64,000 bases of DNA, taken from positions 1 through 64,000 of IMG/VR virus record IMGVR_UViG_3300032116_000001. The stretch is one strand, 5' to 3'. The notes beneath the pieces were generated by a model. The model did not search any database. It was given only the letters and a program-made list of their open reading frames with translations, and had not been told where the DNA came from. Positions 1-64,000 of the stretch are shown one piece after another (within the stretch, counting starts at the first letter, position 1; each line of letters begins with the position of its first letter). A program made the position numbers and the translations under genes.

Positions 1-27
1 GACCCTAAAACACTCCAGTTTTACTCT

Positions 28-507
28 GTGGATTTTGAAGATGACGACACATTGCGCACATTACAAGGCATCGGATCAGTTGTTGTCCGCACGCACCCGA
101 AAACTGAATTGATTTCTTTTTATTCTGATTTTCGAAACAGAGAAATGCAATATGCGCTCGGAGTTAAAATGCTCGGGGCTAATTTTGCCACGATCAGAGA
201 ACTAACTCCCAATTGCAGCTTTTTTGATGATGAATGTGCGTTCTATTTTCATGCCGAAAATCCAGATAAATTAGGAGATGTATATTTCCAAGAATATAGA
301 CGATATCACAATCTTAGAGACAATTTAGCACAAACATCAAAGCTCAGTCGAAAGAAAATCGAACAAGAACTCGTACATTTTGATTCTTACGAAGAATATC
401 GATCTTTTCGGGCTGGGGCAATTTACTTCGTGATCTTTAACATTTGCCGAAAGTATAATATGACTTTTGTGCAAATCCCTTCATGCAGGCTGGATCGAGC
501 TTTTTAA
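28..507 (+). CDS. hypothetical protein
   Basis: 159-aa ORF, same strand as its neighbours. Confidence 0.55.
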   Translation: MDFEDDDTLRTLQGIGSVVVRTHPKTELISFYSDFRNREMQYALGVKMLGANFATIRELTPNCSFFDDECAFYFHAENPDKLGDVYFQEYRRYHNLRDNLAQTSKLSRKKIEQELVHFDSYEEYRSFRAGAIYFVIFNICRKYNMTFVQIPSCRLDRAF

Positions 508-508
508 A

Positions 509-937
509 ATGCAGACATTTCTTCCATATCCTGATTTTAAGAAGAGCGCACAGTCACTCGACTATAGACGATTACAAAAACAGATTGTCGAGTGCCAGCA
601 GCTCCTTAACGCTCTCACGAGCCCCGATGCAAAAGGGTGGCGAAACCACCCAGCTGCACTTATGTGGAAAGGGCATGAAAAGGCACTTGCGCAATATGCC
701 GAAGCATGCTGGGATGAATGGAAAAATCGAGGATACGGCCCCGATCACAAATCCATTGTTAAAATTCGAGAAATAATGCGCGACTTTCAAACGACAGACG
801 AGATGCCCCGATGGATTGGAGATGAAAACTTTCATGCTTCTCATCGGGGAAATCTACTAAGAAAAGATTTGGCTTATTATAGCCAATACAACTGGACAGA
901 AAGCCCCGACCTGGAGTATATCTGGCCAACACCATAA
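509..937 (+). CDS. pyrimidine dimer DNA glycosylase/endonuclease V-like protein (MSMEG_6728 family)
   Basis: MQTFLPYPDF...LDYRRLQKQ...GWRNHPAALMWKGHE...HASHRGNLLRKD family signature. Confidence 0.85.
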   Translation: MQTFLPYPDFKKSAQSLDYRRLQKQIVECQQLLNALTSPDAKGWRNHPAALMWKGHEKALAQYAEACWDEWKNRGYGPDHKSIVKIREIMRDFQTTDEMPRWIGDENFHASHRGNLLRKDLAYYSQYNWTESPDLEYIWPTP

Positions 938-952
938 AAGAGAACAAACATA

Positions 953-1144
953 ATGACTGATAACGAACGACAAGAACTCGAACTCTTCCTTAAAGACATT
1001 GAAGTGCTTCAGGAAACTTTCACCACATTGCCCGATAAGATGCAAAGCAATATCGGCAAGGACATGACGATTCAGATGAACGATATTATGCGAGAGATCA
1101 AGCGACTCAGAGCAGAAACGCTTGTTGAACTTGGGTTGATTTAA
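953..1144 (+). CDS. hypothetical protein
   Basis: 63-aa ORF in operon-like spacing. Confidence 0.6.
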   Translation: MTDNERQELELFLKDIEVLQETFTTLPDKMQSNIGKDMTIQMNDIMREIKRLRAETLVELGLI

Positions 1145-1149
1145 TTGAC

Positions 1150-1509
1150 ATGACAGAGAAACAACAAATCAAACTTTTTCAAGAAATAGTCAAGATGGCA
1201 GCCAGTAATCCAACTGATCATGAATTGGGTGAGTCCGTTGCTGAGTTGTTAAAAAAGAATAACGCGCTCGAATGGTGGGACAAAAAAACCAACCGCACCA
1301 CATTCACCAAAGAAGAACAAGAGGTTATTCACGCAGTAAAAAGTGGTTGGCAGTTTTATCGAATGGATGGTAAAAACTGGTATTGGATGAATGATGTGGA
1401 AGACCCATGGACATGCCCGCGCATGCCGAATATAAGATATGTTTCTACGCGAATGATAAACAGGCTAAAAGCCTGCGGGCAGTTTCCCAAAAACTACAAA
1501 TTCGCTTAA
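1150..1509 (+). CDS. hypothetical protein
   Basis: 119-aa ORF. Confidence 0.65.
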   Translation: MTEKQQIKLFQEIVKMAASNPTDHELGESVAELLKKNNALEWWDKKTNRTTFTKEEQEVIHAVKSGWQFYRMDGKNWYWMNDVEDPWTCPRMPNIRYVSTRMINRLKACGQFPKNYKFA

Positions 1510-1524
1510 AAATCAATTCATATC

Positions 1525-1932
1525 ATGATCCTGTATCACATTAGCCATCAATACCTCGGGGAAAATCCAACTTTTTCCCCGAAAATCCCCGATCACCCAA
1601 TGCCAGGGGAAAATGAAACCATCCCTCGAATTTGCACGGCTCCAACAATCTCGGGATGTTATCTTGCAATTTTGTCAGATTTCTATCTGCTCGCCAAAGA
1701 AGGACAAGACATCCCCGAATATTTCGTCTATGCAACTGAAACTGACAAAGCTGTTTTCGCAGGGGAAAATGTCCCCGATTCCAACATAACAGGAGAACAC
1801 TGGATTAAGGAGCCAACACAATTTCATCTAATAGGCAAAGCACCTAGAATCAAAATCACAATGAAAAGATATGCCCAGAAACCATTTCTTAACCAACTCA
1901 GAAAAACCGTGGATGAAACGATCACTTTCTAA
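1525..1932 (+). CDS. hypothetical phage protein
   Basis: MILYHIS...ENETIPRICTAPTISGC...VPDSNITGEHW, a motif typical of phage hypothetical proteins. Confidence 0.7.
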   Translation: MILYHISHQYLGENPTFSPKIPDHPMPGENETIPRICTAPTISGCYLAILSDFYLLAKEGQDIPEYFVYATETDKAVFAGENVPDSNITGEHWIKEPTQFHLIGKAPRIKITMKRYAQKPFLNQLRKTVDETITF

Positions 1933-1973
1933 AAAATCCCCCTTTTCATAAACTCTGATCGGATATATAAATC

Positions 1974-2276
1974 ATGCCGAAATTCAAAGTTGATTTCATT
2001 GTTCAGAACTTTCCCGATCCCGACGAGTCCGCATACCTAGCGACAAGAGAAGCTGTTCGCAATCAGCTCAAACATACTAAGGTCAAAACTAGGCAATGGA
2101 ATAGGAGCACTACAACTATTGTCTATACAGAATTTTGTGATGATGCTGTGATCGGATATGAAGACTGGAAAGAAAAGTATCTCGAAAGCCTGATCGAAGA
2201 AGTCAAAGAAAAGGGAGTCGTGATCCGAAGTGTTGAGATCACTGCCACATCTTACGAATACATTATCCAAGACTGA
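1974..2276 (+). CDS. hypothetical protein, paralog of 2594..2902
   Basis: Directly follows the promoter motif; shares DDxVIGYxD...EKYL with 2594..2902. Confidence 0.75.
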   Translation: MPKFKVDFIVQNFPDPDESAYLATREAVRNQLKHTKVKTRQWNRSTTTIVYTEFCDDAVIGYEDWKEKYLESLIEEVKEKGVVIRSVEITATSYEYIIQD

Positions 2277-2283
2277 AAACACT

Positions 2284-2586
2284 ATGCCTAAAACTAACAC
2301 TCAAGAACTGCTTGATCAAATCGTAGAACAGTGCTTTAATCATCTAACCCCAGGTAAAAACATTCATCTTATCTACAGAGAAGGCAACCCAGTTCCATGG
2401 GAATTAAGAATTGATGATTTTGAAAGCTGGACACATTTGAAAAAAGGTATGTCTTTTATGGGAATGATGATGAAGGTAGCGCAAATTCTAGATTGCGAAA
2501 ATGGCGACCAAGAAGTATACAAGACTTATGGATGCCCCACTTGTGGCTGCGGCGACAAAGACATGTATACGCTTAAATTCTGGTGA
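2284..2586 (+). CDS. hypothetical protein with C-terminal CxxC
   Basis: ORF from ATG 2284; CPTCGC motif. Confidence 0.65.
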   Translation: MPKTNTQELLDQIVEQCFNHLTPGKNIHLIYREGNPVPWELRIDDFESWTHLKKGMSFMGMMMKVAQILDCENGDQEVYKTYGCPTCGCGDKDMYTLKFW

Positions 2587-2593
2587 AAACACT

Positions 2594-2902
2594 ATGCCGA
2601 AAATCAAAATTGAACTCCAAATTAAAGACTCGCAAAATCATACTAATCCGCCGCATGTCCTGATTAGAAATGTCTTTCGCGATCATATCAAGCACGCCAA
2701 GATTCAAACAAGAAACTGGAGGGCATATGCTCGATGGGGCTACTACTGGATGATTCTGAAATTCAATGATGATACAGTGATCGGATATGATGATTTTAAC
2801 GAAAAGTATCTCCGCGAAATTTTGGATGAAATCGAACAAAATGGTGTATGTGTCCCGAAGGCGGAAGTCACTGTCAAATCCAAAGAAACGATCACTTTCT
2901 AA
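2594..2902 (+). CDS. hypothetical protein, paralog of 1974..2276
   Basis: Sequence similarity to 1974..2276. Confidence 0.75.
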   Translation: MPKIKIELQIKDSQNHTNPPHVLIRNVFRDHIKHAKIQTRNWRAYARWGYYWMILKFNDDTVIGYDDFNEKYLREILDEIEQNGVCVPKAEVTVKSKETITF

Positions 2903-2943
2903 AAAATCCCCCTTTTCATAAACACTGATCGGATATATAAATC

Positions 2944-3609
2944 ATGAAAAACATTATTGACGTACATGGAAACAAAACCAGAGCCATTTATCATATCACC
3001 ATACGCGGAACTGGTGCATGGGCTCAAATTGATGTTAGATCAACTGGCCCTAAAGCGATCCCAGAATATACGATTGCAGTGGATGAGCCAGATCAATTAG
3101 TTAGTTGTATGACCAATGCGATTAATGCCGCAGAATTTCTAGTGCAGAAGGAAAGAGAAAAGGGTACGCTGTGCGCCAACATTTCGCCCAACAATACTTT
3201 CATTGCAATTGACAACACATACCTTCGGGGCATTGATGTGAATACTATCGTTGAAATTTTGGAAACAGACTTCATTCACGCATGGATTGAAAAAACAAAC
3301 AATAGACTGTCAGCTAACATTAAAGTCAATGTAGAAATGCCCATTTTAGAGTTGCTGGGTTGCACTACAATTGATTATCGCTTTGTGAGCAATAAACACA
3401 CCTCAATCCCTAAGCGCCGAATCAACTTCCCCGAAGGATTTATGTTGCGAGAAAACTCAATCGGAGACTGCAAATACTCTCTTGAAAATCTCACAAGAAC
3501 GAGCATGGACGGTTGCTATATTGCCGATCTGCAAATTCCAGATTGGATGATGCCTCTCGTTGACGCATTCATGGACGAAAACGCAGATTGGGTTAACAAT
3601 CATCCCTAA
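2944..3609 (+). CDS. hypothetical protein, paralog of 3958..4614
   Basis: Promoter motif; shares PxNTFIxID, ILELL and LxENxxGxxKYSL with 3958..4614. Confidence 0.75.
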   Translation: MKNIIDVHGNKTRAIYHITIRGTGAWAQIDVRSTGPKAIPEYTIAVDEPDQLVSCMTNAINAAEFLVQKEREKGTLCANISPNNTFIAIDNTYLRGIDVNTIVEILETDFIHAWIEKTNNRLSANIKVNVEMPILELLGCTTIDYRFVSNKHTSIPKRRINFPEGFMLRENSIGDCKYSLENLTRTSMDGCYIADLQIPDWMMPLVDAFMDENADWVNNHP

Positions 3610-3649
3610 AAATCCCCCATTTCACAAACCCCAATCGGATATATAAATC

Positions 3650-3958
3650 ATGCCAAAAGTTAACCTTACTGAACACGATACCACAATTCTTAGAGAAGCC
3701 AAAGCCTCCTTAGAACGACTTGCTGAAATGATCGGGCCAACTGGGTTTTACCCCATCAACTTGGCTAATCAAATCCAAGGTATCTTGGACAAAGCCGAAC
3801 AAACCAAGACCGCAACCCCCGAGCTGATCGAACTTGCCCGACAACAATACCAGCAAGAAGGATATGTTGAAATTGATGACAACGCGGAAGTTTCCGAAGG
3901 CAAAGATCAAGGCGTCTATGTGCAAGCATGGGTGTGGGTAGGCAAAGGAGAAGAATAA
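3650..3958 (+). CDS. hypothetical phage protein
   Basis: Promoter motif; EIDDNAEVS...GVYVQAWVWV. Confidence 0.75.
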   Translation: MPKVNLTEHDTTILREAKASLERLAEMIGPTGFYPINLANQIQGILDKAEQTKTATPELIELARQQYQQEGYVEIDDNAEVSEGKDQGVYVQAWVWVGKGEE

Positions 3959-4614
3959 TGGAAAACCATCTCGTTTACGGTGAAAAAGGAAAGACATATA
4001 GCATCACTTTGACTTTGCCTCGTCAAGATTGGCGATACGCTGACATTCACGTTGTTAATAACGCAAACTTACATCAACTGAATATGAACGTTGACCACAT
4101 AGCAGAGCTTTCCGAAAAACTGATGTACGCCGTGAGGGCAATGAATCTTGTTGCGCAAAAAACCAGAAATGAAGCTCGTGACGAAGTGGCGAATGAATGG
4201 CCCGAAATGACCCCATACAATACTTTTATTGATATTGATTACGATGAAGATATGACGGTCAAAATTCTGAGAGAGATTGAATATGAAACGATCAGCACAT
4301 TCGTCCCCGAATGGCAAGCAAAACATCAAGAAAAAACCATGGGATCAAGACAGATCAAGCTGGATCAAACTATTGATATTCTTGAACTTTTGGACTTTAA
4401 TAACCAAGAATATGAATGGGAGAGAGATGTGCCCCCTTATAAACGATCAGTAATGATCGGACCCAAAATCTATCTTCAAGAAAATGAAAAGGGGGAATAT
4501 AAGTATTCATTAGTTAAATTTGTCTGGGTAGGAGAGCGCTCAGTTAAAAATCTCCCTATTCAAAAATGGCTTATGCCGATCATTGATAAATTCATGAATG
4601 AAAACGCAAAGTAA
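3958..4614 (+). CDS. hypothetical protein, paralog of 2944..3609
   Basis: TAATG overlap with the upstream gene; paralogy. Confidence 0.75.
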   Translation: MENHLVYGEKGKTYSITLTLPRQDWRYADIHVVNNANLHQLNMNVDHIAELSEKLMYAVRAMNLVAQKTRNEARDEVANEWPEMTPYNTFIDIDYDEDMTVKILREIEYETISTFVPEWQAKHQEKTMGSRQIKLDQTIDILELLDFNNQEYEWERDVPPYKRSVMIGPKIYLQENEKGEYKYSLVKFVWVGERSVKNLPIQKWLMPIIDKFMNENAK

Positions 4615-4639
4615 ACAAAAAATCATAGCCATTTGAAGC

Positions 4640-4673
4640 AATCCCCGATCTGAATTATGATCGGGGATTTTTT
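4640..4673 (+). terminator. intrinsic terminator
   Basis: AATCCCCGATC-loop-GATCGGGGATT followed by a T-run. Confidence 0.7.
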
Positions 4674-4785
4674 ATGACTTTCTATCACGATCTTTTTTAT
4701 GACTTTCTATCACGATCTTTTTTATGACTTTCTATCACGATCTTTTTTATGACTTTCTATCACGATCTTTTTTATGACTTTCTAT
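4668..4785. repeat. 25-bp tandem repeat (TTTTTTATGACTTTCTATCACGATC) x4 plus a partial copy
   Basis: Identical head-to-tail units with no spacers. Confidence 0.95.
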
Positions 4786-4884
4786 GATCGGGTGCCACGG
4801 CGGGCTTATTTTCTAAAAAAATCCCCTTTTTTCATCTGCTCGATATACTATATAAACTACCTTTAATCAGGAATCCACCAGATA

Positions 4885-6984
4885 ATGATTACTAACCAAA
4901 CTAACAAGCCTGTTGAATCTCTTGGGGTTCAATCTGAAGCATTTTTCAACGTCAAGCAAGAAAACCTCGCGTTTATCTTTGGTATCCTCCGCAATAACCT
5001 TTACTCTGATAAGCCCCTGGCTATTCTGCGAGAGTATTCTGCTAATGCCAAGGATGCTCATGCTGAAAATGGTTGCCCTGAGCGACCGTTTGTCGTCACG
5101 ATGCCCACGGCCTTGTCTCCGAATCTTAGCATCCGAGACTTTGGCAAGGGTCTGAGCGAAGAACAAGTCTATAATATTTTTGCATCGTATGGTGCGTCAA
5201 CCAAGCGCGAAACCAATGACCAGATTGGGGGCTTTGGCATTGGCTCCAAGTCGGCTTTCTGTTATGTTAATGGTTTTACGATTGTTAGCATCTTTGAAGG
5301 CAAGAAGTCTACTTATCGTGCCTACATTGATGAAACCAATATCGGTAAAATCTCTCGAATGGGCGAGCCTACTGACACCGATGAAGAAAGTGGCCTTGAA
5401 ATCATTGTTGAAATCAAGCAAAATGATATTCACTCTTTTGTTGCGGCTGGAAAGTCTCTCTTTAAGCACTTCAATCCCAAGCCGATTATTGTTTCTTGCC
5501 GCGATTTGAGCGAGTATATTGCTAACTATCGTCAGGGTGAAGTCTTGATCGAAGGCTCTGATTGGAGCATTGTGAAGCGTCAAAACTATGGTTCTTCCGA
5601 GGCTTATTGTGTTATGGGAGATATTCGCTATCCCATTCAGATCAACAAGATCACTTCTGATCGTAAGGGCTGGGTTGATTCACTTTATGGTAGCACAATC
5701 AACATTGTCACTCCGATTGGGTCTGTGAAGATGAGCGCAAGCCGTGAATCACTTGAGTATGACGAGGTTACAATTGACTTTCTTAACAAGTCTGTCGAAC
5801 GAATCTATGCCGAAGCCTGCCAAATGGTGACGAATGAACTCAAGAATTGCAAGACTCTTTGGGAAGCGCGAATTTACCTCAAGGAAATGGACAAAATTTA
5901 CGGTAGCCTTAATGTTAAGGCTGAGTGGAATGGCGAACCTATTAAACTACCGCACGTCCATCTTGGGCCGAATGGTTCTGTTGGCGCGATTGAAGGTATT
6001 AGCCTTATTCGACGAGCAGAAAAGACCCGTAACGGGGACCTAAAGTGGTGCCGATGTGCTGATATTGTGCCTTCTAAGAATGTCATTATCTTTACGGACA
6101 ATGGCACGGTGAAGCGAAACACGCTCTTTTCGCGAATTAACAAGTACGTTGCTGACAACAACTTCGGGGGAACCTGCGTGCTTGCTCAATTCACTACGGC
6201 TGAGGCCCAGAAGGAGTTTGAGACTCACGAAGAAATCATCGGCGCGAATATCATTGATGTTGAAACCCTGGCTTATGTGCCTCCGATTCGTGCGAAGCGC
6301 ATTAGCACTGGTGCGCGTGATAAGCAAAAGTGTTCGGCTTTCACTTACAATGGCAAGACCTATGCCAGCGTGAAGTCTCAAGCCTGGGACCCCGTGGAAG
6401 TGGACCTTGTTAATGATGGCGGGGTTTATGTTTACATTGACAAATTCTTGCCAGTCGGTTTTAGTGGCTTTGGACACCTGAAAAAGATCATTGAAGCATT
6501 GGGAGAATTAACTAATGAAACGATCATTGTTCACGGGTTCCGCGCAATGAAGAAAACCGAAAACCTTGGAAGCAATTGGGTTAGCCTTGAGGACAAAATC
6601 AAGAGTGTTATGCAAGATTGGGCCGCTGATGAGCAAACTAGCATGATGGTTGCTTCAAACTACGTCCATGATGAAACGGAAAGAATTTTTGATTATATTC
6701 AAGCGCACCGTGACTTACTTGATGATTCAAGTGTCGCCGCTGAGTTTGTAGACTTTATCAGTGAGTTTCCGACTGTGGTTGATGAAAATGCTCTGGATAA
6801 TCTGAAATACCTGTCTAATTATTCTTGTGATTTTTACAATACGTCTGATGTGGATGAGCATCGGAGTAAGTATAATGAACTCAAGAAAAAGGTCTGGGAA
6901 ACTTATCCTATGCTGATATGCATTGCCCATAAGCATGAAGATCGGCGAGCTTTAGACTACATTGCTCTGGTGGACAAAAAGTAG
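4885..6984 (+). CDS. rIIA: rIIA-like protein (N-terminal GHKL/HATPase domain)
   Basis: NLYSDKPLAILREYSANAKDAH, RDFGKGLS, YGASTKR, GGFGIGSKS; adjacent to an rIIB-like gene. Confidence 0.85.
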   Translation: MITNQTNKPVESLGVQSEAFFNVKQENLAFIFGILRNNLYSDKPLAILREYSANAKDAHAENGCPERPFVVTMPTALSPNLSIRDFGKGLSEEQVYNIFASYGASTKRETNDQIGGFGIGSKSAFCYVNGFTIVSIFEGKKSTYRAYIDETNIGKISRMGEPTDTDEESGLEIIVEIKQNDIHSFVAAGKSLFKHFNPKPIIVSCRDLSEYIANYRQGEVLIEGSDWSIVKRQNYGSSEAYCVMGDIRYPIQINKITSDRKGWVDSLYGSTINIVTPIGSVKMSASRESLEYDEVTIDFLNKSVERIYAEACQMVTNELKNCKTLWEARIYLKEMDKIYGSLNVKAEWNGEPIKLPHVHLGPNGSVGAIEGISLIRRAEKTRNGDLKWCRCADIVPSKNVIIFTDNGTVKRNTLFSRINKYVADNNFGGTCVLAQFTTAEAQKEFETHEEIIGANIIDVETLAYVPPIRAKRISTGARDKQKCSAFTYNGKTYASVKSQAWDPVEVDLVNDGGVYVYIDKFLPVGFSGFGHLKKIIEALGELTNETIIVHGFRAMKKTENLGSNWVSLEDKIKSVMQDWAADEQTSMMVASNYVHDETERIFDYIQAHRDLLDDSSVAAEFVDFISEFPTVVDENALDNLKYLSNYSCDFYNTSDVDEHRSKYNELKKKVWETYPMLICIAHKHEDRRALDYIALVDKK

Positions 6985-7132
6985 TCTAGCATCGGGGAGC
7001 GGGCATAATGCCTGTCTCCCCATTTTTATGACTTTCTGCGATTATGCAGCACGATTAATCTTTTTTTAAAAAAATCCCCTTTTTTCGCAGAGAAACTTGC
7101 TATAATAAAGTATCGGAGACGTAGAATAAGTA

Positions 7133-8386
7133 ATGAAGATCACCGCATGTATTTACCAAACTGGCGATAGCCTCACAATCGCTTTTGACAATGGAAGTCC
7201 GCTGACTATCCATAGTTACGATGGCAATTTTAACAAGGCCGTTGAAGCCTATCGCAATGGGGATGTTGAAGAACTTTATAGTTTGATGAACATCCTCACA
7301 TCTATCGAAAAGATGAGCGAATCTATTGATGACATTAAGGTTGTCGGCAATAGCGTTTATTATCGTGATGAAGAAATCCACAACGTTATTGTTGATCGGA
7401 TTTTGGACTTCCGTAATAATGGCTTTGACATTAAGCCGCTTGCGCGAATGTTGTCCAAGCTGATGCTGAACCCCTCTCGCCGCGCCGTGGAAGAACTCTA
7501 CAAGTTCCTTGCCCACAAGAACCTTCCCGTCACCGATAATGGTAATTTTCTTGCCTATAAGGGCGTGACTTCGGATTATTGGAGCATTACGAGTGGTGAT
7601 GCCAAGCTGATTAAGGGGACGGTTGATGATGGAGGCCGTATCTACAATGGTGTCGGTGAAGAAATCCAAATGCACCGCAATAAGGTGGATGACAATAAGG
7701 ACAATCACTGTTCTTATGGCCTTCATGCTGGTAGCCTTGAATACGCTGATAACTTCCGTAGTTACGGCGGCTACGGCGGAAAGCTGATGATCGTGGAAAT
7801 TGACCCCGCTGATGTAGTGTCGATTCCTAGCGATTGTGGTTGCCAAAAGCTCCGAACTTGCCGCTATAAGGTTGTTGGCGAGTATGACGGACCTCTGACT
7901 CAGCCTCTGTACGAATCTAATTTTTCCACCGAAAATGACGATCTTTATGATGAAGATATTTTTGACGAAGATGATTGCAACGAAGGTGACTACGACTATA
8001 CTGAGCCCGAGGATTTTGACAATGAAGATGATTTAGGTGTCGTCACCGACCAGTGTGGGAATGTTCTTAATGATGGCGATGTTTGTCTGTCTGATGACGG
8101 CAAGTTGTACGCCTGGAATGAAAATAACAAGACGTTTGTTGACCTTGACGATTCTGAAAATGAGCTTGATAGCGCGATGTGGGAGAAGATGACCTATCTC
8201 GACCCCGATGCCCGAAATGATAGTGACTTTTTGGTACTGATTGATGGCATGATCTACGAGGACTCTTTCGGCAATAAACTCAAGTGGAATGAGACGGCTG
8301 ACTTGTTTGAATATGTCAATACAACGTCGTGGCCCAAGCCTACTTATCTTCAGGCAATTCGCAATAAGATTGTTCGCGTTCAGTGA
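7133..8386 (+). CDS. rIIB: rIIB-like protein with acidic C-terminal extension
   Basis: NPSRRAVEELYKFL, GNFLAYKGV, CSYGLHAGSLEYA, VEIDPADVVSIPSD, KLRTCRYKVV. Confidence 0.85.
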   Translation: MKITACIYQTGDSLTIAFDNGSPLTIHSYDGNFNKAVEAYRNGDVEELYSLMNILTSIEKMSESIDDIKVVGNSVYYRDEEIHNVIVDRILDFRNNGFDIKPLARMLSKLMLNPSRRAVEELYKFLAHKNLPVTDNGNFLAYKGVTSDYWSITSGDAKLIKGTVDDGGRIYNGVGEEIQMHRNKVDDNKDNHCSYGLHAGSLEYADNFRSYGGYGGKLMIVEIDPADVVSIPSDCGCQKLRTCRYKVVGEYDGPLTQPLYESNFSTENDDLYDEDIFDEDDCNEGDYDYTEPEDFDNEDDLGVVTDQCGNVLNDGDVCLSDDGKLYAWNENNKTFVDLDDSENELDSAMWEKMTYLDPDARNDSDFLVLIDGMIYEDSFGNKLKWNETADLFEYVNTTSWPKPTYLQAIRNKIVRVQ

Positions 8387-8400
8387 ACAATCAAATAAGA

Positions 8401-8430
8401 AGAAAGGCCCCTAAAAGGGGCCTTTCTTTA
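8401..8430 (+). terminator. intrinsic terminator after rIIB
   Basis: AGAAAGGCCCC-TAAAA-GGGGCCTTTCT-TT. Confidence 0.75.
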
Positions 8431-8463
8431 TGACTTTCTACGATTATGCGACAGCACAGCCGA

Positions 8464-8503
8464 TCACTCTCCAAGTCACTCTCCAAGTCACTCTCCAAGT
8501 CAC
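8464..8503. repeat. 12-bp tandem repeat TCACTCTCCAAG x3
   Basis: Read directly from the sequence. Confidence 0.9.
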
Positions 8504-8548
8504 CAAAAATCCCCTTTTTTCTGGCAAGCAACACAATATATAGAAGTA

Positions 8549-8848
8549 ATGAAAGTCCGAGTTTATCACAACCCCGATGATGTTTTTGATTTCACCAGCA
8601 TTGAAGATATGATCGCTGTTGCAGACGTTGAGTGTGATGATATTGAGCACGCAATGGAATTGACCATGAGTATTGATGACGATTGGTGGAAGAACAGCGG
8701 TGTGACCAAGTTATTTGAGGATGAAATTTGTCGCAGCACGAATGCTGGCGATGCGATTGTGAACTTGGATACTAATAAGATTCATGTTGTTGAGTTGCTT
8801 GGTTTTCGCACGATTGAATCTGACGTAATCTTTACGGGGAAGGAATAA
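8549..8848 (+). CDS. hypothetical protein
   Basis: Promoter motif upstream. Confidence 0.7.
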   Translation: MKVRVYHNPDDVFDFTSIEDMIAVADVECDDIEHAMELTMSIDDDWWKNSGVTKLFEDEICRSTNAGDAIVNLDTNKIHVVELLGFRTIESDVIFTGKE

Positions 8849-8850
8849 CA

Positions 8851-9066
8851 ATGCACGGTATTTTGTTGCTTGGTTTTTTAATGATCGGCTTTGTGGTCAT
8901 GGCTTGCGGCGTGACTGGTTGGATGATGGCTGGCGTGTTAAGTGACACTATTTTCAATGAGAAGTCCGAGATTGATTTTCATAAGCGAATGGCTTTGATC
9001 GGTTTTATGATTATGGTGCTTACTGTTCTTATTGACTGGGCAATTGGAGGGTTCCCATGGGCGTGA
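8851..9066 (+). CDS. small membrane protein (2 TM)
   Basis: Two hydrophobic segments. Confidence 0.65.
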   Translation: MHGILLLGFLMIGFVVMACGVTGWMMAGVLSDTIFNEKSEIDFHKRMALIGFMIMVLTVLIDWAIGGFPWA

Positions 9067-9389
9067 CACTTGAGTGTCGGTATTTGACCGAAGAGCGGAA
9101 GGGAGGATATGTAAATTTCATAAACGACAATTGTTTTATTTTTGCCAAGTTGCCAATTAATGATACTGGGATTGACGCGATTGGTAAAATGATTGTCCTT
9201 GAGGGTGATATCAGTAAGGTTGAAGAAGATCAACTTTTTGATTGGATCACAGGTGATATGGGAAGCCGAAAATATCACGAAGTGAAGTTTGTTGGGTCTT
9301 TTCAGCCAATTATCGAAGTAAAATACGAACCTTTGGAATTAGATCGGGTAAAAGAATATTTAAGTCTTTTGGAGAAAATCAATGGATAA
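9057..9389 (+). CDS. hypothetical protein, paralog of 9465..9839
   Basis: Shares VTLEC, GGY, GKMI and EVK motifs with 9465..9839. Confidence 0.7.
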   Translation: MGVTLECRYLTEERKGGYVNFINDNCFIFAKLPINDTGIDAIGKMIVLEGDISKVEEDQLFDWITGDMGSRKYHEVKFVGSFQPIIEVKYEPLELDRVKEYLSLLEKING

Positions 9390-9464
9390 TCTTGAAGCCA
9401 TGACAGATTCACAAACGAATATTTGTGATCGGAATTCTTGTTTTCTAACTGGCAGGAGTTTAAC

Positions 9465-9839
9465 ATGAGTGTAACGCTTGAGTGCAGTTTTCTGGATTTT
9501 GGTTATCGTCACCCACTGCGATTCGGTGTGTTGATGCTTGGCGGATATGCAAAATACATCGAGGGCAATTATTTTGTTTTTGTCAAGGTTCCTCCGCACA
9601 TTGGATGTGAATTTGTCGGGAAAATGATTAGTGAGTCGCATTTTCCTGATGATATAAGTAGCATGCGTGATGATGCTTTTCTTCGGTTGTTTAAGAACGA
9701 TGCAGTTAAAGGTGAGTTTCGCGAAGTAAAGGTTACATCATCATCATGGCGTCATCAAACTATCGAAGTTGACGATGAGCCAATGCATCCCGATAAGCTA
9801 AAAAAATTCATAAAATTATTAAAGGAAAGAAATGGATAA
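9465..9839 (+). CDS. hypothetical protein, paralog of 9057..9389
   Basis: AGGAG Shine-Dalgarno before ATG 9465; paralogy. Confidence 0.7.
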   Translation: MSVTLECSFLDFGYRHPLRFGVLMLGGYAKYIEGNYFVFVKVPPHIGCEFVGKMISESHFPDDISSMRDDAFLRLFKNDAVKGEFREVKVTSSSWRHQTIEVDDEPMHPDKLKKFIKLLKERNG

Positions 9840-10212
9840 GTACGAACATCTTGAAACCATGACCGCGGAAGAATTGCGCTTCAGAATCCACTATTTGGAA
9901 TCTGAGGTTGAAATGTTCCGTAGGCTTGGAAGAGACTTGCTTGAGCAGCGATTAAACTATCGTAGCTTAGTCAAGCATGCTATAGAAACGGGCGAATTAG
10001 ATGAACTGGAGCGGGCCTTGTATGAAACTCAGAGAGATGTTTCTGCTGACCCGCATGCTCATAAAGTGCTGCCAAATTCTCAATCGACTGTTTACACAGA
10101 CGAAAAAGTCACAGTTCAATGGGACCCCGCTTGTTTCAATTACATCAAAGTGTATTTGCCCAGTGAGTTTTCAAAAAAGAAAGTTCATGTTCGTGTTCGC
10201 GCTGTAGAATAA
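9832..10212 (+). CDS. hypothetical protein
   Basis: 126-aa ORF overlapping the previous stop. Confidence 0.65.
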   Translation: MDKYEHLETMTAEELRFRIHYLESEVEMFRRLGRDLLEQRLNYRSLVKHAIETGELDELERALYETQRDVSADPHAHKVLPNSQSTVYTDEKVTVQWDPACFNYIKVYLPSEFSKKKVHVRVRAVE

Positions 10213-10248
10213 TCCCCTATTTTTTCACTCTGAGTTGATATAAAAGAC

Positions 10249-10581
10249 ATGGAAGAACTTTTGTTTAAGCATTATGACTCTTTGCTCGGGGAAGAAAAGG
10301 CAAAGGAAGCTCGTGCTATGGGCAATACTGAAGAAGCTCGGGGCTGGCTGGCTTCCGCGATTATTCTTAATGTTGAGGCCACGGACATTCACGAAAGTGA
10401 GCATGGGGACCCGAAGCGTCCCGAAAAGCTATTAAGTGCAGCCAAGTTACTGTATGATATAAAAGAATGGCGTCATGCAGAGCGACTTGCTGCTGAAGGC
10501 ATTTCTTTGAATGCAGATAGGGACACGTTGGTATCGCTTCGCTCGTTGATGTTGGCGTGCCAAATTATGCTAGGGGATTAA
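10249..10581 (+). CDS. hypothetical helical protein
   Basis: Promoter motif upstream. Confidence 0.7.
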   Translation: MEELLFKHYDSLLGEEKAKEARAMGNTEEARGWLASAIILNVEATDIHESEHGDPKRPEKLLSAAKLLYDIKEWRHAERLAAEGISLNADRDTLVSLRSLMLACQIMLGD

Positions 10582-10585
10582 TCCA

Positions 10586-10927
10586 GTGGAAAAACAAAGA
10601 ATAAAGCACGATCTTGTTCAGATGGAGTGGGGCAATTATTATGGCAGAGAAGTCATCAAGAATGCTTTGAAAATTGTCAATGACCCCGATCAGGCTGCGA
10701 GGAAAGAGGCCTCATGTTGTGTTCGTTGTTATTATGTTACTCAAGTCGGCGGTGCAGCTATGACAACTTGGTATTGTGGCATTTGTGGAGCGAAGGACAT
10801 GCATGGTAGCACCAATACACCTTGTTTGTGCAAGGCGTGTGCGAAAGATAATGGATTGTGTTTTCGCTGCGGAGCGGACATGGAATTAAAGAATCGGAGA
10901 AAACAAAAATGGACGATAACGGACTGA
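10586..10927 (+). CDS. Cys-rich putative zinc-binding protein
   Basis: Four CxxC pairs. Confidence 0.7.
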   Translation: MEKQRIKHDLVQMEWGNYYGREVIKNALKIVNDPDQAARKEASCCVRCYYVTQVGGAAMTTWYCGICGAKDMHGSTNTPCLCKACAKDNGLCFRCGADMELKNRRKQKWTITD

Positions 10928-11221
10928 CATTAAAGTTTTTTACAGTCGGGCGGTTTTCCAAAGCTGCTTGGAATGAAATGGCAACTAAGTTTTTTGACCC
11001 TGGGGTTCAAACTACTATCCCGTCTTACACTCGCGCTGAGGCTTTGCGAACGAAAAAAAGAATGGCTAACAAGAAGATCAACATCATCAATGGTGATGGT
11101 GAAGTAGTTGAGTCTGTCAACTTATACGATCACGTTGTCGTCAGGAATGCCAAGGGTAAGATCGTAGGCTAAGCCACTAAAAAATCCCCTATAAAATCGT
11201 GGGGATTTTCCTATATAAATT

Positions 11222-11485
11222 ATGATTGTTCATCAGAGTTCTTATCGGGGGTGGGACATCGAGATTCGTGAAGTTGATGGTGGGTTTACTGCTGTTTTCT
11301 CGAACGAGTTTGTTGAGAGTTCTTTCCCCGAAGGTGTTCAAAGTGTCAGTATTGAAGACTGCGTTCGGAAGGCACAGCGTTGCATTGATGTGAACGACTA
11401 TCACGAGCCTCAGTATCGTTCTGCTTCTTATCGCGACGTTGAGCCTCCTGATATTGATGATTGGTTGATAGGTAAAGAAAAATGA
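11222..11485 (+). CDS. hypothetical protein
   Basis: Promoter motif upstream. Confidence 0.65.
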   Translation: MIVHQSSYRGWDIEIREVDGGFTAVFSNEFVESSFPEGVQSVSIEDCVRKAQRCIDVNDYHEPQYRSASYRDVEPPDIDDWLIGKEK

Positions 11486-11904
11486 AATGGTTTCCTCGAT
11501 TTGCATGGCTGAAGAAGAATGGATTCACTTACAGGCAGGTCGAGGAATTTTCTATTCCTTTGATTGATGATTGTGTGGCGAAATTGTGTGCAGCTACGGG
11601 CACTCCGATTGTCATCAGTAGTGTTTTACTGGGCGGTAAGTTAAGTGTTCGTGGCCGCTTGATTCGTCAAGTTAGGGTTGATGCTCGCGAGATTGATGGC
11701 TTTGATCGAGATACTCTGCCTCAGAGCGCGATCAAGTATTTCGATCAGTACGTGAATAGTGCTTCACAATCGGAGTTGCGTTACTCTGGCGAGTTTAATT
11801 GGGCTTTAATTGATTTGGATAATCGGACTGTTCAGCATATTCTTGGGCAATATGCTGAACATCTTCGCGTCCTTCATCCTGGTTGCGAGTTTATTGTAAT
11901 TTAA
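11482..11904 (+). CDS. hypothetical protein, related to the C-terminal half of 21692..22321
   Basis: ELRYSGEFNWALI vs EIRYSGDYNWSLL; HPGCEF vs YPGYDI. Confidence 0.7.
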   Translation: MKWFPRFAWLKKNGFTYRQVEEFSIPLIDDCVAKLCAATGTPIVISSVLLGGKLSVRGRLIRQVRVDAREIDGFDRDTLPQSAIKYFDQYVNSASQSELRYSGEFNWALIDLDNRTVQHILGQYAEHLRVLHPGCEFIVI

Positions 11905-12265
11905 CCGCGAGTCCTTGTTCAACTTCTTTTACATATCTATCAAAGAAGTTGGCTGTGATTCTTTTCATAATCGCAGGAGTGATTTCTTGTCCATGTGCCA
12001 CTGCGTTATAAATCTCTGGCAATTCATTGAAATCCTTTTCATACATACTTGGCATAACCATATCTTCCGCTGTCGCTGATTGAATAATATTCACAATAAT
12101 GATTGGGTTTCTTTCTATTTCGTCGATCAGAAAGCGATAAGCATGCTTTTTGATATGATATAGAACTTGAATATAGTCATCTTCCTGGATGTTGTCTGTG
12201 GAGAGGTCACAAATGGTTCCCCCGATCAATTTAACCAAAACTTCGCTCATTTGCTGCATTTGCAT
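11891..12265 (-). CDS. hypothetical protein
   Basis: Reverse-strand promoter-like motif at ~12283-12304 precedes the ATG. Confidence 0.6.
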   Translation of the reverse strand: MQMQQMSEVLVKLIGGTICDLSTDNIQEDDYIQVLYHIKKHAYRFLIDEIERNPIIIVNIIQSATAEDMVMPSMYEKDFNELPEIYNAVAHGQEITPAIMKRITANFFDRYVKEVEQGLAVKLQ

Positions 12266-12337
12266 TATGTATTTGTTTGTGACAGGAAAAATAGGGGATT
12301 TTTTGGAATACATAGTGGAGAGGACAGGAGAAGAACA

Positions 12338-13057
12338 ATGGCTCTTACAACTGCAAGTACATTTCAACCTATCGCTGAGGCCATTGGCGCAGCTGATCAC
12401 AACATACAGAGCACTTTAGACTTGGGTTCTGCCAGCAGCGCGGCGTCTAAGATTACAGATGCTCGCGAAGCGATTGGGGCTGAATCCCTTTTGGCAGCCG
12501 TGGCTGACTTTGACGACATGAACACTTATGAGACGTCGATGCGCACATTGGAAAAGGACTTGGTTACACGTGTTCAACCAGCCGTGGCTGCTGCGATCAC
12601 AGCGACACAAGTCTATTTCCTTGCGGAAACGGGCGCAAATTTTAGAGATTATTTTAATGCAACTACTAGTGGGAAAACATTTACATTTAACACGGACTTC
12701 AATCGATTCCGCACTGCCTGGCGCAGAGTAAGAAATGAAGAGTTAATCGTTCCCATTGGTAGTGTTACTCGATCTGCTGGTGTTTGGCCGACGTCCTTGA
12801 CCACCGAGCAAACATTCTCTTTGCCCAGTTTGCTTGAAGTTCGTGCTGGTAGTTTGATCGGGGCTGCTGCGATCACTCTGAATTTGACTTGTGTGCGTGC
12901 TGATGGGACAAATGATCTGATCGTTTTGAGCATCCCTGCCGCTACGCCCGATGGAACTCGCTTTTCTATTGGTGGGACGCAGAAATACACGAGTGTTACA
13001 ACGGTCACTGCAACTGGTGGCACGAACGCTGATGTGCTCGAAGTCTGGATTCGTTAA
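12338..13057 (+). CDS. putative virion structural protein (Ala/Thr-rich, beta-rich C-terminus)
   Basis: Strong AGGAG SD, MALTTAS start, composition typical of virion proteins, followed by a terminator-like hairpin. Confidence 0.55.
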   Translation: MALTTASTFQPIAEAIGAADHNIQSTLDLGSASSAASKITDAREAIGAESLLAAVADFDDMNTYETSMRTLEKDLVTRVQPAVAAAITATQVYFLAETGANFRDYFNATTSGKTFTFNTDFNRFRTAWRRVRNEELIVPIGSVTRSAGVWPTSLTTEQTFSLPSLLEVRAGSLIGAAAITLNLTCVRADGTNDLIVLSIPAATPDGTRFSIGGTQKYTSVTTVTATGGTNADVLEVWIR

Positions 13058-13153
13058 TTTTCTTGATCATGAGTCGATAGCAGAAGGGCGGAGATTTTCT
13101 CCGTCCTTTTTAATTTTCCCCTATTTTTCTAGGCTTTATTTGATATATAAAAC

Positions 13154-13429
13154 ATGAACGAAGTTTCAGAAAATCAAATTATCGTAGATTGTTATGTTTA
13201 TGAACAGGACCCTAATATGTGGTGTGTTCAGGGGCATCTGGTGACTGGAGGATTGTCTATGATGTTTACGGATGGTCTTGTAGACTGCACTGAGCATTTT
13301 GACGTGTATGTTGACCATTTGCGCACAATGGCCGAAAGCCTTGGAATCCCTTTTGTTCTTGAAAAAGATGCCGTAGAGATTCGGCAAGAACTGGAAGAAG
13401 AAGAAATGGGAGAAGAAAATCATGATTAA
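13154..13429 (+). CDS. hypothetical protein
   Basis: Promoter motif upstream. Confidence 0.7.
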   Translation: MNEVSENQIIVDCYVYEQDPNMWCVQGHLVTGGLSMMFTDGLVDCTEHFDVYVDHLRTMAESLGIPFVLEKDAVEIRQELEEEEMGEENHD

Positions 13430-13619
13430 GGTCGGGCAAGTTGTTTACAACCGTGACAAATCTGAGGTTGGTGTTACCACTGGTTCTGGTCGTCGTTGTC
13501 AATCAAGTGGATGTTCTGGGTTTTGGATTATGGTTCGGTGGGATGATGGGAAAGTCACATGGCCTTGTCTAAAAGGAATGAAATTTGACCCTGATGCGAA
13601 CTCTTGGCAAATTCTGTAA
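13422..13619 (+). CDS. small SH3-like hypothetical protein
   Basis: KVGQVVY...VRWDDGKVTWPC. Confidence 0.6.
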   Translation: MIKVGQVVYNRDKSEVGVTTGSGRRCQSSGCSGFWIMVRWDDGKVTWPCLKGMKFDPDANSWQIL

Positions 13620-13822
13620 AAAATCCCCTTTCTTCTTGATTGTGATCGGATATATAAAGTATGCGATTTAAGATTATTGATTTCAAGCCGTACTTCATTT
13701 TCGATGATGAAGATGAAGCCTATGGTTTTTACAATCGGATTCCCCGTTCTTTGCGGCGATTCTTCTTCTTTCAGTGTGTGGGCGGATATTACAACGCGGT
13801 GACGCTTCGCTACTAAGAAAAT

Positions 13823-14434
13823 ATGACTTACATTGTTAAGCCTTTGTGGGAAATCATGGTCCCCTATGTTATGGGCGATCATGATGGAACAAATCCTGAT
13901 TTACCGAAAAGAAATCGCAACATTCCCGTTCCCTATCATCAAGAATGGGATGAGTTTGTTCGCAATGTGACAGGCGGCTTAACGATTCATCGCGCTGCTC
14001 GTGGTCAGTGGGAAGATCGTGACGGAAAACTTTACAAGGAAATTATGATTCCTGTGCGGATTGCTTGCACACAAGAGCAGATCGCGGAAATCGCGGAATT
14101 TACAATTCAGCATTACAAGCAGAAGGCAGTTTTCGTTACCCTTGTTAGCGAAAAGACTCTGATCTTTTATGCCGATGGTGAAGCTCCTGAGCCAGACCCC
14201 AACACTATCGTTGCCGTGGCGTTTTACTGGGATGACTTGGAAGATATTGGTGGTTGGTGCTCCGATCTCAGTAAGGAAAGCCTCGATTATGAACGCAAAG
14301 AGTCCCCTGGCTTACGCTTCAAGCCCATCTATGCCAGCGATAAAGGACGATGGGAAAACGACATGGAAGATTGGACGTCAGATTGGATAAATGAGCTTTG
14401 CTCTCGTCCTTTTGTATTTGATAAAAATGATTAA
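13823..14434 (+). CDS. hypothetical phage protein
   Basis: LWEIMVP...WDEFVRNVTGGLTI...GQW...MIPVRIAC...HYKQKAV. Confidence 0.7.
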   Translation: MTYIVKPLWEIMVPYVMGDHDGTNPDLPKRNRNIPVPYHQEWDEFVRNVTGGLTIHRAARGQWEDRDGKLYKEIMIPVRIACTQEQIAEIAEFTIQHYKQKAVFVTLVSEKTLIFYADGEAPEPDPNTIVAVAFYWDDLEDIGGWCSDLSKESLDYERKESPGLRFKPIYASDKGRWENDMEDWTSDWINELCSRPFVFDKND

Positions 14435-14909
14435 GCCTCAGAAACCAAGTGCCCGATTAGGATGGATAGCGCCGAATGGTGATTGGTATCCATGCGCTTA
14501 TACTGCTCATCGACATTTAGCCTCGATCATTGGGCAGAATCTATTCCCAGACACATACTTTCATGACGAACTTCTTTTAGAGCAAAATGGATGGGTTTCT
14601 GTTCGATCTGGTGGCATGATTAGTAATGGCAAAATGATCACGCCCGATCAGATGAATACATTAAGGCTAATCGTGGAAGAATTTGAATACATGGAAAGTG
14701 AAAATCCTAATATAAGTTGGGATGAAGAACTCTGTCGTAATCCAGAACTATATTTTCGCGTCCGCTGTTTCACTATGCCAACAGAAGGCATGAAGGCCAG
14801 CTTTGCCAAAACACTACGATCACGATTTGATTACTTATCGGGGAATGATCATTCCTTGGTTGAAGAATCAAGATTGTCACGAAGAAATAACGTTCATCCA
14901 GGGGATTAA
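14427..14909 (+). CDS. hypothetical phage protein
   Basis: GWIAPNGDWYPC...H...LEQNGWV motif. Confidence 0.7.
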   Translation: MIKPQKPSARLGWIAPNGDWYPCAYTAHRHLASIIGQNLFPDTYFHDELLLEQNGWVSVRSGGMISNGKMITPDQMNTLRLIVEEFEYMESENPNISWDEELCRNPELYFRVRCFTMPTEGMKASFAKTLRSRFDYLSGNDHSLVEESRLSRRNNVHPGD

Positions 14910-14950
14910 AATATCCCCTTTCTTTTTGATTGTGATCGGATATATAAACC

Positions 14951-15310
14951 ATGGACTACAAGATCGAATTAAATGAATATTCTGGAATGCTTGTGGGGAA
15001 TAGATGGTACGAGATTGACATCTTCTATTTAAGCGGCGGATGTTTCGTAGTTGCCATTAACTTTTTGGGATTTTATTCAAAAGGAACAAAATTGTCTCAG
15101 CACGGCAAAAAAGAAGTTGTTAAGAAGGCTTGTGGCTCGGTCAATGATGTGAAAGATTTTGTTTTGGCACATTTTGAAATGGAACAATCCACACATGGTG
15201 GTGATGTTGAATTCACTGGGGCGATGATTGATAATGAAGTCCTGACCAAAAGCAAAATCCTTGGTTTTTCGCGGCGCGAAATTGTTATCCCTTCTGCGAG
15301 CTGCTGTTAA
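14951..15310 (+). CDS. hypothetical protein
   Basis: Promoter motif upstream. Confidence 0.65.
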   Translation: MDYKIELNEYSGMLVGNRWYEIDIFYLSGGCFVVAINFLGFYSKGTKLSQHGKKEVVKKACGSVNDVKDFVLAHFEMEQSTHGGDVEFTGAMIDNEVLTKSKILGFSRREIVIPSASCC

Positions 15311-16233
15311 CTTTTTTGATTATCATCATTAGGGTTGGGATCGGGGAAGTTTTCTTGATCTTGAACAAAGTCTCTCAAATCTTCGGTTCGATTAAACCAT
15401 CCTGGGTTTGCTTTGGCATGAGGTCTCGTCTTCAAATAGGCCTCTCGAAGATTCGTGATTTTAATTGCCAGCTCTTGGTCTTTTTCAGGTGTACTTGCGT
15501 ATTCCCACGTAAGTTTCATCGTTGCAGGCCCAAGAACGCCTGTTTGTGGAGCCCCGACAATTCTTTGAAGCAGCCTTATAGCCCTTGTTGTTCCCCCATG
15601 ATATCCCCAGTCGGCGAGGGCCACAGCAGTTCTTTCAGGAAGTTCATTTCCTCGAATGGGGTTCCAATACATCTTTTCCATAATTTTATGGGCTTCATTC
15701 GGGGTCATTTTTCTCACGCTTTGTCTTGGTAAATCCATCGAATCTCGCCATTGATTGTATGTGTTTTGTGTGACGCCCATGTTTGTGGCCCCGCCTGGGT
15801 CAGCGGATTTCTTTCTGTGGACAAATCCGCCTTCTGCTGGCAGCGTGAATTGTTTGAATTTTTTCAGATCGCCACGATTTGGTTTAACTTGTTTTGCTGG
15901 AGCTGGTTTAGTTGCTTGTTGTGGTGCAATAGGCTTGGATGTCTCTTTTCTGATCGGTTCTGGTGCTTTGGCTGCTGGCTGAACAAATTCTGTCGTGATC
16001 TTAACTGGTTCTCGATTTGAATCATAAGCGGGCGTCATTAATGCTTGGCCTGCAAGCATTGCTGGCACGCCGTACATCAGCGCTTTTGCAAATGGGTTTG
16101 TTCGTTTTTTTCTTGATTGAGCAAGTTTAACTGCGATGTCGTCAAGATAGTCAGCCTCTGTATAATGCCCGATATTATCAAGATGGCTGGCTATTCTATT
16201 CAGCTCTCCGATCATAGCAGTAACGTCTCTCAT
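15307..16233 (-). CDS. glycoside hydrolase family 108 lysozyme with PG-binding region and N-terminal leader
   Basis: EGGFVH...DPGGATNMGVTQ...YW...LQRIVGAPQTGVLGPAT...GWFNR. Confidence 0.85.
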   Translation of the reverse strand: MRDVTAMIGELNRIASHLDNIGHYTEADYLDDIAVKLAQSRKKRTNPFAKALMYGVPAMLAGQALMTPAYDSNREPVKITTEFVQPAAKAPEPIRKETSKPIAPQQATKPAPAKQVKPNRGDLKKFKQFTLPAEGGFVHRKKSADPGGATNMGVTQNTYNQWRDSMDLPRQSVRKMTPNEAHKIMEKMYWNPIRGNELPERTAVALADWGYHGGTTRAIRLLQRIVGAPQTGVLGPATMKLTWEYASTPEKDQELAIKITNLREAYLKTRPHAKANPGWFNRTEDLRDFVQDQENFPDPNPNDDNQKS

Positions 16234-16345
16234 ATTGGGCAATCTCCAGAACTTATATTTGGCGAAAATTCTGGCTCTCACCTTTGAGGCTAGACGACAT
16301 TTGAAAAATCCCTTATTTTCGAGGTTCTGATCGGATATATGAGCT

Positions 16346-16519
16346 ATGGACATTTTGCGTTCGCCTATGACTCTCAAACAAATCATTTCCATGTCTGAGA
16401 ATGATGAAAATGGCTACGTTCATGGAATTGTGCCCTTTTCGCTTGATGAAATCATGAACAACGATTTCGAGGGTATGATGGATTTGTTTTCGGAAAGACT
16501 CACTGCCACTGATCTTTAA
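16346..16519 (+). CDS. small hypothetical protein (possibly the 5' part of a frameshifted gene continuing in 16519..16794)
   Basis: Follows the promoter motif; MDILRSPMTL...ERLTATDL; TAATG overlap. Confidence 0.5.
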   Translation: MDILRSPMTLKQIISMSENDENGYVHGIVPFSLDEIMNNDFEGMMDLFSERLTATDL

Positions 16520-16794
16520 TGGATATTCATTACGAGGCTGTTGGCTTTGCTAATGGAATGATCTTGATTAAAGTTACTGGCGACCCTGAAACGATCATTG
16601 AGGGTGAATTTGGTCTAAAGGATGAGTTTCCCTACAATCTTCAACCTGGCGACGAGGTTACTTGGAACGACCCCGATGATGGCCTTTGCAGTGTCACAGG
16701 TATTATTTCTGAGATTGAGTGGAATGGCGACTCTGCAACAATCATGTTTACCTCTGGTCAAGAGATTGAAGTATTGGCAGGAGAGCTTTCGTGA
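16519..16794 (+). CDS. hypothetical protein (SH3-like C-terminus)
   Basis: LQPGDEVTWNDPD. Confidence 0.65.
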   Translation: MDIHYEAVGFANGMILIKVTGDPETIIEGEFGLKDEFPYNLQPGDEVTWNDPDDGLCSVTGIISEIEWNGDSATIMFTSGQEIEVLAGELS

Positions 16795-17321
16795 AGATTA
16801 CTAAGTTTGCAGACATTCCTCAATACACCCGAGGGGCAAATTACGCAGTTAATGTTCCCTGGAGCCACTTGGAACGTGCGCTTGAAGCTTACAATGAGGG
16901 ATGCACTAATCTTTATCTGGACCCTGATTTCCAACGCGGTCATGTCTGGTCACTTGATAAGAAGATTGCTTATGTTACATACATTCTTCGCGGTGGTCAA
17001 GGCAGTCGTGAAATTAAGTTCAATCATCCTAATTGGTCAAATAGTGTCAAAGGAGATATGGTTCTTGTTGACGGTAAACAAAGACTTGAGGCTGTTCGTG
17101 GATTTCTTAGAGATGAATTCCCAATTTATGGTAGCTTGTTCAGTGAATTTACTGATGAATTGCGAATCATGCGATGCGATTTTGTTTTCCAAGTGAATGA
17201 TTTGAAAACCAGAGAGGAAGTTTTACAATGGTATCTTGACTTGAATAGCGGTGGTGTTGTTCACACCGAAGAAGAGCTTAATCGAGTCAGAGAAATGCTT
17301 GAAAAGGAAAAGGGGAATTAA
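16791..17321 (+). CDS. DUF262 (ParB/GmrSD N-terminal-like) domain protein
   Basis: LDPDFQRGHVWS and LVDGKQRL motifs; LNSGG. Confidence 0.85.
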   Translation: MKITKFADIPQYTRGANYAVNVPWSHLERALEAYNEGCTNLYLDPDFQRGHVWSLDKKIAYVTYILRGGQGSREIKFNHPNWSNSVKGDMVLVDGKQRLEAVRGFLRDEFPIYGSLFSEFTDELRIMRCDFVFQVNDLKTREEVLQWYLDLNSGGVVHTEEELNRVREMLEKEKGN

Positions 17322-17361
17322 AAAATCCCCTTTTTCAGAATAATGATCGGATATAAGAAGC

Positions 17362-17709
17362 ATGAGTGAAGATTTTTTGAACGGTTTTGCTATCGGTGCT
17401 GTTGCGATTATAGTTATTTGGGTTTGCTCGGCAATTAAGGCGAGTATTCCAAAACCTACAAACATGGGGTGGCTCGATGGATCGGGTGATTGGATTGAGG
17501 TGGTTCGTATCGGTCACTCAGGAGTGACTGTGCGACATTGTGGGTATAATTCACGTAATTCACACTGGACATTTAGGCGCTGTGCAGAAGATGCTGGCTG
17601 GCCTCTTTCCAAGATGCTTGATTACCTGGGCCTTCCCGATGAAAAGACACTCAAGGAAGCTGACATGACCATGGGTGAATGGCTTTCACAAAAAAATAAA
17701 AATTCTTGA
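17362..17709 (+). CDS. membrane-anchored protein, paralog of 18211..18567
   Basis: N-terminal TM; CAxDAGW...LGLPDExxLKExxMTxGEWL shared. Confidence 0.75.
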   Translation: MSEDFLNGFAIGAVAIIVIWVCSAIKASIPKPTNMGWLDGSGDWIEVVRIGHSGVTVRHCGYNSRNSHWTFRRCAEDAGWPLSKMLDYLGLPDEKTLKEADMTMGEWLSQKNKNS

Positions 17710-17777
17710 AACTTTTCAAAGGTGATCGCCGTATAACAAAAGAACATACACAAAGCAAAAGCTTTAAGGACACAATT

Positions 17778-17846
17778 ATGACTCGCCGATATCTTTCACT
17801 GCTAGGACTCTTATCGCTTTCTCTTGAGAAAGCGGCGATTAGCTGA
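17778..17846 (+). CDS. Leu-rich leader peptide MTRRYLSLLGLLSLSLEKAAIS
   Basis: AAGGAC SD; 7 Leu codons in 22 aa; upstream of a terminator and two tRNA-Leu genes. Confidence 0.8.
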   Translation: MTRRYLSLLGLLSLSLEKAAIS

Positions 17847-17908
17847 TAGATTTTGCGATCAGTGTTTAATCCCCGATTTCTCTCAAGGAGTCGGGGATTT
17901 TTGTTTTT
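17815..17908 (+). promoter_or_regulatory. transcription attenuator (1:2, 2:3 and 3:4 terminator helices)
   Basis: 1:2 CGCTTTCT/AGAAAGCG; 2:3 GAGAAAGCGGCGATTA/TAATCCCCGATTTCTC; 3:4 AATCCCCGATTTC/GGAGTCGGGGATT followed by TTTGTTTTT. Confidence 0.8.
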
Positions 17909-17919
17909 GCGTTTCACAT

Positions 17920-18004
17920 ACCGCTCTGGAGTAGCCAAACTTGCTACAGGCAACAGTCTTAGAAACTGTCTCTTTTCTGGGTTGGAATCCCAGGGGCGGT
18001 ACCA
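17920..18004 (+). tRNA. tRNA-Leu (anticodon TAG), atypical
   Basis: ACCGCTC/GGGCGGT-ACCA; ACAGT-CTTAGAA-ACTGT; T-loop TTGGAAT. Confidence 0.75.
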
Positions 18005-18055
18005 ATATTGACAATAGAATAGAGGAAAGAGAAAATAGATTTTCGAGTGATAAAT

Positions 18056-18142
18056 GCGGACGTGGCGGAATTGGTTTACGCGCTACTTTGAGATGGTAGT
18101 CCCCGATTGGGGGTGTGGGTTCGAGTCCCACCGTCCGCACCA
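18056..18142 (+). tRNA. tRNA-Leu (GAG)
   Basis: Full cloverleaf, long variable arm, CCA. Confidence 0.95.
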
Positions 18143-18210
18143 AAAATCCCTCAAATTTTCGAGCCGCGATTGTATATATGAATTATGAATGATTTTCATG
18201 GGAGTGCTCT

Positions 18211-18567
18211 TTGTCTAGTTGGCTGATCGGGTTGATTATCACGTTCTTTGTGATTTATTTTTTCTTCGGGAGTCAAAACCTTGATGATGAAGAAGAAGAT
18301 TTAGAGTACTTACATTCTTGGAAAGATGGAAATGGCTTTACGACTAAAGTAATCCAAATCGGTCACGATAAGATCGTTGTAGAAAATTTTAGCAGAAAGC
18401 GCGGGCGAAAAGTTCGGGTGTGGACTGTTGAAGAATGCGCCAAAGACGCAGGATGGTCAGTTGAAAAGATGAGAGATCATCTTGGCCTTCCCGATGAAAG
18501 CGCTTTAAAAGAAGTTGAAATGACTCTTGGCGAGTGGCTTCACGAAAAGAATCAACATCAAAGATAG
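18211..18567 (+). CDS. membrane-anchored protein, paralog of 17362..17709
   Basis: Paralogy; start uncertain. Confidence 0.7.
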   Translation: MSSWLIGLIITFFVIYFFFGSQNLDDEEEDLEYLHSWKDGNGFTTKVIQIGHDKIVVENFSRKRGRKVRVWTVEECAKDAGWSVEKMRDHLGLPDESALKEVEMTLGEWLHEKNQHQR

Positions 18568-18621
18568 AACCGATCAGTAAAAAATCCCCTGTTTTCGTGG
18601 GGGATTTTTGATAGATAAAGC

Positions 18622-19747
18622 ATGGCAACACGAGGCTGGGAGCCCACAGACTACAATCCGAACATTATTCGTGATGTTTCTAATCGAACCATTGAAGAAT
18701 TTGAAAACGATATTCGATTTTCTCGTGACTGGGGCTTCGTACAAAGTTATGGCCTTGAAAGAGCTACTCAGCTTCTGGGTCGAGCCCCAGATACCCGAGC
18801 AGTTGAATTCTTTAATGAGTTCATGTCTCAGTATTCCCGAGCCGTCGAGCTTATGGAACAGCTAGGCATCAAAAAGAAGATTCTGAAAAAATTCAAGCGA
18901 TATCCGATTGCTCCTTGTCTTTATGCTGATTTGAATGAAGAATGTAATGATGTATTGACGGGATCGAAAATCGGTGGAATTCCTGACCAGCGCCAAGCTG
19001 GAAGTGCGCTGTCTTCAAGGCAATATTGTTAGTCGCATCAAGGCAGCTTGGCCCAAGGATTCAAATGGTAAATATATGATATTCGTTGGCCAAATCAAAG
19101 TGCCTGGACACATCGTCGCTCCCTGGGATTATATCATGGGCGAGAAAATAGACAAGTATGGAAATTATGATCGACCTCTTAATGGGTTTAGCCACGGGCA
19201 GAACATTTTTGAACAAGAGCATACTTATTTAATTTTTCGCAGTGCGCATGCACCAAATTTTGGAGACATGTTCGATTGTGCGATGGTGCATTCTCGCTTC
19301 GATGCCAATGAATCGGTAAAGGAAGATAAATATATTGAGGCTGTGAAAAAAGCTATTCCGCAGTATCGCCGAAGCAACATGGAAGACAATTGTCCAATTT
19401 GGAGTGATCGGTGTCACACGCTAACTGATTACCGAGTTAGCATGACGCTTGATTTAATTCGCGACTTTGAATGGGCAGGTGGGTTTGAAGGCAATGTATT
19501 TGATTACATAGATTCGTGGAGAGAACACTTCGGTTCTTATGGCACAATTCAAATTTTTGGCGATCCAAGATCACAACAGACCCCACAGCGATTTGCTGAA
19601 ACACGCACTGTTTACCGTCCTCGAATGATGCGCCCGTGGCTTGGAATGACAGACCTAAAGCACGATTACACTTGGCAATATAATTTTTGTCACGAAGGTT
19701 TTCTGAGTGAATCAATTATGGGCAAAGTTGATGGAAGCTGTACCTAA
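18622..19747 (+). pseudogene. probable single gene split by a frameshift (18622..19032 + 18974..19747)
   Basis: One promoter, two overlapping ORFs in different frames, no clear start signal for the second. Confidence 0.45.
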
Positions 19748-19791
19748 TTAAAAATCCCCTGTTTTTCATGGGGGATTTTGATATATAAGGC

Positions 19792-20193
19792 ATGGCTGAT
19801 TATTACACCCATTTTTCCTTTGTCGTTGACGTTAAGAATCGTGAACAAGCAGACGGTTTGAAGAAAATGCTCACCCAGGCCAAAAATGAAGAGCTAAATG
19901 AAGAAACTTTGTACACTCCTTGGAGTTGTGAAACTAAGGACGATTTAACTAGCTTTTGGTTTCACTCTGATGATTGTGGTCAGGTTGATCTTATTGTTGA
20001 CATTTTGGCTAAATGGCAAGAAGACTTCAATTACGATCAGCCCATTTGTTTTGAGTGGGCGAATACTTGTAGTAAGCCCAAACTGGATGCTTTTGGTGGT
20101 GGGTCAGTTCTGATTTACAAGGGCGAAGCTCATTACACGAACACTTTTGATTGGTTGACTAAAAAGAAAGCCGAACTTGGAATCGTTGACTGA
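19792..20193 (+). CDS. hypothetical phage protein
   Basis: Promoter motif; MADYYTHFS...FEWANTCSKPKLDAFGGG. Confidence 0.75.
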   Translation: MADYYTHFSFVVDVKNREQADGLKKMLTQAKNEELNEETLYTPWSCETKDDLTSFWFHSDDCGQVDLIVDILAKWQEDFNYDQPICFEWANTCSKPKLDAFGGGSVLIYKGEAHYTNTFDWLTKKKAELGIVD

Positions 20194-20240
20194 CTAAAAA
20201 ATCCCCTGTTTTTCAATAGGGGATTTGATATATCAATTGT

Positions 20241-20375
20241 GCCAAGAAGCACTTGAAGTGCAGTCTACGGATATGCCTTATTAGGGCATGTGATTACTGC
20301 GTAGGAAGGACAGGGTGTAATGAAGTACGGTCGCGACGAAAAGTTACATCGGGTTAAAATCCCAACTTGGCACCA
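20241..20375 (+). ncRNA. 135-nt tRNA-like RNA
   Basis: GCCAAG/CTTGGC-ACCA acceptor, D-like and T-like hairpins, elongated internal arms, own promoter. Confidence 0.6.
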
Positions 20376-20397
20376 AATTGAAAAATGAGAATCTAAT

Positions 20398-20698
20398 CGG
20401 GGCGTGGCGAAATGGCAGACGCAGGGGACTTATAAAATGAGCACTTGTTTGTGAAAGCTGCAAGTGAATGCAATCAAATTCGGTGAAACCTTAACAGTTA
20501 GGCTGATGGCAATACCGAGCCAAGCTAACTCAAAACAGAGTTAGAAGGTGTAGAGACTAGATGGTTGCTGCCTAAGTCGAAAGATATGGCAAAGGTATAG
20601 TCCAGACCACAAAATCCTTTGGGATCGTAGTGAAAGCTATAGTGGTATGAAAATCCCTTAGTAGCAATACTGTGTGGGTTCGAGTCCCACCGCCCCGA
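20398..20698 (+). tRNA. tRNA-Leu (TAA) interrupted by a group I intron
   Basis: Exons 20398-20431 and 20650-20698; joining them restores GGGGA-CTT^AAAA-TCCCT. Confidence 0.92.
20432..20649 (+). mobile_element. group I intron (tRNA-Leu UAA type, IC3-like), 218 nt, no ORF
   Basis: Inserted after the U of the anticodon, ends in G; P AAATTCGGTGAAA, Q AATACCGAGC, R GTAGAGACTAGATGG, S AAGGTATAGTCC. Confidence 0.9.
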
Positions 20699-20748
20699 TT
20701 AGGTTATATATTGATTACTAATGCGCTTTGTGTGCTTTTAGTATAAGA

Positions 20749-21246
20749 ATGTTTGTGTCACGTTTGCAAAAATATACCCTAGAGGAGATAAAAGAAATAA
20801 TATCTAAATCAAAATCTTATGCTGAAGTAATTCGATCTATTGGTTTAATTCCTGCTGGTGGAAATTACAAAACATTGCAAAGTTTTGTACATGAATACCG
20901 AATTGATACTTCGCATTTTCTGGGCTCAGCTTGGGGGCGAGGAAACCAATTGGATTATCTCCACAATAGCAATAGAAAATCATTAGAAGATGTTTTTTCG
21001 GGAAAAGTAGCTTATAAATCAAGCCATAAATTAAGGCTTCGGCTGATTAAAGAAGGATATTTTGAGCATAAATGCTATAAATGTGGACTAAAAGAGTGGC
21101 AAGGACACGAAATACCCTTGGAATTAGAGCATATAAATGGAGATCATTGTGATAACAGTCTCGAAAACCTCATTATTCTTTGCCCCAACTGTCATGCTCA
21201 AACAGAAACTTATGCTGGTAAAAACAAAAAAAGACGATTAGGTTAA
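20749..21246 (+). CDS. HNH homing endonuclease
   Basis: CYKCG...LELEHINGDHCDNSLENLIILCPNCH. Confidence 0.9.
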   Translation: MFVSRLQKYTLEEIKEIISKSKSYAEVIRSIGLIPAGGNYKTLQSFVHEYRIDTSHFLGSAWGRGNQLDYLHNSNRKSLEDVFSGKVAYKSSHKLRLRLIKEGYFEHKCYKCGLKEWQGHEIPLELEHINGDHCDNSLENLIILCPNCHAQTETYAGKNKKRRLG

Positions 21247-21286
21247 AAATCCCCTAAATTTTTCTTCAGATTTCGATAAATTAATT

Positions 21287-21535
21287 ATGATCGATGACAA
21301 AAGAACTTCAGAATGTGTTATTCTTCATATTGAAGTTGATGTTGAGTACCCTGAAGGAATGCATCTTGGGGTTGTTCTATCTGGTTTGCAAAACAATGCG
21401 AAAATTGCCATTACTGAACTTGATGACGATAGGGTCCAAATCACAGCAAATAGAATCACAGCAGTTGAACATTTTGTTACTGGAGAAATTTTAGAAGATT
21501 ACCAGTGGAAAAAGAAAAAAGAATCTCCTCGATAA
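21287..21535 (+). CDS. hypothetical protein
   Basis: Promoter-like motif upstream. Confidence 0.6.
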   Translation: MIDDKRTSECVILHIEVDVEYPEGMHLGVVLSGLQNNAKIAITELDDDRVQITANRITAVEHFVTGEILEDYQWKKKKESPR

Positions 21536-21539
21536 ATGT

Positions 21540-21623
21540 GCCGCAGTGGTGGAATGGTAGACACGGCAAGCTCAAACCTTGCTGCCGAAAGGCGTGAAGG
21601 TTCGAATCCTTTTTGCGGCACCA
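21540..21623 (+). tRNA. tRNA-Leu (CAA)
   Basis: Cloverleaf, GCAAG-CTCAAAC-CTTGC, CCA. Confidence 0.95.
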
Positions 21624-21691
21624 TATTTTCACATATGCATGACTATGTGAAAAATCCCCTGTTTTCTCTTTCTTGATCGGATATATAAATC

Positions 21692-22321
21692 ATGTTTAAT
21701 ATGAATGTGATTCTTTTCAAGAACAATTCTATCGAAGAAAATTATCTTTTCTCTGGTGAAAATTCTGAAGATGTTGCGAAAAAGGCAGAAAGCAAAATGA
21801 TTGAAATTCTTCGTTCAGAAATGTCTAACTTTGACGAATACACGTCGGAAGATATTGACAACATTTTGGAAGATGGATATGAATCCTTTGGAAATGGAGC
21901 GGTTTTTATTACGTGGCCTGACATTGTTGATGTTGATAAGGAGATTGATTCGGAAAATAATTTTGTTTTTCGTGGCACTATTGAATACTCCATCCCGCAC
22001 ATTGATTCAGAAGTAGTTCGCCTGTGCGCCGCACTAAATGAGCCCATTGAAGTTGGTCTACAGTGGGAATCACATTATCGCAATGGTAATGGCTACGCTG
22101 TCCGCGTTAATGCAGATATCTACTCAGTTGATGAAGAACTTGCTGCCGAGGAATTTAGTGATTATTGGGATTCAGGATGCGATGATGAAATTCGCTATTC
22201 TGGGGACTACAATTGGTCCCTTTTGGGCAAAGACTATAAAGAGGCCATCAGTATTCTCCAAAAGTATGTTGATGAGCAAAAGCGTCGTTACCCAGGCTAC
22301 GATATTAGAATTAGCAAATAA
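21692..22321 (+). CDS. hypothetical two-domain protein
   Basis: Promoter motif; C-terminal half resembles 11482..11904. Confidence 0.75.
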   Translation: MFNMNVILFKNNSIEENYLFSGENSEDVAKKAESKMIEILRSEMSNFDEYTSEDIDNILEDGYESFGNGAVFITWPDIVDVDKEIDSENNFVFRGTIEYSIPHIDSEVVRLCAALNEPIEVGLQWESHYRNGNGYAVRVNADIYSVDEELAAEEFSDYWDSGCDDEIRYSGDYNWSLLGKDYKEAISILQKYVDEQKRRYPGYDIRISK

Positions 22322-22358
22322 TCCCCTGTTTTCTCTTTCTTGATCGAATATATAAATC

Positions 22359-22781
22359 ATGACAATTGACGGAAAGTTGCTTAAAAGACTAATGTGTAGC
22401 AACGAGGCTTTTGATATTTTGGGTGACATCGTAAGTTGGAATTCTGGAGGTTGCTGGATTCTTGCCGAAGCTCTGCGCCGATTCATTGGCGATCAGGCTA
22501 CTATCGTGGCCATCGCTGATGATCGCTGCCAACACCAACATATTGTCGTGAAAGTGGGGAATTTGTATTATGACGCCGACGGAGAGTCGAACGAAGGGCG
22601 TCTGCTGCATCGCTGGATGGATTATGAACGACTCCGTAATCCTCGAATCGTAGGTTTTGATCCAGAACTGGCCGCTGATTTAGAAATTCCTTGCGAAGAA
22701 GAACTTGTAACGCAAGTCTATAACTTGCTGAACTCGCGTCTGAAAAATCCCCTTTTTTCACAATCGGGAGCGCATATATAA
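22359..22781 (+). CDS. hypothetical protein, possible papain/transglutaminase-like Cys-His-Asp fold
   Basis: GGCWILAEAL...HIVV...YYDADG. Confidence 0.55.
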   Translation: MTIDGKLLKRLMCSNEAFDILGDIVSWNSGGCWILAEALRRFIGDQATIVAIADDRCQHQHIVVKVGNLYYDADGESNEGRLLHRWMDYERLRNPRIVGFDPELAADLEIPCEEELVTQVYNLLNSRLKNPLFSQSGAHI

Positions 22782-22784
22782 ATC

Positions 22785-22991
22785 ATGGACCCATTTCTTT
22801 TTTATTCTACCTATTTTATCTTGGGACTTGGTTTTATGTTCGCATTGATGGCAATCGGAGCGCATCACTATACCAATGGCCCATCTCGTGAACAAGAACA
22901 AAAACAAAGAATCAAGTTTATTATTCTATCAGTGCTTTTAATAGCTAGTGCAATTTTTCTGGGCCGTTATGCTGCGGGTCTGCTTTTTTGA
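22785..22991 (+). CDS. small membrane protein
   Basis: Promoter motif; 2 TM. Confidence 0.7.
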   Translation: MDPFLFYSTYFILGLGFMFALMAIGAHHYTNGPSREQEQKQRIKFIILSVLLIASAIFLGRYAAGLLF

Positions 22992-23057
22992 TTTCATTCT
23001 CTTGAAATGGTTTTAAAAAATCCCCTTTTTTCAGAAAACCAAATCAATATAAAAAAT

Positions 23058-23378
23058 ATGCGAATTCGACCGCAATCCGACCCGAACAAGGAATATCTCA
23101 TCGACTTTTACTACCCGTATGGGAAGCAAGGACACAAGAAGAAGGGCACCAAGACTGTCTGCACTATCTCTGTCGGCCCTGTGGGTAGTCTCGACAAGGA
23201 CAAGACCGAAGTCTCGACCACTACCGTTCGCCGACATAGTACCGATCAGGACAATCTTGTCGTAGCTCGTAATTATGCACTGGCCAAGGCCCTATCCCCG
23301 ATTGAAGCTAGTGTCCGACAAGAGATTTGGGAACAGGCTCCGATTCGACGAGCAGACATTTCCCTGGAACTCGACTAA
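23058..23378 (+). CDS. hypothetical phage protein
   Basis: Promoter motif; followed by an inverted repeat at 23391-23426. Confidence 0.7.
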   Translation: MRIRPQSDPNKEYLIDFYYPYGKQGHKKKGTKTVCTISVGPVGSLDKDKTEVSTTTVRRHSTDQDNLVVARNYALAKALSPIEASVRQEIWEQAPIRRADISLELD

Positions 23379-23505
23379 ACTCCAAAAACATTCTCATTGA
23401 GGGAGAATTTAATCCCTCAATGAGAAAAAACAAAAAACTGCTAACAAAAAGCAGGTGATCGTCGTATAATAAGAGAAGAAACTGAAAAGCACAAAGAGCT
23501 ATATT

Positions 23506-23628
23506 ATGAATCATCTCTTATCGACGACAATATGTGGAACAACAGGAACCTCAACAAGAGGAATCCTTTCCCTTGGCGTTATCGGCAAGGATAGTGATTC
23601 TGATTCAGGAGAACCCATCGAATCGTAG
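23506..23628 (+). CDS. Gly/Ser/Thr-rich leader peptide (40 aa)
   Basis: MNHLLSTTICGTTGTSTRGILSLGVIGKDSDSDSGEPIES; run of GGA/ACA/TCA codons; upstream of a terminator and tRNA-Gly/Ser/Thr. Confidence 0.8.
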   Translation: MNHLLSTTICGTTGTSTRGILSLGVIGKDSDSDSGEPIES

Positions 23629-23689
23629 CTTTACTGTGATTACAGAACAAAGAGGCTCGATTCGATAAGATCGAGCCTCTTTTCTTTTT
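23617..23689 (+). promoter_or_regulatory. transcription attenuator (antiterminator overlapping the leader stop, plus terminator)
   Basis: 2:3 ATCGAATCG(T)AGCTTT/GAGGCTCGATTCGAT; 3:4 AAAGAGGCTCGAT/ATCGAGCCTCTTT followed by TCTTTTT. Confidence 0.8.
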
Positions 23690-23818
23690 AGATATGATGT
23701 CTGGGAAGAGAAAGATCGAATATTGAAAATTTCATACAGGTATAGATATAAAAGTGTTAGGGGGTGTTGGATCGATCTTTGATCGCAGGCCTCACCCCCT
23801 TGATCGAGACACATTTTC

Positions 23819-23892
23819 GCGAGATTGGTATATGGGTTGTGCCCTAGCCTTCCAAGCTAGAGAAAAGGGTTCGAATCCCTTATCTCGCTCCA
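23819..23892 (+). tRNA. tRNA-Gly (TCC)
   Basis: GCGAGAT/ATCTCGC-TCCA; CTAGC-CTTCCAA-GCTAG. Confidence 0.95.
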
Positions 23893-23943
23893 ATTTAAGA
23901 CACATTTCTTTGTGCTGCCAATGGGCAGCTTTCAAAAGAAAAC

Positions 23944-24030
23944 GGATGGGTGACAGAGCGATCTATTGTAGCGGTCTTGAAAACCGCCGTGCCAAAAGCA
24001 CCGTGGGTTTGAATCCCACCCCATCCTCCA
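23944..24030 (+). tRNA. tRNA-Ser (TGA)
   Basis: GGATGGG/CCCATCC-TCCA; long variable arm. Confidence 0.92.
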
Positions 24031-24128
24031 TTTTGTAACAAAATCATAAAATTCAAAGCAGGTGTAGCTCAGTGGTAGAGCGCCCGCCGCGAAGGTTGAT
24101 GGTTGCAATATCGATAAATAGATTATGT

Positions 24129-24545
24129 ATGGCAATAACAAAATACAAAGGAGCCGTCGGGCTAACTAATGTAATGGCCTGTCTTGTCAATCAAAAAGCA
24201 AAAATCTTTGTTCCAATAGACGAAGACTGTCAATATGACCTGGTGGTAGATTATCAAAATTATCTTTACAGAGTGCAAGTTAAATATGCTGAGGCAAAAA
24301 ATGGCAAGATCGTTGTAAAGACGCGCTCAACGAATAACTATTGTGAAATTCGTTATACTAAAGATCATTTTGACGTGATTGCTGTTTGGGACAATGTTGG
24401 CAAAAAAGCATATTTTATTTCATCGAATTTAATCACAGAAGGAATGACGGAAATGACCTTGAGATTAGATGCACCAAAAAACAATCAAACTAAAAACATA
24501 AGATTGGCTCGTAATTATGAGCAATTTAATGCTGCGGTCGCATAG
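24129..24545 (+). CDS. PD-(D/E)XK homing endonuclease (I-Ssp6803I/PDDEXK_5-like)
   Basis: YDLVVD...RVQVK...YTKDHFD...LRLDAPKNNQ. Confidence 0.85.
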   Translation: MAITKYKGAVGLTNVMACLVNQKAKIFVPIDEDCQYDLVVDYQNYLYRVQVKYAEAKNGKIVVKTRSTNNYCEIRYTKDHFDVIAVWDNVGKKAYFISSNLITEGMTEMTLRLDAPKNNQTKNIRLARNYEQFNAAVA

Positions 24546-24613
24546 TGGTCGATTGCACCTCTCTTGTAAAGAGGAACTCCACACCGTGGGTTCGAATCCC
24601 ACCCGTAGCTCCA
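24531..24613 (+). tRNA. tRNA-Thr (TGT)
   Basis: GCTGCGG/CCGTAGC-TCCA; CCTCT-CTTGTAA-AGAGG; overlaps the endonuclease stop. Confidence 0.9.
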
Positions 24614-24725
24614 TTTTTCGCACATATGTGTCAGGGGTTCGAATCCCCTCTCCTGCTTTGAGTTGAGTGATGATATCCGATCATAAAAAATCCCCCTTTT
24701 TCTCAATAGTGATCGGATATATAAA

Positions 24726-25325
24726 GTATTGCTGTGAGCTAAATCAATTGACACAGCATGATGAAACCAAAATCATCTAAAAACAATAAGGTGCTCCATA
24801 TACGTCTGGGAAAGATAAATTAGACGTGGACACACTGTGATGTGGACTAATCACAGCGCACTGGGGCATGTGTGCAAGCCCGAAAAGCCTATCTTTACTG
24901 ATATAGTTAAAGAGAAAGAGCAGAGAGTTAAGGCTTAAAATAAACTCCATGCGTTCGTAAGGATGAACTCAAAGACGAGTTCAGTTATGACTAGGATACG
25001 AGAGGAGGGAGGCAATGAGTTTCTCTCCTCTCCCCGACAAAGCGATTTCCGACTGCTCATCGGAGAAGTGATCTAGTAAAACACTCAGAAAAACACTAGC
25101 GTAGGAAATGCGTTAATCCCTGATTTTTTATCGGTTTTTAGAGACAAAAAACTGTTCGTATAGGGCTTGCGGTAAGCCTCTTGTTTTAGCTAGGTGATCC
25201 TGTATGTAAAAACCAAGCGGATGGAACAAATCAATTTGTTTTCGCGAGCAAATGATCCATTGACTTTGGGGAACAGCGTAAGAACGTTTCGCCATGAGGC
25301 TTTGAGCAAAGTCTCGTTCCCCAAA
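24726..25325 (+). ncRNA. large structured ncRNA (~600 nt), ROOL/GOLLD-like
   Basis: No + strand ORF of 60 aa or more, own promoter, many helices, located between tRNAs. Confidence 0.65.
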
Positions 25326-25339
25326 AATAAAAAGATTCT

Positions 25340-25416
25340 GGGTATGTAGTTCAGTTGGTTAGAGCACCTGCCTGTCACGCAGGAAGTCGCGAGTTCAAGT
25401 CTCGTCATATCCGCCA
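25340..25416 (+). tRNA. tRNA-Asp (GTC)
   Basis: Canonical cloverleaf, CCA. Confidence 0.97.
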
Positions 25417-25436
25417 AAATTTCCAAAGGAGACAAA

Positions 25437-25652
25437 ATGAATAGACAAATAGAAAGCCTCGATCATCTGGTGTCTCTTGGGCTACTGACATCATATGAGT
25501 TTGTAAACGTGTCAGCCAATAACATTGAGGGCGAGATTTCAGAACATCATAATTCTGATCGATTGAAACTCATATTCCCGAATGGGTTGGAAGTGAAGAT
25601 CACTGCGATCACAACAGGCATGGAAGAAGATGCTCTTTTGAGATTGGAATAA
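25437..25652 (+). CDS. hypothetical protein
   Basis: AAGGAG SD. Confidence 0.65.
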   Translation: MNRQIESLDHLVSLGLLTSYEFVNVSANNIEGEISEHHNSDRLKLIFPNGLEVKITAITTGMEEDALLRLE

Positions 25653-25692
25653 AAATCCCCCATTTTCAGAAGAGTGATCGGATATAAGAAGT

Positions 25693-25950
25693 ATGGAAGC
25701 AAAGATTTATCGCCAGGCTCATCCCCAGGATGAAAATCGTCTTTCTGTTGCCGCTGATATTTTTGCACGGCGGCACCGCCTTGAGATTTCTCACCACAGC
25801 GATTTGAACTACACTGATCTAACTGGGGCAAACAATTTGGCTTTCCTTTGGGAACGCGCAAAGTGCCGAGCATTACTTATGCCCTTGAAGATCAGTGAAA
25901 AGCATCAAATTTGGCTTGAGAACGACAAAATTGTTCTGACTCCTTACTGA
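25693..25950 (+). CDS. hypothetical protein
   Basis: Promoter motif upstream. Confidence 0.7.
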   Translation: MEAKIYRQAHPQDENRLSVAADIFARRHRLEISHHSDLNYTDLTGANNLAFLWERAKCRALLMPLKISEKHQIWLENDKIVLTPY

Positions 25951-26000
25951 CAATGGTCCCGCTTGGGAACACTATCGGCAAGACCAATCGTAGAACAAGT

Positions 26001-26291
26001 ATGAATAGTTCAGACAACATTCTTCAGGAACAAGAAATCGAAAGAATTCTCACGTCATTTATCCAATCGCGAAATCGACAAGAAAGAGAATGCTCATTGG
26101 AGGAATGCCAAGGGATTATTAATTGGGCAGCTGAAGTTATTGTGAATTACACAGCCTTGCAGCTTTTATTAAAAGGTCATGCGGAAATCGAAGATTTTGA
26201 TGGTGATGATGTTCGTCTCACCACTCCCGAAAACATTCAGTTTCATACTCCGCTGATGAATCAAATCGCGAGGCAAATTGAAGAACTTTAA
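26001..26291 (+). CDS. hypothetical protein
   Basis: 96-aa ORF. Confidence 0.6.
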   Translation: MNSSDNILQEQEIERILTSFIQSRNRQERECSLEECQGIINWAAEVIVNYTALQLLLKGHAEIEDFDGDDVRLTTPENIQFHTPLMNQIARQIEEL

Positions 26292-26488
26292 TAATTGATT
26301 TTCCAACGAAGCACCTTGGCAAGAGCTTTTTCTAACAGTTTTGGCTCCATGCCAAGAAGGACACGTGCCCTGAAACCACGTGTTAATGCTGAAAATATGG
26401 GGACAATCGGGAGAGACCGATAAAAAATCCCTCTTTTTTGGGGAATGAAATTCATATAAGAAATGTGAAGTGAAAGAAAAGTAAAAAG

Positions 26489-26634
26489 TTCGCCCGAATT
26501 AAATATCGGAACAATCCTTTCCTGAAGAGGTTTAGCACTAATTAGGATTAAAGACACTTGGAGTGGGAACTCTGTTTGAAAGAAGTAACATATACCCCGC
26601 AATGGTAACAGACCTACCACCGAGGCGAAAAATT
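26489..26634 (+). ncRNA. putative structured ncRNA, copy A (related to 50739..50906)
   Basis: Identical 22-nt and 19-nt end blocks shared with 50739..50906; the ends pair (TTCGCC/GGCGAA). Confidence 0.55.
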
Positions 26635-26801
26635 GCTAGATAAATGGAAATCTAGCTCAACGAGCACAGACACCTTGTAGCTAAAAGCGTCGCATGTGAG
26701 AGCCATTGCGGAAGTGGTGTGACAATCGGGAGAGACCGATAAAAAATCCCCTTTTTTCGAGGGATAAAACAATATAAAAGATATCAGTGCAGTGCGGAGT
26801 G

Positions 26802-26934
26802 ATAGCTACACGAAGCACCTGGAAAAGCTAACCAGAGACACTGTGATGCTACGGTGGTGTATAGAGCACAGCAGAACGAATTGACCTCGGTCATGCAGGG
26901 ACGCAGGAGGCGACTTCGCTCGCCCCGTAGCTAT
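26802..26934 (+). ncRNA. putative structured ncRNA upstream of the tRNA-Ser pair
   Basis: Closing helix ATAGCTAC/GTAGCTAT; internal hairpins; motif shared with 24806-24857. Confidence 0.5.
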
Positions 26935-26942
26935 AATTTTTC

Positions 26943-27030
26943 GGAGAGTAAACCAGTCAAGGATTGGGGCATCCTGGAAAGATGATCGGATGTGCGAACA
27001 TCTACGGGGCAGGTCCGTTGCTCTCCTCCA
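26943..27030 (+). tRNA. tRNA-Ser (GGA), atypical T-loop
   Basis: GGAGAGT/GCTCTCC-TCCA; CATC-CTGGAAA-GATG; long variable arm. Confidence 0.75.
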
Positions 27031-27047
27031 TTTTCATTCAAAAGAAC

Positions 27048-27133
27048 GGAACGTAATCCCGACAGGTGCTGGGCGATGTTTGCTAAACAATCGGCTTTGT
27101 AAAAGAAGTGGGGTTCGAGTCCTCTGCGTTCCT
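27048..27133 (+). tRNA. tRNA-Ser (GCT)
   Basis: GGAACGT/GCGTTCC; anticodon loop TTGCTAA; GGTTCGAGTCC; no encoded CCA. Confidence 0.75.
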
Positions 27134-27178
27134 AAAAAAATCCCCCTTTCTTTTTGTTCCTGGAGTGATATATAAAAC

Positions 27179-27379
27179 ATGAAAGATTTTGAAGACGTGG
27201 TTTTTGGAAGTTCCGATGAATGGAATGGGGCAGCTGGTATTGTGCCTGAGGACAAGTTTTACGTTTCTTATCCCGATTGTTCCATTCAGATTTGCGACAC
27301 CGAAGGAGAGTGTGCGGCAATTCAAAGAGAATTCCGTGTTATGCACCGCCGAAACCCGATCACTGGCGAAGCAACTTAA
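27179..27379 (+). CDS. hypothetical protein
   Basis: Promoter motif upstream. Confidence 0.7.
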   Translation: MKDFEDVVFGSSDEWNGAAGIVPEDKFYVSYPDCSIQICDTEGECAAIQREFRVMHRRNPITGEAT

Positions 27380-27419
27380 AAATCCCCTTTCTTTCGTGGC
27401 CTAATCGGATATATAAGAT

Positions 27420-27602
27420 ATGGAACGAGACTACCAAGTTGATATTAGTGCCACGGCTGTGGTGCGAACCTGTGTTGAAGTTCGGGCTTCCAGCCCCGAA
27501 GAGGCCGTAGGCTTGGCCATCGAAGTTGCTGAAAGCGGCAACGTGATCTGGAAGTATGACGGCGTAAACGATGGGACTATGATCGTTTTTAACGTGGAAT
27601 AA
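27420..27602 (+). CDS. small hypothetical protein (VxAxSxEEA motif)
   Basis: Promoter motif; VEVRASSPEEAV. Confidence 0.7.
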   Translation: MERDYQVDISATAVVRTCVEVRASSPEEAVGLAIEVAESGNVIWKYDGVNDGTMIVFNVE

Positions 27603-27643
27603 AAAATCCCCTTTTTGTTCACAAGCAAAATCATATAAAAGAC

Positions 27644-27994
27644 ATGGGAAACACATCTTACAAACCCACGCTCGGATTCTATATCACTTTTGGTATTTTG
27701 AATCTTGTCACTTCGATTTTTTCAGGCTACGCCGTCTCGACTCTCTGGGAATGGTTTGTTGTTCCCCTTGGGGTTCCTAGCATCGGGCTTTTTCATGCGA
27801 TTGGGCTCGTTGTCTTGGGGACTGTGTTCACGATGGGAATCACCCAAGTTCTTGCGATTCTTAACATGAACACTAGCGAGAATGTTTCACCAGAAGAGAG
27901 TTACACTCGTTTGAATGTTGTCCTCGGGTTTGTTGGCATTATGCTTCCCGCAATTGCTCTTGGCTCGGGATACATCTGCAAGATTTTGATGTAA
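27644..27994 (+). CDS. membrane protein, paralog of 28819..29187
   Basis: LWxWFxxPxG...xFxAI shared; 3 TM. Confidence 0.75.
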   Translation: MGNTSYKPTLGFYITFGILNLVTSIFSGYAVSTLWEWFVVPLGVPSIGLFHAIGLVVLGTVFTMGITQVLAILNMNTSENVSPEESYTRLNVVLGFVGIMLPAIALGSGYICKILM

Positions 27995-28039
27995 AACATT
28001 ATCCAGGGGGAGTAATTCCCCCTGGAAGCGAGCATAAAC

Positions 28040-28306
28040 ATGAAATTCAAAGTTTGCAACATTCAACATGGCGAAGAAGATTTTTGTGTCATGGTGTCTA
28101 TTCATCAAGACCCGATCAGTGATCTGACCGTAGTGCAATGCTTGGATTATGATATTGCTTCACAAGGCAAAACCGAAGAAGCTGCGATGATTCGATTTGA
28201 GCGATGTTTTATTGTCGCTATCGAAGCCTTTGAAAAATACGGCGTGAACTTTCGAGAAAGTCTTGCTGAAGCTCCGCCCGAATACTGGAAAGGCTGCCCG
28301 ATTTAA
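28040..28306 (+). CDS. HicB-like N-terminal domain protein
   Basis: QCLDYDIASQGKTEEAA resembles the HicB xxGxTxEEA motif. Confidence 0.5.
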   Translation: MKFKVCNIQHGEEDFCVMVSIHQDPISDLTVVQCLDYDIASQGKTEEAAMIRFERCFIVAIEAFEKYGVNFRESLAEAPPEYWKGCPI

Positions 28307-28381
28307 GCTGATATGGCGCAGTGGTAGCGCATCTCCTTGGTAAGGAGAAGGCCGCGAGTTCAAATCTCGCTATCAGCTCCA
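28307..28381 (+). tRNA. tRNA-Thr (GGT)
   Basis: Canonical cloverleaf, CCA. Confidence 0.97.
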
Positions 28382-28423
28382 AAAAATCCCCCATTTTCTA
28401 AACTCTTATCGGATATATAAGAT

Positions 28424-28765
28424 ATGAGCAATTACATCAAGAAGGCAGATGAAATTTACAAAGCAATCGAAGACCTGAGCCGAAATGACGATGGAGTTGA
28501 ACGATTTAAGAAAGCCGAAGAAGATGATCTGATTGACGTTGAGGTTTATGGCAAGGACTTTCGTCACGCAAAGCATGGTGAAGGATGCTATGTTCTGCAA
28601 ATCACGATTTGCGATAAGGATTATTGCGCCGTTTGGTTCAACACTGTTGGCGGCGATTGGATTGAAATCAATCACTATGAATTTTCCGAATGGCGTCAGC
28701 TATACAAGAAGTATATTTCCAACACTTCTAATGATATTTTGGGCGATGATTTGGTGACCAATTGA
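28424..28765 (+). CDS. hypothetical protein
   Basis: Promoter motif upstream. Confidence 0.7.
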   Translation: MSNYIKKADEIYKAIEDLSRNDDGVERFKKAEEDDLIDVEVYGKDFRHAKHGEGCYVLQITICDKDYCAVWFNTVGGDWIEINHYEFSEWRQLYKKYISNTSNDILGDDLVTN

Positions 28766-28818
28766 AAATCGGGTAAAAAAATCCCCTTTTTTCATTCAAT
28801 CAGAATCATATAAGAAAT

Positions 28819-29187
28819 ATGGGTAATGATCCTGTAGTAATCAAAGTTCGGGCGTCGGCCTTTTTCGGATTTCTTTTCATGTCTGTTTTGGTGGGCATCT
28901 ATCGAGCCTTCGTACTGACTCAAATTTGGCTTTGGTTTGCCACCCCTCATGGAGCCACGCCTTTGACGATCTTCCAGGCTATTGTGATTATGCTTGTAAC
29001 CTCACTTCTGTCATATTCCAAGTCATTGTCAAATACTCAATATAAAGTCGAAGAAAAGACTGAGACTAAGCCGAATGAAAAGTTCAATGATTTTGTGAGT
29101 ATTCTTTACAGCAATCTCAACTCTTCCCTAGTGTTGATCACGTTCGTTTACATCACTTGTTTCGCCATCTACAAACTGGCCCCCTAA
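28819..29187 (+). CDS. membrane protein, paralog of 27644..27994
   Basis: Promoter motif; paralogy. Confidence 0.75.
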   Translation: MGNDPVVIKVRASAFFGFLFMSVLVGIYRAFVLTQIWLWFATPHGATPLTIFQAIVIMLVTSLLSYSKSLSNTQYKVEEKTETKPNEKFNDFVSILYSNLNSSLVLITFVYITCFAIYKLAP

Positions 29188-29235
29188 AAGATTTGTCCCC
29201 TGTAAACCAGGGGGCAAACTCCCCATAATATCACC

Positions 29236-29496
29236 ATGAATTCAGAAACCGAAAAGCAAGAAAGTATTCTTGTCGTGAAAGATCACAAGACGCTCAGAAA
29301 TCATCCCGTGCCCGTGCTGAAAGCCTGGTTGAATAGATTTGTTGAGAATGGAGATCAAGTGACAATCAAACAAGTGGACGATGACATTCTATTTACTTGT
29401 CCTAATCGATCACTTGAATTTTATGTTCTTAAACTTTGTGATGTGATCGATGAATTTGGATTTGCAAAAACACTCTTCCCCGAGGACACGATCTAA
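29236..29496 (+). CDS. hypothetical protein
   Basis: 86-aa ORF. Confidence 0.6.
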   Translation: MNSETEKQESILVVKDHKTLRNHPVPVLKAWLNRFVENGDQVTIKQVDDDILFTCPNRSLEFYVLKLCDVIDEFGFAKTLFPEDTI

Positions 29497-29540
29497 AAAA
29501 TCCCCCTTTTTTGCACGACGAAACAGATATATAAAAAGTA

Positions 29541-29735
29541 ATGGTAATTTTCAACAAAGGTGATCGAGTTCAAATCTCCGCAAAAGAATCCACTTCCGTG
29601 GATGAATGGGGTAGAATCTCCTCGACTGGAACCGTGGAAAGCAACATCCCAGACCAAAATGGCGAAATCTTAGTGCATGCTGATGGCCTTTTGGCTATGA
29701 TTAGTGTTCTGCCTACAGAATTGACGAAAATCTAA
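29541..29735 (+). CDS. small SH3-like protein
   Basis: FNKGDRVQI...GTV...ELTKI. Confidence 0.6.
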   Translation: MVIFNKGDRVQISAKESTSVDEWGRISSTGTVESNIPDQNGEILVHADGLLAMISVLPTELTKI

Positions 29736-29753
29736 AACAACGTAAAACACCTT

Positions 29754-29831
29754 GGGGGTGTAGCTTAGTTGGACTAAAGCAAACCGCTCATAACGGTTAG
29801 ATCGTGGGATCGTAGCCCACCGCCCCCACCA
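29754..29831 (+). tRNA. tRNA with CAT anticodon (Ile2 or elongator Met)
   Basis: G1-C72 paired, AACCG-CTCATAA-CGGTT, atypical T-loop ATCGTAG. Confidence 0.85.
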
Positions 29832-29873
29832 AATTTCCCCTTTTTTCACCCGATCAGAATCATATAATAGATA

Positions 29874-30353
29874 ATGAACATCTCAGTTAGAAACGCAAAG
29901 GTTGACGCACATAATTCCCAGGAAACTCTGTGCTTTTCGGCGCAAATAACCATTGATGACAAACTTGCTTTTTATGCCGAAAACAATGGCACTGGCGGAA
30001 CTAATACTTATTATCTCAACACTGATGAAGATCAATCCGCACAATTCCTTGAAGATGCAGAGGAATTTGCTAAGAATCTAACTGGAGAAAATTTTGAAGC
30101 ACTGGATTTGCTGATCGGGTCACTGGTAAGCGCATACACAACCGCGAACGAAAAGATTGACACGACCATTTTTATGATCGAAGATTCACAAGTTTACACC
30201 GTGGATTTTGGAAAGAATCTTACCCTGTTGGATATTGTAGGCTTTGTTAAAGACAATCCCAACGCAAAGGTTCTGAATATGCTGAATTTTTCAGACGCAG
30301 TTCGCGAAATCGCCCTGGCAGATTTGAAGAACCAGGATTTTTCCCAAGTTTAA
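29874..30353 (+). CDS. hypothetical phage protein
   Basis: SQETLCFSA...AENNGTGG. Confidence 0.75.
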   Translation: MNISVRNAKVDAHNSQETLCFSAQITIDDKLAFYAENNGTGGTNTYYLNTDEDQSAQFLEDAEEFAKNLTGENFEALDLLIGSLVSAYTTANEKIDTTIFMIEDSQVYTVDFGKNLTLLDIVGFVKDNPNAKVLNMLNFSDAVREIALADLKNQDFSQV

Positions 30354-30398
30354 GAGAAAAATCCCCTAAGTTTTGGAAATCAAAAGGATATATAAAAC

Positions 30399-30980
30399 AT
30401 GAACCAGCTGCTTTCGGAAGAAGAACAACAAGATCGCGCAAGCTTCTTGAAGAAACAAAAGTTATCTCAAATCAAGACAATCGCGATCATTATGGTGATC
30501 GTGTTCACTGGAATCTGGGGCACGACTAGTATCATCAAGAACCATCAAAACATGATTGCACAACAAAAAGCCGCGCAAGAACGACAAGCAAAGAAAGATC
30601 AAGAAGCTGCACGGCTCGCAGAACAATCGAAGGCTGAACAAGATTTTATCGAATCCTATAAAGGACGACTTGAAGCATGGGAGAACATTCTCGGCAATGA
30701 CAACCCCATTAAGGGCTGGCCCGTGCGCCGACGAGAATACATCATTCAAGACATTGCCAATAAAGAAGCAGAGATCACAAATATCTTGAGCAAAATTGGT
30801 TCAGCCACAACTAGGACTGAACACAATAACGGAAACACATCGCTTGCTTACAACGTAGAACAGATGAGCGAACTGCAAAGTCAACTCAAAAAGGCTGAAT
30901 ACGAGCTTTATCTACTGAATACAGAACTCCGCCGCGATGAATACTTTGAAGGACGAATCGCTGGATACGATCTAAAATGA
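30399..30980 (+). CDS. membrane-anchored coiled-coil protein
   Basis: One TM followed by a Q/E/K-rich helix. Confidence 0.75.
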   Translation: MNQLLSEEEQQDRASFLKKQKLSQIKTIAIIMVIVFTGIWGTTSIIKNHQNMIAQQKAAQERQAKKDQEAARLAEQSKAEQDFIESYKGRLEAWENILGNDNPIKGWPVRRREYIIQDIANKEAEITNILSKIGSATTRTEHNNGNTSLAYNVEQMSELQSQLKKAEYELYLLNTELRRDEYFEGRIAGYDLK

Positions 30981-31083
30981 TTAGCTTTTTCTATGTCATG
31001 TCGTTTGTAACGATCATAGCCATTGTTCTGATCGTAGCGTGGATTAAAGAAGTGATTCATCACTTCAAAAAGTAAAACAAAAT

Positions 31084-31159
31084 GCCCCAGTAGCTCAGTG
31101 GATAGAGCAGCGGCCTTCTAAGCCGTTTGTCGGAGGTTCGAGTCCTCTCTGGGGCACCA
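31084..31159 (+). tRNA. tRNA-Arg (TCT)
   Basis: Canonical cloverleaf, CCA. Confidence 0.97.
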
Positions 31160-31202
31160 AATTTTCCCCTTATTTCAAAACACTTTTATACTATATCAAA
31201 GT

Positions 31203-31913
31203 ATGAAGCTCTACACCACGCAACCAATTGAAGTGTGGAACAAACTCCAAGAACAAAAGATTCTGATCGCAGATGCGATGCTGGGAGAACACATCGATCA
31301 AGAATACGCAGAAAAGAATGGGTTTTCTATCGAAGATGATAGCTTCTATGCCGCCTATTCGTGGATGAAAGAGCAAATGGAACATCGAATTCCAGGCTAC
31401 CAAGGTAACTGGCCGTGGTGGGCATGGACGCATAAAATTGACATCCGATCAGAACGACATCTGTACCCAAAGGGAGAAGAATTTGTTATGATCGAACTCG
31501 AAATCCCCGATGAGAAAGTATTATGTTCTTGCTTCCAGGGATGGCACTCCGTTTTGAATCGACGCTATCTAGCGAAAACTATGATCGAAGAAGCCAAAGC
31601 CGATCAAGAATGGATGGAGATTACGAACATGGACACAGACCCCGAGAAACCCAAAATCTCACTCTACCAATTACGAAAGTATGCCAAGGGCGAAGAACCA
31701 TGGCCCGAAACAATCGAAGATTCCCCCGAAAAAGCACGAAAGAAGCAAGAATATAAAGAAAAGCAAAAACGAACATGGGAAAATATCTTCGACATTGAAT
31801 GGATGAAGAAATCACAGTACGAAGGCGGGGACCAGATTCAAGCCTGCTTTGAAGAACTAAACATCAACCAAGTCATCAAAGCAAAGATGTTCAAAGGGGC
31901 GCGAAAGTCATAA
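31203..31913 (+). CDS. DUF3841 domain protein
   Basis: LYTTQ...AYSWMKEQM...WPWWAW...ELEIPDEKVLCS..WHSVLN...WENIFD...IQA. Confidence 0.8.
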   Translation: MKLYTTQPIEVWNKLQEQKILIADAMLGEHIDQEYAEKNGFSIEDDSFYAAYSWMKEQMEHRIPGYQGNWPWWAWTHKIDIRSERHLYPKGEEFVMIELEIPDEKVLCSCFQGWHSVLNRRYLAKTMIEEAKADQEWMEITNMDTDPEKPKISLYQLRKYAKGEEPWPETIEDSPEKARKKQEYKEKQKRTWENIFDIEWMKKSQYEGGDQIQACFEELNINQVIKAKMFKGARKS

Positions 31914-31953
31914 AAATCCCCCTTTTGTTTACGATCAAATTCATATAATAGAT

Positions 31954-32163
31954 ATGAACGATTCAAATCGCTTTGAAGTAATCAGCTCAGGTCCATACAA
32001 TTTGAAGATTGTTGCGCAAACTATGACTGAGTGCATGGATATGATTCGACGAAACTCTGACATGGTGGACTTCTGGGCAGTTTTAGACCATTCTACGAAA
32101 ACCGTGGTCGCTTTAAGCCAGGACTGGAAAGTCTTGCCAACATTCAAACCCGCAGTAAACTAA
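31954..32163 (+). CDS. hypothetical protein
   Basis: Promoter motif upstream. Confidence 0.6.
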   Translation: MNDSNRFEVISSGPYNLKIVAQTMTECMDMIRRNSDMVDFWAVLDHSTKTVVALSQDWKVLPTFKPAVN

Positions 32164-33443
32164 TGAAAGAATCTCGATATATTTTCGCTGACGTGAGCGC
32201 GAATAATAACAAGTTTTGGAACATCAAAATTGAACCAAACTTCACGGTCGTAACTTCGTGGGGCCGAGTCGGAGATAACGCACAATCAAAGGAATTTCCC
32301 CACGGAAGCCTTGCAGACGCAGAAAAGTTCTTCGATAGGAAATGCCGCGAAAAGGAACGAAAAGGATACGTTAAGCAAAGAGTTCTGATCGGAGAATACA
32401 CCACGCAAGATAACACTTCGCTTGCGTCAGTTGCCAAACAACAAATCAACACAAATAGCCCCGAATTAGATGAACTAATTGCCTTCCTGACTAAAGCAAA
32501 CGTTCATAACATTCTAACAGCAACAGCTATGGAATACGACACTTCAAAGGGAGTTTTTACAACGCCCCTCGGAGTTGTCACGAACGATGCCATTCAAGAT
32601 GCACGAAGCATCTTGGCATCAATGGGCCTTCTTGTGCATAATCAAGATTGGAACTCCCCCGATTGGAATTCGCTCTTGTCTATGTACCTTACTGCCATCC
32701 CTCAAAAGATTGGACGCAGAAAGCCAGACCCAAGAGAACTCTTCCCGAGCCTTCAAGCTATTCAAAATCAAAGCAAAATTCTTGACGACCTGGAAGCATC
32801 ATTCCAATCTGTCGTGAGCGCACCACTGACGCAGAAAGGGGATGACACAAACACGCCACAAGTGTTTGATGTGAAATTGCATCTTGTAGACGATCAAAGC
32901 ATAATTCGACGAATCAAAAACAAATACGACTCCACACGAAAGACCATGCACGCATCATATCATCTGGGGGTGAAACGAGTCTTTTCTGTCGAAATTAACG
33001 CGATGGCAAAGGCATATGGTGATCGGGGAAAGAACGTCGGCAACGTGATGGAACTCTGGCATGGGACACGAGCGGGGAACCTTTTGAGCATCCTTAAAGG
33101 CGGACTGCAAGTCCCACCCGCATCGAGCCCTCATGTGACGGGGAGAATGTTCGGGGATGGATTGTATTTTTCAGATCAGTCCACGAAAAGCCTCAATTAT
33201 GCCTATGGAGCAGCACCAGGACAAAGAGGAGGAATTGAATCGTCCACGTTCATGTTTCTCGCAGATGTAGCAATGGGACGCCCATTTGTCCCAACGTCCT
33301 ATACACGACCGTCAAAGTACCCCGTGCAAGGACATGATTCAATATTTGCAAAAGCAGGACAATCAGGCGTACACAATAATGAAATGATCGTATACACCAC
33401 CGATCAATGCAACCTCACCTACCTGGTTGAATTCGGAAACTAA
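32163..33443 (+). CDS. WGR-domain poly(ADP-ribose) polymerase (PARP)
   Basis: WGRVG; helical regulatory domain; LWHGT, GRMFGDGLYF, KSLNY, NEMIVY (H-Y-E triad). Confidence 0.92.
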   Translation: MKESRYIFADVSANNNKFWNIKIEPNFTVVTSWGRVGDNAQSKEFPHGSLADAEKFFDRKCREKERKGYVKQRVLIGEYTTQDNTSLASVAKQQINTNSPELDELIAFLTKANVHNILTATAMEYDTSKGVFTTPLGVVTNDAIQDARSILASMGLLVHNQDWNSPDWNSLLSMYLTAIPQKIGRRKPDPRELFPSLQAIQNQSKILDDLEASFQSVVSAPLTQKGDDTNTPQVFDVKLHLVDDQSIIRRIKNKYDSTRKTMHASYHLGVKRVFSVEINAMAKAYGDRGKNVGNVMELWHGTRAGNLLSILKGGLQVPPASSPHVTGRMFGDGLYFSDQSTKSLNYAYGAAPGQRGGIESSTFMFLADVAMGRPFVPTSYTRPSKYPVQGHDSIFAKAGQSGVHNNEMIVYTTDQCNLTYLVEFGN

Positions 33444-33492
33444 AAAAATCCCCCGTTATCAAAAGGGGGATTTGATATAATAAAATACCACA

Positions 33493-33786
33493 ATGACCGT
33501 TAAACAAGCATTTGAAAAGGCCTTTGGACCAATCCCCGAAGGGGCTACTTGCCATATCGGGTGCCGCGACATGTACAAGAACATCGAAGTGGACGCTTGC
33601 TATCGCCACATTGGTGAGACGTTCTTTTTGAACGTTCATAACAAGTTTGTTAGGTTCTGCGACCATTTTGCGTTTGGACCCGACATTAGCCACCGACCCG
33701 CGTCAGCGTTCCTCGGCTTCTTTGGGGGTGAGTATGATCGTGTGGTCGAAGAATGGATCGAATCTCAAAACGAAAAGCATAACTAA
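33493..33786 (+). CDS. hypothetical protein
   Basis: Promoter-like motif upstream. Confidence 0.65.
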   Translation: MTVKQAFEKAFGPIPEGATCHIGCRDMYKNIEVDACYRHIGETFFLNVHNKFVRFCDHFAFGPDISHRPASAFLGFFGGEYDRVVEEWIESQNEKHN

Positions 33787-33831
33787 AAAAAATCCCCCTT
33801 TTTTCAAAAGGGGATTGAATATATAGAAGAG

Positions 33832-34506
33832 ATGAGCATTTCTCAATCGCAAACCAATAGCATCAAGAACATCGTAAACGAGCTTGTGAAGAAGGGGACT
33901 TCCTTCACCGCCCATGACATCACCCTGATTATGCGCGGCTCTGGCAATGACGTTACGCATAATTCCGTCAAGCCCGTTGTGCATGATTATATGCAGAGCG
34001 TAGGAAAGTATTCCAGTAAGCTGCGCACCTTCGGCCTCGCCGTGTTCGGCACGCTCGTCGCCATCCGCGCCATTGTCTATGGCCCGACTTCCACGGACAT
34101 TGCCAATTATGACCCGAATTCCATTCGGAATATTCTTGCCAATAATCAGGCACCCGTGACCTCCAACACGAATCAGCCCACGACTAGTTCTGCTCGTGGA
34201 ACTAAGACCACCAACACTCAAAACAAGGGAGTGATTAAGGTGGGTAGTGGTGGCCGTGTCCGCGTCCCGACCAAGTATGTAAACGCCCTTGGAGTGAACT
34301 GGCAAGGCAAGGAAGTTGGACCTTACGTTTACTACTCGAAAACCAGTGACGGCTTTATCGTCGCCAAGAATGACCAAGGTCAAGGATGGAAGTCCATCAC
34401 CGTCGATCAATACGGAAACGTTCTGCTCCGAACCAATCTCAACGTAAGTAACTTTACGATTGAACAAGTTGGCTCCGACAAGATTGAAATTCGCGCAAGT
34501 CAATAA
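33832..34506 (+). CDS. putative DNA-binding protein with AbrB/MraZ-like C-terminal repeats
   Basis: KVGSGGRVRVPTKY and TVDQYGNVLL. Confidence 0.5.
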   Translation: MSISQSQTNSIKNIVNELVKKGTSFTAHDITLIMRGSGNDVTHNSVKPVVHDYMQSVGKYSSKLRTFGLAVFGTLVAIRAIVYGPTSTDIANYDPNSIRNILANNQAPVTSNTNQPTTSSARGTKTTNTQNKGVIKVGSGGRVRVPTKYVNALGVNWQGKEVGPYVYYSKTSDGFIVAKNDQGQGWKSITVDQYGNVLLRTNLNVSNFTIEQVGSDKIEIRASQ

Positions 34507-34682
34507 ACTGACTTAACACAATCGGCTATAGGCGGAAGTGATTTTATCACTTCCGCTTTTCTTTTATGAACACGATTTTTTATGACTTTATATCATGATC
34601 TTTTTTATGACTTTCTATGATCGGGTGGCACGATTATAATAAAAATCCCCTTTCTTTTGTGGTCCAATCGGATATATAAATT

Positions 34683-35264
34683 GTGATTAATATCAGTAAT
34701 TTCCGCGGTCCTATCGTCCAAATCGAACTTCGCCAGGGGAGTCTTTTGGAAGCAAAAGACTTAGACATCATTGTTAATGCTGCGAACTGTAAGATGCGCG
34801 GTGGCGGAGGATTAGACGGCGCGGTTCATGATGCTGCAGGCCCTAACCTTCTTGAAAAGCTGAAAGAACTTGCCCCCTACGGCAGCCCGACTTCCCATCC
34901 CGTTGTTACAGATGGCTTTGAAACTGGATTTAAGAAAATCATTCACACTCCTGGTCCTGTGTGGGCTGATGGTGTTTCAGGCGAGCGCATTGCACTTCGG
35001 GCAACATATGATTATGCTCTTGATGCCGCTAATGCGATCTGCAAAAACAAGAATTATAAATCAGTGGGGTTTGGTTCTATTAGCACAGGAATCTTTGGAT
35101 TTCCTCTTGACCTTGCAATGCCCATCGCTCTTGGTGCCGTATCTGAATGGGTGCGGGTTGCGCAAAATGTTTATTTCAACAAAATTGTCTTTGTGATGTA
35201 CGGGGAAGAAGAATACAACAAGTATAAAACAGCTTTTGACGCTATTAAAGCGTGGAACCCGTAA
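34683..35264 (+). CDS. macrodomain ADP-ribose hydrolase (MacroD/YmdB-like)
   Basis: IVNAAN..MRGGGGLDGAVHDAAG, IIHTPGP, ISTGIFGFP. Confidence 0.92.
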   Translation: MINISNFRGPIVQIELRQGSLLEAKDLDIIVNAANCKMRGGGGLDGAVHDAAGPNLLEKLKELAPYGSPTSHPVVTDGFETGFKKIIHTPGPVWADGVSGERIALRATYDYALDAANAICKNKNYKSVGFGSISTGIFGFPLDLAMPIALGAVSEWVRVAQNVYFNKIVFVMYGEEEYNKYKTAFDAIKAWNP

Positions 35265-35412
35265 AATATCGCCAAAATCAAAAGAACTCTAATATGGGTT
35301 CTTTTGATTTTATAACGCTCTTCCATCGTGACGCATAAAAATAGAAAGTCATAAAAATCCCCGATTTTCGAGCGAAAACCTACTATAATAATTAAGGAAA
35401 ATCGAGGAAACA

Positions 35413-35961
35413 ATGAAAACCCTGAGTGAATGGAAATCTTTCCTGAAGACAAATCCCTGCATGAACTCTCGATTTGCCAAGGCACGAGAAGAATGTCCCG
35501 ATTTAATTAACAAAGAATTAAATCAATTGCCTGTCCCACCATTGGATTTGATTTTCGAGGCTGTAAGTCGTGCGTCTTGCGATCCAAACTTTGATCCTTA
35601 CGAGCCTTTCGAGGCCCTTTTGCACGAAGACCCGATGCGGCGCATGCGGGCACTTTCAGAGGTTAACATGCGCATGGATCATATTTACACTCTGGTTCAC
35701 AAAACACATTGTCGAGGATGCTTAGCGAGAGGCAATTTTGAATACATTTGGCAAATCATCAAGCATTACTGCCCCGATCACGATATTGACTGGCCCGACA
35801 TTGAATATAAAAAATTCTCATTGAGTGATTATGTTCGTGACGTAACTAAAACGCTTAATAGTCGCATGTGTTACGATATTGGCTGCATGGATTCCATGAG
35901 TGAAGATTATGGTCGAGAAGGCAAAGCGCAGCTTTTGCCACATGTGCTTGACGAGGGATAA
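35413..35961 (+). CDS. hypothetical protein
   Basis: 182-aa ORF with GAGG SD. Confidence 0.7.
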   Translation: MKTLSEWKSFLKTNPCMNSRFAKAREECPDLINKELNQLPVPPLDLIFEAVSRASCDPNFDPYEPFEALLHEDPMRRMRALSEVNMRMDHIYTLVHKTHCRGCLARGNFEYIWQIIKHYCPDHDIDWPDIEYKKFSLSDYVRDVTKTLNSRMCYDIGCMDSMSEDYGREGKAQLLPHVLDEG

Positions 35962-36002
35962 AAATCCCCTTATTTTCGAGGTTCTGATCGGATATATAAG
36001 CC

Positions 36003-36251
36003 ATGAAGTCTTGTGATTTCGAGCTTAGTGGCCAGTTATTGATCGACGAAAATCTTGCCCCCCAACACGATTTTGAAGGAAAGTGCTTTGGATTCAAGCT
36101 GCCTGATGGTCGTATTGTTCGAATGGTAATGGCCTTGGAGATTGAAAACCCAGACACGGGGAATTTCGAGTATTTTTCTGATTGTTCCAAGATGGAATCC
36201 ATCGGGATGACTCTTCTCGATTACTTTAAGTCTAATTTTACTTTGATCTGA
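36003..36251 (+). CDS. hypothetical protein
   Basis: Promoter motif upstream. Confidence 0.7.
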   Translation: MKSCDFELSGQLLIDENLAPQHDFEGKCFGFKLPDGRIVRMVMALEIENPDTGNFEYFSDCSKMESIGMTLLDYFKSNFTLI

Positions 36252-36268
36252 AGTGGAGAAGAATAAAA

Positions 36269-36658
36269 ATGTCTAAGTGGACCAAAGAAATTCCGACGGA
36301 ACCTGGGTATTATTGGTTCTACGGATGGTTTGAAAAAAACAGCTCTTACTACAAAAAAGACGGAAGTATGTATTTTGTCGAGGTTAGTAAAGCGGCAAAT
36401 TCTCTTGTCTTCGTAACGAAAGGTACGTTTCTTTATCCCACAATGGCCCTTGGACAATGGTCTAAAGCTGATGTCCCCGATGTGCCCGATCTTGGTCCGC
36501 ATTTTTATGAGGGTTGTGAAGCATTGTTGATTGAAGATCAAGAGCGCCATATAGTCGCAAAAATAGATGCCCCCACCACCCGTGTGAAAACCCACCCGAT
36601 TGGTGTTGACCCAATTCATGCGGTGTGGCGGGCAATGGATGATCTTGAATTCATCTAA
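36269..36658 (+). CDS. hypothetical phage protein (WTxExPTEPGxYW)
   Basis: Common phage N-terminal motif. Confidence 0.7.
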   Translation: MSKWTKEIPTEPGYYWFYGWFEKNSSYYKKDGSMYFVEVSKAANSLVFVTKGTFLYPTMALGQWSKADVPDVPDLGPHFYEGCEALLIEDQERHIVAKIDAPTTRVKTHPIGVDPIHAVWRAMDDLEFI

Positions 36659-36989
36659 AAATCCCCTTTCTATCGTTGCAGAAAATAATATAAAACCGAG
36701 GATACACATTTTGATTTCAAAGCAACAAGCACTTGATTATAATACGAAAGAGTCTTTATTGATGCGTTACATTGATTCAAAGATTCTTCTCTATCGCGGT
36801 CGTATATTAGAGTTTTCGGTTGAGGGTCATTCTCAAGAATTGCTTGATAAGTTGATGCCATTGTATCAAGAAAATGGGTGGGATATCAAGCAAATTAATC
36901 GAAAAAAGACAGGTGGACACAGCAAACATCGGTATTGGCGCGTAAAATAATCCCCCATTTTCCATAGCCGAAAATAATATAAAAAGAAC

Positions 36990-37065
36990 GGGTCAGTAGC
37001 TCAGCAGGTAGAGCAGCGGTCTTTTAAACCGCGGGTCGTGGGTTCGAGTCCCACCTGGCCCACCA
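36990..37065 (+). tRNA. tRNA-Lys (TTT)
   Basis: Canonical cloverleaf, CCA. Confidence 0.97.
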
Positions 37066-37081
37066 AATTTCCATCACTCTC

Positions 37082-37306
37082 ATGAACATATATTCAACCA
37101 GCGCAGAAGAAATCGTTTCGGCGATTGTCAAGCAGCAAAAGAACAAGCCGACATTTGTGCATGTTCAAGGTGATGACAGTTATGAATTTTACATGACTGA
37201 TGCCAATGTGTTCCTGTGCTACGATTGGAATATTAACAAGGAATTTAAGGTCGAAACGATTGAAGAACTGATCGACGAAATCAATCGACTCAAGTCGTAC
37301 ACCTAA
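37082..37306 (+). CDS. hypothetical protein
   Basis: 74-aa ORF. Confidence 0.6.
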   Translation: MNIYSTSAEEIVSAIVKQQKNKPTFVHVQGDDSYEFYMTDANVFLCYDWNINKEFKVETIEELIDEINRLKSYT

Positions 37307-37351
37307 TTTTCCCCCGTTTTTACACGATCAGAATCAATATATAAAGGTATC

Positions 37352-38260
37352 ATGGACGAATCGCAGATCATCTTTTATTCTGTTTTTCTGGGGTTGATTT
37401 TCTTGAGCATTGCGATTTACGCATTGTGCCAACACCTAGACAAGAAAAAGAAAGTAGAAAGAGTAGAGCTTTATTCATTTATCAAAACTGGTCTGGCACA
37501 GACGGTTGATATCAAAGTGTTTTTTTCTACAATTGAAACAATGGCTCATAAGCAGCGCTGGAGTTGTTATCAGGTATCTAGGGCGATTGCTGAAGTTACT
37601 TGCACTTCGATGCTTAATAAACCAATAGGATCAGCATTATTTTCCTGGATTGATATACCCCGCTTTGCTGTGTGGTATGCAGTAAATGTTTTTGCCAGCG
37701 AAAACACAAGAAAAATGGCATGCATCAATCCACTTACTGCAATTGACTACGCTCTATATGTTGACAAAATGCCTCACCACACAACCAGATCAGCAGCATG
37801 TAGACTAGGCGTTGTCCCGAACTATCTCGAAGCCCCATACAATACTTTTTTTGCTATTGATCGCAGCTTTGGTTACACTAATGTTGAAAAACAACATAAT
37901 TATAGTTTGCCTTGGAAGGTTTTAGTGTCATCTGGCAGGTTCGCAATAGATTATGCATTAAAGGTTGATAAATCCCCCAACGAAGAAACTAGAGAGGCGG
38001 CATGCAGGCATTTTGTAACGGCGATGGAGTATGCTATTCAGATTGATCGAGGTCCTAATGAAAAAACTCGGAAGGCCTGTTGTGAAGATGCACGCTGCGC
38101 CTTTGAATATGCTTTTAATATAGATAAGTCGGCGCATCCTGATACGTATAGATCAGTTTGCGGTTTGCAGCTCCATCACGGCCTTGTTAGGTGGAAGCAT
38201 GTTAAATTCAATGATTTAGTTAGACAATATGAAGCTTCGTTGGGTAAACCAAAGATTTAA
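37352..38260 (+). CDS. membrane-anchored helical-repeat protein
   Basis: N-terminal TM; ~25-aa repeats AxxYAxxVDKxPxxxTRxAAC x4-5. Confidence 0.75.
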   Translation: MDESQIIFYSVFLGLIFLSIAIYALCQHLDKKKKVERVELYSFIKTGLAQTVDIKVFFSTIETMAHKQRWSCYQVSRAIAEVTCTSMLNKPIGSALFSWIDIPRFAVWYAVNVFASENTRKMACINPLTAIDYALYVDKMPHHTTRSAACRLGVVPNYLEAPYNTFFAIDRSFGYTNVEKQHNYSLPWKVLVSSGRFAIDYALKVDKSPNEETREAACRHFVTAMEYAIQIDRGPNEKTRKACCEDARCAFEYAFNIDKSAHPDTYRSVCGLQLHHGLVRWKHVKFNDLVRQYEASLGKPKI

Positions 38261-38305
38261 CTTAATTTTCCCCGTTTTTGCACGATCAGAATCAATATAT
38301 AAAGT

Positions 38306-38633
38306 ATGAGCAAAATCACAATTGGAATCTACAAGTCCGATGGCACTCTACTTGGTTACAAGGCAAGCCCCAAGTGGACACTCACTTCTGACAAAAGTGA
38401 TGCCGAACGCTACGTTTACAATCCAAGCGGGGATGGTTACAATTACAACATTGAGAAAGTGTTCCATATTGTCACGCGCAATCATGGGGCCTCTAAATTT
38501 CGTTTTCGATGAAATCTTCAACATACTAAAGTCTCACAAAGGTTTGAGAATCGGATATGAGTTTGAGGATTCTGACGAGCCTGTAATCACACACATGATT
38601 GAAAGCTCGGGTGTCTACCAAATTTCCCCTTAA
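38306..38633 (+). pseudogene. frameshifted paralog of 38663..38992
   Basis: Extra C at ~38483 (CGCAATCATGGG vs CGCAATATGGG in the paralog). Confidence 0.75.
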
Positions 38634-38662
38634 TTTCTAAAAAGCAATCAATATATAAAGCA

Positions 38663-38992
38663 ATGAAGGACACAATTGCTATTGGCATTTACCACTCTGA
38701 CGGAAAACTTCTCGGATACAAAGTAGACACGTTTTGGTCACTTTCTCAAGACAAAGCTGATGCCAAGCCTCACATTTTTGATGAAAAAGGAGAAATCCCC
38801 GATAATATTATTGGTAATCTAAGTCAGATTGTCACGCGCAATATGGGTCCTCTAGCCTTCTTCTCCGCAGAAACCGTGAACAAGATCAGTTCTCATAAGG
38901 GTCTCCGAGTGGGCTATGAACAAGATGGCTCCGACAAGCCTGTGATCACACACATGATCGAGGCTACAGGGGTTCATAAAATTTCCCCTTAA
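38663..38992 (+). CDS. hypothetical protein
   Basis: Intact paralog; promoter motif upstream. Confidence 0.75.
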   Translation: MKDTIAIGIYHSDGKLLGYKVDTFWSLSQDKADAKPHIFDEKGEIPDNIIGNLSQIVTRNMGPLAFFSAETVNKISSHKGLRVGYEQDGSDKPVITHMIEATGVHKISP

Positions 38993-39020
38993 TTCCAAAC
39001 AAAACTCCCTATATAAAGAC

Positions 39021-39917
39021 ATGAGTAGAGTAAAGAGAGTTATTGATAATGGTCTGGTATCGAAAAACTCAGTGCCAAAGCACTTCCCCGATTCGATTCA
39101 ATACGAGACGATCATGGGAAGTGTGGCCTACGGAGTGTCTTCTGATACGTCGGATATGGATATTTATGGATTTTGTATCCCGCCCAAGCACATTGTCTTT
39201 CCTCACTTAGCGGGACATATCCCTGGCTTTGGTCAACAGCCTGAGAAATTCGAGCAATGGTCGGTGCATCATATCAAAGATGAAGAAAAAAATACCGAGT
39301 ACGATTTTTGCATTTACAATATCGTCAAGTATTTTAGTTTGGTTATGGAAAACAATCCCAACATGGTGGATTCTCTTTTCACTCCACAAAACGCGATTTT
39401 GCACTGCTCTCCAATCGCTCAAATGGTGCGTGACGAACGTCATATCTTCTTGCATAAGGGAGCGTGGCACAAGTTCAAGGGCTATGCCTACTCGCAGATG
39501 CACAAAATTCGATCAAAGGAGGCTCCGCAAGGCAAGCGAAAAGAGCTGGTGGAACAGTTTGGATTCGACGTGAAGTTTGCTTATCATGTTGTAAGATTGA
39601 TTGACGAAGTTGAGCAAATTCTTGTTGAGGGCACTCTTGATCTTCAAAGAAATCGAGAACAGCTTAAATCTATTCGGAGAGGTGAATGGACTTTAGAGGA
39701 AATCGAGGAATACTTTACTCGTCGAGAAAAAGAACTTGAGCTGGCTTATGCTAACTCAAAGCTGCCTCACACGCCCGATGAAAAGCGAATCCGCCAGCTT
39801 TTGATGAATTGCCTTGAGCATCATTACGGAAACCTATCAGACGCCGTAGTGGATGTTGACGCGGCCACGAGAACACTTCAGCAAGTTGCGCATCTAATTC
39901 GACAAGGGGGATTCTAA
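39021..39917 (+). CDS. DNA polymerase beta-superfamily nucleotidyltransferase (YcgL-like)
   Basis: GSVAYGVSSDTSDMDIYG; NPNMVDSL; DVKFAYHVVRL. Confidence 0.88.
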   Translation: MSRVKRVIDNGLVSKNSVPKHFPDSIQYETIMGSVAYGVSSDTSDMDIYGFCIPPKHIVFPHLAGHIPGFGQQPEKFEQWSVHHIKDEEKNTEYDFCIYNIVKYFSLVMENNPNMVDSLFTPQNAILHCSPIAQMVRDERHIFLHKGAWHKFKGYAYSQMHKIRSKEAPQGKRKELVEQFGFDVKFAYHVVRLIDEVEQILVEGTLDLQRNREQLKSIRRGEWTLEEIEEYFTRREKELELAYANSKLPHTPDEKRIRQLLMNCLEHHYGNLSDAVVDVDAATRTLQQVAHLIRQGGF

Positions 39918-39957
39918 AAATCCCCCGTTTTTTCTTTTTTGATCAATATATAATTCC

Positions 39958-40308
39958 GTGAGCATCAACAGATTGCAGCTATCACCATCGGTTCTCGAAA
40001 AGCTCGATTCTCTAATTAATCGAGCTAAGGAAATTGAGAAGAACGCTCCTGATGACTATGACGAAAATGGAGTCATCATTGATTTTTTGGGAGACAACAC
40101 AAAGACCAAGGCCCAATCAGCGATCAGTTTTTTCCGCGATTCTATTACAGAACGAGCAACACGCCTTTCTGAAAATCTTGTTGAAGCTATTGAGCAACAG
40201 GTTCCGCAATTACCAGATCATCCTCTTGAAGCCTTTGATATCGCGAATCAACCCAAAAGCCCAATGAGAAACATGATGATTCGGAATGAAATTGATCTTC
40301 TTGATTGA
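39958..40308 (+). CDS. hypothetical protein
   Basis: GTG start after the promoter motif. Confidence 0.65.
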   Translation: MSINRLQLSPSVLEKLDSLINRAKEIEKNAPDDYDENGVIIDFLGDNTKTKAQSAISFFRDSITERATRLSENLVEAIEQQVPQLPDHPLEAFDIANQPKSPMRNMMIRNEIDLLD

Positions 40309-40351
40309 TAAAATTCCCCTTTGTTTTTGAATCCAATCGGATATATAAGAA

Positions 40352-40708
40352 GTGAAGTTCAATCAAGAAGCGCCTGGTGAATTTGTTTCGTCCTGTGGCA
40401 ATTGGTGCATTCAAGCATCCAATTCTAAGTTCCGCGCATTTAAGGTTTTCACTCAAATCAACCTTGGGCCTTTTGACACTTTTGAATTAGCAGTCGCGGG
40501 CATCGGCGATTATGACCCCAGCACTTGCAGCCGCGATGAAGAATTCGATGTTGATGACCGTGTGCAAGTTCCCGCGCCCGTAGAGGGCGATTTGCACAAT
40601 CATGAATTTGTTGGTACAATTGTGGGTTTTCGTGAAGATTATGCCCAGGTCGAAGATATGGAAGGTAATGTTTTCGATATTGAACCATGCAGACTCGAAA
40701 AGATTTAG
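40352..40708 (+). CDS. hypothetical protein (SH3-like C-terminus)
   Basis: GTG start after the promoter motif. Confidence 0.7.
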   Translation: MKFNQEAPGEFVSSCGNWCIQASNSKFRAFKVFTQINLGPFDTFELAVAGIGDYDPSTCSRDEEFDVDDRVQVPAPVEGDLHNHEFVGTIVGFREDYAQVEDMEGNVFDIEPCRLEKI

Positions 40709-40753
40709 TCAAAAAATCCCCTTAGTTCATGGTGCAAAAATCATATATTAAGG

Positions 40754-41065
40754 GTGGACAAGCGAGAACCCAGTAACCTTTTTGACGCTTTTAGCATTTG
40801 TGCAGAAATTATTAAGCAAATGCTAGCAGGACGTTCGACTGCCGAAATCATCGACAGCATTGACGTGAATGAAGAACATCTTGCCAACATTGCCGCCGAC
40901 ATGATTGTTGTTTGTGGGTTGAATAATGATTTGGCGATGGTTCTTAATGATGGAGAAACTTACACAAACATCTCAGGGTGTTCTATTCGGCAAATGACCG
41001 AAGAGTTTGACGAAGATGGGGAGTTCGTTGAAGATACGTTCGGTGACCCTATCATCGTAATGTGA
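40754..41065 (+). CDS. hypothetical protein
   Basis: GTG start after the promoter motif. Confidence 0.65.
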   Translation: MDKREPSNLFDAFSICAEIIKQMLAGRSTAEIIDSIDVNEEHLANIAADMIVVCGLNNDLAMVLNDGETYTNISGCSIRQMTEEFDEDGEFVEDTFGDPIIVM

Positions 41066-41188
41066 GTAAATTGACAGGAAACTAATCGGGGCAATGAAGC
41101 CCTGATTTTTTATAACTTTCTACGATTGTGCGGCACGATCATTATAAAAATCCCCCTTATTAATCGGCTCAATTTACTATAATGATAT

Positions 41189-41527
41189 ATGTACCACGTA
41201 GACGATTGCGTTATCGGAAAAGAAATTGCAAGTCAGGCTGAATATCATATCAATGTTTATGACTATGACGTTCGGTTATGTTCCGATGGCTGTTGCATTG
41301 AGGCGCGGACGGCAGCTGAACTTTGGAGCAACGACTGTAAAACTTTTCTAACCGAAGATGTGGATGGGTTTTGCAATAGTGGCGAGGCCGCTCAGAAGGT
41401 AATCAATTTGGCCAAGGCGCGTGGCCTCAATGTTCATCGAGGTAATACGGCGATCTATGTGGACGGCGATAGAGATTGTTCTAACGAATTGATTTACGGA
41501 TTGAAAAAATTTCCCCTAGATTACTGA
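41189..41527 (+). CDS. hypothetical protein
   Basis: Promoter-like motif upstream. Confidence 0.65.
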   Translation: MYHVDDCVIGKEIASQAEYHINVYDYDVRLCSDGCCIEARTAAELWSNDCKTFLTEDVDGFCNSGEAAQKVINLAKARGLNVHRGNTAIYVDGDRDCSNELIYGLKKFPLDY

Positions 41528-41551
41528 GACAAGAGGCATATATAAACTACC

Positions 41552-42292
41552 ATGACAATCGAACACGATAACATCGAAGAGCGAGTTGGAAAGGGAACTT
41601 TAATTCGTATTTCCAAGCTGCTTACCATGGCGAAGGATAAGCGCACGAACGAGAATGAAGCCCATAGCGCTATGCAATCGGCTCTTGCGCTTTTGTCTCG
41701 GTATAACATTACGGCTTCTGATGTTGAGAATTCGGGCATTTTCGAGGAAGCAGTGGGTTCTGAATCTTTTAATCCAACTGAAAATCGAAATCACTCCACA
41801 TGGCGATCCCAGCTAATCAATTCCATCGCAAGCACTCACTTCTGTCATGTCTATCGACGAAACGGGGGCGAGTTTATTCTGACTGGTAAGGAAACTAATC
41901 GTGCCGCCGCGATGATGCTTTTTCAGTATCTTTCCGTCGTGATTGAAGAAAATGCCCTTCAGGCTGTCCGCGAATACGACGGATGGGAATCGAAAAAGAC
42001 TTATGGCAATGCCTATCGGCTTGGAATGGTGACTCGAATTAATGAACGACTTATTGACCAAAAGCGCCAAATTATTCAAGAGGCTTCATCCAATAACACT
42101 GAAATTGTTGCTGTCAATCCTTATGAACAGGCCGAAAAAGAAAATCAAGCCTATGTCAAATCGAAGGGCGTAAAACTGTCGTCACACGCCTCAAGCAGTA
42201 ATCTTGGAAGTGGCGCGGGTTGGCATCGAGGGCGCAAAGATGGCGAGCGCGTTGGGCTTACCGCTGGGCGAGCACTAGGATATAAAAAGTGA
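41552..42292 (+). CDS. DUF2786 domain protein
   Basis: RISKLLTMA...NENEAHSAMQSALALLSRYNI; AYRLGMV; GWHRGRKDG. Confidence 0.8.
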   Translation: MTIEHDNIEERVGKGTLIRISKLLTMAKDKRTNENEAHSAMQSALALLSRYNITASDVENSGIFEEAVGSESFNPTENRNHSTWRSQLINSIASTHFCHVYRRNGGEFILTGKETNRAAAMMLFQYLSVVIEENALQAVREYDGWESKKTYGNAYRLGMVTRINERLIDQKRQIIQEASSNNTEIVAVNPYEQAEKENQAYVKSKGVKLSSHASSSNLGSGAGWHRGRKDGERVGLTAGRALGYKK

Positions 42293-42717
42293 GAGATACG
42301 CAAAAAGCCAAATTTTACAAATTCGAGGACTATATCATCAAGCGATTCCTCCAAAAAGAACTACATGATGGACTTGAATTTCGAGAAATCGAAGGGCTTG
42401 TTGGAAGAATCTGCCATTCTTATAATGTCCGCCCGCCAAAGATAAAGGTCGGTCGGCAGAATTCGAGCAAAGCCTACTACAAAACGATTGACCATAGTAT
42501 CACGCTTCCGCCATGGGCTCAGAGAACATGGACGGTAGTCCATGAAACAGCTCATGCAATTACTTATGGGAAAGGATATAAGGACCCTGGGCACGATGGT
42601 GATTTTGTTGGAGTATGGGTAGAGCTTTTTTCAAGAATGTATGACATCCCCAAGGAAACTCTTGAGTCGGAAGTTAAGCTGGCGGGATTGAGATATGTCA
42701 AATTTTCCCCCAAATAA
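42289..42717 (+). CDS. SprT-like HExxH zinc metallopeptidase
   Basis: ITLPPWA...VVHETAH...GHDGDF. Confidence 0.75.
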   Translation: MRDTQKAKFYKFEDYIIKRFLQKELHDGLEFREIEGLVGRICHSYNVRPPKIKVGRQNSSKAYYKTIDHSITLPPWAQRTWTVVHETAHAITYGKGYKDPGHDGDFVGVWVELFSRMYDIPKETLESEVKLAGLRYVKFSPK

Positions 42718-42742
42718 ATCAGAAAGAAATCATATATAAGAC

Positions 42743-42958
42743 ATGAACACCAAGCAAAATCAGGTCGCAGATGACATTTATAATCGGCTTTCCAGTTCCG
42801 CGCCTGGGTTTTATCGATATTGGTCTGATACGGTTGACCGATCAGTGGCCCAAGCACTAATCAAAAAGGGACCATTTTTCAGTTACGGCAATTCTTGGCG
42901 ATTCAAGGCCGAAAGTCTCGGGGCTGGAATGTATCGTGTCAAGATCATTGAAGCCTAG
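42743..42958 (+). CDS. hypothetical protein
   Basis: Promoter motif upstream. Confidence 0.65.
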   Translation: MNTKQNQVADDIYNRLSSSAPGFYRYWSDTVDRSVAQALIKKGPFFSYGNSWRFKAESLGAGMYRVKIIEA

Positions 42959-43029
42959 TCCCGATCAGGCCATCTTCATAAAAATCCCTTATTTTTATCG
43001 TTTCGATTCGATATAAAAAGGGAGGCTAA

Positions 43030-43482
43030 ATGATTACCCTTTTCAAGTTCGAGACCGAAGATGACGGCACGATTATCATTCCGATGGAGAAAATCGGAGT
43101 CACTATCAAGGACCTACAAGATGCCTTCAAGGAGGCAAAAGAACACGCCCAAGACGAATATGATGTAGAGCTGACCAAAGACACGATTTTCACAGTCGAA
43201 GAAGTCCACGGCCTGAAAGATTTTCTTGAGAAATACACTCTAATCGAGCGTCCGACGGCGAAGGCTGGCAAACCGTTCTCTAAAGCCGTTTTTGACCCTG
43301 ATTTGCATACCCTTCCCGAAGTTGCAGACCAGAACCAAGTCTGGACCTGGACCGATTGTGATGATGGCGGAAGTTATCTGATTCAAGGATACCATCATGC
43401 CAATCGCTTGGGCTATATCTTTACTGAAAACAAAGATGGAGAACCAGTGCCGATTGATGGAAACTCCTACTTTGTAGACTAG
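43030..43482 (+). CDS. hypothetical phage protein
   Basis: GGAGG SD; VWT...GYHHANRLGY. Confidence 0.7.
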   Translation: MITLFKFETEDDGTIIIPMEKIGVTIKDLQDAFKEAKEHAQDEYDVELTKDTIFTVEEVHGLKDFLEKYTLIERPTAKAGKPFSKAVFDPDLHTLPEVADQNQVWTWTDCDDGGSYLIQGYHHANRLGYIFTENKDGEPVPIDGNSYFVD

Positions 43483-43850
43483 GTGACTGGGAACAAGAAA
43501 GGGGGAAGTAACTCCCTCTTTCTTTATGACTTTCCGTGATTATGCGCCACGATCATTAAAAATCCCCTATATCTTATATTCCAATCGGATATATAAGATA
43601 TAATGAAAACCAAACATGTTTTTCGAGTTTACCCCAAGAATGCAACATCTTCCGAGGATGCTTTGGTAATTGAGAAAACCATAAGCCCGAAATCTGTCCT
43701 TCGAGTAATGGGAAACCTTCTTGGCAAGTATAATGCTTCAGAAGTGGCTTTATTGAAATCCGAGGACAAATAAGACTTTTTTAACAAAAAGTCCCAAAAT
43801 CATAGGACGATTTTGTTTTTTGATCGTATAATAGATAAGGACACTTTATT

Positions 43851-43943
43851 ATGAAGACCCACACCACATCAAATACGAATATGGTCTTCACCCGACGCAA
43901 TTCCGCGACGGGCGTCCAACAACGCTGTCGGCGTTCCGCTTAA
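43851..43943 (+). CDS. Gln/Arg/Cys leader peptide MKTHTTSNTNMVFTRRNSATGVQQRCRRSA
   Basis: AAGGAC SD; CAA CAA CGC TGT CGG CGT codon run; upstream of tRNA-Gln x2, tRNA-Arg x2 and tRNA-Cys. Confidence 0.75.
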   Translation: MKTHTTSNTNMVFTRRNSATGVQQRCRRSA

Positions 43944-44032
43944 GTCGGGCTGACACGTTACCACCTGCAAGTAACTTCTTTTTCGAAGAATTAGCCCGCT
44001 CTCTGAGCGAGACGTCGATTATCATCTCGTGC

Positions 44033-44106
44033 TCGGGGATCGTCTAGAGGCAGGACTCTGGTCTCTGGAACCAGAAGCGGTGGTTCGAATCCATCTCTCC
44101 GAGCCA
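44033..44106 (+). tRNA. tRNA-Gln (CTG)
   Basis: TCGGGGA/TCTCCGA-GCCA; CTGGT-CTCTGGA-ACCAG. Confidence 0.93.
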
Positions 44107-44113
44107 GCTTCAC

Positions 44114-44199
44114 TGGGTCTTAGGCGAATTGGTAGAGCCGCCTGTCTTTGGAACAGGACTCCTGAAAAGGTGGAGGTTCGAATCCTCCCGACCCAGCCA
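44114..44199 (+). tRNA. tRNA-Gln (TTG) with enlarged variable arm
   Basis: CCTGT-CTTTGGA-ACAGG; GCCA end. Confidence 0.88.
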
Positions 44200-44271
44200 A
44201 TTAAAGGCTTTATGCATTTTGAAAAAATAATTAAAAAAGGCTTTCTTAACAGAAGTACATAATTAAAACGA

Positions 44272-45057
44272 GTGATTCAAACTTCCAATAAGAAAACAAG
44301 AGTAAAGCGCAGTCGAATTTGGACGATGCCTAAAGACGAGTTCGCTCAACTAGTGGCCTCAAGTCAAACTTATGTCGAAATTCTCCGAGCCATTAACTAC
44401 ACCATACGAGGAGGAGCTTTTCGAATTTTAAAAGAACGAATTGCGACAGAAATGATCGACGATTCACATATATTAAAGAATGGAAGGCAAACCATTTATG
44501 CCCATAGATTCAATACTCGGTCAGATGACGATATATTTTGCGAAAATTCTACATACAATAGTGGCCCTGCCCTGAAAAAGAGAATGATTAAGCTAGGCTT
44601 ACCTGAAGAATGCACAAAATGTGGGCTTGGTGCAACATGGAATGATGAACCTCTATCTCTGCAAGTAGACCATATCAATGGGGTGCGCAACGATAACAGA
44701 TTAGAGAATTTGAGGCTTCTGTGCCCAAATTGTCATTCTCAAACCGAAAATTTTGCTGGCAGAAAGTTGAACGCAAAAAACAAATCATGTCCAGAATGCT
44801 GCGCTAAGATCAGTGGATACCGTAAAGATCAGAGATGCCAATCTTGTGCCAATAAGATCAGGTCTAGAGAAATGCAACTAATATCAAAACCATCAAAAGA
44901 CGAGCTTCAAGATATGTTGTGGAAAATGCCCGCGACTAGGATTGCTAAGATATACAATGTGTCCGATAAAACAGTTGGTAATTGGGCTAAATCCTACAAA
45001 ATTGACAAACCGAGCCGTGGACACTGGGTCAAAAAAAATACTCCCCCCCCCTTGTAG
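44272..45057 (+). CDS. HNH homing endonuclease with C-terminal zinc-finger/HTH
   Basis: LQVDHINGVRNDNRLENLRLLCPNCHSQT; ATRIAKIYNVSDKTVGNW. Confidence 0.9.
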   Translation: MIQTSNKKTRVKRSRIWTMPKDEFAQLVASSQTYVEILRAINYTIRGGAFRILKERIATEMIDDSHILKNGRQTIYAHRFNTRSDDDIFCENSTYNSGPALKKRMIKLGLPEECTKCGLGATWNDEPLSLQVDHINGVRNDNRLENLRLLCPNCHSQTENFAGRKLNAKNKSCPECCAKISGYRKDQRCQSCANKIRSREMQLISKPSKDELQDMLWKMPATRIAKIYNVSDKTVGNWAKSYKIDKPSRGHWVKKNTPPPL

Positions 45058-45123
45058 CTTAATGGATAGAGCGCAGCACTTCGGATGCTGATGTTATGGG
45101 TTCGAGTCCTATCGAGGGGGCCA
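45048..45123 (+). tRNA. tRNA-Arg (TCG)
   Basis: CAGCA-CTTCGGA-TGCTG; overlaps the HNH stop. Confidence 0.9.
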
Positions 45124-45134
45124 AAATTTAAAAC

Positions 45135-45210
45135 ACGCCTGTAGCTCAGTGGATAGAGCATCAGCTTGCGGAGCTGAGGGTCGGAGGTTCGAACCCTCTC
45201 AGGCGTGCCA
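45135..45210 (+). tRNA. tRNA-Arg (GCG)
   Basis: TCAGC-TTGCGGA-GCTGA; GCCA end. Confidence 0.92.
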
Positions 45211-45216
45211 ATATAC

Positions 45217-45291
45217 GGCCACGTACCCAAATGGTTAAGGGCTCCCTCTGCAAAAGGGATGTTGCGAGTTCGATTCTCGCCGTGGCCTCCA
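45217..45291 (+). tRNA. tRNA-Cys (GCA)
   Basis: GGCCACG/CGTGGCC-TCCA; U73 discriminator. Confidence 0.95.
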
Positions 45292-45335
45292 AAAATCCCC
45301 TATATTTTTGTCACAATCGGATATATAGTTAGAGA

Positions 45336-45902
45336 ATGACCCAGATTCAAATCGAAGCCGCGAAGCAAATGAAAAAGGCCTGCTATCGGAGTCGCGGGAC
45401 CTTAATCAAAGCAATTCTGGCTTATGTCGAATACCTGATGCGATGTTCGGATTGCCCGCGCAATTGGCCCAAGCACAATCAAGTGAACGTTTCTGCCGAA
45501 ACTCTAAAGTCTCTTGCGTGGCTTTACGGCAATTATCATACTGCGGTTTTAGGACAGAAGTTAAACAACCTTCAGTTTTGGATTGAAGAAAGTGGTCGTC
45601 AAATCCCGAGCGAATCTATCGAAGACTATCATGTAAACTCTCTTGACAATAGGATGCTTACCCGAAGAGAGATTTGGGCTGGTGAGATTTTGAGTCACTT
45701 GGTTTTTGCGATTGTCTTTCCCGAAGAAATGGCTCAGACGGGGCTGACTGCTGATGGAATGAATCAAAGATTCGCGGAACTTGATTATGATTTTAACTTG
45801 GTGCTTGAAGATGCTTCAGAAGGCTACGGGACGATTTGCGCATGGATGTCTAAATCAACATCGGTTGAAGTCTTGCGAGACATCTGGCACTTAAACAAGT
45901 AA
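45336..45902 (+). CDS. hypothetical protein
   Basis: Promoter motif; terminator at 45910-45942. Confidence 0.7.
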   Translation: MTQIQIEAAKQMKKACYRSRGTLIKAILAYVEYLMRCSDCPRNWPKHNQVNVSAETLKSLAWLYGNYHTAVLGQKLNNLQFWIEESGRQIPSESIEDYHVNSLDNRMLTRREIWAGEILSHLVFAIVFPEEMAQTGLTADGMNQRFAELDYDFNLVLEDASEGYGTICAWMSKSTSVEVLRDIWHLNK

Positions 45903-46021
45903 GTTGATAAAAATACCCCTGTCCACCAAGGGGTATTTTTTATTACTTTCTACGATTATGGTTCACGATCATTATAAAAAATCCCCTGTTTTCGAGAAAT
46001 CAAAACAATATATAAAATAGA

Positions 46022-46261
46022 ATGTTGATTCAAGTGTATGACAGTCTTGACGGCAATTATGTCGGCGGCATCTACAAAGTCACTCGCAATGATGGCGGAG
46101 ACCAATCGCAACACCAATTCATTGATGCTTGGGCTCGTGCTGTGGAACAAGCGAAAAGCATTGGAGAGGATTGGGGAGAAGATGACATTTTCGAGGCTCT
46201 GAAAGAGTTTGGTTGGGAAGTCGTGCTTCCAGCCATTGACATTTTGCCAGTACAATACTAA
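46022..46261 (+). CDS. hypothetical protein
   Basis: Promoter motif upstream. Confidence 0.65.
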   Translation: MLIQVYDSLDGNYVGGIYKVTRNDGGDQSQHQFIDAWARAVEQAKSIGEDWGEDDIFEALKEFGWEVVLPAIDILPVQY

Positions 46262-46262
46262 A

Positions 46263-46592
46263 ATGACCGCAAAACAAGCAAAAGAAATTCAACAAGAAGT
46301 CATTGTGAAGCAAAACAATGATAACGCAAGCATCATCGACAATCTTCTTGAAAAGGGTATTTTTAAGAAGATTGAAGACGCGGCTAGGGATGGTAGAAAT
46401 TCAACTCGTATTGGGCGTCCTTACCACGATACTGGTTTTGAAACTCCAGAATTCCGTTGTGGCGACTTTAGCCTAAATTATGTTTTGGGCTTCATTGACA
46501 ACAATGCGATGCGCGAGATTATCATTCAAAAACTCAAAAACCTGGGATATACTGTGTCTGTTGAGGCCTCTAGTTTGATAATTGAGTGGTAA
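46263..46592 (+). CDS. hypothetical phage protein
   Basis: IEDAARDGRN...LKNLGYTV...IEW. Confidence 0.7.
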   Translation: MTAKQAKEIQQEVIVKQNNDNASIIDNLLEKGIFKKIEDAARDGRNSTRIGRPYHDTGFETPEFRCGDFSLNYVLGFIDNNAMREIIIQKLKNLGYTVSVEASSLIIEW

Positions 46593-46640
46593 AAATCCTT
46601 TCTTTTCATTGATGCAATCGGATATATGATTTAGGTCACG

Positions 46641-46925
46641 ATGAGAAACGAAGACGCCTCTAGCATTAATTTTGACATTGATAAGCCCTTTCATGTATTT
46701 ATTTGCGATGGATGTCGGGAGGCTGGCCCGTATACTCAATATGGCATAAGTCATCTTGACGCTGCTGGTCGCTTTGCAGAACGATGGAACAAGAATCTTA
46801 TGTCATGCTCTAAATCGCATTATGGCTATGGGAAACAATGGGAGGAAGCCCCCCGTAAACCTGAACAGTACGCAAACCATCACTATTTCCAAGACGAGCG
46901 AGGCAACAAACTCTTGATTATCTAA
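46641..46925 (+). CDS. hypothetical protein (Lar-like CxxC...WN motif)
   Basis: CDGCREAGP...AERWN. Confidence 0.55.
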   Translation: MRNEDASSINFDIDKPFHVFICDGCREAGPYTQYGISHLDAAGRFAERWNKNLMSCSKSHYGYGKQWEEAPRKPEQYANHHYFQDERGNKLLII

Positions 46926-47019
46926 CCAAGAGTTTGTTGCAATATAATTATTTTTCACGACAAAATGATCGTGCCGCATAACCATAGAAAGTTATAAAAA
47001 AGAAGGGGGCAGTGCCCCC

Positions 47020-47706
47020 TTAGTGTTTGAGAAAAGCAATATCTTTCTTATGCTTGGGATTGAAGCACAGACGACAGGCCGCGCAATTTGTTTTCTTATC
47101 ACTTCCTTTATGAAGTGCCAAGTCATAAGGGCAAAGAGTCGTATTATCGTCCTGGTCTGCAATCGTATCAATGACTTGCGCGGTTCGGAATCCGTTATCC
47201 TTCGCAATCTTGCGCTCAATCGGAGACTCTACAGAGGCCACAATATGTAGGTTTTCGGGGAAACTTCCCTTGGCATAACTGAAGCCCGCCGCAATCATAC
47301 AACGCACGTCATGAGTATACGTCCATACCGTCACGTCGGGATTCTGCTTGCACCATTCAATAACTTCCGTTAGATACGGCACGTCTAGCGCATGAACACC
47401 GTTCCCGTCAGAAGTAAAGAAGTCGCCAGAAGTATGCAAACGAACCAATCTGGCACCTTTTGAAGTCAGGCGGTCAAGGTCATCATGCCGCGCCGCAGAC
47501 TTTTTTTGTTGCTGATTTACAAGAAACTTCCGAGTGTAACACCCTCCGCCCTTACTCGGCAAGTGAGGACAGGTGCCAGGACAGGTGCCTTCACCCTTGC
47601 CAGCATCCCCGACAGGGCGATAAGTCGTCGCCACCTTATTGAGTTTATCCTTGGGGTCGCTCAGTTTGGAGTTCTGCGACCAAGGAGAAATCAAAGTCGT
47701 GTTCAT
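47020..47706 (-). CDS. gene product 88-like (radical-SAM-related Fe-S) protein
   Basis: NSKL; TCPGTCP...CY; VRLHTSGDF; WTYT; CP...CAACRLC...IAFLKH. Confidence 0.75.
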   Translation of the reverse strand: MNTTLISPWSQNSKLSDPKDKLNKVATTYRPVGDAGKGEGTCPGTCPHLPSKGGGCYTRKFLVNQQQKKSAARHDDLDRLTSKGARLVRLHTSGDFFTSDGNGVHALDVPYLTEVIEWCKQNPDVTVWTYTHDVRCMIAAGFSYAKGSFPENLHIVASVESPIERKIAKDNGFRTAQVIDTIADQDDNTTLCPYDLALHKGSDKKTNCAACRLCFNPKHKKDIAFLKH

Positions 47707-47823
47707 GCTTTATATATCCGATTGTGCTACGGCAGAAAGGGGATTTTTTATGACTTTCTAAGGTTATGTGCCACGATCATAAAAAATCCCTTGCTTTTTG
47801 TGTTTCAAGCGGATATATAAGAT

Positions 47824-48300
47824 ATGTTGATTTTGCCTAAGTTTCACAGCCGATTTGGTGATAAGGGTTTTGCACGCACGCTAGGCAGGCTTATCAGATT
47901 TTATTTTTGGCCTGTTGCCTTTTTTGTCATTTCTCTTGTCTGCCGATTTCAGACTAACCATCATGCAGCGTTTATCTTTAGTGTAGCCACACTGGGAGTG
48001 GTAATCGTTCTGTGCGTTTTATCGGGGTTCGTTGCAAAACTTTCTGAGTCAAGCAATGAACAAGTAGATGCTTTTTGGGCTTTTCTTTCGCATACGGCAA
48101 AGGGCATTTCTGTTGGGTTTTCGCTTTCTGTTTTGAGTTTCATCTTGTGCGTGGCAAGCGTTGTAATTTATAACACCCAAGTCAATGACTTGGTGTCTAT
48201 AACTCTATCGTCTCTTATCGTGGCAAATCTTGTGGTAATGGGCTCTATCGTAAAAGAAACCTTTGAAGACATCGTGCTTGCTTTTAGGGAGCAAAAATAA
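47824..48300 (+). CDS. multi-pass membrane protein
   Basis: 4 TM; promoter motif. Confidence 0.7.
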   Translation: MLILPKFHSRFGDKGFARTLGRLIRFYFWPVAFFVISLVCRFQTNHHAAFIFSVATLGVVIVLCVLSGFVAKLSESSNEQVDAFWAFLSHTAKGISVGFSLSVLSFILCVASVVIYNTQVNDLVSITLSSLIVANLVVMGSIVKETFEDIVLAFREQK

Positions 48301-48394
48301 TGCGACACTATATCATTTTTATGACTTTCTACGATTGTGTGGCACGATCATAAAAAATCCCCCTAATAAAGCTGAGTAATCGGATATATAATGT

Positions 48395-48474
48395 GGGGCA
48401 AATAGCTCAGTAAAGACATATGGGAATGTAACAGTAGAGGTTTCCGCGTATGTTCAAATCCTGTTGCTCCACCA
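48395..48474 (+). ncRNA. tRNA-Ala-like mini RNA lacking an anticodon arm
   Basis: GGGGCAA/TTGCTCC-ACCA with G3:U70; own promoter. Confidence 0.55.
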
Positions 48475-48515
48475 AAAATCCCCTATATTTTCCGCGTTCA
48501 TGCCATATATAAACT

Positions 48516-48698
48516 ATGGCAAAATACACTGTCACCTGCTACAATCCTCACTGCGGCCAAAATGGTCAAGTCATCAATAAAATTGACGTTGACGAGGCTA
48601 ACGAAAATCTACTCGTAGAAAACTTTGGTCAAGGAGGAGAAGATGAAGAAGATTTTTGTGAAGAGTGCGGAATGTTAGGGGTTTTGGAAGAAGCCTAA
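48516..48698 (+). CDS. small Cys-containing protein
   Basis: Promoter motif; CxxxxC...CxxC. Confidence 0.65.
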   Translation: MAKYTVTCYNPHCGQNGQVINKIDVDEANENLLVENFGQGGEDEEDFCEECGMLGVLEEA

Positions 48699-48737
48699 AA
48701 CCATTTTTTGAGGAAAAAATCGAAGGAGAAAATCGAA

Positions 48738-49055
48738 GTGAACAACCAAACCGTAACAATCCCGCAGGTGGGCATGGGAGCCACTCAATGCGTCGGCTCT
48801 GACCGACGAGCGTATACAGTCGTTGAAATTATCAATGACCGAAAAATTGTCCTCCAGCGAGACAAGGTAAAGCGCATCGACTCGAACGGTTTTAGCACAG
48901 AACAAAAGTACTCTTATGAACCAAACCCCAATGGTCACGAAGTTGTTGTGACTTTACGCAAGAATGGACGATGGTGCGAGGTTGGAGAGGCCATCGACAA
49001 CGGAGTTCAATATGTAGTTGGGCATCGAAAAGAATACGACGACCCGCACTTCTAA
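48738..49055 (+). CDS. hypothetical phage protein
   Basis: AGGAG SD with GTG start; PQVGMGAT...SDRRAYTV...YDDPHF. Confidence 0.7.
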   Translation: MNNQTVTIPQVGMGATQCVGSDRRAYTVVEIINDRKIVLQRDKVKRIDSNGFSTEQKYSYEPNPNGHEVVVTLRKNGRWCEVGEAIDNGVQYVVGHRKEYDDPHF

Positions 49056-49192
49056 AACAAAAGCAAAAGACAATGGTATCTAAGAAAATGATGCCATTGT
49101 CTTTTGCGAAAAAATCGAAAAATCGTGGCACACAATCGCAGAAAGTCATAAAAAATCCCTTATCTTTGAGATTCTAATCGGATATATAAATT

Positions 49193-49405
49193 ATGAAGAA
49201 GTTTCTCCTTTTCGCTGGCGAATATACTCCCGAGGGAGGAATGAAAGATTTTCAGGCCTCTGATGACAATGTCGATGCTCTTTACAGAATTTTGTCTTAC
49301 GAAATGGTCAAGCATGATTGGCGATGGTGGCATATTGTTGATAGAGACACTATGAACATTGTTTCAGACAGCAAGTTCCCCGAAGATGGTCCGACCCGAG
49401 TGTAA
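49193..49405 (+). CDS. hypothetical protein, paralog of 49407..49604
   Basis: MKKFLLFAG...WWHIV shared. Confidence 0.75.
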   Translation: MKKFLLFAGEYTPEGGMKDFQASDDNVDALYRILSYEMVKHDWRWWHIVDRDTMNIVSDSKFPEDGPTRV

Positions 49406-49406
49406 A

Positions 49407-49604
49407 ATGAAGAAGTTTCTCCTTTTCGCTGGCTCTTTCCCAAATGAGGGGCAAGGCTGGCGAGATTATAAGTTCACAGCAGATACGATAGGGGAGGTTC
49501 ACGCCTTCCTTGCCAACTACATGGTAAACGAAATGGTGGGCTGGTGGCATATTGTATCTGCGGAAACGATGGAAATTGTAGATAATAACAAGCCGATTCA
49601 TTGA
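49407..49604 (+). CDS. hypothetical protein, paralog of 49193..49405
   Basis: Paralogy. Confidence 0.75.
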   Translation: MKKFLLFAGSFPNEGQGWRDYKFTADTIGEVHAFLANYMVNEMVGWWHIVSAETMEIVDNNKPIH

Positions 49605-49723
49605 TAAGGGCAATTCGTTGAAAAGCGAAAAGTCCTTTTTTCACGCCTTAATGATCGTGCCGCACAATCGTAGAAAGTCATAAAAAATGGGGGCCAATCC
49701 CCCATTTTTTATCTTAGTCCTTT

Positions 49724-50599
49724 TTAGGCCGTCGCCAGTTCTTTCTTTGCTTCCAGGCTCTTGGCCTTGCCTCGGCCCATAATGAAGTTTGCGGCTTTCC
49801 CCGCAAGTCCTGCGGCCTGCACGACCATTTTGGGGTCGTCATTCAGAACCTTGAGCCAGCCCTGAATATAGGCCTGGGTGTTCTCGGTGTCATTGTCGAT
49901 GCCGATTTCTTGGCAGAGAAAGGCGGCTGTGAGTTCTGCTACCAGTTCCTCGCGGCTGTAACCTTCCTTGTCAAGCGTTGAGATTTGCATGACTTCGGGT
50001 CGAGCCAATCGGGATTCGTGGCCCGTCGCGTGACCAAGTTCATGGAATAAGGTCGCGTAATAGGCTTCGGAACTGACAAAAGATTCGATAATAGGCATTT
50101 GGACCCAATCGCCATAAGGCGAATAACAGGCACGATTTCCACCGTGACGAATCTCAGGCACCAGCGGCATTTCTTGGACCACTTCCTCACAACGTTCGAT
50201 GCGGCGATTGTCTTTCAGTTCCTCAATCGGCGGCAGGTCGAGCCCTTCGGTTTGCTCCACATTGAAAACATAAAATTGCTTCAATACGGGGTAGGAACCT
50301 GTCTTGCCAGTCTTATCATCCTCATAACTCACCTGCTTCCAGAACACAATCGGTGTGCCCTTCTCGCCCTTCTTGATTCGCCCGCCCATCTTGTTGATTT
50401 GATTGCAAGTCATCCAGCGCGGGTCGGCAAAGGTAGACATTGACAAAAGCAGAAGGTTGAGCCCGCTATACTTGGTTCCGCTACTGGGGTTGCAGGGTCG
50501 AATCACCGACCAGGGTCGCTTCCAAGCAACGTTTCCGCTCTTTAGGCCCTCGATGATGGTGTTGGTTACGATTTCGTAGACTTCGGACTTCTTCTTCAT
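49724..50599 (-). CDS. ardC: ArdC-like antirestriction protein (ssDNA-binding + zincin-like)
   Basis: WKRPW, YSGLN, IKKGEKG, VFNVEQ, YYATLFHELGHATGH, YSREELVAEL, AYIQGW. Confidence 0.92.
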   Translation of the reverse strand: MKKKSEVYEIVTNTIIEGLKSGNVAWKRPWSVIRPCNPSSGTKYSGLNLLLLSMSTFADPRWMTCNQINKMGGRIKKGEKGTPIVFWKQVSYEDDKTGKTGSYPVLKQFYVFNVEQTEGLDLPPIEELKDNRRIERCEEVVQEMPLVPEIRHGGNRACYSPYGDWVQMPIIESFVSSEAYYATLFHELGHATGHESRLARPEVMQISTLDKEGYSREELVAELTAAFLCQEIGIDNDTENTQAYIQGWLKVLNDDPKMVVQAAGLAGKAANFIMGRGKAKSLEAKKELATA

Positions 50600-50738
50600 T
50601 AGTCTGCCTCTCTTTATATATCCGATTAGACTACGATAGAAAGGGGATTTTTTATGGCTTTCTGAGATTATGGGCCACGATCATTAAAAATCCCCTTTTC
50701 AAGTAAATTCATATAATATAATAGAAAGAAAGGCAAAA

Positions 50739-50906
50739 TTCGCCCGAATTAAATATCGGATTAATGAAGCGAACACATGAATAAATCATGTGGTGACATT
50801 GAAAATAAAGAGGCCGTAAAGATAAGACTTGGCATCCAAGTCAATGCCGTGAAGCCAAGGGCCAACGACATCTGGTGGAGCCTTACCACCACCGAGGCGA
50901 AAAATT
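50739..50906 (+). ncRNA. putative structured ncRNA, copy B (related to 26489..26634)
   Basis: Shared end blocks with copy A. Confidence 0.55.
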
Positions 50907-50960
50907 ACTTGACAATCGGAAAAATCCCCCTTTTCCACTAACACAATCGGATATATAAGC

Positions 50961-51064
50961 AGGTGTCCAGGGGGCGGTGAAAGTCCGCAAGGCGGCTGCA
51001 GAGTCATGAATCTGCAGTGCGGCTGGTTTCCTCTGCGCTTGCGCAAGACCACCCTGGCGAGCCT
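50961..51064 (+). ncRNA. GC-rich structured RNA / 5' leader
   Basis: CCAGGG/CCCTGG, GCGG/CCGC, CTGCAGA/TCTGCAG and TGCGC/GCGCA helices directly after a promoter. Confidence 0.5.
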
Positions 51065-51079
51065 TCACAAGAGAGAAAT

Positions 51080-51292
51080 ATGCACGAGTTTGGTATAACT
51101 TTCCAAAACATCCATGGCGAAACATATGACAGCCCCGAATATGTTGGTCTTACGCTGCCGTTTCGCCCAAATGTTGGTGATGAAATCCTGATTGTGGGGG
51201 CAGGAGGAAAATCCTACAGAGTCTTGAAAGTTGAATATTGCGCTGGGCCATCGTTTGGTGACTTTCTTCTCACCGTCGAACCCGTGGTGTAA
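51080..51292 (+). CDS. hypothetical protein
   Basis: LPFRPNVGDEI. Confidence 0.6.
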   Translation: MHEFGITFQNIHGETYDSPEYVGLTLPFRPNVGDEILIVGAGGKSYRVLKVEYCAGPSFGDFLLTVEPVV

Positions 51293-51333
51293 AAAATCCC
51301 CTATATCTTTTCATCACAAAAGATATAACAAGT

Positions 51334-51570
51334 ATGCTGGAACAGCTGACTCTTGAACATCACGGCGACTTTCATTGCGTGCGTGAGTTTTGGGATTGTG
51401 AATGTGATGATGATTACATTCGGGGCAATGATGACCACAAGTGCGAAAAGTGCGGCATTGAACGCGATGATGCGCCAAACTCTCGACTGACCGAAGTGAT
51501 TGAACGCTATCCCGATTTGGAGAACGTTCCCTGGGTCATTGACCAAGCGTCCAAGAGCTTCATTCACTAA
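51334..51570 (+). CDS. small zinc-binding protein
   Basis: FWDCEC...CEKCG...PNSR. Confidence 0.7.
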   Translation: MLEQLTLEHHGDFHCVREFWDCECDDDYIRGNDDHKCEKCGIERDDAPNSRLTEVIERYPDLENVPWVIDQASKSFIH

Positions 51571-51665
51571 AGGTTCAAACAAAAAAGAGGGCATTGCCCT
51601 CTTTTTTATAACTTTCCATGATTATGGGCCACGATCATTAAAAATGGAAACAAAAAAATGAGACC

Positions 51666-51848
51666 CTATAAGGGCCTCTCGGAGATTTCTTTCTTCCATT
51701 CGGTAATGGTTCGATACCATCCTGGGTACGTATCGGTTTTCCATCCGCCTTGGTATCTAAAGATATTACAAACCGCCACCCAGCCGTGACCATTGTGATA
51801 GCCAATTTGCTTCGAGCCGTCTGACAAAACCGTGGTTTGGATTCTCAT
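51666..51848 (-). CDS. hypothetical protein
   Basis: Coupled to 51845..52057. Confidence 0.55.
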   Translation of the reverse strand: MRIQTTVLSDGSKQIGYHNGHGWVAVCNIFRYQGGWKTDTYPGWYRTITEWKKEISERPL

Positions 51849-52057
51849 TGCGACTTTGCATTGCTGCGAACTTGGCAGCAGTGACAGGGAAAAAACATGT
51901 TATTCACCAAAATCATAAGAATGGCGACATTAAGCCAATCTTGAGTATCAAGTGGAATGCCCAGCGAGAAAACAGAATTACACAGCACAAGAAGAGCCAA
52001 CGGGATGAGAGTGATTGTGTTATTGATGATATTGTTCTTGATGGTCGAAAAACTCAC
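51845..52057 (-). CDS. small membrane protein
   Basis: Reverse promoter motif, GTG start. Confidence 0.65.
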   Translation of the reverse strand: MSFSTIKNNIINNTITLIPLALLVLCNSVFSLGIPLDTQDWLNVAILMILVNNMFFPCHCCQVRSNAKSQ

Positions 52058-52146
52058 ACTTTATATATCCGATTAGACCACGAAAAACAAGGGATTTTTC
52101 AATAATCGTGACACATAATCTCAGAAAGTTATAAAAAATCCGCTTC

Positions 52147-52587
52147 CTAAAAGGAAACGGATTTGAGTGTGTCTAGTATGGCTTCGTTCGATTTGATTTC
52201 GGCTTCCATTTCTTTAAGTCTTTGTTTAGCCCGAGGTATCGAATCCGATAAACGCCTAATTCTATCCTTTCTCCACTTTTCAAGATTCCCCCGCAAAATG
52301 TCATTGTCCAAAATCGCTTTCACCACCAAGTCCTGAAGTTCTTGAGGCACTTGAAACGACTGGCGTCCAGGTCCATGTTTATTGGGCTCCCATCCTTTGA
52401 AACGCCATTCACCGTTATCAAAAGTTGCGCTAATAACATGGCTCATTTGCCTAAAGTGAATAATAGGGGCATTTGAAAGAAGAGTTCCATAACCGACTTC
52501 AAACTGATTGTTATAGTGTCCTTCACCCATGAAACACACCCCATATTTGCCCAAATCACCTTGGTGGTTATAACATCTTGTGTTCAC
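52147..52587 (-). CDS. hypothetical protein
   Basis: Reverse promoter motif. Confidence 0.7.
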   Translation of the reverse strand: MNTRCYNHQGDLGKYGVCFMGEGHYNNQFEVGYGTLLSNAPIIHFRQMSHVISATFDNGEWRFKGWEPNKHGPGRQSFQVPQELQDLVVKAILDNDILRGNLEKWRKDRIRRLSDSIPRAKQRLKEMEAEIKSNEAILDTLKSVSF

Positions 52588-52627
52588 ACTTTATATATCC
52601 GATTAGGCCATGAAAAACAAGGGATTT

Positions 52628-52972
52628 TTATCGAACCCAGTGAATTGCCACGGTTCGCTCACCCTGTTGAAGCCCCAGCCCGTGAACACTTGGCTTGCTT
52701 ACAGCAATTTCACGCGCTTCCTCGAAAGTCTTAGTTACTAGGTCGCCAGTCAAATCATAAATGGCACTCCACGCTTCTGCATCTTGCTCAGACGCGAAAG
52801 TAGCCAAAAGACCAACCGTCATAGGGTCTGGCGCAGGAGTCGTTGCATTTACAGCCGCAAAACGACCACTACCAAGTGAAATCATCACTACAGCATCGGG
52901 GAAAGATTCATCCCCGCCAAGAACATCATTGACTTCAATGTCCAAATCACTCAGAATATCTTCGAGGGGCAC
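52628..52972 (-). CDS. hypothetical protein
   Basis: Reverse promoter motif. Confidence 0.7.
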   Translation of the reverse strand: MPLEDILSDLDIEVNDVLGGDESFPDAVVMISLGSGRFAAVNATTPAPDPMTVGLLATFASEQDAEAWSAIYDLTGDLVTKTFEEAREIAVSKPSVHGLGLQQGERTVAIHWVR

Positions 52973-53646
52973 CCTTTATATATCCGATTAGAACAAGAAA
53001 AACAAGGGATTTTTATGACTTTCTACAATCATGTGCCACACCCAAAGAACACACCAAAATCTCGGATGGAGCGAACACACTTTTGTGCGCCGCTCAAGCC
53101 GAGAAACATACAGAAAACAGAAAATGCCAGAATACTTAGATGCTACATGGTTTTGTTCTCCTCGATGGTGTTTCGCATATTGATTTGATTTTCCTTCGAG
53201 TTTAGAGCTGTTGCCAACTCTTCTTTATATATCCGATTAGAGCCATGCAAAAAGGGGATTTTTTATATAATGATCGTATCACATAATCTCGGAAAGTCAT
53301 AAAGAAAGGCCCCATTTTAGGGGCCTTGTTTTCTTAGACGCTAGTCGTCATAATCGTCATTCCGACGTTCTTTTCCTCGGCGGCGAGACCAATTTAGGTC
53401 CTCACGAGCATGCTTCCCCGCCTTTTCTTTCTTTCTCTTGTTTTTGATGTCTTTGGGCACTAGCCCCCAGTGTTTTTCTGGCCAATCCGAGTTTCGGTTG
53501 GGATTCATCATTACCCTCCTTTTTATATATCCGATTGAAACCATTCAAAAAGGGGATTTTTATAATGATCGTGGCGCATAATCGCAGAAAGTTATAAAGA
53601 AAGGGGCATTAGCCCCTAGTCTTTACTTATGCCCCAGAAGGCAACT

Positions 53647-53841
53647 TCACTTAGCCGTCGGCTTGAGATAAAACATTCCGTCAGTGGCGTCCACACGTTC
53701 AAGAGGTAATTGTTCAGTCACCCCAAGTGACTCCGCAAAACCAAGAAGCGAATAATACGCACTTTCCACCACGCCCATGTCGTTGTCAAGAAGCTCATTG
53801 AAGAGTAGAAGGAATTGCTTTTGTATGAGTCCCTTATTCAC
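53647..53841 (-). CDS. hypothetical protein
   Basis: Reverse promoter motif. Confidence 0.65.
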   Translation of the reverse strand: MNKGLIQKQFLLLFNELLDNDMGVVESAYYSLLGFAESLGVTEQLPLERVDATDGMFYLKPTAK

Positions 53842-53881
53842 TCTTTATATATCCGATTAGAACACGAAAGAAAAGGGATTT

Positions 53882-54277
53882 TTATGAAGCCCACTCGAAG
53901 CGATTCCGCTCAATATGATTCTGAAACACGCGGACAACGGCATCAATGTCCGTGAGTTTTTCATACTCCATATGAGTGTTGAGGCCACCACGGTAGTCCT
54001 TTTGCCCCTTAACGCATCGATAGTAGAACTCAGGTCGCGGAATGCTTCCACCCAGGTGAACATAAAGATTGTCCGAGTGCAAAATCACTTCACCAAGACA
54101 AGCCACGCCAGCCTTGTTTGAGCGAATAGAATACTGCCCGTCTCTCAGGCCAAGACCGTGAGCAATTTCTTCAAGATACTGCTTTGCAAGACGATGAAAA
54201 GTTCGCTTAGCCCTATCATTATAGCCACTATGGGTGGAAGCGATATGAGCCATCATCCTAATGTCTTTAACGTCCAT
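53882..54277 (-). CDS. hypothetical protein of mobile elements
   Basis: IRSNKAGVACLGEVILHSDNLYV...YYRCVKGQKDY. Confidence 0.7.
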   Translation of the reverse strand: MDVKDIRMMAHIASTHSGYNDRAKRTFHRLAKQYLEEIAHGLGLRDGQYSIRSNKAGVACLGEVILHSDNLYVHLGGSIPRPEFYYRCVKGQKDYRGGLNTHMEYEKLTDIDAVVRVFQNHIERNRFEWAS

Positions 54278-54408
54278 GGTTTGTTCCTACATTATATATC
54301 TGATTGAAATACAAAAGAAAAGGGATTTTTTATAATGATCGTGGCGCATAATCTCAGAAAGTTATAAAGAAAGCCCCGTTTTCAGGGGCATTTCTTTGAA
54401 GTCAGTTA

Positions 54409-54870
54409 TTAGAACCCAAAAGACGGGGTTTTCAGCAAGGTGGGCAGTTCTTGAATCGGCACCAACTTCACCTTCCCGTTGGTCTTTTGGTGGACCAAAT
54501 CCGCCCACTTTTCATCCAAGTGCGTGTTAGCGTTGTAAACGATGAGCCCGCCGTCGTAATTCCCGATAATGCTCATCAATCGGGCCACATTGTTCTTCAC
54601 CATAGACCCGATGTAAAGTTGCTGGGTGGCGAAGATTTCAACGGCAATTTTCTTGCCGTTAGTCACCACTTCAAGGTCAATGGTGTGTTCAAATCCAGGC
54701 CGCTCAACGACCGCTTGCGGAACAACCATACCCTTTCCAACGACGGCCTCGAAGGCCTGTTGGACAACAAGTTCGAGCTGAGAGTGCTCGTTGCTGGTGG
54801 AGCGGAAAAGCTTTAGGGGCCAATTGTCGGGGATTTGAAGAAGGGCGACGATGGTTGCAATCTCAGTCAT
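54409..54870 (-). CDS. possible PD-(D/E)XK nuclease-fold protein
   Basis: TIDLEV...KIAVEIF; GAGG SD; reverse promoter. Confidence 0.5.
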   Translation of the reverse strand: MTEIATIVALLQIPDNWPLKLFRSTSNEHSQLELVVQQAFEAVVGKGMVVPQAVVERPGFEHTIDLEVVTNGKKIAVEIFATQQLYIGSMVKNNVARLMSIIGNYDGGLIVYNANTHLDEKWADLVHQKTNGKVKLVPIQELPTLLKTPSFGF

Positions 54871-55275
54871 GATTGTTTTCCTCTCCTTATATATCAGATT
54901 GGGCTACGAAAGAAAGAGGATTTTTTATGACTTTCTGCGATTGTGTGACACAATTCAATGCAAGCCAAATATAAACAAAATCCCTGGCCACGGAGCCTCA
55001 TGCTCATGCGCGACCAGGGTGCCGTCAGTTTTTGGATAATCTCTATACTGTTTGCAACCAATATAGAACCACGTAATCGCGTCCTGAGACTGACCGTTGC
55101 ATTTTCACGCTCTGCAACTAGAGGGGAAGCGGATACTCTTTGGTGTGCAGTCCACTTCTCAGCACTAGCGAGGTTGAGGCCTCGTTCTTCTTATATATCC
55201 GATTAGGCCAATGTAAAAAGGGGATTGTTTATAAAAAAACCCCCGCATTTTCAAACACAATCGGATATATAAAAT

Positions 55276-55674
55276 ATGACCGAAGTCTTTGGACAGACCA
55301 CAGTCGCCGAGGCACTGCACTCGTCAGTTCACGAAGTCGCAAATCTCATTCTTGACAAAGGTTACCAAATCTTTACAGCTGACTGCCGCCCCGACATTCA
55401 CTTCGCATGGCCCAATCGTGACTTTTACTTCACTGACGGGAAGCGCGTTGGATATTGCCAGTATGACAATCTCAATGGACTTGTATTTTGTCAAGTGTTG
55501 AAGGGTCATGGGTTTGGGAATGTCTACGATTATAAAAGCCCCCTGAGCGATTTAGTAGAAAAGACCCTAAACGAAATGCATGAACGACAATATCAAGACT
55601 TTGCAGAGTTTTTGGAATACAGAAAGCAAATTGGTGTACTGTATGAAGTGAAGTCTTTTGAAGTGAAGTTGTAA
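55276..55674 (+). CDS. hypothetical protein
   Basis: Promoter motif upstream. Confidence 0.7.
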   Translation: MTEVFGQTTVAEALHSSVHEVANLILDKGYQIFTADCRPDIHFAWPNRDFYFTDGKRVGYCQYDNLNGLVFCQVLKGHGFGNVYDYKSPLSDLVEKTLNEMHERQYQDFAEFLEYRKQIGVLYEVKSFEVKL

Positions 55675-55771
55675 ATCTCAGGGGCAAAATAAGCCCTTGA
55701 TATTTACTTTTATAACCAAAATGATCGTGCCACACAATCGTAGAAAGTTATAAAAAAGACTAGGGCAAGCC

Positions 55772-55960
55772 CTAGTCCAAATCCTCAAGAAGTTCAGCGT
55801 CGCCTTCATCCATCTCGTTGTCAGAATACCATCGAGAAAATGGGATACTGGCTTTGAAATCTTCCCATGCTTGCCCCAATTCATCTGCTGAATTTACAGA
55901 GAATGATGCCGTATAAGCGGCACTACTGTCTTTATCACAAGCCCGAAAGATTCCAGTCAT
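55772..55960 (-). CDS. hypothetical protein
   Basis: Reverse promoter motif. Confidence 0.65.
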   Translation of the reverse strand: MTGIFRACDKDSSAAYTASFSVNSADELGQAWEDFKASIPFSRWYSDNEMDEGDAELLEDLD

Positions 55961-56000
55961 GCCTTATATATCCGATTGGGACAAAACAAACGGGGGATTT

Positions 56001-56396
56001 TTAGATTTGACTCTCTCGAACAGGAATCCAGTTCTTTTGACGTTCAACTCTTTGGCCAAACTTACCAACCGTGGAAATCAACTCACGAAGTGAAGCGTAT
56101 CCCTTCTCTCGCTCATTGCCCTCGACAATCCCGTAAAACAGGAAGTCATGAGCCTCGGACTGGCGGGCAGTCGAATCTTCGGGGTGAATCATCACACCAT
56201 TTTCGTCCACGGGGCTGCCCTCGATTATAAACCATCGCCAAGTAGGAGCAACAAAGAACAGTTTCAAAACCACCATCGGATTCGGATTCGAGTCTTGAGA
56301 GTAGAGCGGAGGAAGAATGTCCAAAATCTCATCGGGGAGCAAGTGAGAAGCCTGCTTCATGAGTTCAGAGTAGGAAAGTTCAGCGGTGGTGGACAT
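56001..56396 (-). CDS. DUF2958 domain protein
   Basis: LPPLYSQ...VVLKLF...WRWFIIE...FYGIV.G.E.E.GY.SL.EL...VER. Confidence 0.8.
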   Translation of the reverse strand: MSTTAELSYSELMKQASHLLPDEILDILPPLYSQDSNPNPMVVLKLFFVAPTWRWFIIEGSPVDENGVMIHPEDSTARQSEAHDFLFYGIVEGNEREKGYASLRELISTVGKFGQRVERQKNWIPVRESQI

Positions 56397-56451
56397 TTTC
56401 TGTTAACCTCTGTCTTATATATCCGATTAGAATACGAAAGAAAGGGGTTTT

Positions 56452-56676
56452 TTATAATGAGCTTGGCCTATACTCACGGACCACAGGTGCATCATAGACA
56501 TCGTTGGAAATGTCACTCTGAAGGTCACCACAATCCATTATTTTGCTGCACTTATCAAAAAAAGATTTATCAATGCTTTCACCAAGAAGTTCAGCACACA
56601 AAGCCGCGACCTGAAAGTTGTATTCGCTCGGAACACCAGATTCAGCCATGAGCTTTAGGTTTCGCATTTTATCCAT
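56452..56676 (-). CDS. hypothetical protein
   Basis: Reverse promoter motif. Confidence 0.65.
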   Translation of the reverse strand: MDKMRNLKLMAESGVPSEYNFQVAALCAELLGESIDKSFFDKCSKIMDCGDLQSDISNDVYDAPVVREYRPSSL

Positions 56677-57152
56677 ATTTTCATATATCCGATTAGAACA
56701 CGAAAAACAAGGGTTTTTTTATAATGATCGTGTCACACAATCGTAGAAAGCCATAAAGAAAAAGACCCGTCCATCCATGACGGGCCTTTCTTCCTCTTCT
56801 TTTTGTACTTGTATTTTTTTATTCTGGATTTTTGATAGAGTGTGACTTGGGAAACCCAAACAAGATACAAATGAAAATGGTTAATTACTCCATCCTCATA
56901 ATCTCTTGCATCTGATATACGCCCATCGTATACTTCGACACCGCTAAGTTTCAAGACAACGCGCCCGCCTTGCAAGGGACTCGAACCCAAGCTTCGATGT
57001 TAAACGTTTCTCAGATTGTGAAACTTAATTCACTATCACACTCTTCTTTATATATCCGATTAGAGCCATGCAAAAAGGGGATTTTTTAATGATCGTGGCG
57101 CACAATCGTAGAAAGTCATAAAAAAGACGGATGCTCATATTGAGCATCCAAT

Positions 57153-57353
57153 TTAGAGTCTGCGGTATACCGTTACCCCATTGCGATTATGAGACTTCAT
57201 ATAGCCTAGATTTTCCAGTTTTTCAAGTCTCTCAGCCAAAATCACATCATCAAAAGACACTTTAAGGGACAATTGATAGAGCGTTTTTCGCTCGTTGGTG
57301 CCACCGAATTGTCTCAGAATGGCATGGTCGTATGCGGTCAGATTCTTATCCAT
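57153..57353 (-). CDS. small winged-helix protein
   Basis: LTAYDHAIL...LEKLENLGYM...VYR. Confidence 0.6.
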   Translation of the reverse strand: MDKNLTAYDHAILRQFGGTNERKTLYQLSLKVSFDDVILAERLEKLENLGYMKSHNRNGVTVYRRL

Positions 57354-57571
57354 TAGGACACTCGCTCAAGCCGAATCACACCCGCATCATCGAGTTGCAT
57401 AAGTGCTGGGCAAACGACGTAAGACCTATTGCAGTAATAGCCGTCAGCAGGAAATGCAACACAATCCCCATGAACATCATGGTTTTGTTCGCGCCAAGGC
57501 ATCATATCCATGCCTTTCAGAAGTTCCTTGATGGCTTGCTTGAGAATGTCATTTTCTTCTTGAACCGTCAT
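57353..57571 (-). CDS. hypothetical protein
   Basis: Reverse promoter motif. Confidence 0.65.
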   Translation of the reverse strand: MTVQEENDILKQAIKELLKGMDMMPWREQNHDVHGDCVAFPADGYYCNRSYVVCPALMQLDDAGVIRLERVS

Positions 57572-57923
57572 ATCTTATATATCCGATTAGACCACGAAAG
57601 AAAGGGGATTTTTAATCAACGGCGTAAACAGAAAAGTTTAGCCCCAACAAATAATTGTTGGGGCTAACGACATGCCTATCTTGTCTTGGTTTTTGAGTTT
57701 TCAGTTACACTTTCTTTCTCATGCTGGTAAGGTTCGTCCAGCTACTATAAGGGCTACAGGGCCTGGTCATCGAGCACAATCTGAGTCTCGCGCTTTCCTC
57801 AGTCTTGTTACTTTATATATCCGATTAGAGCCATGCAAAAAGGGGATTTTTTAATGATCGTGCCACATGATCACGGAAAGTCATAAAGAAAGACAGATAA
57901 CTTGTATCTGCCTTTCCAAGTTT

Positions 57924-58328
57924 TCAATCCCCGATGGAGTAGTATTGTTTGAACACCACTACTTGAATGTTCGCCATTATGCAGTGAACAGAAATGTCCC
58001 CGCCCTGCCATGCATTGCCAATGTCATAAAGAACATTTGCAAGTTCGGAGTTTTCAAGCCCAGCCGTGGTGAAGAGATTGTATCTGACCGCACTGTAAGA
58101 CGCATTGCCCCAGGCCTCTTCAACATTTTGGATTCGATTGAACGCATTGTCGCTTGAAATGTCAATCCAAAGCCGCTCTCCATTTGACAAATCGGCGATA
58201 TAGTATTCTCCCCGATTGGTTACAACCTTGCGAATGGCATGATTCAGAAAGTGTTCGCCCGACCGCGTGGGAAGGATTTTTTCAGGCTGAGTAGGATACT
58301 CGGCTGTGATTGTGGGGACTTTGATCAT
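57924..58328 (-). CDS. hypothetical protein
   Basis: Reverse promoter motif. Confidence 0.65.
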   Translation of the reverse strand: MIKVPTITAEYPTQPEKILPTRSGEHFLNHAIRKVVTNRGEYYIADLSNGERLWIDISSDNAFNRIQNVEEAWGNASYSAVRYNLFTTAGLENSELANVLYDIGNAWQGGDISVHCIMANIQVVVFKQYYSIGD

Positions 58329-58470
58329 CTTGACTTTCCACCTAGTTTATATATCCGATTAGAATACAAAAGACAAGGGATTTTTTTAATGATCGTGCCA
58401 CATAAAAACAGAAAGCCATAAAAAATCCCCTTTCTGCATGGCTCCAATCGAATATATAAAGAGAGGAACA

Positions 58471-58953
58471 ATGACTACTGAACAAGTCGCCGCCGCCCTC
58501 GCCACCAAGCGCAAGGGAACAATATTCACCCTTCGCGTTGCACGTCCCGCCAAACTTCGCGCTGGTTCGCGAGATATGGATATTGTCAAGGCTTCCGTTA
58601 TGCAAGGCATGGCGAACACTGACTATGCCAGCCGTGGCCCCGTTCGCGAAGCCGTGGCCCTGGGAGAACGTGATGCCCCTGCCCTGCCCAAGCATATTGA
58701 AAAGACATTCACGGAAAACGACGTGAAGTTTTGGAAAGGCCACAATGGCGAAATCTACTTGCCCGTTTGCCTTACGGGGAATCATGCCGAAGTCACCTGG
58801 CTTCAGGATGGCGAGGAAGTCAGCCTGGACGAAATCAAGGACCATCTGCTTGCTTCCGAATATGCAAGCCGCACCGATAAGGATGACCTTGCAGAACGCG
58901 GCCAAGTGCCCTTTATCGGCGTAAATGTCAAGCACATCGAATCGGTAAACTAA
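58471..58953 (+). CDS. hypothetical phage protein
   Basis: Promoter plus GAGG SD; terminator at 58970-58993. Confidence 0.75.
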   Translation: MTTEQVAAALATKRKGTIFTLRVARPAKLRAGSRDMDIVKASVMQGMANTDYASRGPVREAVALGERDAPALPKHIEKTFTENDVKFWKGHNGEIYLPVCLTGNHAEVTWLQDGEEVSLDEIKDHLLASEYASRTDKDDLAERGQVPFIGVNVKHIESVN

Positions 58954-59068
58954 GCCAGACCATAAAGACTAGGGGCGCAAGCCCCTTTCTTTATAACTTT
59001 CTATGATTGTGTGCCACGATCATTATAAAAATCCCCTTTCTTTTGTGTTCTAATCGGATATATAAAAC

Positions 59069-59176
59069 ATGAACAAAGGATTTACGCTCCCAGAACTTGT
59101 TTTCCTCATGCTTGGAGTTATTATCTTTGTCATCTTGACCCTTGCTGCTATTTACATCGGGATGCGAGTCTTTTGA
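59069..59176 (+). CDS. 35-aa type IV prepilin-like peptide
   Basis: MNKG|FTLPELVFLMLGVIIFVILTLAAIYIGMRVF directly after the promoter motif. Confidence 0.7.
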   Translation: MNKGFTLPELVFLMLGVIIFVILTLAAIYIGMRVF

Positions 59177-59502
59177 TGCCAGAAGTTATCAATGCAGAAA
59201 AATGGCTAAAGGCACCCAATAGACAGGGTAAATGGCTTTGCCTGACCGTGGGCTTCCAAAATTACGACCCACAAACAATCCGAGATTACGATGTCAATAA
59301 TGAACGTGATGGCGCAAGGGTGGTCAAAGCCGATTTCATCTACGTCCATTGGGCATATGACCAAAAGACCAAATCAAAGATTTTGCTCCAGGTGTATGCA
59401 CCGTTCACTTCCCGATGCCCGTCTATGCCACTGCCCGAAGATACCGATGCGGTAAAGTATTTCTATATCGGGCCTTTTGAACTTCCTTTTGACCAGCGAT
59501 AA
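59173..59502 (+). CDS. hypothetical protein
   Basis: Overlaps the stop of the pilin-like ORF (ATG at 59176 also possible). Confidence 0.6.
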   Translation: MMPEVINAEKWLKAPNRQGKWLCLTVGFQNYDPQTIRDYDVNNERDGARVVKADFIYVHWAYDQKTKSKILLQVYAPFTSRCPSMPLPEDTDAVKYFYIGPFELPFDQR

Positions 59503-59964
59503 AAATCCCCTGTATTTTCAAACACAATCGGATATATAAGATATGCAGAACGTAGAAGGAACAAACACCTGGGTGGGCGAGACTGTGCCAATGCAGTTCG
59601 GACGCATGGCTGATGAATGTGGCGAACCGATTGACCATACCGCTGTCACTATCGTTGTCCCCGATTGCCTTGAACACAAAAATGTTCGCATCACCATTGA
59701 AGTCATTGAATGATGGGCAGGCAGTGACCACAATAAAAATCCCCCGTTTCTTATAAGGCAAAACCATATATAAGAGGAGGGGGCAAAAACCCCTACCCAC
59801 ATCCGACCACCAAGACCCTGTACCACGATCAACAACGATGATGATTATGATCGGGCACCCATGTGTCATGATCGCTGCTATAGTAGAGGGGGGGGTACTA
59901 AAACTTTTAGGTACCATAAGGAAGCGGTACGCCACCCCGTCATTTTTTCGATCATGCCAAAAAA

Positions 59965-60225
59965 ATGGCCCCGATAGTTTCCCCGATCATAACTAATATT
60001 GTAGTTTACCCGATAGTTTTCTCGATCATAACCGATCAGAATCCACCCCGATAGTTTTCCCGATCATCTCGCCAGAGTAAGAAAAATAATTTGCGCTTAC
60101 TTTGCCCCCTATGATTATTTTTGTGATAGCAGGGGGGGTGGTAAAATTTTCGAGTAAGGTATCCCCCACCATTTCGGGAATCTTTCTATATATGTATATA
60201 ATTCTTTTCCCCGATCATAATTCTG
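59965..60225. repeat. iteron-like direct repeats CCCGATAGTTT(T)CCCGATCAT
   Basis: Copies near 59969, 60009 and 60046, and a partial copy at 60209. Confidence 0.7.
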
Positions 60226-60438
60226 ATAGTGTATGGGGGGTATTGAAATTTTTCTTAAGGTATCCCTGGTGGGGCCTTGAGTATACGTGAGGAGATTAGA
60301 GTGTTTATTCTCCTCATTTTTTGATGCGAATAACTACGCTATTCGCATCAAGATATTTTGGGCTTTTAAAATGGCTTGTCCATTTTAAAATTTGTTTGCG
60401 ATAAAAATGGTTTTCTTTTCGTAGTATTGTTTGTAGTT

Positions 60439-60975
60439 ATGTTTAAAATAGAAAGTCATTTATCTAAGTTGGCCGAGCATTTTTCTCGGCGCGTTCACAG
60501 TGAGACGGGCTGCACTTATGATGGTGTTGCTTATGACAAGCATTTGGATCATGTTTATGAAGTTTATTATAGATATTCTTATTTGCTTGATGATTCTGTT
60601 AAGACTTTCGTAGAGTGTGGAATTTGGCTTCATGATGTGATGGAAGACTGTCGTATTTCTTACGAGGAGTTATCTATTATGTTTGGTGTTGAAGTTGCTG
60701 ATTTGGTGTATGCGTTGACGAATGAGTTGGGTAAAACTCGATCTGATATTGTGAAGCGTACATATCCGAAAATCCGCGATCATGGTGATTTGGCTATTTT
60801 CGTAAAGCTTTGTGATCGTATTGCGAATACAGAGGCTTCTTTACGTGATGGTAATGAAAAGTACCGATCATTATATTTTCTTGAGTATTTTTATTTTAAG
60901 CAAGCTTTAAAGACTGATGCTTGGGATATCATGTGGCTACATTTGGATTCTTTGCATACGAGGCTTTGCGAATAA
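60439..60975 (+). CDS. HD-domain hydrolase, (p)ppGpp hydrolase/Mesh1-like
   Basis: H...Y..HL, WLHDVMED, VADLVYALT, VKLCDRIAN. Confidence 0.85.
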   Translation: MFKIESHLSKLAEHFSRRVHSETGCTYDGVAYDKHLDHVYEVYYRYSYLLDDSVKTFVECGIWLHDVMEDCRISYEELSIMFGVEVADLVYALTNELGKTRSDIVKRTYPKIRDHGDLAIFVKLCDRIANTEASLRDGNEKYRSLYFLEYFYFKQALKTDAWDIMWLHLDSLHTRLCE

Positions 60976-60978
60976 TTT

Positions 60979-61524
60979 ATGCGTTATTTTTTTGACACTG
61001 AGTTTTTCGAAGACGGCAAGACTATTGATTTAATTTCCATTGGTGTTGTTGCTGAAGATGGCCGCACCTTTTACGCAATTTCTTCTGAATTTGATGTTGA
61101 TCGTGTATTAGATGATCCGTGGATGCGCGATCATGTTTGGTCTTTTATCAAGGATGATTACGAGCATGGAAATACTTTAAGCCGCGAGGAAATAGCTGTT
61201 AAGTTTTTAGATTTCGTTGCTCCTCACCATCACTGGGATATTTTGCATATGAATATTCTGCCATTTGATTCCCCTTATGATTCGGAGTTATGGGGATATT
61301 ACTGTGCTTATGATTGGGTGGCTGTTCGCCAACTATATGGCAAGATGATTAACGGTCCACGAGGATTACCTCATTATTGCAATGATATTATGCAATATCG
61401 CGGCAAGTTGGGTGAGATTGCTTTGCCTCGCATACCCGAAAAGGATCGGCATCATGCTTTAGCAGATGCTGAAGAAGTAAAGCTGATGTTCGAATATTTG
61501 CGTGAAATTGAGGCGAATAAATAA
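60979..61524 (+). CDS. DEDDh 3'-5' exoribonuclease, Rv2179c-like
   Basis: MRYFFDTEF...LISIGVVAEDGRTFYA...AYDWV...HHALADA. Confidence 0.88.
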   Translation: MRYFFDTEFFEDGKTIDLISIGVVAEDGRTFYAISSEFDVDRVLDDPWMRDHVWSFIKDDYEHGNTLSREEIAVKFLDFVAPHHHWDILHMNILPFDSPYDSELWGYYCAYDWVAVRQLYGKMINGPRGLPHYCNDIMQYRGKLGEIALPRIPEKDRHHALADAEEVKLMFEYLREIEANK

Positions 61525-61544
61525 GTTAAAATCTTCAAGAGAAT

Positions 61545-61991
61545 TTATTTATTTCTCTTGAAGATTTTCTTCCACCACGGTTGTGGATCATCAATTTTTG
61601 GTTTTGTGTTTTGTATAGGATCGGGGAATTTTGGATGAAAGATTTGTCTTTCATTTTCGATCATTGTTGCGTTATTAATTTGGTTAATCGCCCAGTTTGC
61701 TTTTTGTATGAGAAAGTCTTCAACTTTTGTTTTTTCTCTTTTTCTCTTACCCATTTCATCGATCATTTTAAAGTATGCTTCTTCGGCTTCTTCTGGCGTT
61801 GCGTTTGGAGAAATTCCTAATACATAGAATGGATTTTCTATAACTTGTGCCAATCTTTTCATTACATCCGTGGATGCTGTTTTAATAGCAAGTTGTTTTG
61901 TAATTTCGTCGGCCAATTTATAAAGCCCCATTGAATCCGCGATTTGTGCGAGTTCACAGTATTCATTTATAGAATTCAATGGGTTCATCAT
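61545..61991 (-). CDS. protein with N-terminal AQ-leader and degenerate J-domain
   Basis: NPFYVLGISPNATPEEAEEAY but no HPD. Confidence 0.65.
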   Translation of the reverse strand: MMNPLNSINEYCELAQIADSMGLYKLADEITKQLAIKTASTDVMKRLAQVIENPFYVLGISPNATPEEAEEAYFKMIDEMGKRKREKTKVEDFLIQKANWAINQINNATMIENERQIFHPKFPDPIQNTKPKIDDPQPWWKKIFKRNK

Positions 61992-62521
61992 TACTGTCGA
62001 TTTTGGAGCGCCTTTTGGCTAGCAATTTGTGCATCAAATGCGCTAAGTGTTTTGATACCAAATTCGAGTGATTGTTTGCTTGATTTCAGATGTTGTTCAA
62101 GCGCGGCTCTTGTTTCTGATACGTTCTTGCCTTTTCTTGTGATCGCGTCGAATGCCCAGCCAAGATATCTTTTAATAAGTTCATTTTCTGGAGTAGTGGC
62201 TTGTGCTGGTTGCTGTGCATTGGGATTTTGCATAAAGTTCTGCAAAGACTGAGGGGCTTGTACATTTGCTGGCAATGTGTATACGGGACTGGCTAGAGCA
62301 GGAGTTTGAGGAATATTCACCGATCTTAAATCAACTGGTGCCAATGGATTGTAGGAATTTTGCTGTGGCATTTGTTGTGTAAACGGCATGGGGCTAAATT
62401 GCGCCACTCTTTTCATAACATCCGTGACTACATCTGCTTCTTTGGTCATATTTTGATTATCGAGATCAGATGCGATCCCTGCCAGAGTTTCGAGAATATC
62501 TTTGTTTTCCATTTTTATCAC
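61991..62521 (-). CDS. hypothetical protein with N-terminal AQ-leader
   Basis: LAGIASDLDNQNMTKEADVVTDVMKRVAQ. Confidence 0.7.
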   Translation of the reverse strand: MIKMENKDILETLAGIASDLDNQNMTKEADVVTDVMKRVAQFSPMPFTQQMPQQNSYNPLAPVDLRSVNIPQTPALASPVYTLPANVQAPQSLQNFMQNPNAQQPAQATTPENELIKRYLGWAFDAITRKGKNVSETRAALEQHLKSSKQSLEFGIKTLSAFDAQIASQKALQNRQ

Positions 62522-62548
62522 CGTGGAGAAGTTATTATATATTTTCTT

Positions 62549-63859
62549 TTATTGATTATGAATCCCTTCTTTATTTGGTCTTCCGATAGAATAATATTCA
62601 TATCCGATTCGTTTCATTTCTTCTTCTTCGAACATATTTCTTCCGTCAAAAATCCGCGGATTTCTCATTTTCTGTTTAATTTCGCGCCATTTAATGTCTT
62701 TGAATTCTTTCCATTCTGTAATGATCAGTATCGCGTCTGTGTTTTCGGCTAGTTCTTCGATAGTGTTAGTCCATTGCACATTCGTTAATATTTTTTCAGC
62801 ATTATGTTTGGCCACGGGATCATATACTTTAACGATGGCTCCTTCCTTGACAAGTTTTTGAATAATTGGAATTGACCTAGCGTCTCTCATATCATCAGTA
62901 TCGGGTTTAAATGCAACTCCGAGCACTCCGATAATTTTGTCATTGACTCCATTGAGATTCGTTTGAATTTTTTGGATAAATTCTTTAGGCATTTGTTCAT
63001 TAATTTCTTTAGTTGCTTTAAGCATTTTGAAATCATATCCGATTTGATCGGCGATATGGATAAGTGCGCTTGTATCTTTCCCGAAGCAGCTTCCACCCCA
63101 TCCTATTCCAGCCCCGAGGAATTTATCTCCGATTCTATGATCGAGTCCCATTCCTCTTGCCACTTCTTTTACATCGGCCCCGACTTGTTCGCATATTTGT
63201 GCAATGGCGTTGATAAAGCTAATTTTCGTGGCGAGGAATGCGTTTGATGCATATTTAATCATTTCGGCGCTAATTGTATCTGTGAGGAAAACTTGTGTTT
63301 GTAGTTCTTGATATGCTTCGATCAATTTCTCCGCGGTTTTCCAGTTATCTGTTCCGATCACGATTCTATCTCCATTCATAGCGTCATGGATTGCGCATCC
63401 TTCTCTAAGGAATTCTGGATTACTTACGACATCGAATGTTGTTGGAAATTTTTGATATTTTTGAATAATTTCTTTGACTCTATGTGCTGTTCCAGGGGGT
63501 ACTGTGGATTTATTCACCACGATGATATGTTCTCTCATGGACTCTCCGATTTCTTTCGCAACATTATCAATATATTGCAGATCGGGGCTGCCGTCTTCTT
63601 TTTCTGGAGTTCCCACGCACACAAAGACAATTTCGCCCCAGTTTGCGGCTTGTTCCACCGTGTTTCCGTAGAATATTTGTGCTTTAGCGTCTTCGATCAT
63701 ATCTTGGAGTTCTGGCTCATAGATAGGGCATTCTCCATTTTTGAGTTTTTTAATTTTTTCTGGATCACTATCTACGCACATAACATCGTGCCCGATGTTT
63801 GCCATGATTGCTGTTTGCACGAGTCCCACATATCCTGCTCCGATCACGCTAATTCTCAT
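62549..63859 (-). CDS. ugd: UDP-glucose 6-dehydrogenase
   Basis: GAGYVG, VCVGTP, NKSTVPPG, SNPEFLREG, KYASNAFLA, GGSCFGKD, AFKPDTDDMRD, DGRN. Confidence 0.96.
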   Translation of the reverse strand: MRISVIGAGYVGLVQTAIMANIGHDVMCVDSDPEKIKKLKNGECPIYEPELQDMIEDAKAQIFYGNTVEQAANWGEIVFVCVGTPEKEDGSPDLQYIDNVAKEIGESMREHIIVVNKSTVPPGTAHRVKEIIQKYQKFPTTFDVVSNPEFLREGCAIHDAMNGDRIVIGTDNWKTAEKLIEAYQELQTQVFLTDTISAEMIKYASNAFLATKISFINAIAQICEQVGADVKEVARGMGLDHRIGDKFLGAGIGWGGSCFGKDTSALIHIADQIGYDFKMLKATKEINEQMPKEFIQKIQTNLNGVNDKIIGVLGVAFKPDTDDMRDARSIPIIQKLVKEGAIVKVYDPVAKHNAEKILTNVQWTNTIEELAENTDAILIITEWKEFKDIKWREIKQKMRNPRIFDGRNMFEEEEMKRIGYEYYSIGRPNKEGIHNQ

Positions 63860-64000
63860 ATTTACTACTTATACCTTATAATTGCTTATTTTTCCTAATT
63901 GATTATCGTATTACATTTAGTTATGGACATGAAAACATTTATTAGTGAGTTGTCTGATGGCGAGGCTCTTTTTATTGATGGTTTTGACAATGCTTTATTG

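What the first reader, a model, noticed from the sequence alone, without database searches (positions are those of the whole stretch)
1931..59773. Genome region built from ~90 promoter-gene cassettes with leaderless mRNAs
Almost every gene has its own copy of AAAAATCCCC...ATCGGATATATAA, with ATG/GTG only 3-6 nt downstream and no Shine-Dalgarno (e.g. 1974, 2944, 14951, 27420, 36003, 40352). The motif often overlaps the previous stop codon. It is not a standard sigma70 -35/-10 pair, which suggests a phage-encoded RNA polymerase or sigma factor, or an unusual host. Leaderless initiation could keep these genes translated when canonical initiation is impaired. The repeats could also shuffle cassettes, as proposed for PeSL elements of T4-like phages.
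Basis: partly seen in the sequence, partly recalled or inferred. Interest (0 to 1): 0.7.

Follow-up and report, generated by a model that had tools for sequence, protein, structure and literature searches.

The report
Leaderless early-promoter cassettes of a jumbo phage
The first 60 kb of an uncultivated 379-kb freshwater phage carries about 90 copies of one unusual 39-base promoter, most of them set so close to a start codon that the messages can have almost no leader; this is a new variant of the promoter cassettes known from T4-like phages.

Summary
A position matrix finds 88 copies in the window (99 in the 378,848-bp phage genome; best score on shuffled sequence 9.6 bits against a 12-bit cut-off).

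**The element.** It is bipartite with fixed spacing: (T)AAAAATCCCC, 22 nt, TATA(T/A)NA. In 49 copies the second block is the full ATCGGATATATAA.
- An ATG or GTG that opens a real ORF lies exactly 3 nt after the 13-mer in 45 copies, and 3-7 nt after it in 60.
- In the 3-nt copies the motif's own TAA is an in-frame stop one codon before the start.
- 13 copies have longer leaders with a Shine-Dalgarno sequence.
- At least four copies precede RNA genes or RNA-like stretches.
- Back-to-back divergent pairs leave no room for another promoter.

I therefore read it as a promoter, not a translation signal. The 5' UTR is inferred to be 0-4 nt. No start site has been mapped.

**What reads it.** It is not a TTGACA/TATAAT pair. 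No phage RNA polymerase was found, and three phage sigma genes lie elsewhere in the genome. Whether a host or a phage sigma reads the motif is unresolved; I favour the host enzyme. The host is unknown.

**Cassette shuffling.** Evidence is suggestive only. Promoter modules are shared between unrelated genes. The one strain-level cassette replacement involves a TnpB insertion element.

**Verdict.** New variant of a known kind; interest moderate to high.

The parts
1931..59773 (.). Array of 88 promoter copies. They lie on the + strand from 1.9 to 50 kb and mostly on the - strand from 50.6 to 58.4 kb. The full coordinate list is in notebook entry 5.
1931..1970 (+). Class A copy (full ATCGGATATATAA). 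The TAA of the upstream ORF is the start of the A-tract. The ATG at 1974 opens a 100-aa ORF.
2901..2940 (+). Class A copy, 98% identical over 62 nt to the copy at 1931. ATG at 2944, 221 aa.
14908..14947 (+). Class A copy. Here the C-run is the 3' arm of an upstream GGGGAT...ATCCCC hairpin. ATG at 14951.
27377..27416 (+). Class A copy, among the best scoring (51.4 bits). ATG at 27420.
34640..34679 (+). Class A copy followed after 3 nt by the GTG at 34683. The ORF is a Macro-domain protein whose N-terminal strand needs this start.
40309..40348 (+). Class A copy with the GTG start at 40352. No alternative in-frame start occurs in the first 60 codons.
31159..31198 (+). Weak class B copy (14.8 bits), ATG 4 nt after the 13-mer at 31203. 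The DUF3841 profile aligns from residue 3, which supports this start.
4816..4855 (+). Class B copy with a 29-nt leader before rIIA (4885-6984).
7068..7107 (+). Class B copy (core TGCTATAAT) with a 25-nt leader before rIIB (7133-8386).
53523..53562 (-). Class A copy followed by an AAAGGAGGG leader and an ATG 11 nt after the 13-mer. It shows that the motif is separable from the start codon.
57575..57614 (-). Class A copy (51.4 bits) with an ATG 3 nt downstream. It belongs to the 13-copy spacer family TTTCTTTCGTGGTCTA.
36945..36984 (+). Class B copy directly before tRNA-Lys (36990-37065). The tRNA begins 5 nt after the 13-mer.
48352..48391 (+). Class A copy before a tRNA-like RNA (48395-48475). 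That RNA starts at motif position 16 and ends in CCA. ARAGORN and Rfam do not call it.
20196..20235 (+). Hairpin-type copy with no ORF. About 170 nt downstream lies tRNA-Leu(UAA) (20399-20697), split by a group I intron.
24685..24724 (+). Consensus class A copy followed by about 600 nt without an ORF (24728-25339), then tRNA-Asp.
19749..19788 (+). One of 6 copies in which AAAAATCCCC pairs with a downstream GGGGATTTT (-14 kcal/mol). This is a terminator hairpin laid inside the promoter.
55191..55272 (.). Back-to-back divergent pair (13-mers at 55203 on - and 55260 on +). The 82 nt are filled by the two motifs, leaving no room for another promoter.
48324..48351 (+). Upstream box ACTTTCTACGATTGTGTGGCACGATCAT. 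It is one of 24 copies, all in the window, and 17 of them abut the A-tract of a promoter copy.
50919..50958 (+). Class A copy before a 120-nt G+C-rich leader (50962-51079) and a 70-aa ORF (51080-51292).
59734..59773 (+). Last copy of the array (class B). No ORF follows within 60 nt.

Best explanation
The repeat is the class-specific, most likely early, promoter of a 379-kb jumbo phage.

**The element.** Each unit is a bipartite DNA signal of fixed geometry. An A5-6 tract plus TCCCC is followed 22 nt later by a TATA(T/A)NA core, often extended to ATCGGATATATAA. RNA polymerase starts at or just before position 16, which is a purine in 91% of copies.

**The messages.** In 60 of 88 copies that position is, or lies within 4 nt of, the A or G of the start codon. 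Most messages of this region therefore have a 0-4-nt leader and no Shine-Dalgarno sequence. They must be translated in the leaderless mode, in which the ribosome recognises the 5' start codon.

**The cassettes.** The preceding gene often ends in the TAA that begins the A-tract. A whole intergenic space of about 40 nt is then promoter. Units are gene-sized cassettes, many closed by their own terminator.

**The enzyme.** It is the host core polymerase, because no phage polymerase is encoded. I think the host primary sigma is the more likely specificity factor (about 55%), with the upstream block acting as an UP-like or activator-type contact. This step is inferred.

**A side effect.** About 100 near-identical 40-bp repeats give homology for gain, loss and exchange of cassettes.

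**Shown and inferred.** Shown: the repeat, its geometry, its restriction to one region, and its separability from coding starts. Inferred: the start site, the leaderless translation, the temporal class and the sigma factor.
For: **Enrichment and geometry**
- Enrichment is strong.
- The two conserved blocks carry 38-47 bits and the spacer is poorly conserved.
- ATG or GTG sits at position 16 in 48 of 88 copies against 3.5% background. 45 of these open ORFs of at least 35 codons.
- In the 3-nt copies an in-frame TAA inside the motif forbids an upstream start.
- A purine is at position 16 in 80 of 88 copies and a pyrimidine at 15 in 60 of 88. Among the 40 copies without a start codon there, 32 still have a purine.

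**It is a transcription signal, not a translation signal**
- 13 copies have 11-29-nt leaders with a Shine-Dalgarno sequence.
- Copies precede tRNA-Lys, a tRNA-like RNA, the intron-split tRNA-Leu and a 600-nt non-coding stretch.
- Four divergent pairs have no space for another promoter.

**The starts are real**
- The Macro domain needs the GTG at 34683. DUF3841 aligns from residue 3.

**Class restriction and early-type content**
- 88 of 99 copies lie in the first 60 kb.
- That region holds small ORFans, rIIA and rIIB, an ArdC-like protein, PARP-like and Macro proteins, and 15 or more tRNAs.

**Polymerase and purifying selection**
- No phage polymerase was found.
- In a 95%-identical strain, all 10 differences around the copy at 3634 fall outside the two blocks.
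Against: - No transcript 5' ends are available. No RNA run was listed.
- With the hexamer placed at TATA(T/A)N, a canonical sigma-70 enzyme would start 2 nt further downstream, inside the ATG. In bacterial leaderless genes the first T of TANNNT lies about 12 nt before the start codon (PMC3160421). Here it is 10 nt.
- The position that should be T(-7) is mostly A.
- The upstream block resembles no known -35 element and lies 5 bp too far upstream for one.
- Nothing shows that the region is transcribed early.
- Several large ORFs remain unannotated, so an unrecognised polymerase is not excluded.
Confidence: 0.7

Rival explanations
1. The promoter function and leaderless output are the same, but the motif is read by a phage-specified factor. 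That factor could be one of the three phage sigma factors, possibly delivered with the virion, or a phage activator bound to AAAAATCCCC. The phage would then own an orthogonal promoter class, and the region might be a middle class rather than immediate early.
For: - The information content of 38-47 bits is far above that of ordinary host promoters and is typical of phage-specific promoters.
- There is no TTGACA-like -35. The upstream block sits at an activator-like position.
- Three sigma-70-family genes are present. One is SigH-like, and one has weak SigK, SigF and SigG matches.
- From my own knowledge, the class B core CATATAANA resembles the CATA---TA -10 element of the Bacillus sigma-K type.
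- No other conserved promoter class was found in the remaining 315 kb.
Against: - The sigma genes sit in the replication module and at 303 kb. None has a recognisable host-type promoter of its own, and none has this motif.
- If the motif needed a phage sigma, no abundant host-readable promoter class would remain for the first minutes of infection.
- The weak variants grade into TGnTATAAT-like sequences, which are typical of primary sigma factors.
- The attempt to model sigma with promoter DNA was not folded, so it gives no evidence either way.
Confidence: 0.3
2. The motif is an RNA-level signal on long polycistronic transcripts. It would be a cleavage site that trims messages to leaderless form, or an A/U-rich translation enhancer, and not a promoter.
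For: The fixed 3-nt distance to the start codon would also fit a processing or ribosome-loading signal. The block AUAUAUAA is A/U-rich.
Against: - The divergent pairs at 47.7, 50.6, 55.2 and 58.4 kb have no upstream promoter that could supply a precursor.
- The motif precedes tRNA and other non-coding RNA genes.
- Leaders with a Shine-Dalgarno sequence follow 13 copies.
- Terminator-like hairpins are three times enriched between cassettes, 49 against 16 expected.
- The motif has no conserved RNA structure. Only 6 of 88 copies fold below -6 kcal/mol.
Confidence: 0.05
3. The repeat is mainly a selfish or recombinational DNA element, such as a miniature mobile repeat or an insertion-element target, and its position before genes is incidental.
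For: Whole modules including the unconstrained spacer recur before unrelated genes: 33 pairs against 0.5 expected. A TnpB insertion element sits between two copies in one strain.
Against: - The orientation always matches the downstream gene.
- The start codon is in register in 45-60 copies.
- The element has no terminal inverted repeats or target duplications.
- The two blocks are conserved while the spacer is free.
Confidence: 0.03

Closest known systems
PeSL (promoter-early stem-loop) cassettes of T4-type phages (Arbiol et al. 2010, PMC2839356; Comeau et al. 2014, PMC4122927)
   Same: - Many copies of a strongly conserved early-type promoter with an A/T-rich upstream tract.
- They are concentrated in regions of small ORFans.
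- They are combined with terminators so that each gene is an insulated cassette.
- G/C runs sit inside the element.
- They are proposed to drive modular shuffling.
   Different: - There is no TTGACA-like -35 at 17 bp.
- There is no Shine-Dalgarno sequence. In most copies the start codon follows the -10 region by 3 nt.
- The stem-loop is part of the element in only 6 of 88 copies.
- The phage is not T4-like. It has a DnaE-type replicase and a distant terminase.
- Recombination or mini-circles are not shown.
T4 early promoters (about 40 copies, extended consensus with an A-tract near -42; from my own knowledge of Miller et al. 2003)
   Same: A phage early class that is much better conserved than host promoters. 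It has an A-tract upstream of the -35 position and is read by unmodified or ADP-ribosylated host polymerase.
   Different: T4 keeps a recognisable -35 (GTTTAC) at the canonical spacing and uses normal leaders.
Leaderless genes of Actinobacteria and Deinococcus-Thermus, where the -10 box lies next to the ORF (PMC3160421, PMC12340547)
   Same: A TA-rich -10 box lies immediately before the start codon. There is no Shine-Dalgarno sequence. GTG as well as ATG starts are used.
   Different: - In those bacteria the first T of TANNNT lies about 12 nt before the start. Here it is 10 nt.
- The final T of the hexamer is usually A here.
- A second, 10-nt conserved block is obligatory here.
Thermus phage phiYS40 (as summarised in PMC3594737)
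   Same: A large phage that produces most messages of one temporal class without leaders. This is the precedent for a phage biasing translation towards leaderless mRNA.
   Different: In phiYS40 the leaderless class is middle/late and the host phylum is itself rich in leaderless genes. Here the leaderless class is the putative early ORFan region, and the promoter is a long bipartite repeat.
Early promoters of the jumbo phages phiKZ and AR9 (PMC8244752, PMC5312081)
   Same: A conserved A/T-rich early promoter repeated tens of times in a jumbo phage.
   Different: Those are read by a virion multisubunit polymerase that this genome lacks. phiKZ has no leaderless transcripts, and AR9 leaders are 26-491 nt.

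Membership tests
PeSL cassettes of T4-type phages | Strong sigma-70-like promoter: -35 and -10 hexamers about 17 bp apart | tested here: not met
   The TTGACA-N16-18-TATAAT scan finds 32 sites against 29.1 expected. The conserved upstream block is TCCCC, 22 nt from the TATA core.
PeSL cassettes of T4-type phages | A/T-rich tract upstream of the -35 position | tested here: met
   The A5-6 tract is present in nearly all copies.
PeSL cassettes of T4-type phages | Stem-loop terminator as part of the element | tested here: inconclusive
   The AAAAATCCCC...GGGGATTTT hairpin occurs in 6 of 88 copies. The C-run is the 3' arm of an upstream hairpin in about 8. Separate terminator-like hairpins are enriched, 49 against 16.4 expected.
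PeSL cassettes of T4-type phages | Shine-Dalgarno sequence and start codon at the 3' end of the element | tested here: not met
   60 of 88 copies have the start codon 3-7 nt after the -10 block with no Shine-Dalgarno sequence. Only 13 have a leader with one.
PeSL cassettes of T4-type phages | Concentrated in plastic regions of small non-essential ORFans | tested here: met
   88 of 99 copies lie in the first 60 kb. Median ORF length there is 112-130 aa against 200-330 aa elsewhere. There are few paralogues and few family matches.
PeSL cassettes of T4-type phages | Recombination between copies causes insertions, deletions and mini-circles | tested here: inconclusive
   One replacement between strains has one junction inside a -10 box and the other at the first base of the next copy, but the inserted DNA is a TnpB element. 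Spacer families are shared between unrelated genes. Reads gave no usable joints.
Bacterial leaderless genes (-10 box adjacent to the ORF) | TANNNT-type box with its first T about 12 nt before the start codon | tested here: inconclusive
   The TATA core starts 10 nt before the start codon in 45 copies. The sixth position is mostly A, and T in only some class B copies.
Bacterial leaderless genes (-10 box adjacent to the ORF) | The primary 5' end coincides with the start codon | not testable with these tools
   No RNA run was listed.
Promoters of phage-encoded RNA polymerases (T7-like, N4-like, phiKZ-like) | The genome encodes the matching polymerase | tested here: not met
   No PF00940 match, although that search's control genomes did not ring either. 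No PF00623 match. No NADFDGD motif in six frames. No polymerase family among the 28 largest ORFs scanned. Unannotated ORFs remain.
Phage sigma-dependent promoter classes (for example SPO1 gp28 and gp34, T4 gp55) | The phage encodes a sigma factor that recognises the motif | not testable with these tools
   Three sigma genes are present. Recognition could not be tested, because the job was not folded.

The most novel reading that the evidence does not exclude
The phage runs its whole host-takeover programme on a private expression channel. About 100 copies of a promoter would be read only through a phage-specified factor (a virion-delivered sigma or an activator binding AAAAATCCCC). Their messages would be leaderless and therefore independent of Shine-Dalgarno-based initiation, which the phage could then suppress. 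That would be a natural, compact, orthogonal transcription-translation module of about 40 bp.
Probability: 0.2. Interest if true: 0.8.

Novelty: new variant of a known kind. Interest (0 to 1): 0.6.

Why it matters
- It would be the first jumbo phage whose early programme is mainly leaderless. The jumbo phages with mapped start sites, phiKZ and AR9, have none (PMC8244752, PMC5312081).
- The 39-bp unit packs the stop codon, the promoter and the start codon into one intergenic space. This is an extreme of regulatory compaction and a ready-made part for synthetic biology.
- The invariant bipartite motif gives a clean handle for finding what recognises it. The GTG-initiated leaderless ORFs constrain what the unknown, apparently widespread freshwater host must be able to translate.
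- The roughly 100 repeats make cassette exchange directly testable in natural populations, because the phage occurs nearly unchanged in at least 20 public freshwater data sets.

Tried and rejected
**Start-site evidence**
- No RNA run was listed.
- The two raw-read DNA runs had no reads on the stretch. Contig runs simply break at the repeats, and their 'joints' have sides of 20-45 letters, so they are repeat artefacts.

**Relatives**
- The motif occurs in no other IMG/VR contig.
- The only rIIA relative (L004, 38% identity) and Rhodobacter phage RcXuper use ordinary TTGACA-type promoters or Shine-Dalgarno leaders.
- A 77%-identical sigma lies on a 46-kb fragment without the early region.

**Host**
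- UDP-glucose dehydrogenase is only 25% identical to anything found.
- There is no NblA, psbA, hli or WhiB.
- The polymerase, terminase and rIIA have only 27-35% relatives, spread over many host phyla.
- The intron-split tRNA-Leu looked like a cyanobacterial clue. Similar segments occur in Agrobacterium phage Atu_ph07 and in a 735-kb uncultured phage, so I dropped it.

**Other promoter classes**
- k-mer searches upstream of genes outside the window found nothing comparable.
- TGnTAnAAT is not enriched in intergenic DNA.

**Phage polymerase**
- The searches are listed in the membership test. A 674-aa ORF with a DYDGD string shows no polymerase signal.

**Other**
- The sigma-DNA modelling job was not folded.
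- The 28-nt upstream box is not a conserved mini-ORF, because stops interrupt it. It shows no compensatory pairing.


Full report
**What the window is.**
- The window is the first 64 kb of a single 378,848-bp contig. It is an IMG/VR virus record of 40.6% G+C that CheckV rates complete.
- The genome encodes rIIA and rIIB, a DnaE-type polymerase, a clamp loader, ribonucleotide reductase, a large terminase, giant virion proteins and three sigma-70-family proteins.
- It has no close cultured relative.
- The same sequence occurs almost unchanged in at least 20 public freshwater and 'fungus' metagenome runs from 2017 to 2025.
- The host is unknown.

**The observation.**
- The 13-mer ATCGGATATATAA with up to 2 mismatches occurs 50 times against 1.85 expected.
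- A 42-nt matrix built from these copies and iterated finds 99 copies in the genome, 88 of them in the window. A shuffled genome peaks at 9.6 bits against the 12-bit cut-off.
- The general form is (T)AAAAATCCCC(T), a T-rich and otherwise free spacer, then ATATA(T/A)NA. The distance is invariant.
- 49 copies carry the full ATCGGATATATAA (class A). 39 carry only the core, often as AATCATATAANA or TTTGATATATAA (class B).

**Relation to genes.** I count the first base of the 13-mer as position 0.
- An ATG or GTG occupies positions 16-18 in 48 of 88 copies against a 3.5% background. 45 of these open ORFs of 35-228 codons.
- 60 copies have a start codon 3-7 nt after the 13-mer (53 ATG, 7 GTG). 13 have leaders of 11-29 nt with GAGG or GGAG. 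Five have longer leaders without a clear Shine-Dalgarno sequence. Ten have no ORF.
- In the 3-nt class the TAA at positions 10-12 is in frame with the start codon, so the ORF cannot begin further upstream.
- Two starts are backed by domain boundaries. The Macro-domain protein at 34683 needs its GTG, and DUF3841 at 31203 aligns from residue 3.
- In 38 copies the upstream ORF stops in or next to the A-tract. In 25 the stop is the TAA of TAAAAATCCCC, so the whole gap of about 40 nt is the motif.
- By a crude ORF count, about two thirds to three quarters of the genes have their own copy. The others lie in short operons.

**Why it is a promoter.**
- The motif is separable from coding starts. It precedes leaders with a Shine-Dalgarno sequence, tRNA-Lys (which begins at position 18), a tRNA-like RNA that begins at position 16, a 170-nt leader before an intron-split tRNA-Leu, and a 600-nt non-coding stretch.
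- Four back-to-back divergent pairs are filled completely by two motifs, so nothing else could start transcription there.
- Terminator-like hairpins between cassettes are three times enriched.
- Position 16 is a purine in 80 of 88 copies, including 32 of the 40 copies without a start codon there. Position 15 is a pyrimidine in 60. That is the usual pattern at a start site.
- The -10-like core ends 4 nt before the start codon, so a transcript that contains the codon can carry at most about 4 nt of leader. This is an inference from geometry. No 5' ends are available.

**What reads it.**
- Canonical sigma-70 pairs are not enriched.
- The upstream block lies 22 nt from the TATA core, about 5 bp beyond a -35 position. 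That is where UP elements or class II activators sit.
- The base that should be T(-7) is mostly A.
- The TATA core starts 10 nt before the start codon. In known leaderless bacteria the figure is about 12 nt (PMC3160421).
- No T7-like, multisubunit or other polymerase was found among the families and the 28 largest ORFs scanned. Several large ORFs remain unannotated.
- Three phage sigma genes lie at 109.4, 112.5 and 302.7 kb, without this motif.
- I favour host holoenzyme, for three reasons. This is the only abundant promoter class. It fronts a typical host-takeover region. Its weak variants grade into TGnTATAAT-like sequences.
- A phage-specified factor remains a serious rival at about 0.3.

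**Class restriction.**
- 88 of 99 copies lie in the first 60 kb.
- A sibling contig (L055) continues 8 kb beyond the left end of this contig. That stretch has ten more copies, all with a start codon 3-4 nt away, and no other similarity to the genome.
- The array therefore exceeds 97 copies, and the record is probably truncated on the left.
- No comparably conserved motif exists in the other 315 kb.

**Extra anatomy.**
- Only 6 copies form the AAAAATCCCC...GGGGATTTT hairpin. About 8 use the C-run as the 3' arm of an upstream hairpin.
- A second conserved element, a 28-nt box with an imperfect palindrome GATTGTG-N3-CACGATC, occurs 24 times and only in this region. It always follows a T-run, and 17 times it lies directly before the A-tract. 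It looks like a protein-binding site. Its role is unknown.

**Shuffling.**
- The genes behind the copies are almost all unrelated to each other.
- Yet 33 pairs of copies share at least 14 of 16 spacer bases against 0.5 expected, while their flanks are at random identity. Promoter modules have therefore been copied between genes, or the spacer is under a subclass-specific constraint.
- Between two related strains (L055 and L060), a 0.28-kb cassette is replaced by 1.34 kb. The left junction is inside a -10 box, and the right junction is at the first base of the next motif.
- The 1.34 kb is an IS200/IS605-type TnpB element with hairpin ends. It is 76% identical to a copy at 144.3-145.5 kb of this genome. 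Transposition plus deletion may explain the event, so I count it as cassette-level plasticity and not as proof of PeSL-type recombination.
- In a 95%-identical strain, the ten differences around the copy at 3634 all avoid the two conserved blocks.

**Comparison with what is known.**
- The nearest described system is the PeSL cassette of T4-type phages (PMC2839356, PMC4122927). It shares the A-tract, the ORFan regions, the insulation by terminators and the proposed shuffling.
- This element fails two defining PeSL features, the sigma-70 -35/-10 pair and the Shine-Dalgarno sequence. It also belongs to an unrelated phage.
- Leaderless output has precedents in Thermus phage phiYS40 (PMC3594737) and in Actinobacteria and Deinococcus-Thermus (PMC3160421, PMC12340547).
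- The jumbo phages with mapped start sites have no leaderless messages (PMC8244752, PMC5312081).
- A literature search found no description of this architecture.

**Verdict.** This is a real, highly non-random, class-specific promoter repeat that almost certainly yields leaderless messages. It is a new variant of a known kind. The polymerase or sigma question and the shuffling mechanism remain open.

Noticed in passing
window 20399-20697: tRNA-Leu(UAA) split by a group I intron (Rfam 58.2 bits) between U34 and A35. ARAGORN does not call it. Similar segments occur in Agrobacterium phage Atu_ph07 and in a 735-kb uncultured phage.
   Followed up: partly
window 48395-48475: tRNA-like RNA with a 7-bp acceptor stem, a TTCAAAT loop and an encoded CCA. 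It starts at the predicted transcription start. ARAGORN and Rfam do not recognise it, and its minimum-energy fold is not a cloverleaf.
   Followed up: partly
window 24728-25339: About 600 nt without an ORF, directly behind a consensus promoter and before tRNA-Asp. No Rfam match. It may be a large non-coding RNA.
   Followed up: no
window 7031-58996 (24 sites, e.g. 48324-48351 and 57089-57116): Conserved 28-nt box with an imperfect palindrome. It is confined to the promoter array, always follows a T-run and usually abuts the promoter A-tract. It may be an operator for a regulator.
   Followed up: partly
window 32163-33443 and 34683-35264; G000 142971-144182: An ADP-ribosylation set: a WGR-PARP_reg-PARP protein and a Macro-domain protein in the early region, and an ART-PolyVal protein elsewhere in the genome.
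   Followed up: no
window 49724-50599 (-): ArdC-like anti-restriction protein (ArdcN plus a zincin peptidase domain) behind a class A promoter with a 14-nt Shine-Dalgarno leader.
   Followed up: no
G000 144287-145456; L060 101-1360 (-): Two diverged copies (76% nt identity) of an IS200/IS605-type TnpB element with hairpin ends in this phage lineage. In one strain a copy sits between two promoter copies.
   Followed up: partly
L055 1-8034, left of window position 1: A sibling contig carries 8 kb more of promoter cassettes beyond the left end of this record. Window 1-1260 differs from that contig by about 6%, and the rest is identical. The record is probably not complete despite the 100% estimate.
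   Followed up: partly
window 50962-51079: G+C-rich 120-nt leader between a class A promoter and a 70-aa ORF. No Rfam match, and its folding energy is not unusual (z = -1.0).
   Followed up: partly
window 26449-27140: Two promoter copies followed by non-coding sequence and a sub-threshold tRNA-Sec-like match (27047-27133; 35.6 bits against a cut-off of 47).
   Followed up: no
G000 114897-118121 and 219827-222913: The large terminase ORF (1074 aa) is interrupted between its two halves. A UvsW-like helicase ORF has an intein-splicing match below the family cut-off. Inteins are possible in both.
   Followed up: no

Follow-up and report, generated by a model that had tools for sequence, protein, structure and literature searches.

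Why should a huge phage place very short ORFs directly in front of its tRNA genes? In the window analysed here (64,000 nucleotides, positions 1 to 64,000 of IMGVR_UViG_3300032116_000001), three such ORFs (u1, u2, and u3) lie upstream of tRNA clusters, and a sequence-only reading proposed that they are leader-peptide attenuators whose control codons match the anticodons of the tRNAs that follow. Our analysis supports this proposal, with corrections. The phage probably makes those tRNAs only when ribosomes run short of them, although translation of the leaders and conditional read-through are inferred, without transcript or ribosome data for any unit. The features of the three units are collected in the table.

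Features of the three leader–tRNA units in the window (pairings are from in silico folding)
Unit	Position	Strand	Feature	Details
u1	17720–17737	+	Promoter-like box	AGGTGATCGCCGTATAAC; lacks the AAAAATCCCC box of the phage's standard promoter
u1	17768–17773	+	Shine-Dalgarno-like AAGGAC	4 nt before ATG
u1	17778–17846	+	Leader ORF, 22 aa	MTRRYLSLLGLLSLSLEKAAIS; 7 Leu codons (CUU x3, CUG, CUA, CUC, UUA); CUU, CUG, CUA, CUC, and UUA all fall within codons 6–12
u1	17814–17822	+	Segment 1	UCGCUUUCU; pairs with segment 2 when no ribosome is present
u1	17826–17841	+	Segment 2	GAGAAAGCGGCGAUUA; pairs either with segment 1 or, as the antiterminator, with 17867–17882 (14 bp in 3 helices)
u1	17868–17909	+	Intrinsic terminator	Hairpin at 17868–17899, 14-bp stem, -20.1 kcal/mol, then UUUUUGUUUUUG
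u1	17920–18004	+	Atypical tRNA-like gene	Anticodon UAG (Leu), CCA encoded; starts about 10 nt after the U-tract of the terminator
u1	18056–18142	+	tRNA-Leu(GAG)	
u2	23453–23470	+	Promoter-like box	AGGTGATCGTCGTATAAT
u2	23506–23628	+	Leader ORF, 40 aa	Contains ACG ACA AUA UGU GGA ACA ACA GGA ACC UCA ACA AGA GGA; 19 of 39 residues are Gly/Ser/Thr, with a run STTICGTTGTSTRG
u2	23617–23632	+	Antiterminator 5' strand	AUCGAAUCG.AGCUUU; spans the last three codons and the stop codon, pairs with 23652–23666 in the 5' arm of the terminator
u2	23644–23692	+	Intrinsic terminator plus U-tract	Hairpin at 23644–23685, -21.8 kcal/mol
u2	23819–24030	+	tRNA-Gly(UCC) and tRNA-Ser(UGA)	
u2	24531–24613	+	tRNA-Thr(UGU)	Downstream of an inserted ORF
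u3	43822–43832	+	Promoter-like box	GATCGTATAAT
u3	43851–43943	+	Leader ORF, 30 aa	Codons 23–28 (CAA CAA CGC UGU CGG CGU, 43917–43934) are all cognate to the downstream tRNAs
u3	43927–44019	+	Long-range helix	43927–43953 pairs with 43991–44019; ties the control codons and stop codon to the sequence abutting tRNA-Gln; no U-tract, so not an intrinsic terminator
u3	44033–44199	+	tRNA-Gln(CUG) and tRNA-Gln(UUG)	
u3	44272–45057	+	HNH endonuclease ORF	Mobile insert interrupting the cluster
u3	45048–45291	+	tRNA-Arg(UCG), tRNA-Arg(GCG), and tRNA-Cys(GCA)	

To test whether the observation is real, the signals around the three ORFs were inspected first. A GATCG(N0-3)TATAA box, an A-rich 5' UTR, and ATTATG are present in all three units, and AAGGAC is present in u1 and u3. 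GATCGNNNTATAA occurs only at u1 and u2 (2 matches against 0.14 expected), while GATCGTATAA occurs at u3, plus once on the minus strand at 11122–11131. The surrounding genes really are leaderless, as the sequence-only reading had claimed: about 70 copies of AAAAATCCCC-N~20-ATCGGATATATAA are followed 2–4 nt later by ATG. Three of its claims needed correction. What it called tRNA-Leu(UAG) is atypical, since ARAGORN does not call it and Rfam gives 25 bits against a threshold of 29, although it does fold as a cloverleaf with anticodon UAG, discriminator A, and an encoded CCA. The Gln, Arg, and Cys tRNAs of u3, which it had listed as one cluster, are split by the HNH endonuclease ORF. Finally, strong terminators follow u1 and u2, but none follows u3, where the best hairpin reached only -1.2 kcal/mol, so that three attenuators are supported structurally for two. 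The sequence is not an assembly artefact, as three independent metagenome assemblies are 100% identical over 9.8–13 kb.

We next asked whether the match between leaders and tRNAs exceeds chance. The local-score permutation p values were about 0.008, 0.0008, and 0.002 for u1, u2, and u3, respectively (range for u1, about 0.008–0.014). In u2, 13 of 19 Gly/Ser/Thr codons are cognate to the U34 anticodons (7.5 expected, P = 0.008), although a synonymous-codon test across units gave no clear result. In a systematic scan of all tRNA-upstream regions in the window and relatives, the three units were the top hits of the window. In the 3x3 leader-by-cluster matrix, each leader scored highest against its own cluster (13.2, 15.7, and 13.3, against 6.2 or less off the diagonal). 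The composition of u3 is not specific when the whole ORF is considered (p = 0.14), with 10/29 Gly/Ser/Thr residues against 8/29 Gln/Arg/Cys. Moreover, seven other tRNA genes in the window have no such leader.

No variant relatives of this phage exist in the collections, and therefore we tested analogues, asking whether the codon identity of sORF+terminator units upstream of other viral tRNA clusters covaries with tRNA content. The same sORFs scored against the tRNA sets of other loci served as the permutation null. At p<=0.05, 4/12 units were significant in set 1 and 12/73 in set 2 (P = 2.6e-4). The unfiltered test on set 2 had shown no enrichment (4 observed, 4.4 expected at the 99th percentile), and the terminator filter was added after seeing that result; only set 3, a fresh sample analysed with a frozen pipeline, is thus a clean replication. 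In set 3, 14/63 units matched by the binomial score (P = 2e-6) and 16/63 by the local score (P = 6e-8), against 3.2 expected, with 8/63 at p<=0.01 (P = 2e-7). sORFs without a terminator remained at chance level (17/323 and 12/314), as the attenuation model predicts. Among the matching leaders, 11 of 31 start with Met-Lys, against 9% of control sORFs (Fisher 4e-5), which is indirect support for translation. L025, the analogue locus that was noticed first, is not significant (p 0.17–0.3), and phage T5 shows no such pattern.

The cultured Cellulophaga phage phi4:1 has three such leaders (units A–C), which partition its 23-tRNA array. MKIQRLHLQELEQP.. precedes Pro Glu Gln His Leu Leu Arg, ..KIKVQLTKTGITVIDKTKGARAYLGDTVIG precedes Ala Lys Ile Gly Met Asp Thr Val Arg Met, and MKTNYCTYNNSNWSFSY.. 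precedes Tyr Ser Asn Trp Phe. Each is followed by a terminator, and the 3x3 match matrix is diagonal.

To test whether the position of a ribosome could switch these structures, we folded the leaders with the ribosome footprint masked. For u1, helix 1:2 and the terminator form with no ribosome. With the A-site at codons 1–12, which include all five Leu codon types, a 14-bp antiterminator forms (-4 to -8 kcal/mol), whereas at codon 13 or later, or at the stop, there is none. In silico, u1 shows the mutually exclusive 1:2, 2:3, and 3:4 helices of a classical attenuator. For u2, the antiterminator energy was -12 to -17 kcal/mol, falling to -6 to -8 near the stop codon. Several analogues switched in the same direction: L027 (MMMNRNNSNNIEGHA before two tRNA-Asn) went from -8 to -11 down to 0, and L036 (MFTHSHHIHHHCSEGSGKV before two tRNA-His) from -15 to -2. 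In phi4:1 units A–C, the antiterminator energy was high at the control codons and about 0 just after them. Interestingly, u2, L027, and L036 form the antiterminator even with no ribosome, unlike trpL. A generic test for complementarity between the stop-codon region and the 5' arm of the terminator did not separate matching from non-matching units (26% against 12% with z<-1.5; Mann-Whitney p = 0.38), and the antiterminator could not be demonstrated as a general rule across 31 units.

These findings make ribosome-mediated control of transcription into the phage's own tRNA clusters the likely explanation, provided that the polymerase using the GATCG..TATAA promoters does not ignore intrinsic terminators. 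In this model, a dedicated promoter with a long, SD-bearing 5' UTR, unlike the leaderless genes of the phage, starts a transcript that first encodes a 22–40 aa peptide rich in the codons read by the tRNAs immediately downstream. If these codons are decoded quickly, the ribosome reaches the stop codon and covers the 5' strand of the antiterminator; the strong terminator then forms and RNA polymerase stops before the tRNA genes. If a cognate tRNA is scarce, uncharged, or cleaved, the ribosome stalls on a control codon, the antiterminator forms, and transcription reads through. The result would be negative feedback on tRNA supply, with composite leaders acting as an OR gate over several tRNA species. 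u3 shares the codon logic but not the terminator, and it may act through Rho-dependent termination or through processing of the tRNA precursor.

The case of u3 suggests an alternative in which the association is real, but translation of the leader controls processing, stability, or folding of the tRNA precursor (RNase P, E, or III access), or Rho loading, at least for u3 and perhaps for many units. A 23-bp interrupted helix links the control codons of u3 to the sequence abutting tRNA-Gln, and these codons sit immediately before the stop codon, as may be the case in tnaC-type Rho-dependent control. The non-significant generic antiterminator test is also in line with this view. However, the association is confined to sORFs followed by an intrinsic terminator, and u1 and phi4:1 unit A show complete three-state attenuator folds; we regard this as an unlikely general explanation. 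It is also conceivable that the polarity is opposite, with efficient translation promoting read-through, for example by a coupled ribosome suppressing the hairpin, so that tRNAs are made when translation is healthy. The untranslated RNA of u2, L027, and L036 already favors the antiterminator, and the direction of control therefore depends on ribosome kinetics. Nevertheless, the terminator stems begin 15–31 nt after the stop codons in most matching units, beyond the roughly 12–15 nt reach of a terminating ribosome, and in every well-behaved unit a ribosome at the stop codon removes the antiterminator rather than the terminator. This reading is improbable.

Least probable is that the sORFs are ordinary small genes, or untranslated spacers with their own terminators, that the tRNAs are transcribed independently, and that the match in this window is chance plus post-hoc selection. 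The three units were indeed chosen by eye, the unfiltered set 2 showed no enrichment, and u2 has 128 nt between its terminator and tRNA-Gly, containing a TTGAAA-18-TATAAA match. In contrast, the first tRNA of u1 and the analogues starts 10–20 nt after the terminator, leaving no room for a separate promoter in u1 and most analogues. The replication in set 3 with its negative control, the diagonal matrices of both the window and phi4:1, and the His, Asn, and other leaders in unrelated phages also disfavor this explanation.

A broader reading seems somewhat more likely than not. The units would represent a widespread class of viral regulatory element, composite leader-peptide attenuators that test-translate the exact set of codons served by the downstream phage tRNA cluster and switch the cluster on when any one of those tRNAs becomes limiting. 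In phages such as phi4:1, three leaders together cover essentially the whole array. This would give phages a built-in, codon-resolved sensor of host tRNA depletion, including cleavage by anticodon-nuclease defences; this trigger, put forward in the sequence-only reading, is plausible but hypothetical. The mechanism class is known, whereas the target and the multi-amino-acid composite leaders are new; our literature searches found no prior description.

Among known systems, T-box riboswitches likewise sense the state of a specific tRNA and control read-through of a terminator upstream of genes for the same amino acid, but they bind the tRNA directly through a specifier codon and need no translation, and no T-box match was found here. 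Leaderless Cys-rich sORF attenuators in mycobacteria (bioRxiv 10.1101/834739) are amino-acid-responsive attenuators of downstream genes. L025, L027, and L036 have TTGAC(A/G)-N17-TATAAATAA-N4-ATG, which points to leaderless leaders, but the mycobacterial attenuators target Cys-metabolism operons and are not followed by tRNA genes. In the pheM-pheST attenuator of E. coli, a Phe-codon leader appears to sense charged tRNA-Phe and to control a gene of the translation apparatus handling the same amino acid; that gene would be the aminoacyl-tRNA synthetase rather than the tRNA, and this cellular system would sense a single amino acid. The leader-peptide transcription attenuators of amino-acid operons (trpL, leuL, hisL, thrL, pheL, ilvL) have a short leader ORF with clustered control codons followed by an intrinsic terminator, and mutually exclusive helices read out by ribosome position; u1 and phi4:1 unit A reproduce all three states in silico. 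The His-rich L036 and Leu-rich u1 leaders look like hisL and leuL. There is no sequence or structure homology to the Rfam leader families (Leu_leader, His_leader, Thr_leader, Trp_leader, etc.): no hit reached the gathering threshold in the window, and in E-value mode the only hit was a minus-strand Thr_leader match of 22.7 bits against a threshold of 55. In the present case the elements are viral, some units default to read-through when untranslated, the regulated genes are the tRNAs themselves rather than biosynthetic enzymes, and many leaders are composite, listing 3–10 different amino acids that mirror the downstream tRNA set.

The sequence was taken from IMGVR_UViG_3300032116_000001, a 378,848-bp phage contig carrying rIIA/rIIB. 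It has no match in INPHARED and no close relative among isolated phages, the nearest rIIA in isolates being about 29% identical. The genes are driven by a very regular promoter, AAAAATCCCC-N~20-(A)ATCGGATATATAA, with ATG 2–4 nt downstream, which makes the mRNAs leaderless. There are about 70 copies, and the AATCCCC box often doubles as the 5' arm of the terminator of the preceding gene. In IMG/VR, this pattern hits only this contig. A metagenome scan returned three independent assemblies, which are 100% identical to the window over 9.8–13 kb. At two sites, standard promoters are followed directly by G-rich structured-looking RNA starts rather than ATG (GGGGCAAATAGCTCAG..., GGTGTCCAGGGGGCGGTGAAAGTCCG...). 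Rfam finds nothing there, and they may be unclassified small RNAs.

ARAGORN and Rfam found 15 tRNA genes, all on the plus strand. Two more exist: a tRNA-Leu(UAA) interrupted in the anticodon loop by a group I intron, and an atypical tRNA-like gene with anticodon UAG. Inspection of the three short ORFs (sORFs) that precede tRNA clusters, u1, u2 and u3, showed that their codons, GATCG..TATAA boxes, A-rich UTRs, ATTATG and AAGGAC motifs are all as described in the sequence-only reading. That reading did not state that u1 and u2 are each followed by a strong intrinsic terminator, while u3 is not. The first tRNA after u1 starts about 10 nt past the U-tract. In the u3 cluster, the Arg/Arg/Cys tRNAs lie behind an HNH homing-endonuclease-like insert. 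The other seven tRNA genes in the window have no such leader; they follow ordinary ORFs or a standard promoter directly. A fourth box resembling the u1/u2 promoter (GGTGATCCTGTATGTAA) sits after a terminator upstream of tRNA-Asp, but the ORF it precedes runs into tRNA-Asp and has a single Asp codon, so there is no leader-type match. Near tRNA-Thr, two halves of a tRNA-like gene are separated by about 540 nt holding an ORF and a complete tRNA-Thr, which looks like a tRNA gene disrupted by a mobile cassette.

Positions of the features discussed in the text (window coordinates unless a record is named)
Feature	Position	Detail
Standard phage promoter	e.g. 1935, 2905, 13622, 21653, 28385, 59030	
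u1 segment 1	17814-17822	pairs with 17827-17835 (segment 2) when untranslated
u1 segment 2 as antiterminator	17826-17841	14 bp with 17867-17882
u1 intrinsic terminator	17868-17899	about -20 kcal/mol
Atypical tRNA-like gene, anticodon UAG	17920-18004	
tRNA-Leu(UAA), split	20401-20699	Rfam Intron_gpI 20421-20624, 58 bits
u2 antiterminator 5' strand	23617-23632	spans the last three codons and the stop codon
u2 intrinsic terminator	23644-23685	about -22 kcal/mol
Halves of a tRNA-like gene	about 24058-24095 and about 24630-24660	5' acceptor/D-arm and T-arm/3' acceptor
ORF between the halves	24127-24530	
tRNA-Thr between the halves	24531-24613	
Fourth promoter-like box	25193-25210	upstream of tRNA-Asp 25340
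u3 long interrupted helix	43927-43953 with 43991-44019	joins the control codons and stop codon to sequence just upstream of tRNA-Gln
HNH homing-endonuclease-like ORF	44272-45057	phrog_10822, E=1e-47; 3' end overlaps the start of tRNA-Arg by 10 nt
Promoters followed by G-rich RNA starts	about 48400 and about 50967	
Cellulophaga phage phi4:1 (NC_021788.1), three leader units	locus 5874-5942, 6798-6917, 8580-8678	
Acidobacteriota MAG (CAWILL010000004.1), two sORF+terminator units	around 1172 and 2436	

To test whether the leaders can form mutually exclusive structures, we folded each of them with a 29-nt ribosome footprint masked at successive A-site codons, the RNA being truncated before the 3' arm of the terminator. 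In these calculations, u1 behaves as a textbook attenuator. When it is untranslated, segment 1 pairs with segment 2 and the 5' arm of the terminator is free. With the A-site on codons 1–12, which include CUU, CUG, CUA, CUC and UUA, segment 2 pairs with the terminator arm and sequesters it. From codon 13 to the stop codon, this pairing is lost. For u2, a 15-bp antiterminator was found, whose stabilization drops from about -16 to about -6 kcal/mol when the ribosome reaches the end. In u3, which has no terminator, a long interrupted helix is present instead.

Homologues with sequence variation do not exist in the collections, and therefore we looked for analogues. Loci around a nucleotidyltransferase shared with about 45 huge-phage contigs gave unrelated examples straight away: MFTHSHHIHHHCSEGSGKV, 126 nt before two tRNA-His (locus L036), and MMMNRNNSNNIEGHA, 114 nt before two tRNA-Asn (locus L027). 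Each has a sigma70-like promoter placed for a leaderless start, a strong terminator, and the tRNA 9–17 nt after it. Both switch in silico in the same direction as u1. Interestingly, several of these huge-phage relatives also carry, near the shared nucleotidyltransferase gene, amber-suppressor-type tRNAs with the anticodon CUA, labelled 'Pyl' by ARAGORN (L031, L032, L055, L060 and L063), and phage-encoded tmRNAs (L037 and L049). The suppressor tRNAs hint at stop-codon reassignment.

To assess whether the codon/tRNA match exceeds chance, we fixed two scores, a binomial tail and a local segment score, for residues whose amino acid is among the tRNAs within 1.3 kb downstream. The sORFs had 8–60 codons and lay within 350 nt upstream of a tRNA run. 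The null was exchangeable, the same sORFs being scored against the tRNA sets of all other loci; a null excluding overlapping tRNA sets was discarded because it was biased towards significance. On a generic sample of viral tRNA clusters (the second set), all upstream sORFs taken together showed no enrichment. When an intrinsic terminator was required within -12 to +70 nt of the stop codon, 12 of 73 units were significant at p<=0.05 (P=2.6e-4). Since this filter was chosen after seeing the second set, we fetched a fresh sample and ran the frozen pipeline on it. This third set gave 14/63 by the binomial score (P=2e-6), 16/63 by the local score (P=6e-8), and 8/63 at p<=0.01 (P=2e-7), from 13 different contigs.

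The sORFs without a terminator were at chance (17/323 and 12/314). Over the three sets, 31 of 148 sORF+terminator units match at p<=0.05, against 7.4 expected. The unit L025, which first drew our attention to the pattern, is not significant and was not counted, and phage T5 shows no codon/tRNA match. A sample of bacterial genomes displayed only weak enrichment (5/36, P=0.03). It included a tRNA array of an Acidobacteriota MAG with two upstream units whose composition resembles the downstream tRNA sets (MTIKTKSMMRRRVNR..., ..HTDCFPTPATFTWQGAGEGT..), which could be a cellular or prophage counterpart. In the window, u1, u2 and u3 have p about 0.008, 0.0008 and 0.002, and the 3x3 leader-by-cluster matrix is diagonal.

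One matching metagenomic unit led, by tRNA similarity, to the Cellulophaga phage phi4:1, which is cultured with Cellulophaga baltica. Its 23-tRNA array is divided into three subclusters, each preceded by a Bacteroidota-type promoter, a leader and a terminator. The leader of unit A is MKIQRLHLQELEQPIISGGTGV, followed by Pro Glu Gln His Leu Leu Arg. Unit B (..KIKVQLTKTGITVIDKTKGARAYLGDTVIG, annotated gp075) precedes Ala Lys Ile Gly Met Asp Thr Val Arg Met, and unit C (MKTNYCTYNNSNWSFSYDTG..) precedes Tyr Ser Asn Trp Phe. The matches are 11 consecutive residues, 26/30 residues and 12/14 residues, with permutation p of 0.001–0.002, and the 3x3 matrix is diagonal. The antiterminator energy is -4 to -17 kcal/mol at the control codons and about 0 just after them. 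Units A and C are unannotated, while gp075 is called from a doubtful TTG start inside the promoter; there is no in-frame ATG, so its true start codon is unclear.

Further support was obtained from the leaders themselves. Matching leaders start with Met-Lys in 35% of cases, against 9% of controls. Within u2 alone, the Gly/Ser/Thr codons are biased to those read by the U34 anticodons present (13/19 against 7.5 expected, P=0.008). On the other hand, a generic test for antiterminator complementarity was not significant.

The model best supported by these results is ribosome-mediated transcription attenuation that gates phage tRNA genes, with negative-feedback polarity, in which composite leaders would act as an OR gate over the tRNAs of the cluster. 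The sequence data reveal the anatomy, the alternative predicted structures of u1, u2 and several analogues, and a replicated, terminator-dependent association between leader composition and downstream tRNA identity. Translation of the leaders, stalling and conditional read-through are inferred from these, as is the physiological trigger, which may be host tRNA decay, codon-usage demand or anticodon nucleases. The unit u3 needs a different read-out, which may be Rho or precursor processing.

The reason why phages carry tRNAs has been debated for 50 years, the proposals being codon compensation, replacement of degraded host tRNAs, and escape from anticodon nucleases. A regulatory element that states in its own codons that these tRNAs are to be made when these codons are slow would be direct evidence that phage tRNA supply is demand-controlled. 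Each unit would then also be a compact natural sensor for the availability of a specific tRNA. No known Rfam leader or T-box family matches the units. In the literature searched, which did not cover most subscription journals and thus cannot exclude older reports, leader-peptide attenuation was found only for biosynthetic, resistance and synthetase genes, with no report of leaders upstream of tRNA genes in phages or cells. The mechanism itself is a textbook one; relative to those genes, what is new here is the target class, RNA genes of the translation apparatus, and the composite form of the leaders, which name several amino acids at once.

What the first reader, a model, noticed from the sequence alone, without database searches (positions are those of the whole stretch)
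17720..18142. Leu attenuator with complete 1:2 / 2:3 / 3:4 architecture upstream of tRNA-Leu(TAG) and tRNA-Leu(GAG)
The leader MTRRYLSLLGLLSLSLEKAAIS uses CTT, CTG, CTA, CTC, TTA, CTT, CTT, covering all four CTN codons read by the two downstream tRNAs. Segment 1 (17815-17822, in the Ser/Leu codons at the end of the Leu run) pairs with segment 2 (17827-17834). Segment 2 extended (17826-17841) can instead pair with segment 3 (17867-17882). Segments 3:4 plus TTTGTTTTT form an intrinsic terminator ending 11 nt before the first tRNA. A ribosome stalled on the early Leu codons would mask segment 1 and allow antitermination, the same geometry as enterobacterial leuL.
Basis: partly seen in the sequence, partly recalled or inferred. 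Interest (0 to 1): 0.92.

Follow-up and report, generated by a model that had tools for sequence, protein, structure and literature searches.

The report
Codon-matched leader attenuators before phage tRNAs
A giant phage appears to switch three of its tRNA gene clusters on through tiny upstream reading frames rich in the codons those tRNAs read, a form of control known for amino-acid synthesis genes that I could not find reported for tRNA genes.

Summary
A 22-codon ORF (17778-17846) has 7 Leu codons. It is followed by the 1:2 hairpin, a 14/16 2:3 complement, a 14-bp terminator with a T-run, and tRNA-Leu(GAG). The supposed tRNA-Leu(TAG) is only a sub-threshold tRNA-like element.

The new evidence is that this locus is one of three in the window, which is nt 1-64000 of a 378-kb phage contig.
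- All three share a promoter-like box (GATCG..CGTATAAY) and the same SD-N7-ATTATGA start.
- Each small ORF is enriched, in its open frame only, for codons read by the tRNAs just downstream.
  - Locus 1: CTN codons, then tRNA-Leu.
  - Locus 2 (23506-23628): GGA/ACA/TCA codons, then tRNA-Gly(TCC), Ser(TGA), Thr(TGT).
  - Locus 3 (43851-43943): ..QQRCRR.., then tRNA-Gln x2, Arg x2, Cys.
- Combined P is 1e-9 against phage codon usage and 5.5e-5 against all small ORFs.

Folding the nascent RNA with ribosome footprints gives clean switches in loci 1 and 2. Locus 3 has no canonical terminator.

Best reading: ribosome-mediated attenuation gives demand-driven, self-limiting tRNA transcription. All evidence is computational. 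The only relatives found are at least 98% identical, so covariation could not be tested. Confidence is about 0.65.

The parts
17720..17739 (+). Locus 1 promoter-like box AGGTGATCGCCGTATAACAA (-10-like TATAAC at 17732-37). The start site of about 17744 is inferred.
   Evidence: The 20-nt motif occurs exactly twice in the window and in the whole 378-kb contig. The core GATCG(N0-3)CGTATAAY occurs three times, each before a leader ORF.
17766..17770 (+). Shine-Dalgarno AAGGA, 7 nt before the leader ATG.
   Evidence: Direct reading. The same SD-N7-ATTATGA context is present at all three loci.
17778..17846 (+). Locus 1 leader ORF: 22 codons, 7 Leu, of which 6 are CTN.
   Evidence: Enrichment appears only in the open frame. 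6/21 CTN gives P = 4.6e-4 against phage gene codon usage. It lies in the top 0.19% of small ORFs.
17814..17834 (+). Hairpin 1:2 (anti-antiterminator; possibly a pause hairpin).
   Evidence: -10.4 kcal/mol. P(1:2) = 0.98 without a ribosome.
17826..17882 (+). Antiterminator: segment 2 (17826-41) pairs with segment 3 (17867-82), with hairpin X (17842-63) stacked at the apex.
   Evidence: I2 (14/16 complementary). (-19.1 kcal/mol). It forms with P = 0.7-1.0 only when a ribosome A site is on codons 1-12, or only on Leu11/12 if the RNA starts at 17720.
17868..17908 (+). Intrinsic terminator: 14-bp stem 17868-81/17886-99 plus the T-run TTTTTGTTTTT.
   Evidence: -20.1 kcal/mol. The 5' arm begins with the phage's AATCCCC promoter box but lacks the TATATAA element.
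17920..18004 (+). tRNA-like element with anticodon-type loop CTTAGAA (UAG). Not validated as a tRNA.
   Evidence: It is 100% identical in strains L007 and L013.
18008..18036 (+). Sigma-70-like match TTGACA-N17-GAAAAT between the tRNA-like element and tRNA-Leu(GAG). A possible bypass promoter.
   Evidence: This is a consensus match only.
18056..18142 (+). tRNA-Leu(GAG), the regulated gene of locus 1.
   Evidence: 57.6 bits.
23453..23472 (+). Locus 2 promoter-like box AGGTGATCGTCGTATAATAA.
23506..23628 (+). Locus 2 leader ORF: 40 codons with 6 Gly, 7 Ser and 6 Thr (GGA x4, ACA x4, TCA x2, TCG x2, ACG x1).
   Evidence: 13/39 cognate codons gives P = 1.7e-6. The open frame has 13 cognate codons against at most 6 in the other five frames.
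23617..23666 (+). Locus 2 antiterminator. The last three codons, the stop and the next few nt (23617-35) pair with the terminator 5' arm and loop (23649-66).
   Evidence: P = 0.98 by default. It is lost only when the ribosome A site reaches about the last 6 codons or the stop.
23649..23689 (+). Locus 2 intrinsic terminator: 14-bp stem plus TCTTTTT.
   Evidence: -21.1 kcal/mol.
23819..24613 (+). Locus 2 regulated tRNAs: Gly(TCC) 23819-92, Ser(TGA) 23944-24030 and Thr(TGT) 24531-613. A PD-(D/E)XK endonuclease ORF (24072-24545) lies between Ser and Thr.
   Evidence: No main-class promoter lies between 23019 and 24689.
43822..43832 (+). Locus 3 promoter-like box GATCGTATAAT (shortened version).
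43851..43943 (+). Locus 3 leader ORF: 30 codons, C-terminal ..V-Q-Q-R-C-R-R-S-A. All 5 Arg are CGN, both Gln are CAA, and Cys is TGT.
   Evidence: 8/29 cognate codons gives P = 3.5e-3.
43927..44019 (+). Locus 3 long hairpin (-37.7 kcal/mol). Its 5' strand overlaps the last codons of the leader. No canonical terminator was found.
44033..45291 (+). Locus 3 tRNAs: Gln(CTG), Gln(TTG), Arg(TCG), Arg(GCG) and Cys(GCA). An HNH endonuclease ORF (44272-45057) lies in between.

Best explanation
The finding is one of three paralogous control units in front of phage tRNA operons. They act as ribosome-mediated (leader-peptide) transcription attenuators.

Shared layout (shown): each unit starts with its own promoter-like box (GATCG..CGTATAAY), which differs from the phage's main promoter class. 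A short 5' UTR follows, with a Shine-Dalgarno sequence and a conserved ATTATGA start. Then comes a small ORF whose codons are the ones decoded by the tRNAs encoded just downstream.

Locus 1, the finding (structures shown, function inferred):
- With no ribosome, the 1:2 hairpin and the terminator form, and transcription stops 11 nt before the tRNA-like element.
- A ribosome slowed on the early Leu codons (Leu6-Leu12, most robustly Leu11/12) covers segment 1 and the 5' part of the leader. Segment 2 then pairs with segment 3 before segment 4 is made, and RNA polymerase reads into the tRNA genes.
- A ribosome that reaches the end of the ORF covers segment 2, and the terminator forms.

Locus 2: the antiterminator is the default structure. 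It is melted only by a ribosome reaching the last codons or the stop.

Net effect (inferred): when decoding of these particular codons is slow, more phage tRNA is transcribed. Once the tRNA pool is restored, transcription shuts itself off. This would be negative-feedback control of decoding capacity during infection.

Shown: sequence anatomy, alternative helices and their energies, the three-fold paralogy, the codon-tRNA match. Inferred: promoter activity and start site, translation of the ORFs, termination and readthrough, and the physiological logic.
For: - Anatomy at the stated coordinates is confirmed.
- Helix energies are 1:2 -10.4, 2:X:3 -19.1 and 3:4 -20.3 kcal/mol. The antiterminator is therefore competitive if it forms first.
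- Nascent RNA folded to 17885 with footprint masks, 5' end assumed at 17744: P(2:3) = 0.00 with no ribosome, 0.7-1.0 with the A site on codons 1-12, and 0.0 from codon 14 to the stop. The result is robust to a 3' footprint edge of +10 to +16.
- With a longer 5' end (17720), the switch remains at Leu11/Leu12, with P = 0.95-0.98.
- The 20-nt box occurs only at 17720 and 23453 in the 378-kb contig. The box plus SD plus ATTATGA pattern occurs only at the three loci.
- Cognate-codon enrichment is 6/21, 13/39 and 8/29, giving binomial P of 4.6e-4, 1.7e-6 and 3.5e-3 (Fisher combined 1e-9). Empirical tail fractions among 1065 small ORFs are 0.0019, 0.0094 and 0.025 (Fisher combined 5.5e-5).
- The cross-matrix is diagonal-dominant: each leader matches its own tRNA set best.
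- The enrichment is confined to the open frame in loci 1 and 2.
- It extends to synonymous choice: 24 of 31 codons are cognate against 15.8 expected, P = 0.0016.
- Locus 2 has a strong terminator and an antiterminator that overlaps the stop codon.
- No main-class promoter lies between any leader and its tRNAs.
- Intrinsic terminators are enriched in this genome: 36 found against 18.7 +/- 4.5 expected.
- In strain L007, the only differences in the roughly 200 nt from the box to the terminator tail are a synonymous CTC>CTA at Leu11, a loop base of hairpin X, and a T insertion in the 5' UTR.
- The same codon-match scan on an unrelated phage locus with 17 tRNAs (L004) gives nothing beyond chance.
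Against: - Everything is in silico. Promoter activity, start site, leader translation and termination are all untested.
- At equilibrium the full-length RNA forms the terminator whatever the ribosome position (P = 0.95), so the switch must be kinetic.
- The width of the permissive zone depends on the assumed 5' end.
- The 2:3 complementarity is significant against shuffles (p = 0.0025). It is only 8th of 96 against natural hairpins in the window.
- Any tandem pair of similar hairpins would show 2:3 complementarity. 17815-40 and 17874-99 are a 73% direct repeat (D2).
- A sigma-70-like match at 18008-36 could transcribe tRNA-Leu(GAG) independently.
- Locus 3 has no canonical intrinsic terminator, and its structure changes do not give a clear switch.
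- One permissive-zone codon is TTA, which the downstream tRNAs do not read. Leu14 and Leu16 lie in the non-permissive zone.
- Binomial P values can be inflated. An out-of-frame ORF inside a real gene (21339-21494) also scores 4e-5 for TTG before tRNA-Leu(CAA).
- No diverged relatives were found, so there is no covariation test.
- The host and the transcribing polymerase are unknown.
Confidence: 0.65

Rival explanations
1. The cognate-codon leaders do sense decoding speed but act by another route than intrinsic termination. Candidates are Rho-dependent polarity, or control of precursor processing or stability at the structured RNA between leader and tRNAs.
For: Locus 3 has the conserved promoter box, start context and matching codons. 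Instead of a canonical terminator it has a long -37.7 kcal/mol hairpin overlapping the ORF end. In loci 1 and 2 the terminator always wins at equilibrium.
Against: Loci 1 and 2 carry textbook intrinsic terminators (14 bp plus a T-run). Their antiterminators overlap the ORF ends exactly as an attenuator needs.
Confidence: 0.15
2. The promoter box, small ORF and terminator form independent mini-genes that encode micropeptides or small RNAs. The tRNAs are transcribed from separate promoters downstream, and the codon-tRNA match is coincidence or hitch-hiking of a mobile cassette.
For: Each unit has its own promoter-like box and, in loci 1 and 2, a strong terminator, as a stand-alone gene would. 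A sigma-70-like TTGACA-N17-GAAAAT lies between the terminator and tRNA-Leu(GAG). Homing endonuclease ORFs in the clusters show that these regions are mobile.
Against: The three peptides are unrelated in sequence, yet each matches its own downstream tRNA set (diagonal-dominant matrix; combined P 5.5e-5 to 1e-9). The match reaches synonymous codon choice. The antiterminator strands overlap the stop codons. No phage-type promoter lies between leader and tRNAs.
Confidence: 0.12
3. The structure is the 3' UTR and terminator of the upstream gene (17362-17709). It ends with a promoter-box-derived hairpin of the kind common in this genome. The Leu-rich ORF and the 2:3 complement arise by chance from a tandem duplication of that hairpin.
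For: The terminator 5' arm begins with the AATCCCC box that marks about 75 promoters, and several of those also form AATCCCC...GGGGATT hairpins. 17815-40 and 17874-99 are a 73% direct repeat. The anti-duplex energy is not extreme among natural hairpins.
Against: This does not explain the 20-nt box shared with locus 2, the conserved SD/ATTATGA start, or the two other codon-matched leaders. It also does not explain the footprint-dependent switch.
Confidence: 0.05
4. The leader RNAs are protein-sequestering small RNAs, for example CsrA/RsmA-type sponges with repeated GGA motifs, ended by a terminator.
For: The locus 2 leader contains several (A/G)GGA motifs, and locus 1 has GGA in the terminator loop (direct reading).
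Against: No Rfam CsrB/RsmY/RsmZ-type hit appeared at E up to 1-10. The GGA motifs are in frame as Gly codons alongside in-frame ACA/TCA enrichment. Loci 1 and 3 have few GGA motifs.
Confidence: 0.03

Closest known systems
Enterobacterial leu operon leader (leuL; Rfam RF00512 Leu_leader) and the trp, his, thr, ilv and phe biosynthetic-operon attenuators
   Same: Short SD-led ORF rich in regulatory codons. Mutually exclusive 1:2, 2:3 and 3:4 helices. An intrinsic terminator just upstream of the regulated genes. A stalled ribosome masks segment 1, and a terminating ribosome masks segment 2. 3:4 is the most stable helix, so the choice is kinetic. (The description of the known systems is from my own knowledge; the locus geometry is.)
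   Different: The regulated genes are tRNAs, not biosynthetic enzymes, and the unit is in a phage. There is no sequence or structure match to any Rfam leader family. The Leu codons are dispersed (7 of 22, mixed CTN plus one TTA) rather than a run of one codon. The stop codon lies after segment 2, not between segments 1 and 2. Loci 2 and 3 have mixed-amino-acid leaders matching multi-tRNA operons.
pheST attenuator (pheM leader) of E. coli
   Same: Leader-peptide attenuation in which the supply of a charged tRNA feeds back on a component of the translation apparatus for the same amino acid (own knowledge).
   Different: It controls an aminoacyl-tRNA synthetase, not the tRNA itself. It is a single-amino-acid leader in a cellular genome.
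T-box riboswitches
   Same: Transcription antitermination that responds to the state of a specific tRNA through a codon-like specifier (own knowledge).
   Different: A T-box binds uncharged tRNA directly and needs no translation. It has conserved stem I and T-box sequences and regulates synthetase, biosynthesis or transport genes. No T-box hit was listed here at E up to 10.
Phage tRNA gene clusters (T4, T5 and other large phages)
   Same: tRNA genes clustered on one strand, interspersed with small ORFs and homing endonuclease genes. The tRNA-Leu(GAG) is 74-79% identical to tRNA-Leu genes of T5-like phages and Ralstonia phage RsoM2USA.
   Different: From my own knowledge, those clusters are described as promoter-driven and processed from precursors. 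I found no report of codon-matched leader ORFs or attenuators in front of them.

Membership tests
Ribosome-mediated (leader-peptide) transcription attenuators | A short ORF with a ribosome-binding site, placed at the 5' end of the transcript. | tested here: met
   AAGGA-N7-ATG at 17766-17780. The same SD-N7-ATTATGA context is present at all three loci, each 20-45 nt after a shared -10-like box. The start site itself is inferred.
Ribosome-mediated (leader-peptide) transcription attenuators | The ORF is enriched in codons whose decoding reports the regulated function. | tested here: met
   6/21, 13/39 and 8/29 codons are cognate to the downstream tRNAs. Enrichment is frame-specific and the cross-matrix is diagonal-dominant.
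Ribosome-mediated (leader-peptide) transcription attenuators | An intrinsic terminator between the leader and the regulated genes. | tested here: met
   Met for locus 1 (17868-17908) and locus 2 (23649-23689). Not met for locus 3.
Ribosome-mediated (leader-peptide) transcription attenuators | An antiterminator that excludes the terminator, whose formation depends on ribosome position in the ORF. | tested here: met
   Footprint-constrained folding of nascent RNA gives switches in loci 1 and 2. The full-length RNA at equilibrium always favours the terminator. Locus 3 is inconclusive.
Ribosome-mediated (leader-peptide) transcription attenuators | Readthrough responds to translation of the leader and to cognate charged-tRNA supply. 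| not testable with these tools
   This needs reporter fusions, coupled in vitro transcription-translation, or transcript end mapping.
Ribosome-mediated (leader-peptide) transcription attenuators | Conservation and covariation of the helices and regulatory codons in relatives. | tested here: inconclusive
   Only strains at least 98% identical were found. The three differences in L007 are compatible with the model but too few to test it.
Rfam leader families (Leu_leader RF00512, Thr_leader RF00506, and others) | Covariance-model score at or above the gathering threshold. | tested here: not met
   No Leu_leader hit at E up to 10 in locus 1. The only Thr_leader hit is on the wrong strand over the locus 2 terminator, at 22.7 bits against 55.
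PyrR binding site (RF00515) | Covariance-model score at or above the gathering threshold. | tested here: not met
   27.3 bits against 54, E = 0.26. The match reflects only the generic three-hairpin terminator layout.
T-box riboswitch | Stem I with specifier loop plus the conserved T-box antiterminator sequence. | tested here: not met
   No T-box family hit was listed at E up to 10 over 17300-18600.
tRNA (RF00005), for the element at 17920-18004 | Cloverleaf scoring above threshold with a consistent anticodon assignment. | tested here: not met
   25.0 bits against 29, in a local alignment of model positions 8-63. ARAGORN at default settings is negative and its relaxed calls disagree with each other.

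The most novel reading that the evidence does not exclude
A phage encodes a codon-specific demand sensor for its own tRNA genes. Each tRNA operon is preceded by a dedicated leader ORF whose codon set mirrors the anticodons of that operon. Two of these leaders mix amino acids (Gly/Ser/Thr and Gln/Arg/Cys). Phage tRNA transcription would then be induced when those codons are decoded slowly and would shut itself off once the tRNAs accumulate. Slow decoding could come from a codon-usage mismatch with the host, or from loss or cleavage of host tRNAs during infection or defence. This would be the first leader-peptide attenuation of tRNA genes, and a feedback homeostat of decoding capacity.
Probability: 0.5. 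Interest if true: 0.92.

Novelty: new variant of a known kind. Interest (0 to 1): 0.85.

Why it matters
Why large phages carry tRNA genes, and how they use them, is still debated; the ideas I know of include codon-usage compensation, replacing degraded host tRNAs, and escaping anticodon nucleases. Those tRNA genes are generally treated as constitutively expressed cargo.

A codon-matched leader attenuator would show that a phage measures decoding speed codon by codon and tunes its own tRNA supply in response. It would also extend leader-peptide attenuation, a textbook mechanism, to a new class of target (the tRNA itself, closing a direct feedback loop) and to leaders that integrate several amino acids.

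The idea is directly testable with short synthetic constructs in a laboratory E. coli strain. It also suggests a simple search rule for other genomes: a small ORF enriched in the codons of the tRNAs downstream of a terminator.

Tried and rejected
**Comparative analysis**
- The window is IMG/VR contig 3300032116_000001, nt 1-64000.
- BLAST against 50,697 phage records hit only the tRNA-Leu(GAG).
- Homologues of the flanking gene gave near-identical strains only: L007 98%, L013 about 100%, L009-L011 and L042 identical.
- More distant homologues have no tRNA or leader nearby (L012, L014-L022).
- Two informative contigs could not be fetched.
- The last protein search found nothing new.
- No covariation test was therefore possible.

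**Collection scans**
- The tRNA 3' half found unrelated phages with other Leu isoacceptors and no leader.
- The 16-nt promoter box and the full box/SD/start pattern found only this contig plus chance hits, none followed by tRNAs.

**Other tRNAs in the window**
- No cognate-rich leader was found in front of Asp, Thr(GGT), Met, Arg(TCT) or Lys.
- The TTG-rich ORF 21339-21494 before tRNA-Leu(CAA) lies out of frame inside a plausible 82-aa gene that has its own promoter. I reject it as a by-product of coding sequence. It also shows that binomial P values overstate significance for overlapping frames.

**Folding**
- Equilibrium folding of the full-length leader with footprints always gives the terminator. 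It is not informative for a kinetic switch, so I replaced it with truncated nascent RNAs.

**Other ideas set aside**
- CsrA-sponge idea: no support.
- tRNA-Leu(TAG): could not be validated.
- Locus 3 terminator: none found.
- The same codon-match scan on an unrelated tRNA-rich phage locus (L004) was negative.
Full report
**Source and context**

The window is nt 1-64000 of IMG/VR contig 3300032116_000001, a 378,848-bp phage genome. It encodes an rIIA-like protein and many small genes, mostly on the + strand. It carries 15 tRNA genes that both ARAGORN and Rfam call. No close relative exists among 50,697 deposited phage genomes; only the tRNA-Leu(GAG) matched.

**The observation**

- ORF 17778-17846 encodes the stated 22 residues, with Leu codons CTT, CTG, CTA, CTC, TTA, CTT, CTT. 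An AAGGA sits 7 nt before the ATG.
- Segments 1 (17815-22) and 2 (17827-34) form a perfect hairpin (-10.4 kcal/mol).
- 17826-41 is 14/16 complementary to 17867-82. With the small hairpin 17842-63 stacked on top, this antiterminator is worth -19.1 kcal/mol.
- The terminator 17868-81/17886-99 (14 bp, -20.1 kcal/mol) is followed by a T-run. It ends 11 nt before the next element.
- tRNA-Leu(GAG) at 18056-18142 is solid (57.6 bits).

The 'tRNA-Leu(TAG)' at 17920-18004 is not validated.
- ARAGORN misses it at default settings and gives contradictory identities at relaxed thresholds.
- Rfam scores it 25.0 bits against a threshold of 29, without the acceptor stem.
- It has an acceptor stem, A73-CCA, a T arm and a loop CTTAGAA, but an aberrant D region and a short variable region.
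- I call it a tRNA-like element.

**Is locus 1 alone more than chance?**

Moderately.
- The ORF is 3rd of 810 small ATG ORFs for Leu fraction.
- The leader fold has z = -4.2.
- The 2:3 duplex beats all but 5 of 2000 shuffles.
- Among 96 natural hairpin-plus-T-run sites in the window it ranks only 8th for upstream complementarity.
- Segments 1:2 and 3:4 are a 73% direct repeat, as any tandem pair of related hairpins would be.

On this locus alone I would have been cautious.

**The genome's promoter grammar**

Flanks of the tRNAs revealed a strongly conserved main promoter. It has an AAAAATCCCC box with (G)GATATATAA exactly 28 nt downstream. There are about 75 copies in the window, one before almost every gene. 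The box pattern gave 98 matches against 31 +/- 5 expected.

The terminator's 5' arm starts with such an AATCCCC box but lacks the TATATAA. Several true promoters also form AATCCCC...GGGGATT hairpins.

No main-class promoter lies between gene A's promoter (about 17324) and 18145. Unless an unrecognised promoter is used, the tRNAs must therefore be reached through the terminator.

**The decisive finding: three loci, not one**

Upstream of the strong terminator at 23649-82 lies a 20-nt box nearly identical to 17720-39 (AGGTGATCGYCGTATAAYAA). It occurs only at these two places in the window and in the whole contig.

A shortened version, GATCGTATAAT, sits at 43822. The combination of box, SD and ATTATGA start occurs only at these three sites in the 378-kb contig. 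Hits elsewhere in IMG/VR are at the chance level and have no tRNAs nearby.

Each box is followed by a small ORF, then tRNAs.

| Locus | Leader ORF | Codon content | Downstream tRNAs |
|---|---|---|---|
| 1 | 17778-17846 (22 codons) | 6 CTN of 7 Leu | tRNA-like (UAG loop), Leu(GAG) |
| 2 | 23506-23628 (40 codons) | 6 Gly, 7 Ser, 6 Thr; GGA x4, ACA x4, TCA x2 | Gly(TCC), Ser(TGA), Thr(TGT) |
| 3 | 43851-43943 (30 codons) | ends ..V-Q-Q-R-C-R-R-S-A; all five Arg CGN, both Gln CAA, Cys TGT | Gln(CTG), Gln(TTG), Arg(TCG), Arg(GCG), Cys(GCA) |

In locus 2, residues 6-19 read S-T-T-I-C-G-T-T-G-T-S-T-R-G.

**Statistics of the match**

The loci were defined by the motif, not by codon content. Each has one ORF at the conserved start. 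The codon sets follow from the downstream anticodons by standard wobble.

| Locus | Cognate codons | Binomial P (phage gene codon usage) | Tail fraction among 1065 small ATG ORFs |
|---|---|---|---|
| 1 | 6/21 | 4.6e-4 | 0.0019 |
| 2 | 13/39 | 1.7e-6 | 0.0094 |
| 3 | 8/29 | 3.5e-3 | 0.025 |
| Fisher combined | | 1e-9 | 5.5e-5 |

- Each leader scores highest with its own tRNA set: 6, 13 and 8 on the diagonal against 0-4 off it.
- The enrichment is confined to the open frame in loci 1 and 2 (6 against at most 2; 13 against at most 6). It is weaker in locus 3 (8 against 4-7).
- It extends to synonymous choice: 24 of 31 codons cognate against 15.8 expected, P = 0.0016.
- In an unbiased scan of all small ORFs upstream of tRNAs, the locus 2 leader ranks first. 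Locus 3 ranks third and locus 1 sixth.
- The intruder at rank 2 (21339-21494) is out of frame inside a plausible 82-aa gene. It shows that the binomial null is too lenient for overlapping frames. I therefore give more weight to the empirical figure.
- The same scan on an unrelated phage locus with 17 tRNAs finds nothing beyond chance.

**Mechanism tests by folding**

With the complete leader at equilibrium, the terminator always forms (P = 0.95), whatever the ribosome position. From my own knowledge the same is true of trp, where 3:4 is also the most stable helix. The relevant question is what segment 3 does before segment 4 exists.

Locus 1, nascent RNA to 17885:
- With a 5' end at the inferred start (17744): no ribosome gives P(2:3) = 0.00. 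An A site on codons 1-12 (including Leu6, 8, 9, 11 and 12) gives 0.7-1.0. Codon 14 onward, including the stop, gives 0.0. This is stable for a 3' footprint edge of +10 to +16.
- If the RNA starts at 17720, extra 5' sequence competes for segment 2. Only Leu11/12 then give 2:3 (P = 0.95-0.98).
- This is the three-state logic of classical attenuators: untranslated gives termination, stalled in the Leu run gives readthrough, fully translated gives termination.

Locus 2:
- The antiterminator (23617-35 with 23649-66) covers the last three codons and the stop.
- It is present by default (P = 0.98). It is lost only when the A site reaches about the last six codons.
- This is a two-state version: any delay of the ribosome gives readthrough.

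Locus 3:
- It has no canonical terminator.
- A -37.7 kcal/mol hairpin overlaps the ORF end.
- I could not derive a clear switch.

**Relatives**

- Only near-identical strains were retrievable.
- In L007, the flanking gene is 92% identical in nucleotides. The block from 17710 through gene A' is 94-100% identical segment by segment, so it reads as a recombination block rather than evidence of selection.
- The only differences in the roughly 200 nt from the box to the terminator tail are a T insertion in the 5' UTR, CTC>CTA at Leu11 (synonymous, still CTN), and a loop base of hairpin X.
- These differences are compatible with the model but too few to test it.
- Distant homologues of the flanking protein sit in unrelated, tRNA-free contexts.

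**Interpretation**

The best explanation (confidence about 0.65) is ribosome-mediated attenuation of phage tRNA operons by codon-matched leader ORFs. It would give demand-driven, self-limiting tRNA synthesis.

Rivals:
- The leaders sense decoding but act through Rho or RNA processing (0.15; favoured for locus 3).
- They are independent mini-genes, with the tRNAs made from downstream promoters such as the sigma-70-like match at 18008-36 (0.12).
- The structure is a mere 3' UTR and terminator with a chance ORF (0.05).
- It is a protein-sponge small RNA (0.03).

**Comparison with known systems**

It works like the enterobacterial leu, trp, his and thr attenuators, and in logic like the pheST attenuator. 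It is not a member of any Rfam leader family, nor of the PyrR or T-box families.

It differs in four ways:
- the target is tRNA genes, so the product feeds straight back on the sensor;
- the host genome is a phage;
- the regulatory codons are dispersed and mixed;
- two of the leaders combine several amino acids to match multi-tRNA operons.

Four full-text searches found no report of leader-peptide attenuation of tRNA genes, in phages or otherwise. This is absence of evidence within the held library only.

**Verdict**

I classify it as a new variant of a known mechanism. It is of high interest and can be tested with short synthetic constructs.

Noticed in passing
window-wide, e.g. 1935, 13622, 21653, 28385, 35963, 59030 (+) and 47745-58382 (-): A highly conserved phage promoter motif: aaaAATCCCC, then about 18 nt, then (cG)GATATATAA at a fixed +28 spacing. 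There are about 75 copies, one before almost every gene. In many copies the ATG lies only 3-5 nt after the TATATAA, which suggests leaderless or near-leaderless mRNAs.
   Followed up: partly
4640-4669, 11183-11215, 17313-17330, 19753-19775, 20200-20225, 33447-33473, 33791-33816: Some promoter boxes carry GGGGATT in the spacer. AATCCCC...GGGGATT plus a T-run then forms a hairpin that could act as a terminator, possibly in both directions, fused to the next promoter.
   Followed up: no
48395-48474 (+): A second tRNA-like gene lies directly between two promoters. It has an acceptor-like stem ending in CCACCA and D/T-arm-like motifs. ARAGORN at default settings and Rfam both miss it. ARAGORN at a very low threshold reports a 4-base anticodon.
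   Followed up: partly
24058-24100 and 24072-24545; 44272-45057 (+): An apparent 5' half of a tRNA abuts a PD-(D/E)XK endonuclease ORF between tRNA-Ser and tRNA-Thr. An HNH endonuclease ORF sits between the Gln and Arg tRNAs. Both look like homing-endonuclease traffic inside the tRNA clusters.
   Followed up: partly
20421-20624 (+): Rfam group I catalytic intron hit above threshold (58.2 bits against 50). The interrupted gene was not identified.
   Followed up: no
32163-33443 (+): A 426-aa protein with WGR, PARP regulatory and PARP catalytic domains (E = 2e-27 for the catalytic domain). This is a eukaryote-like poly(ADP-ribose) polymerase architecture in a phage.
   Followed up: no
17362-17709 and 18211-18567 (+): The Leu locus is bracketed by two paralogous small genes (49% identical; N-terminal hydrophobic segment; conserved C-terminal CA-DAGW / LGLPDE motifs). 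Distant homologues occur in unrelated high-GC elements without tRNAs.
   Followed up: partly
17894-17903 and 18141-18150: The terminator tail GGGATTTTTG is perfectly complementary to CAAAAATCCC, which spans the last two bases of tRNA-Leu(GAG) and the 8 nt that follow it. A precursor spanning both tRNAs could be closed by a 10-bp helix. About 0.2 such matches are expected by chance in this region (I11).
   Followed up: no
23683-23818 (+): The 136 nt between the locus 2 terminator and tRNA-Gly fold into stable hairpins (-37.7 kcal/mol), including GGGGGTG...CACCCCC. They occupy the position that the tRNA-like element holds in locus 1.
   Followed up: no
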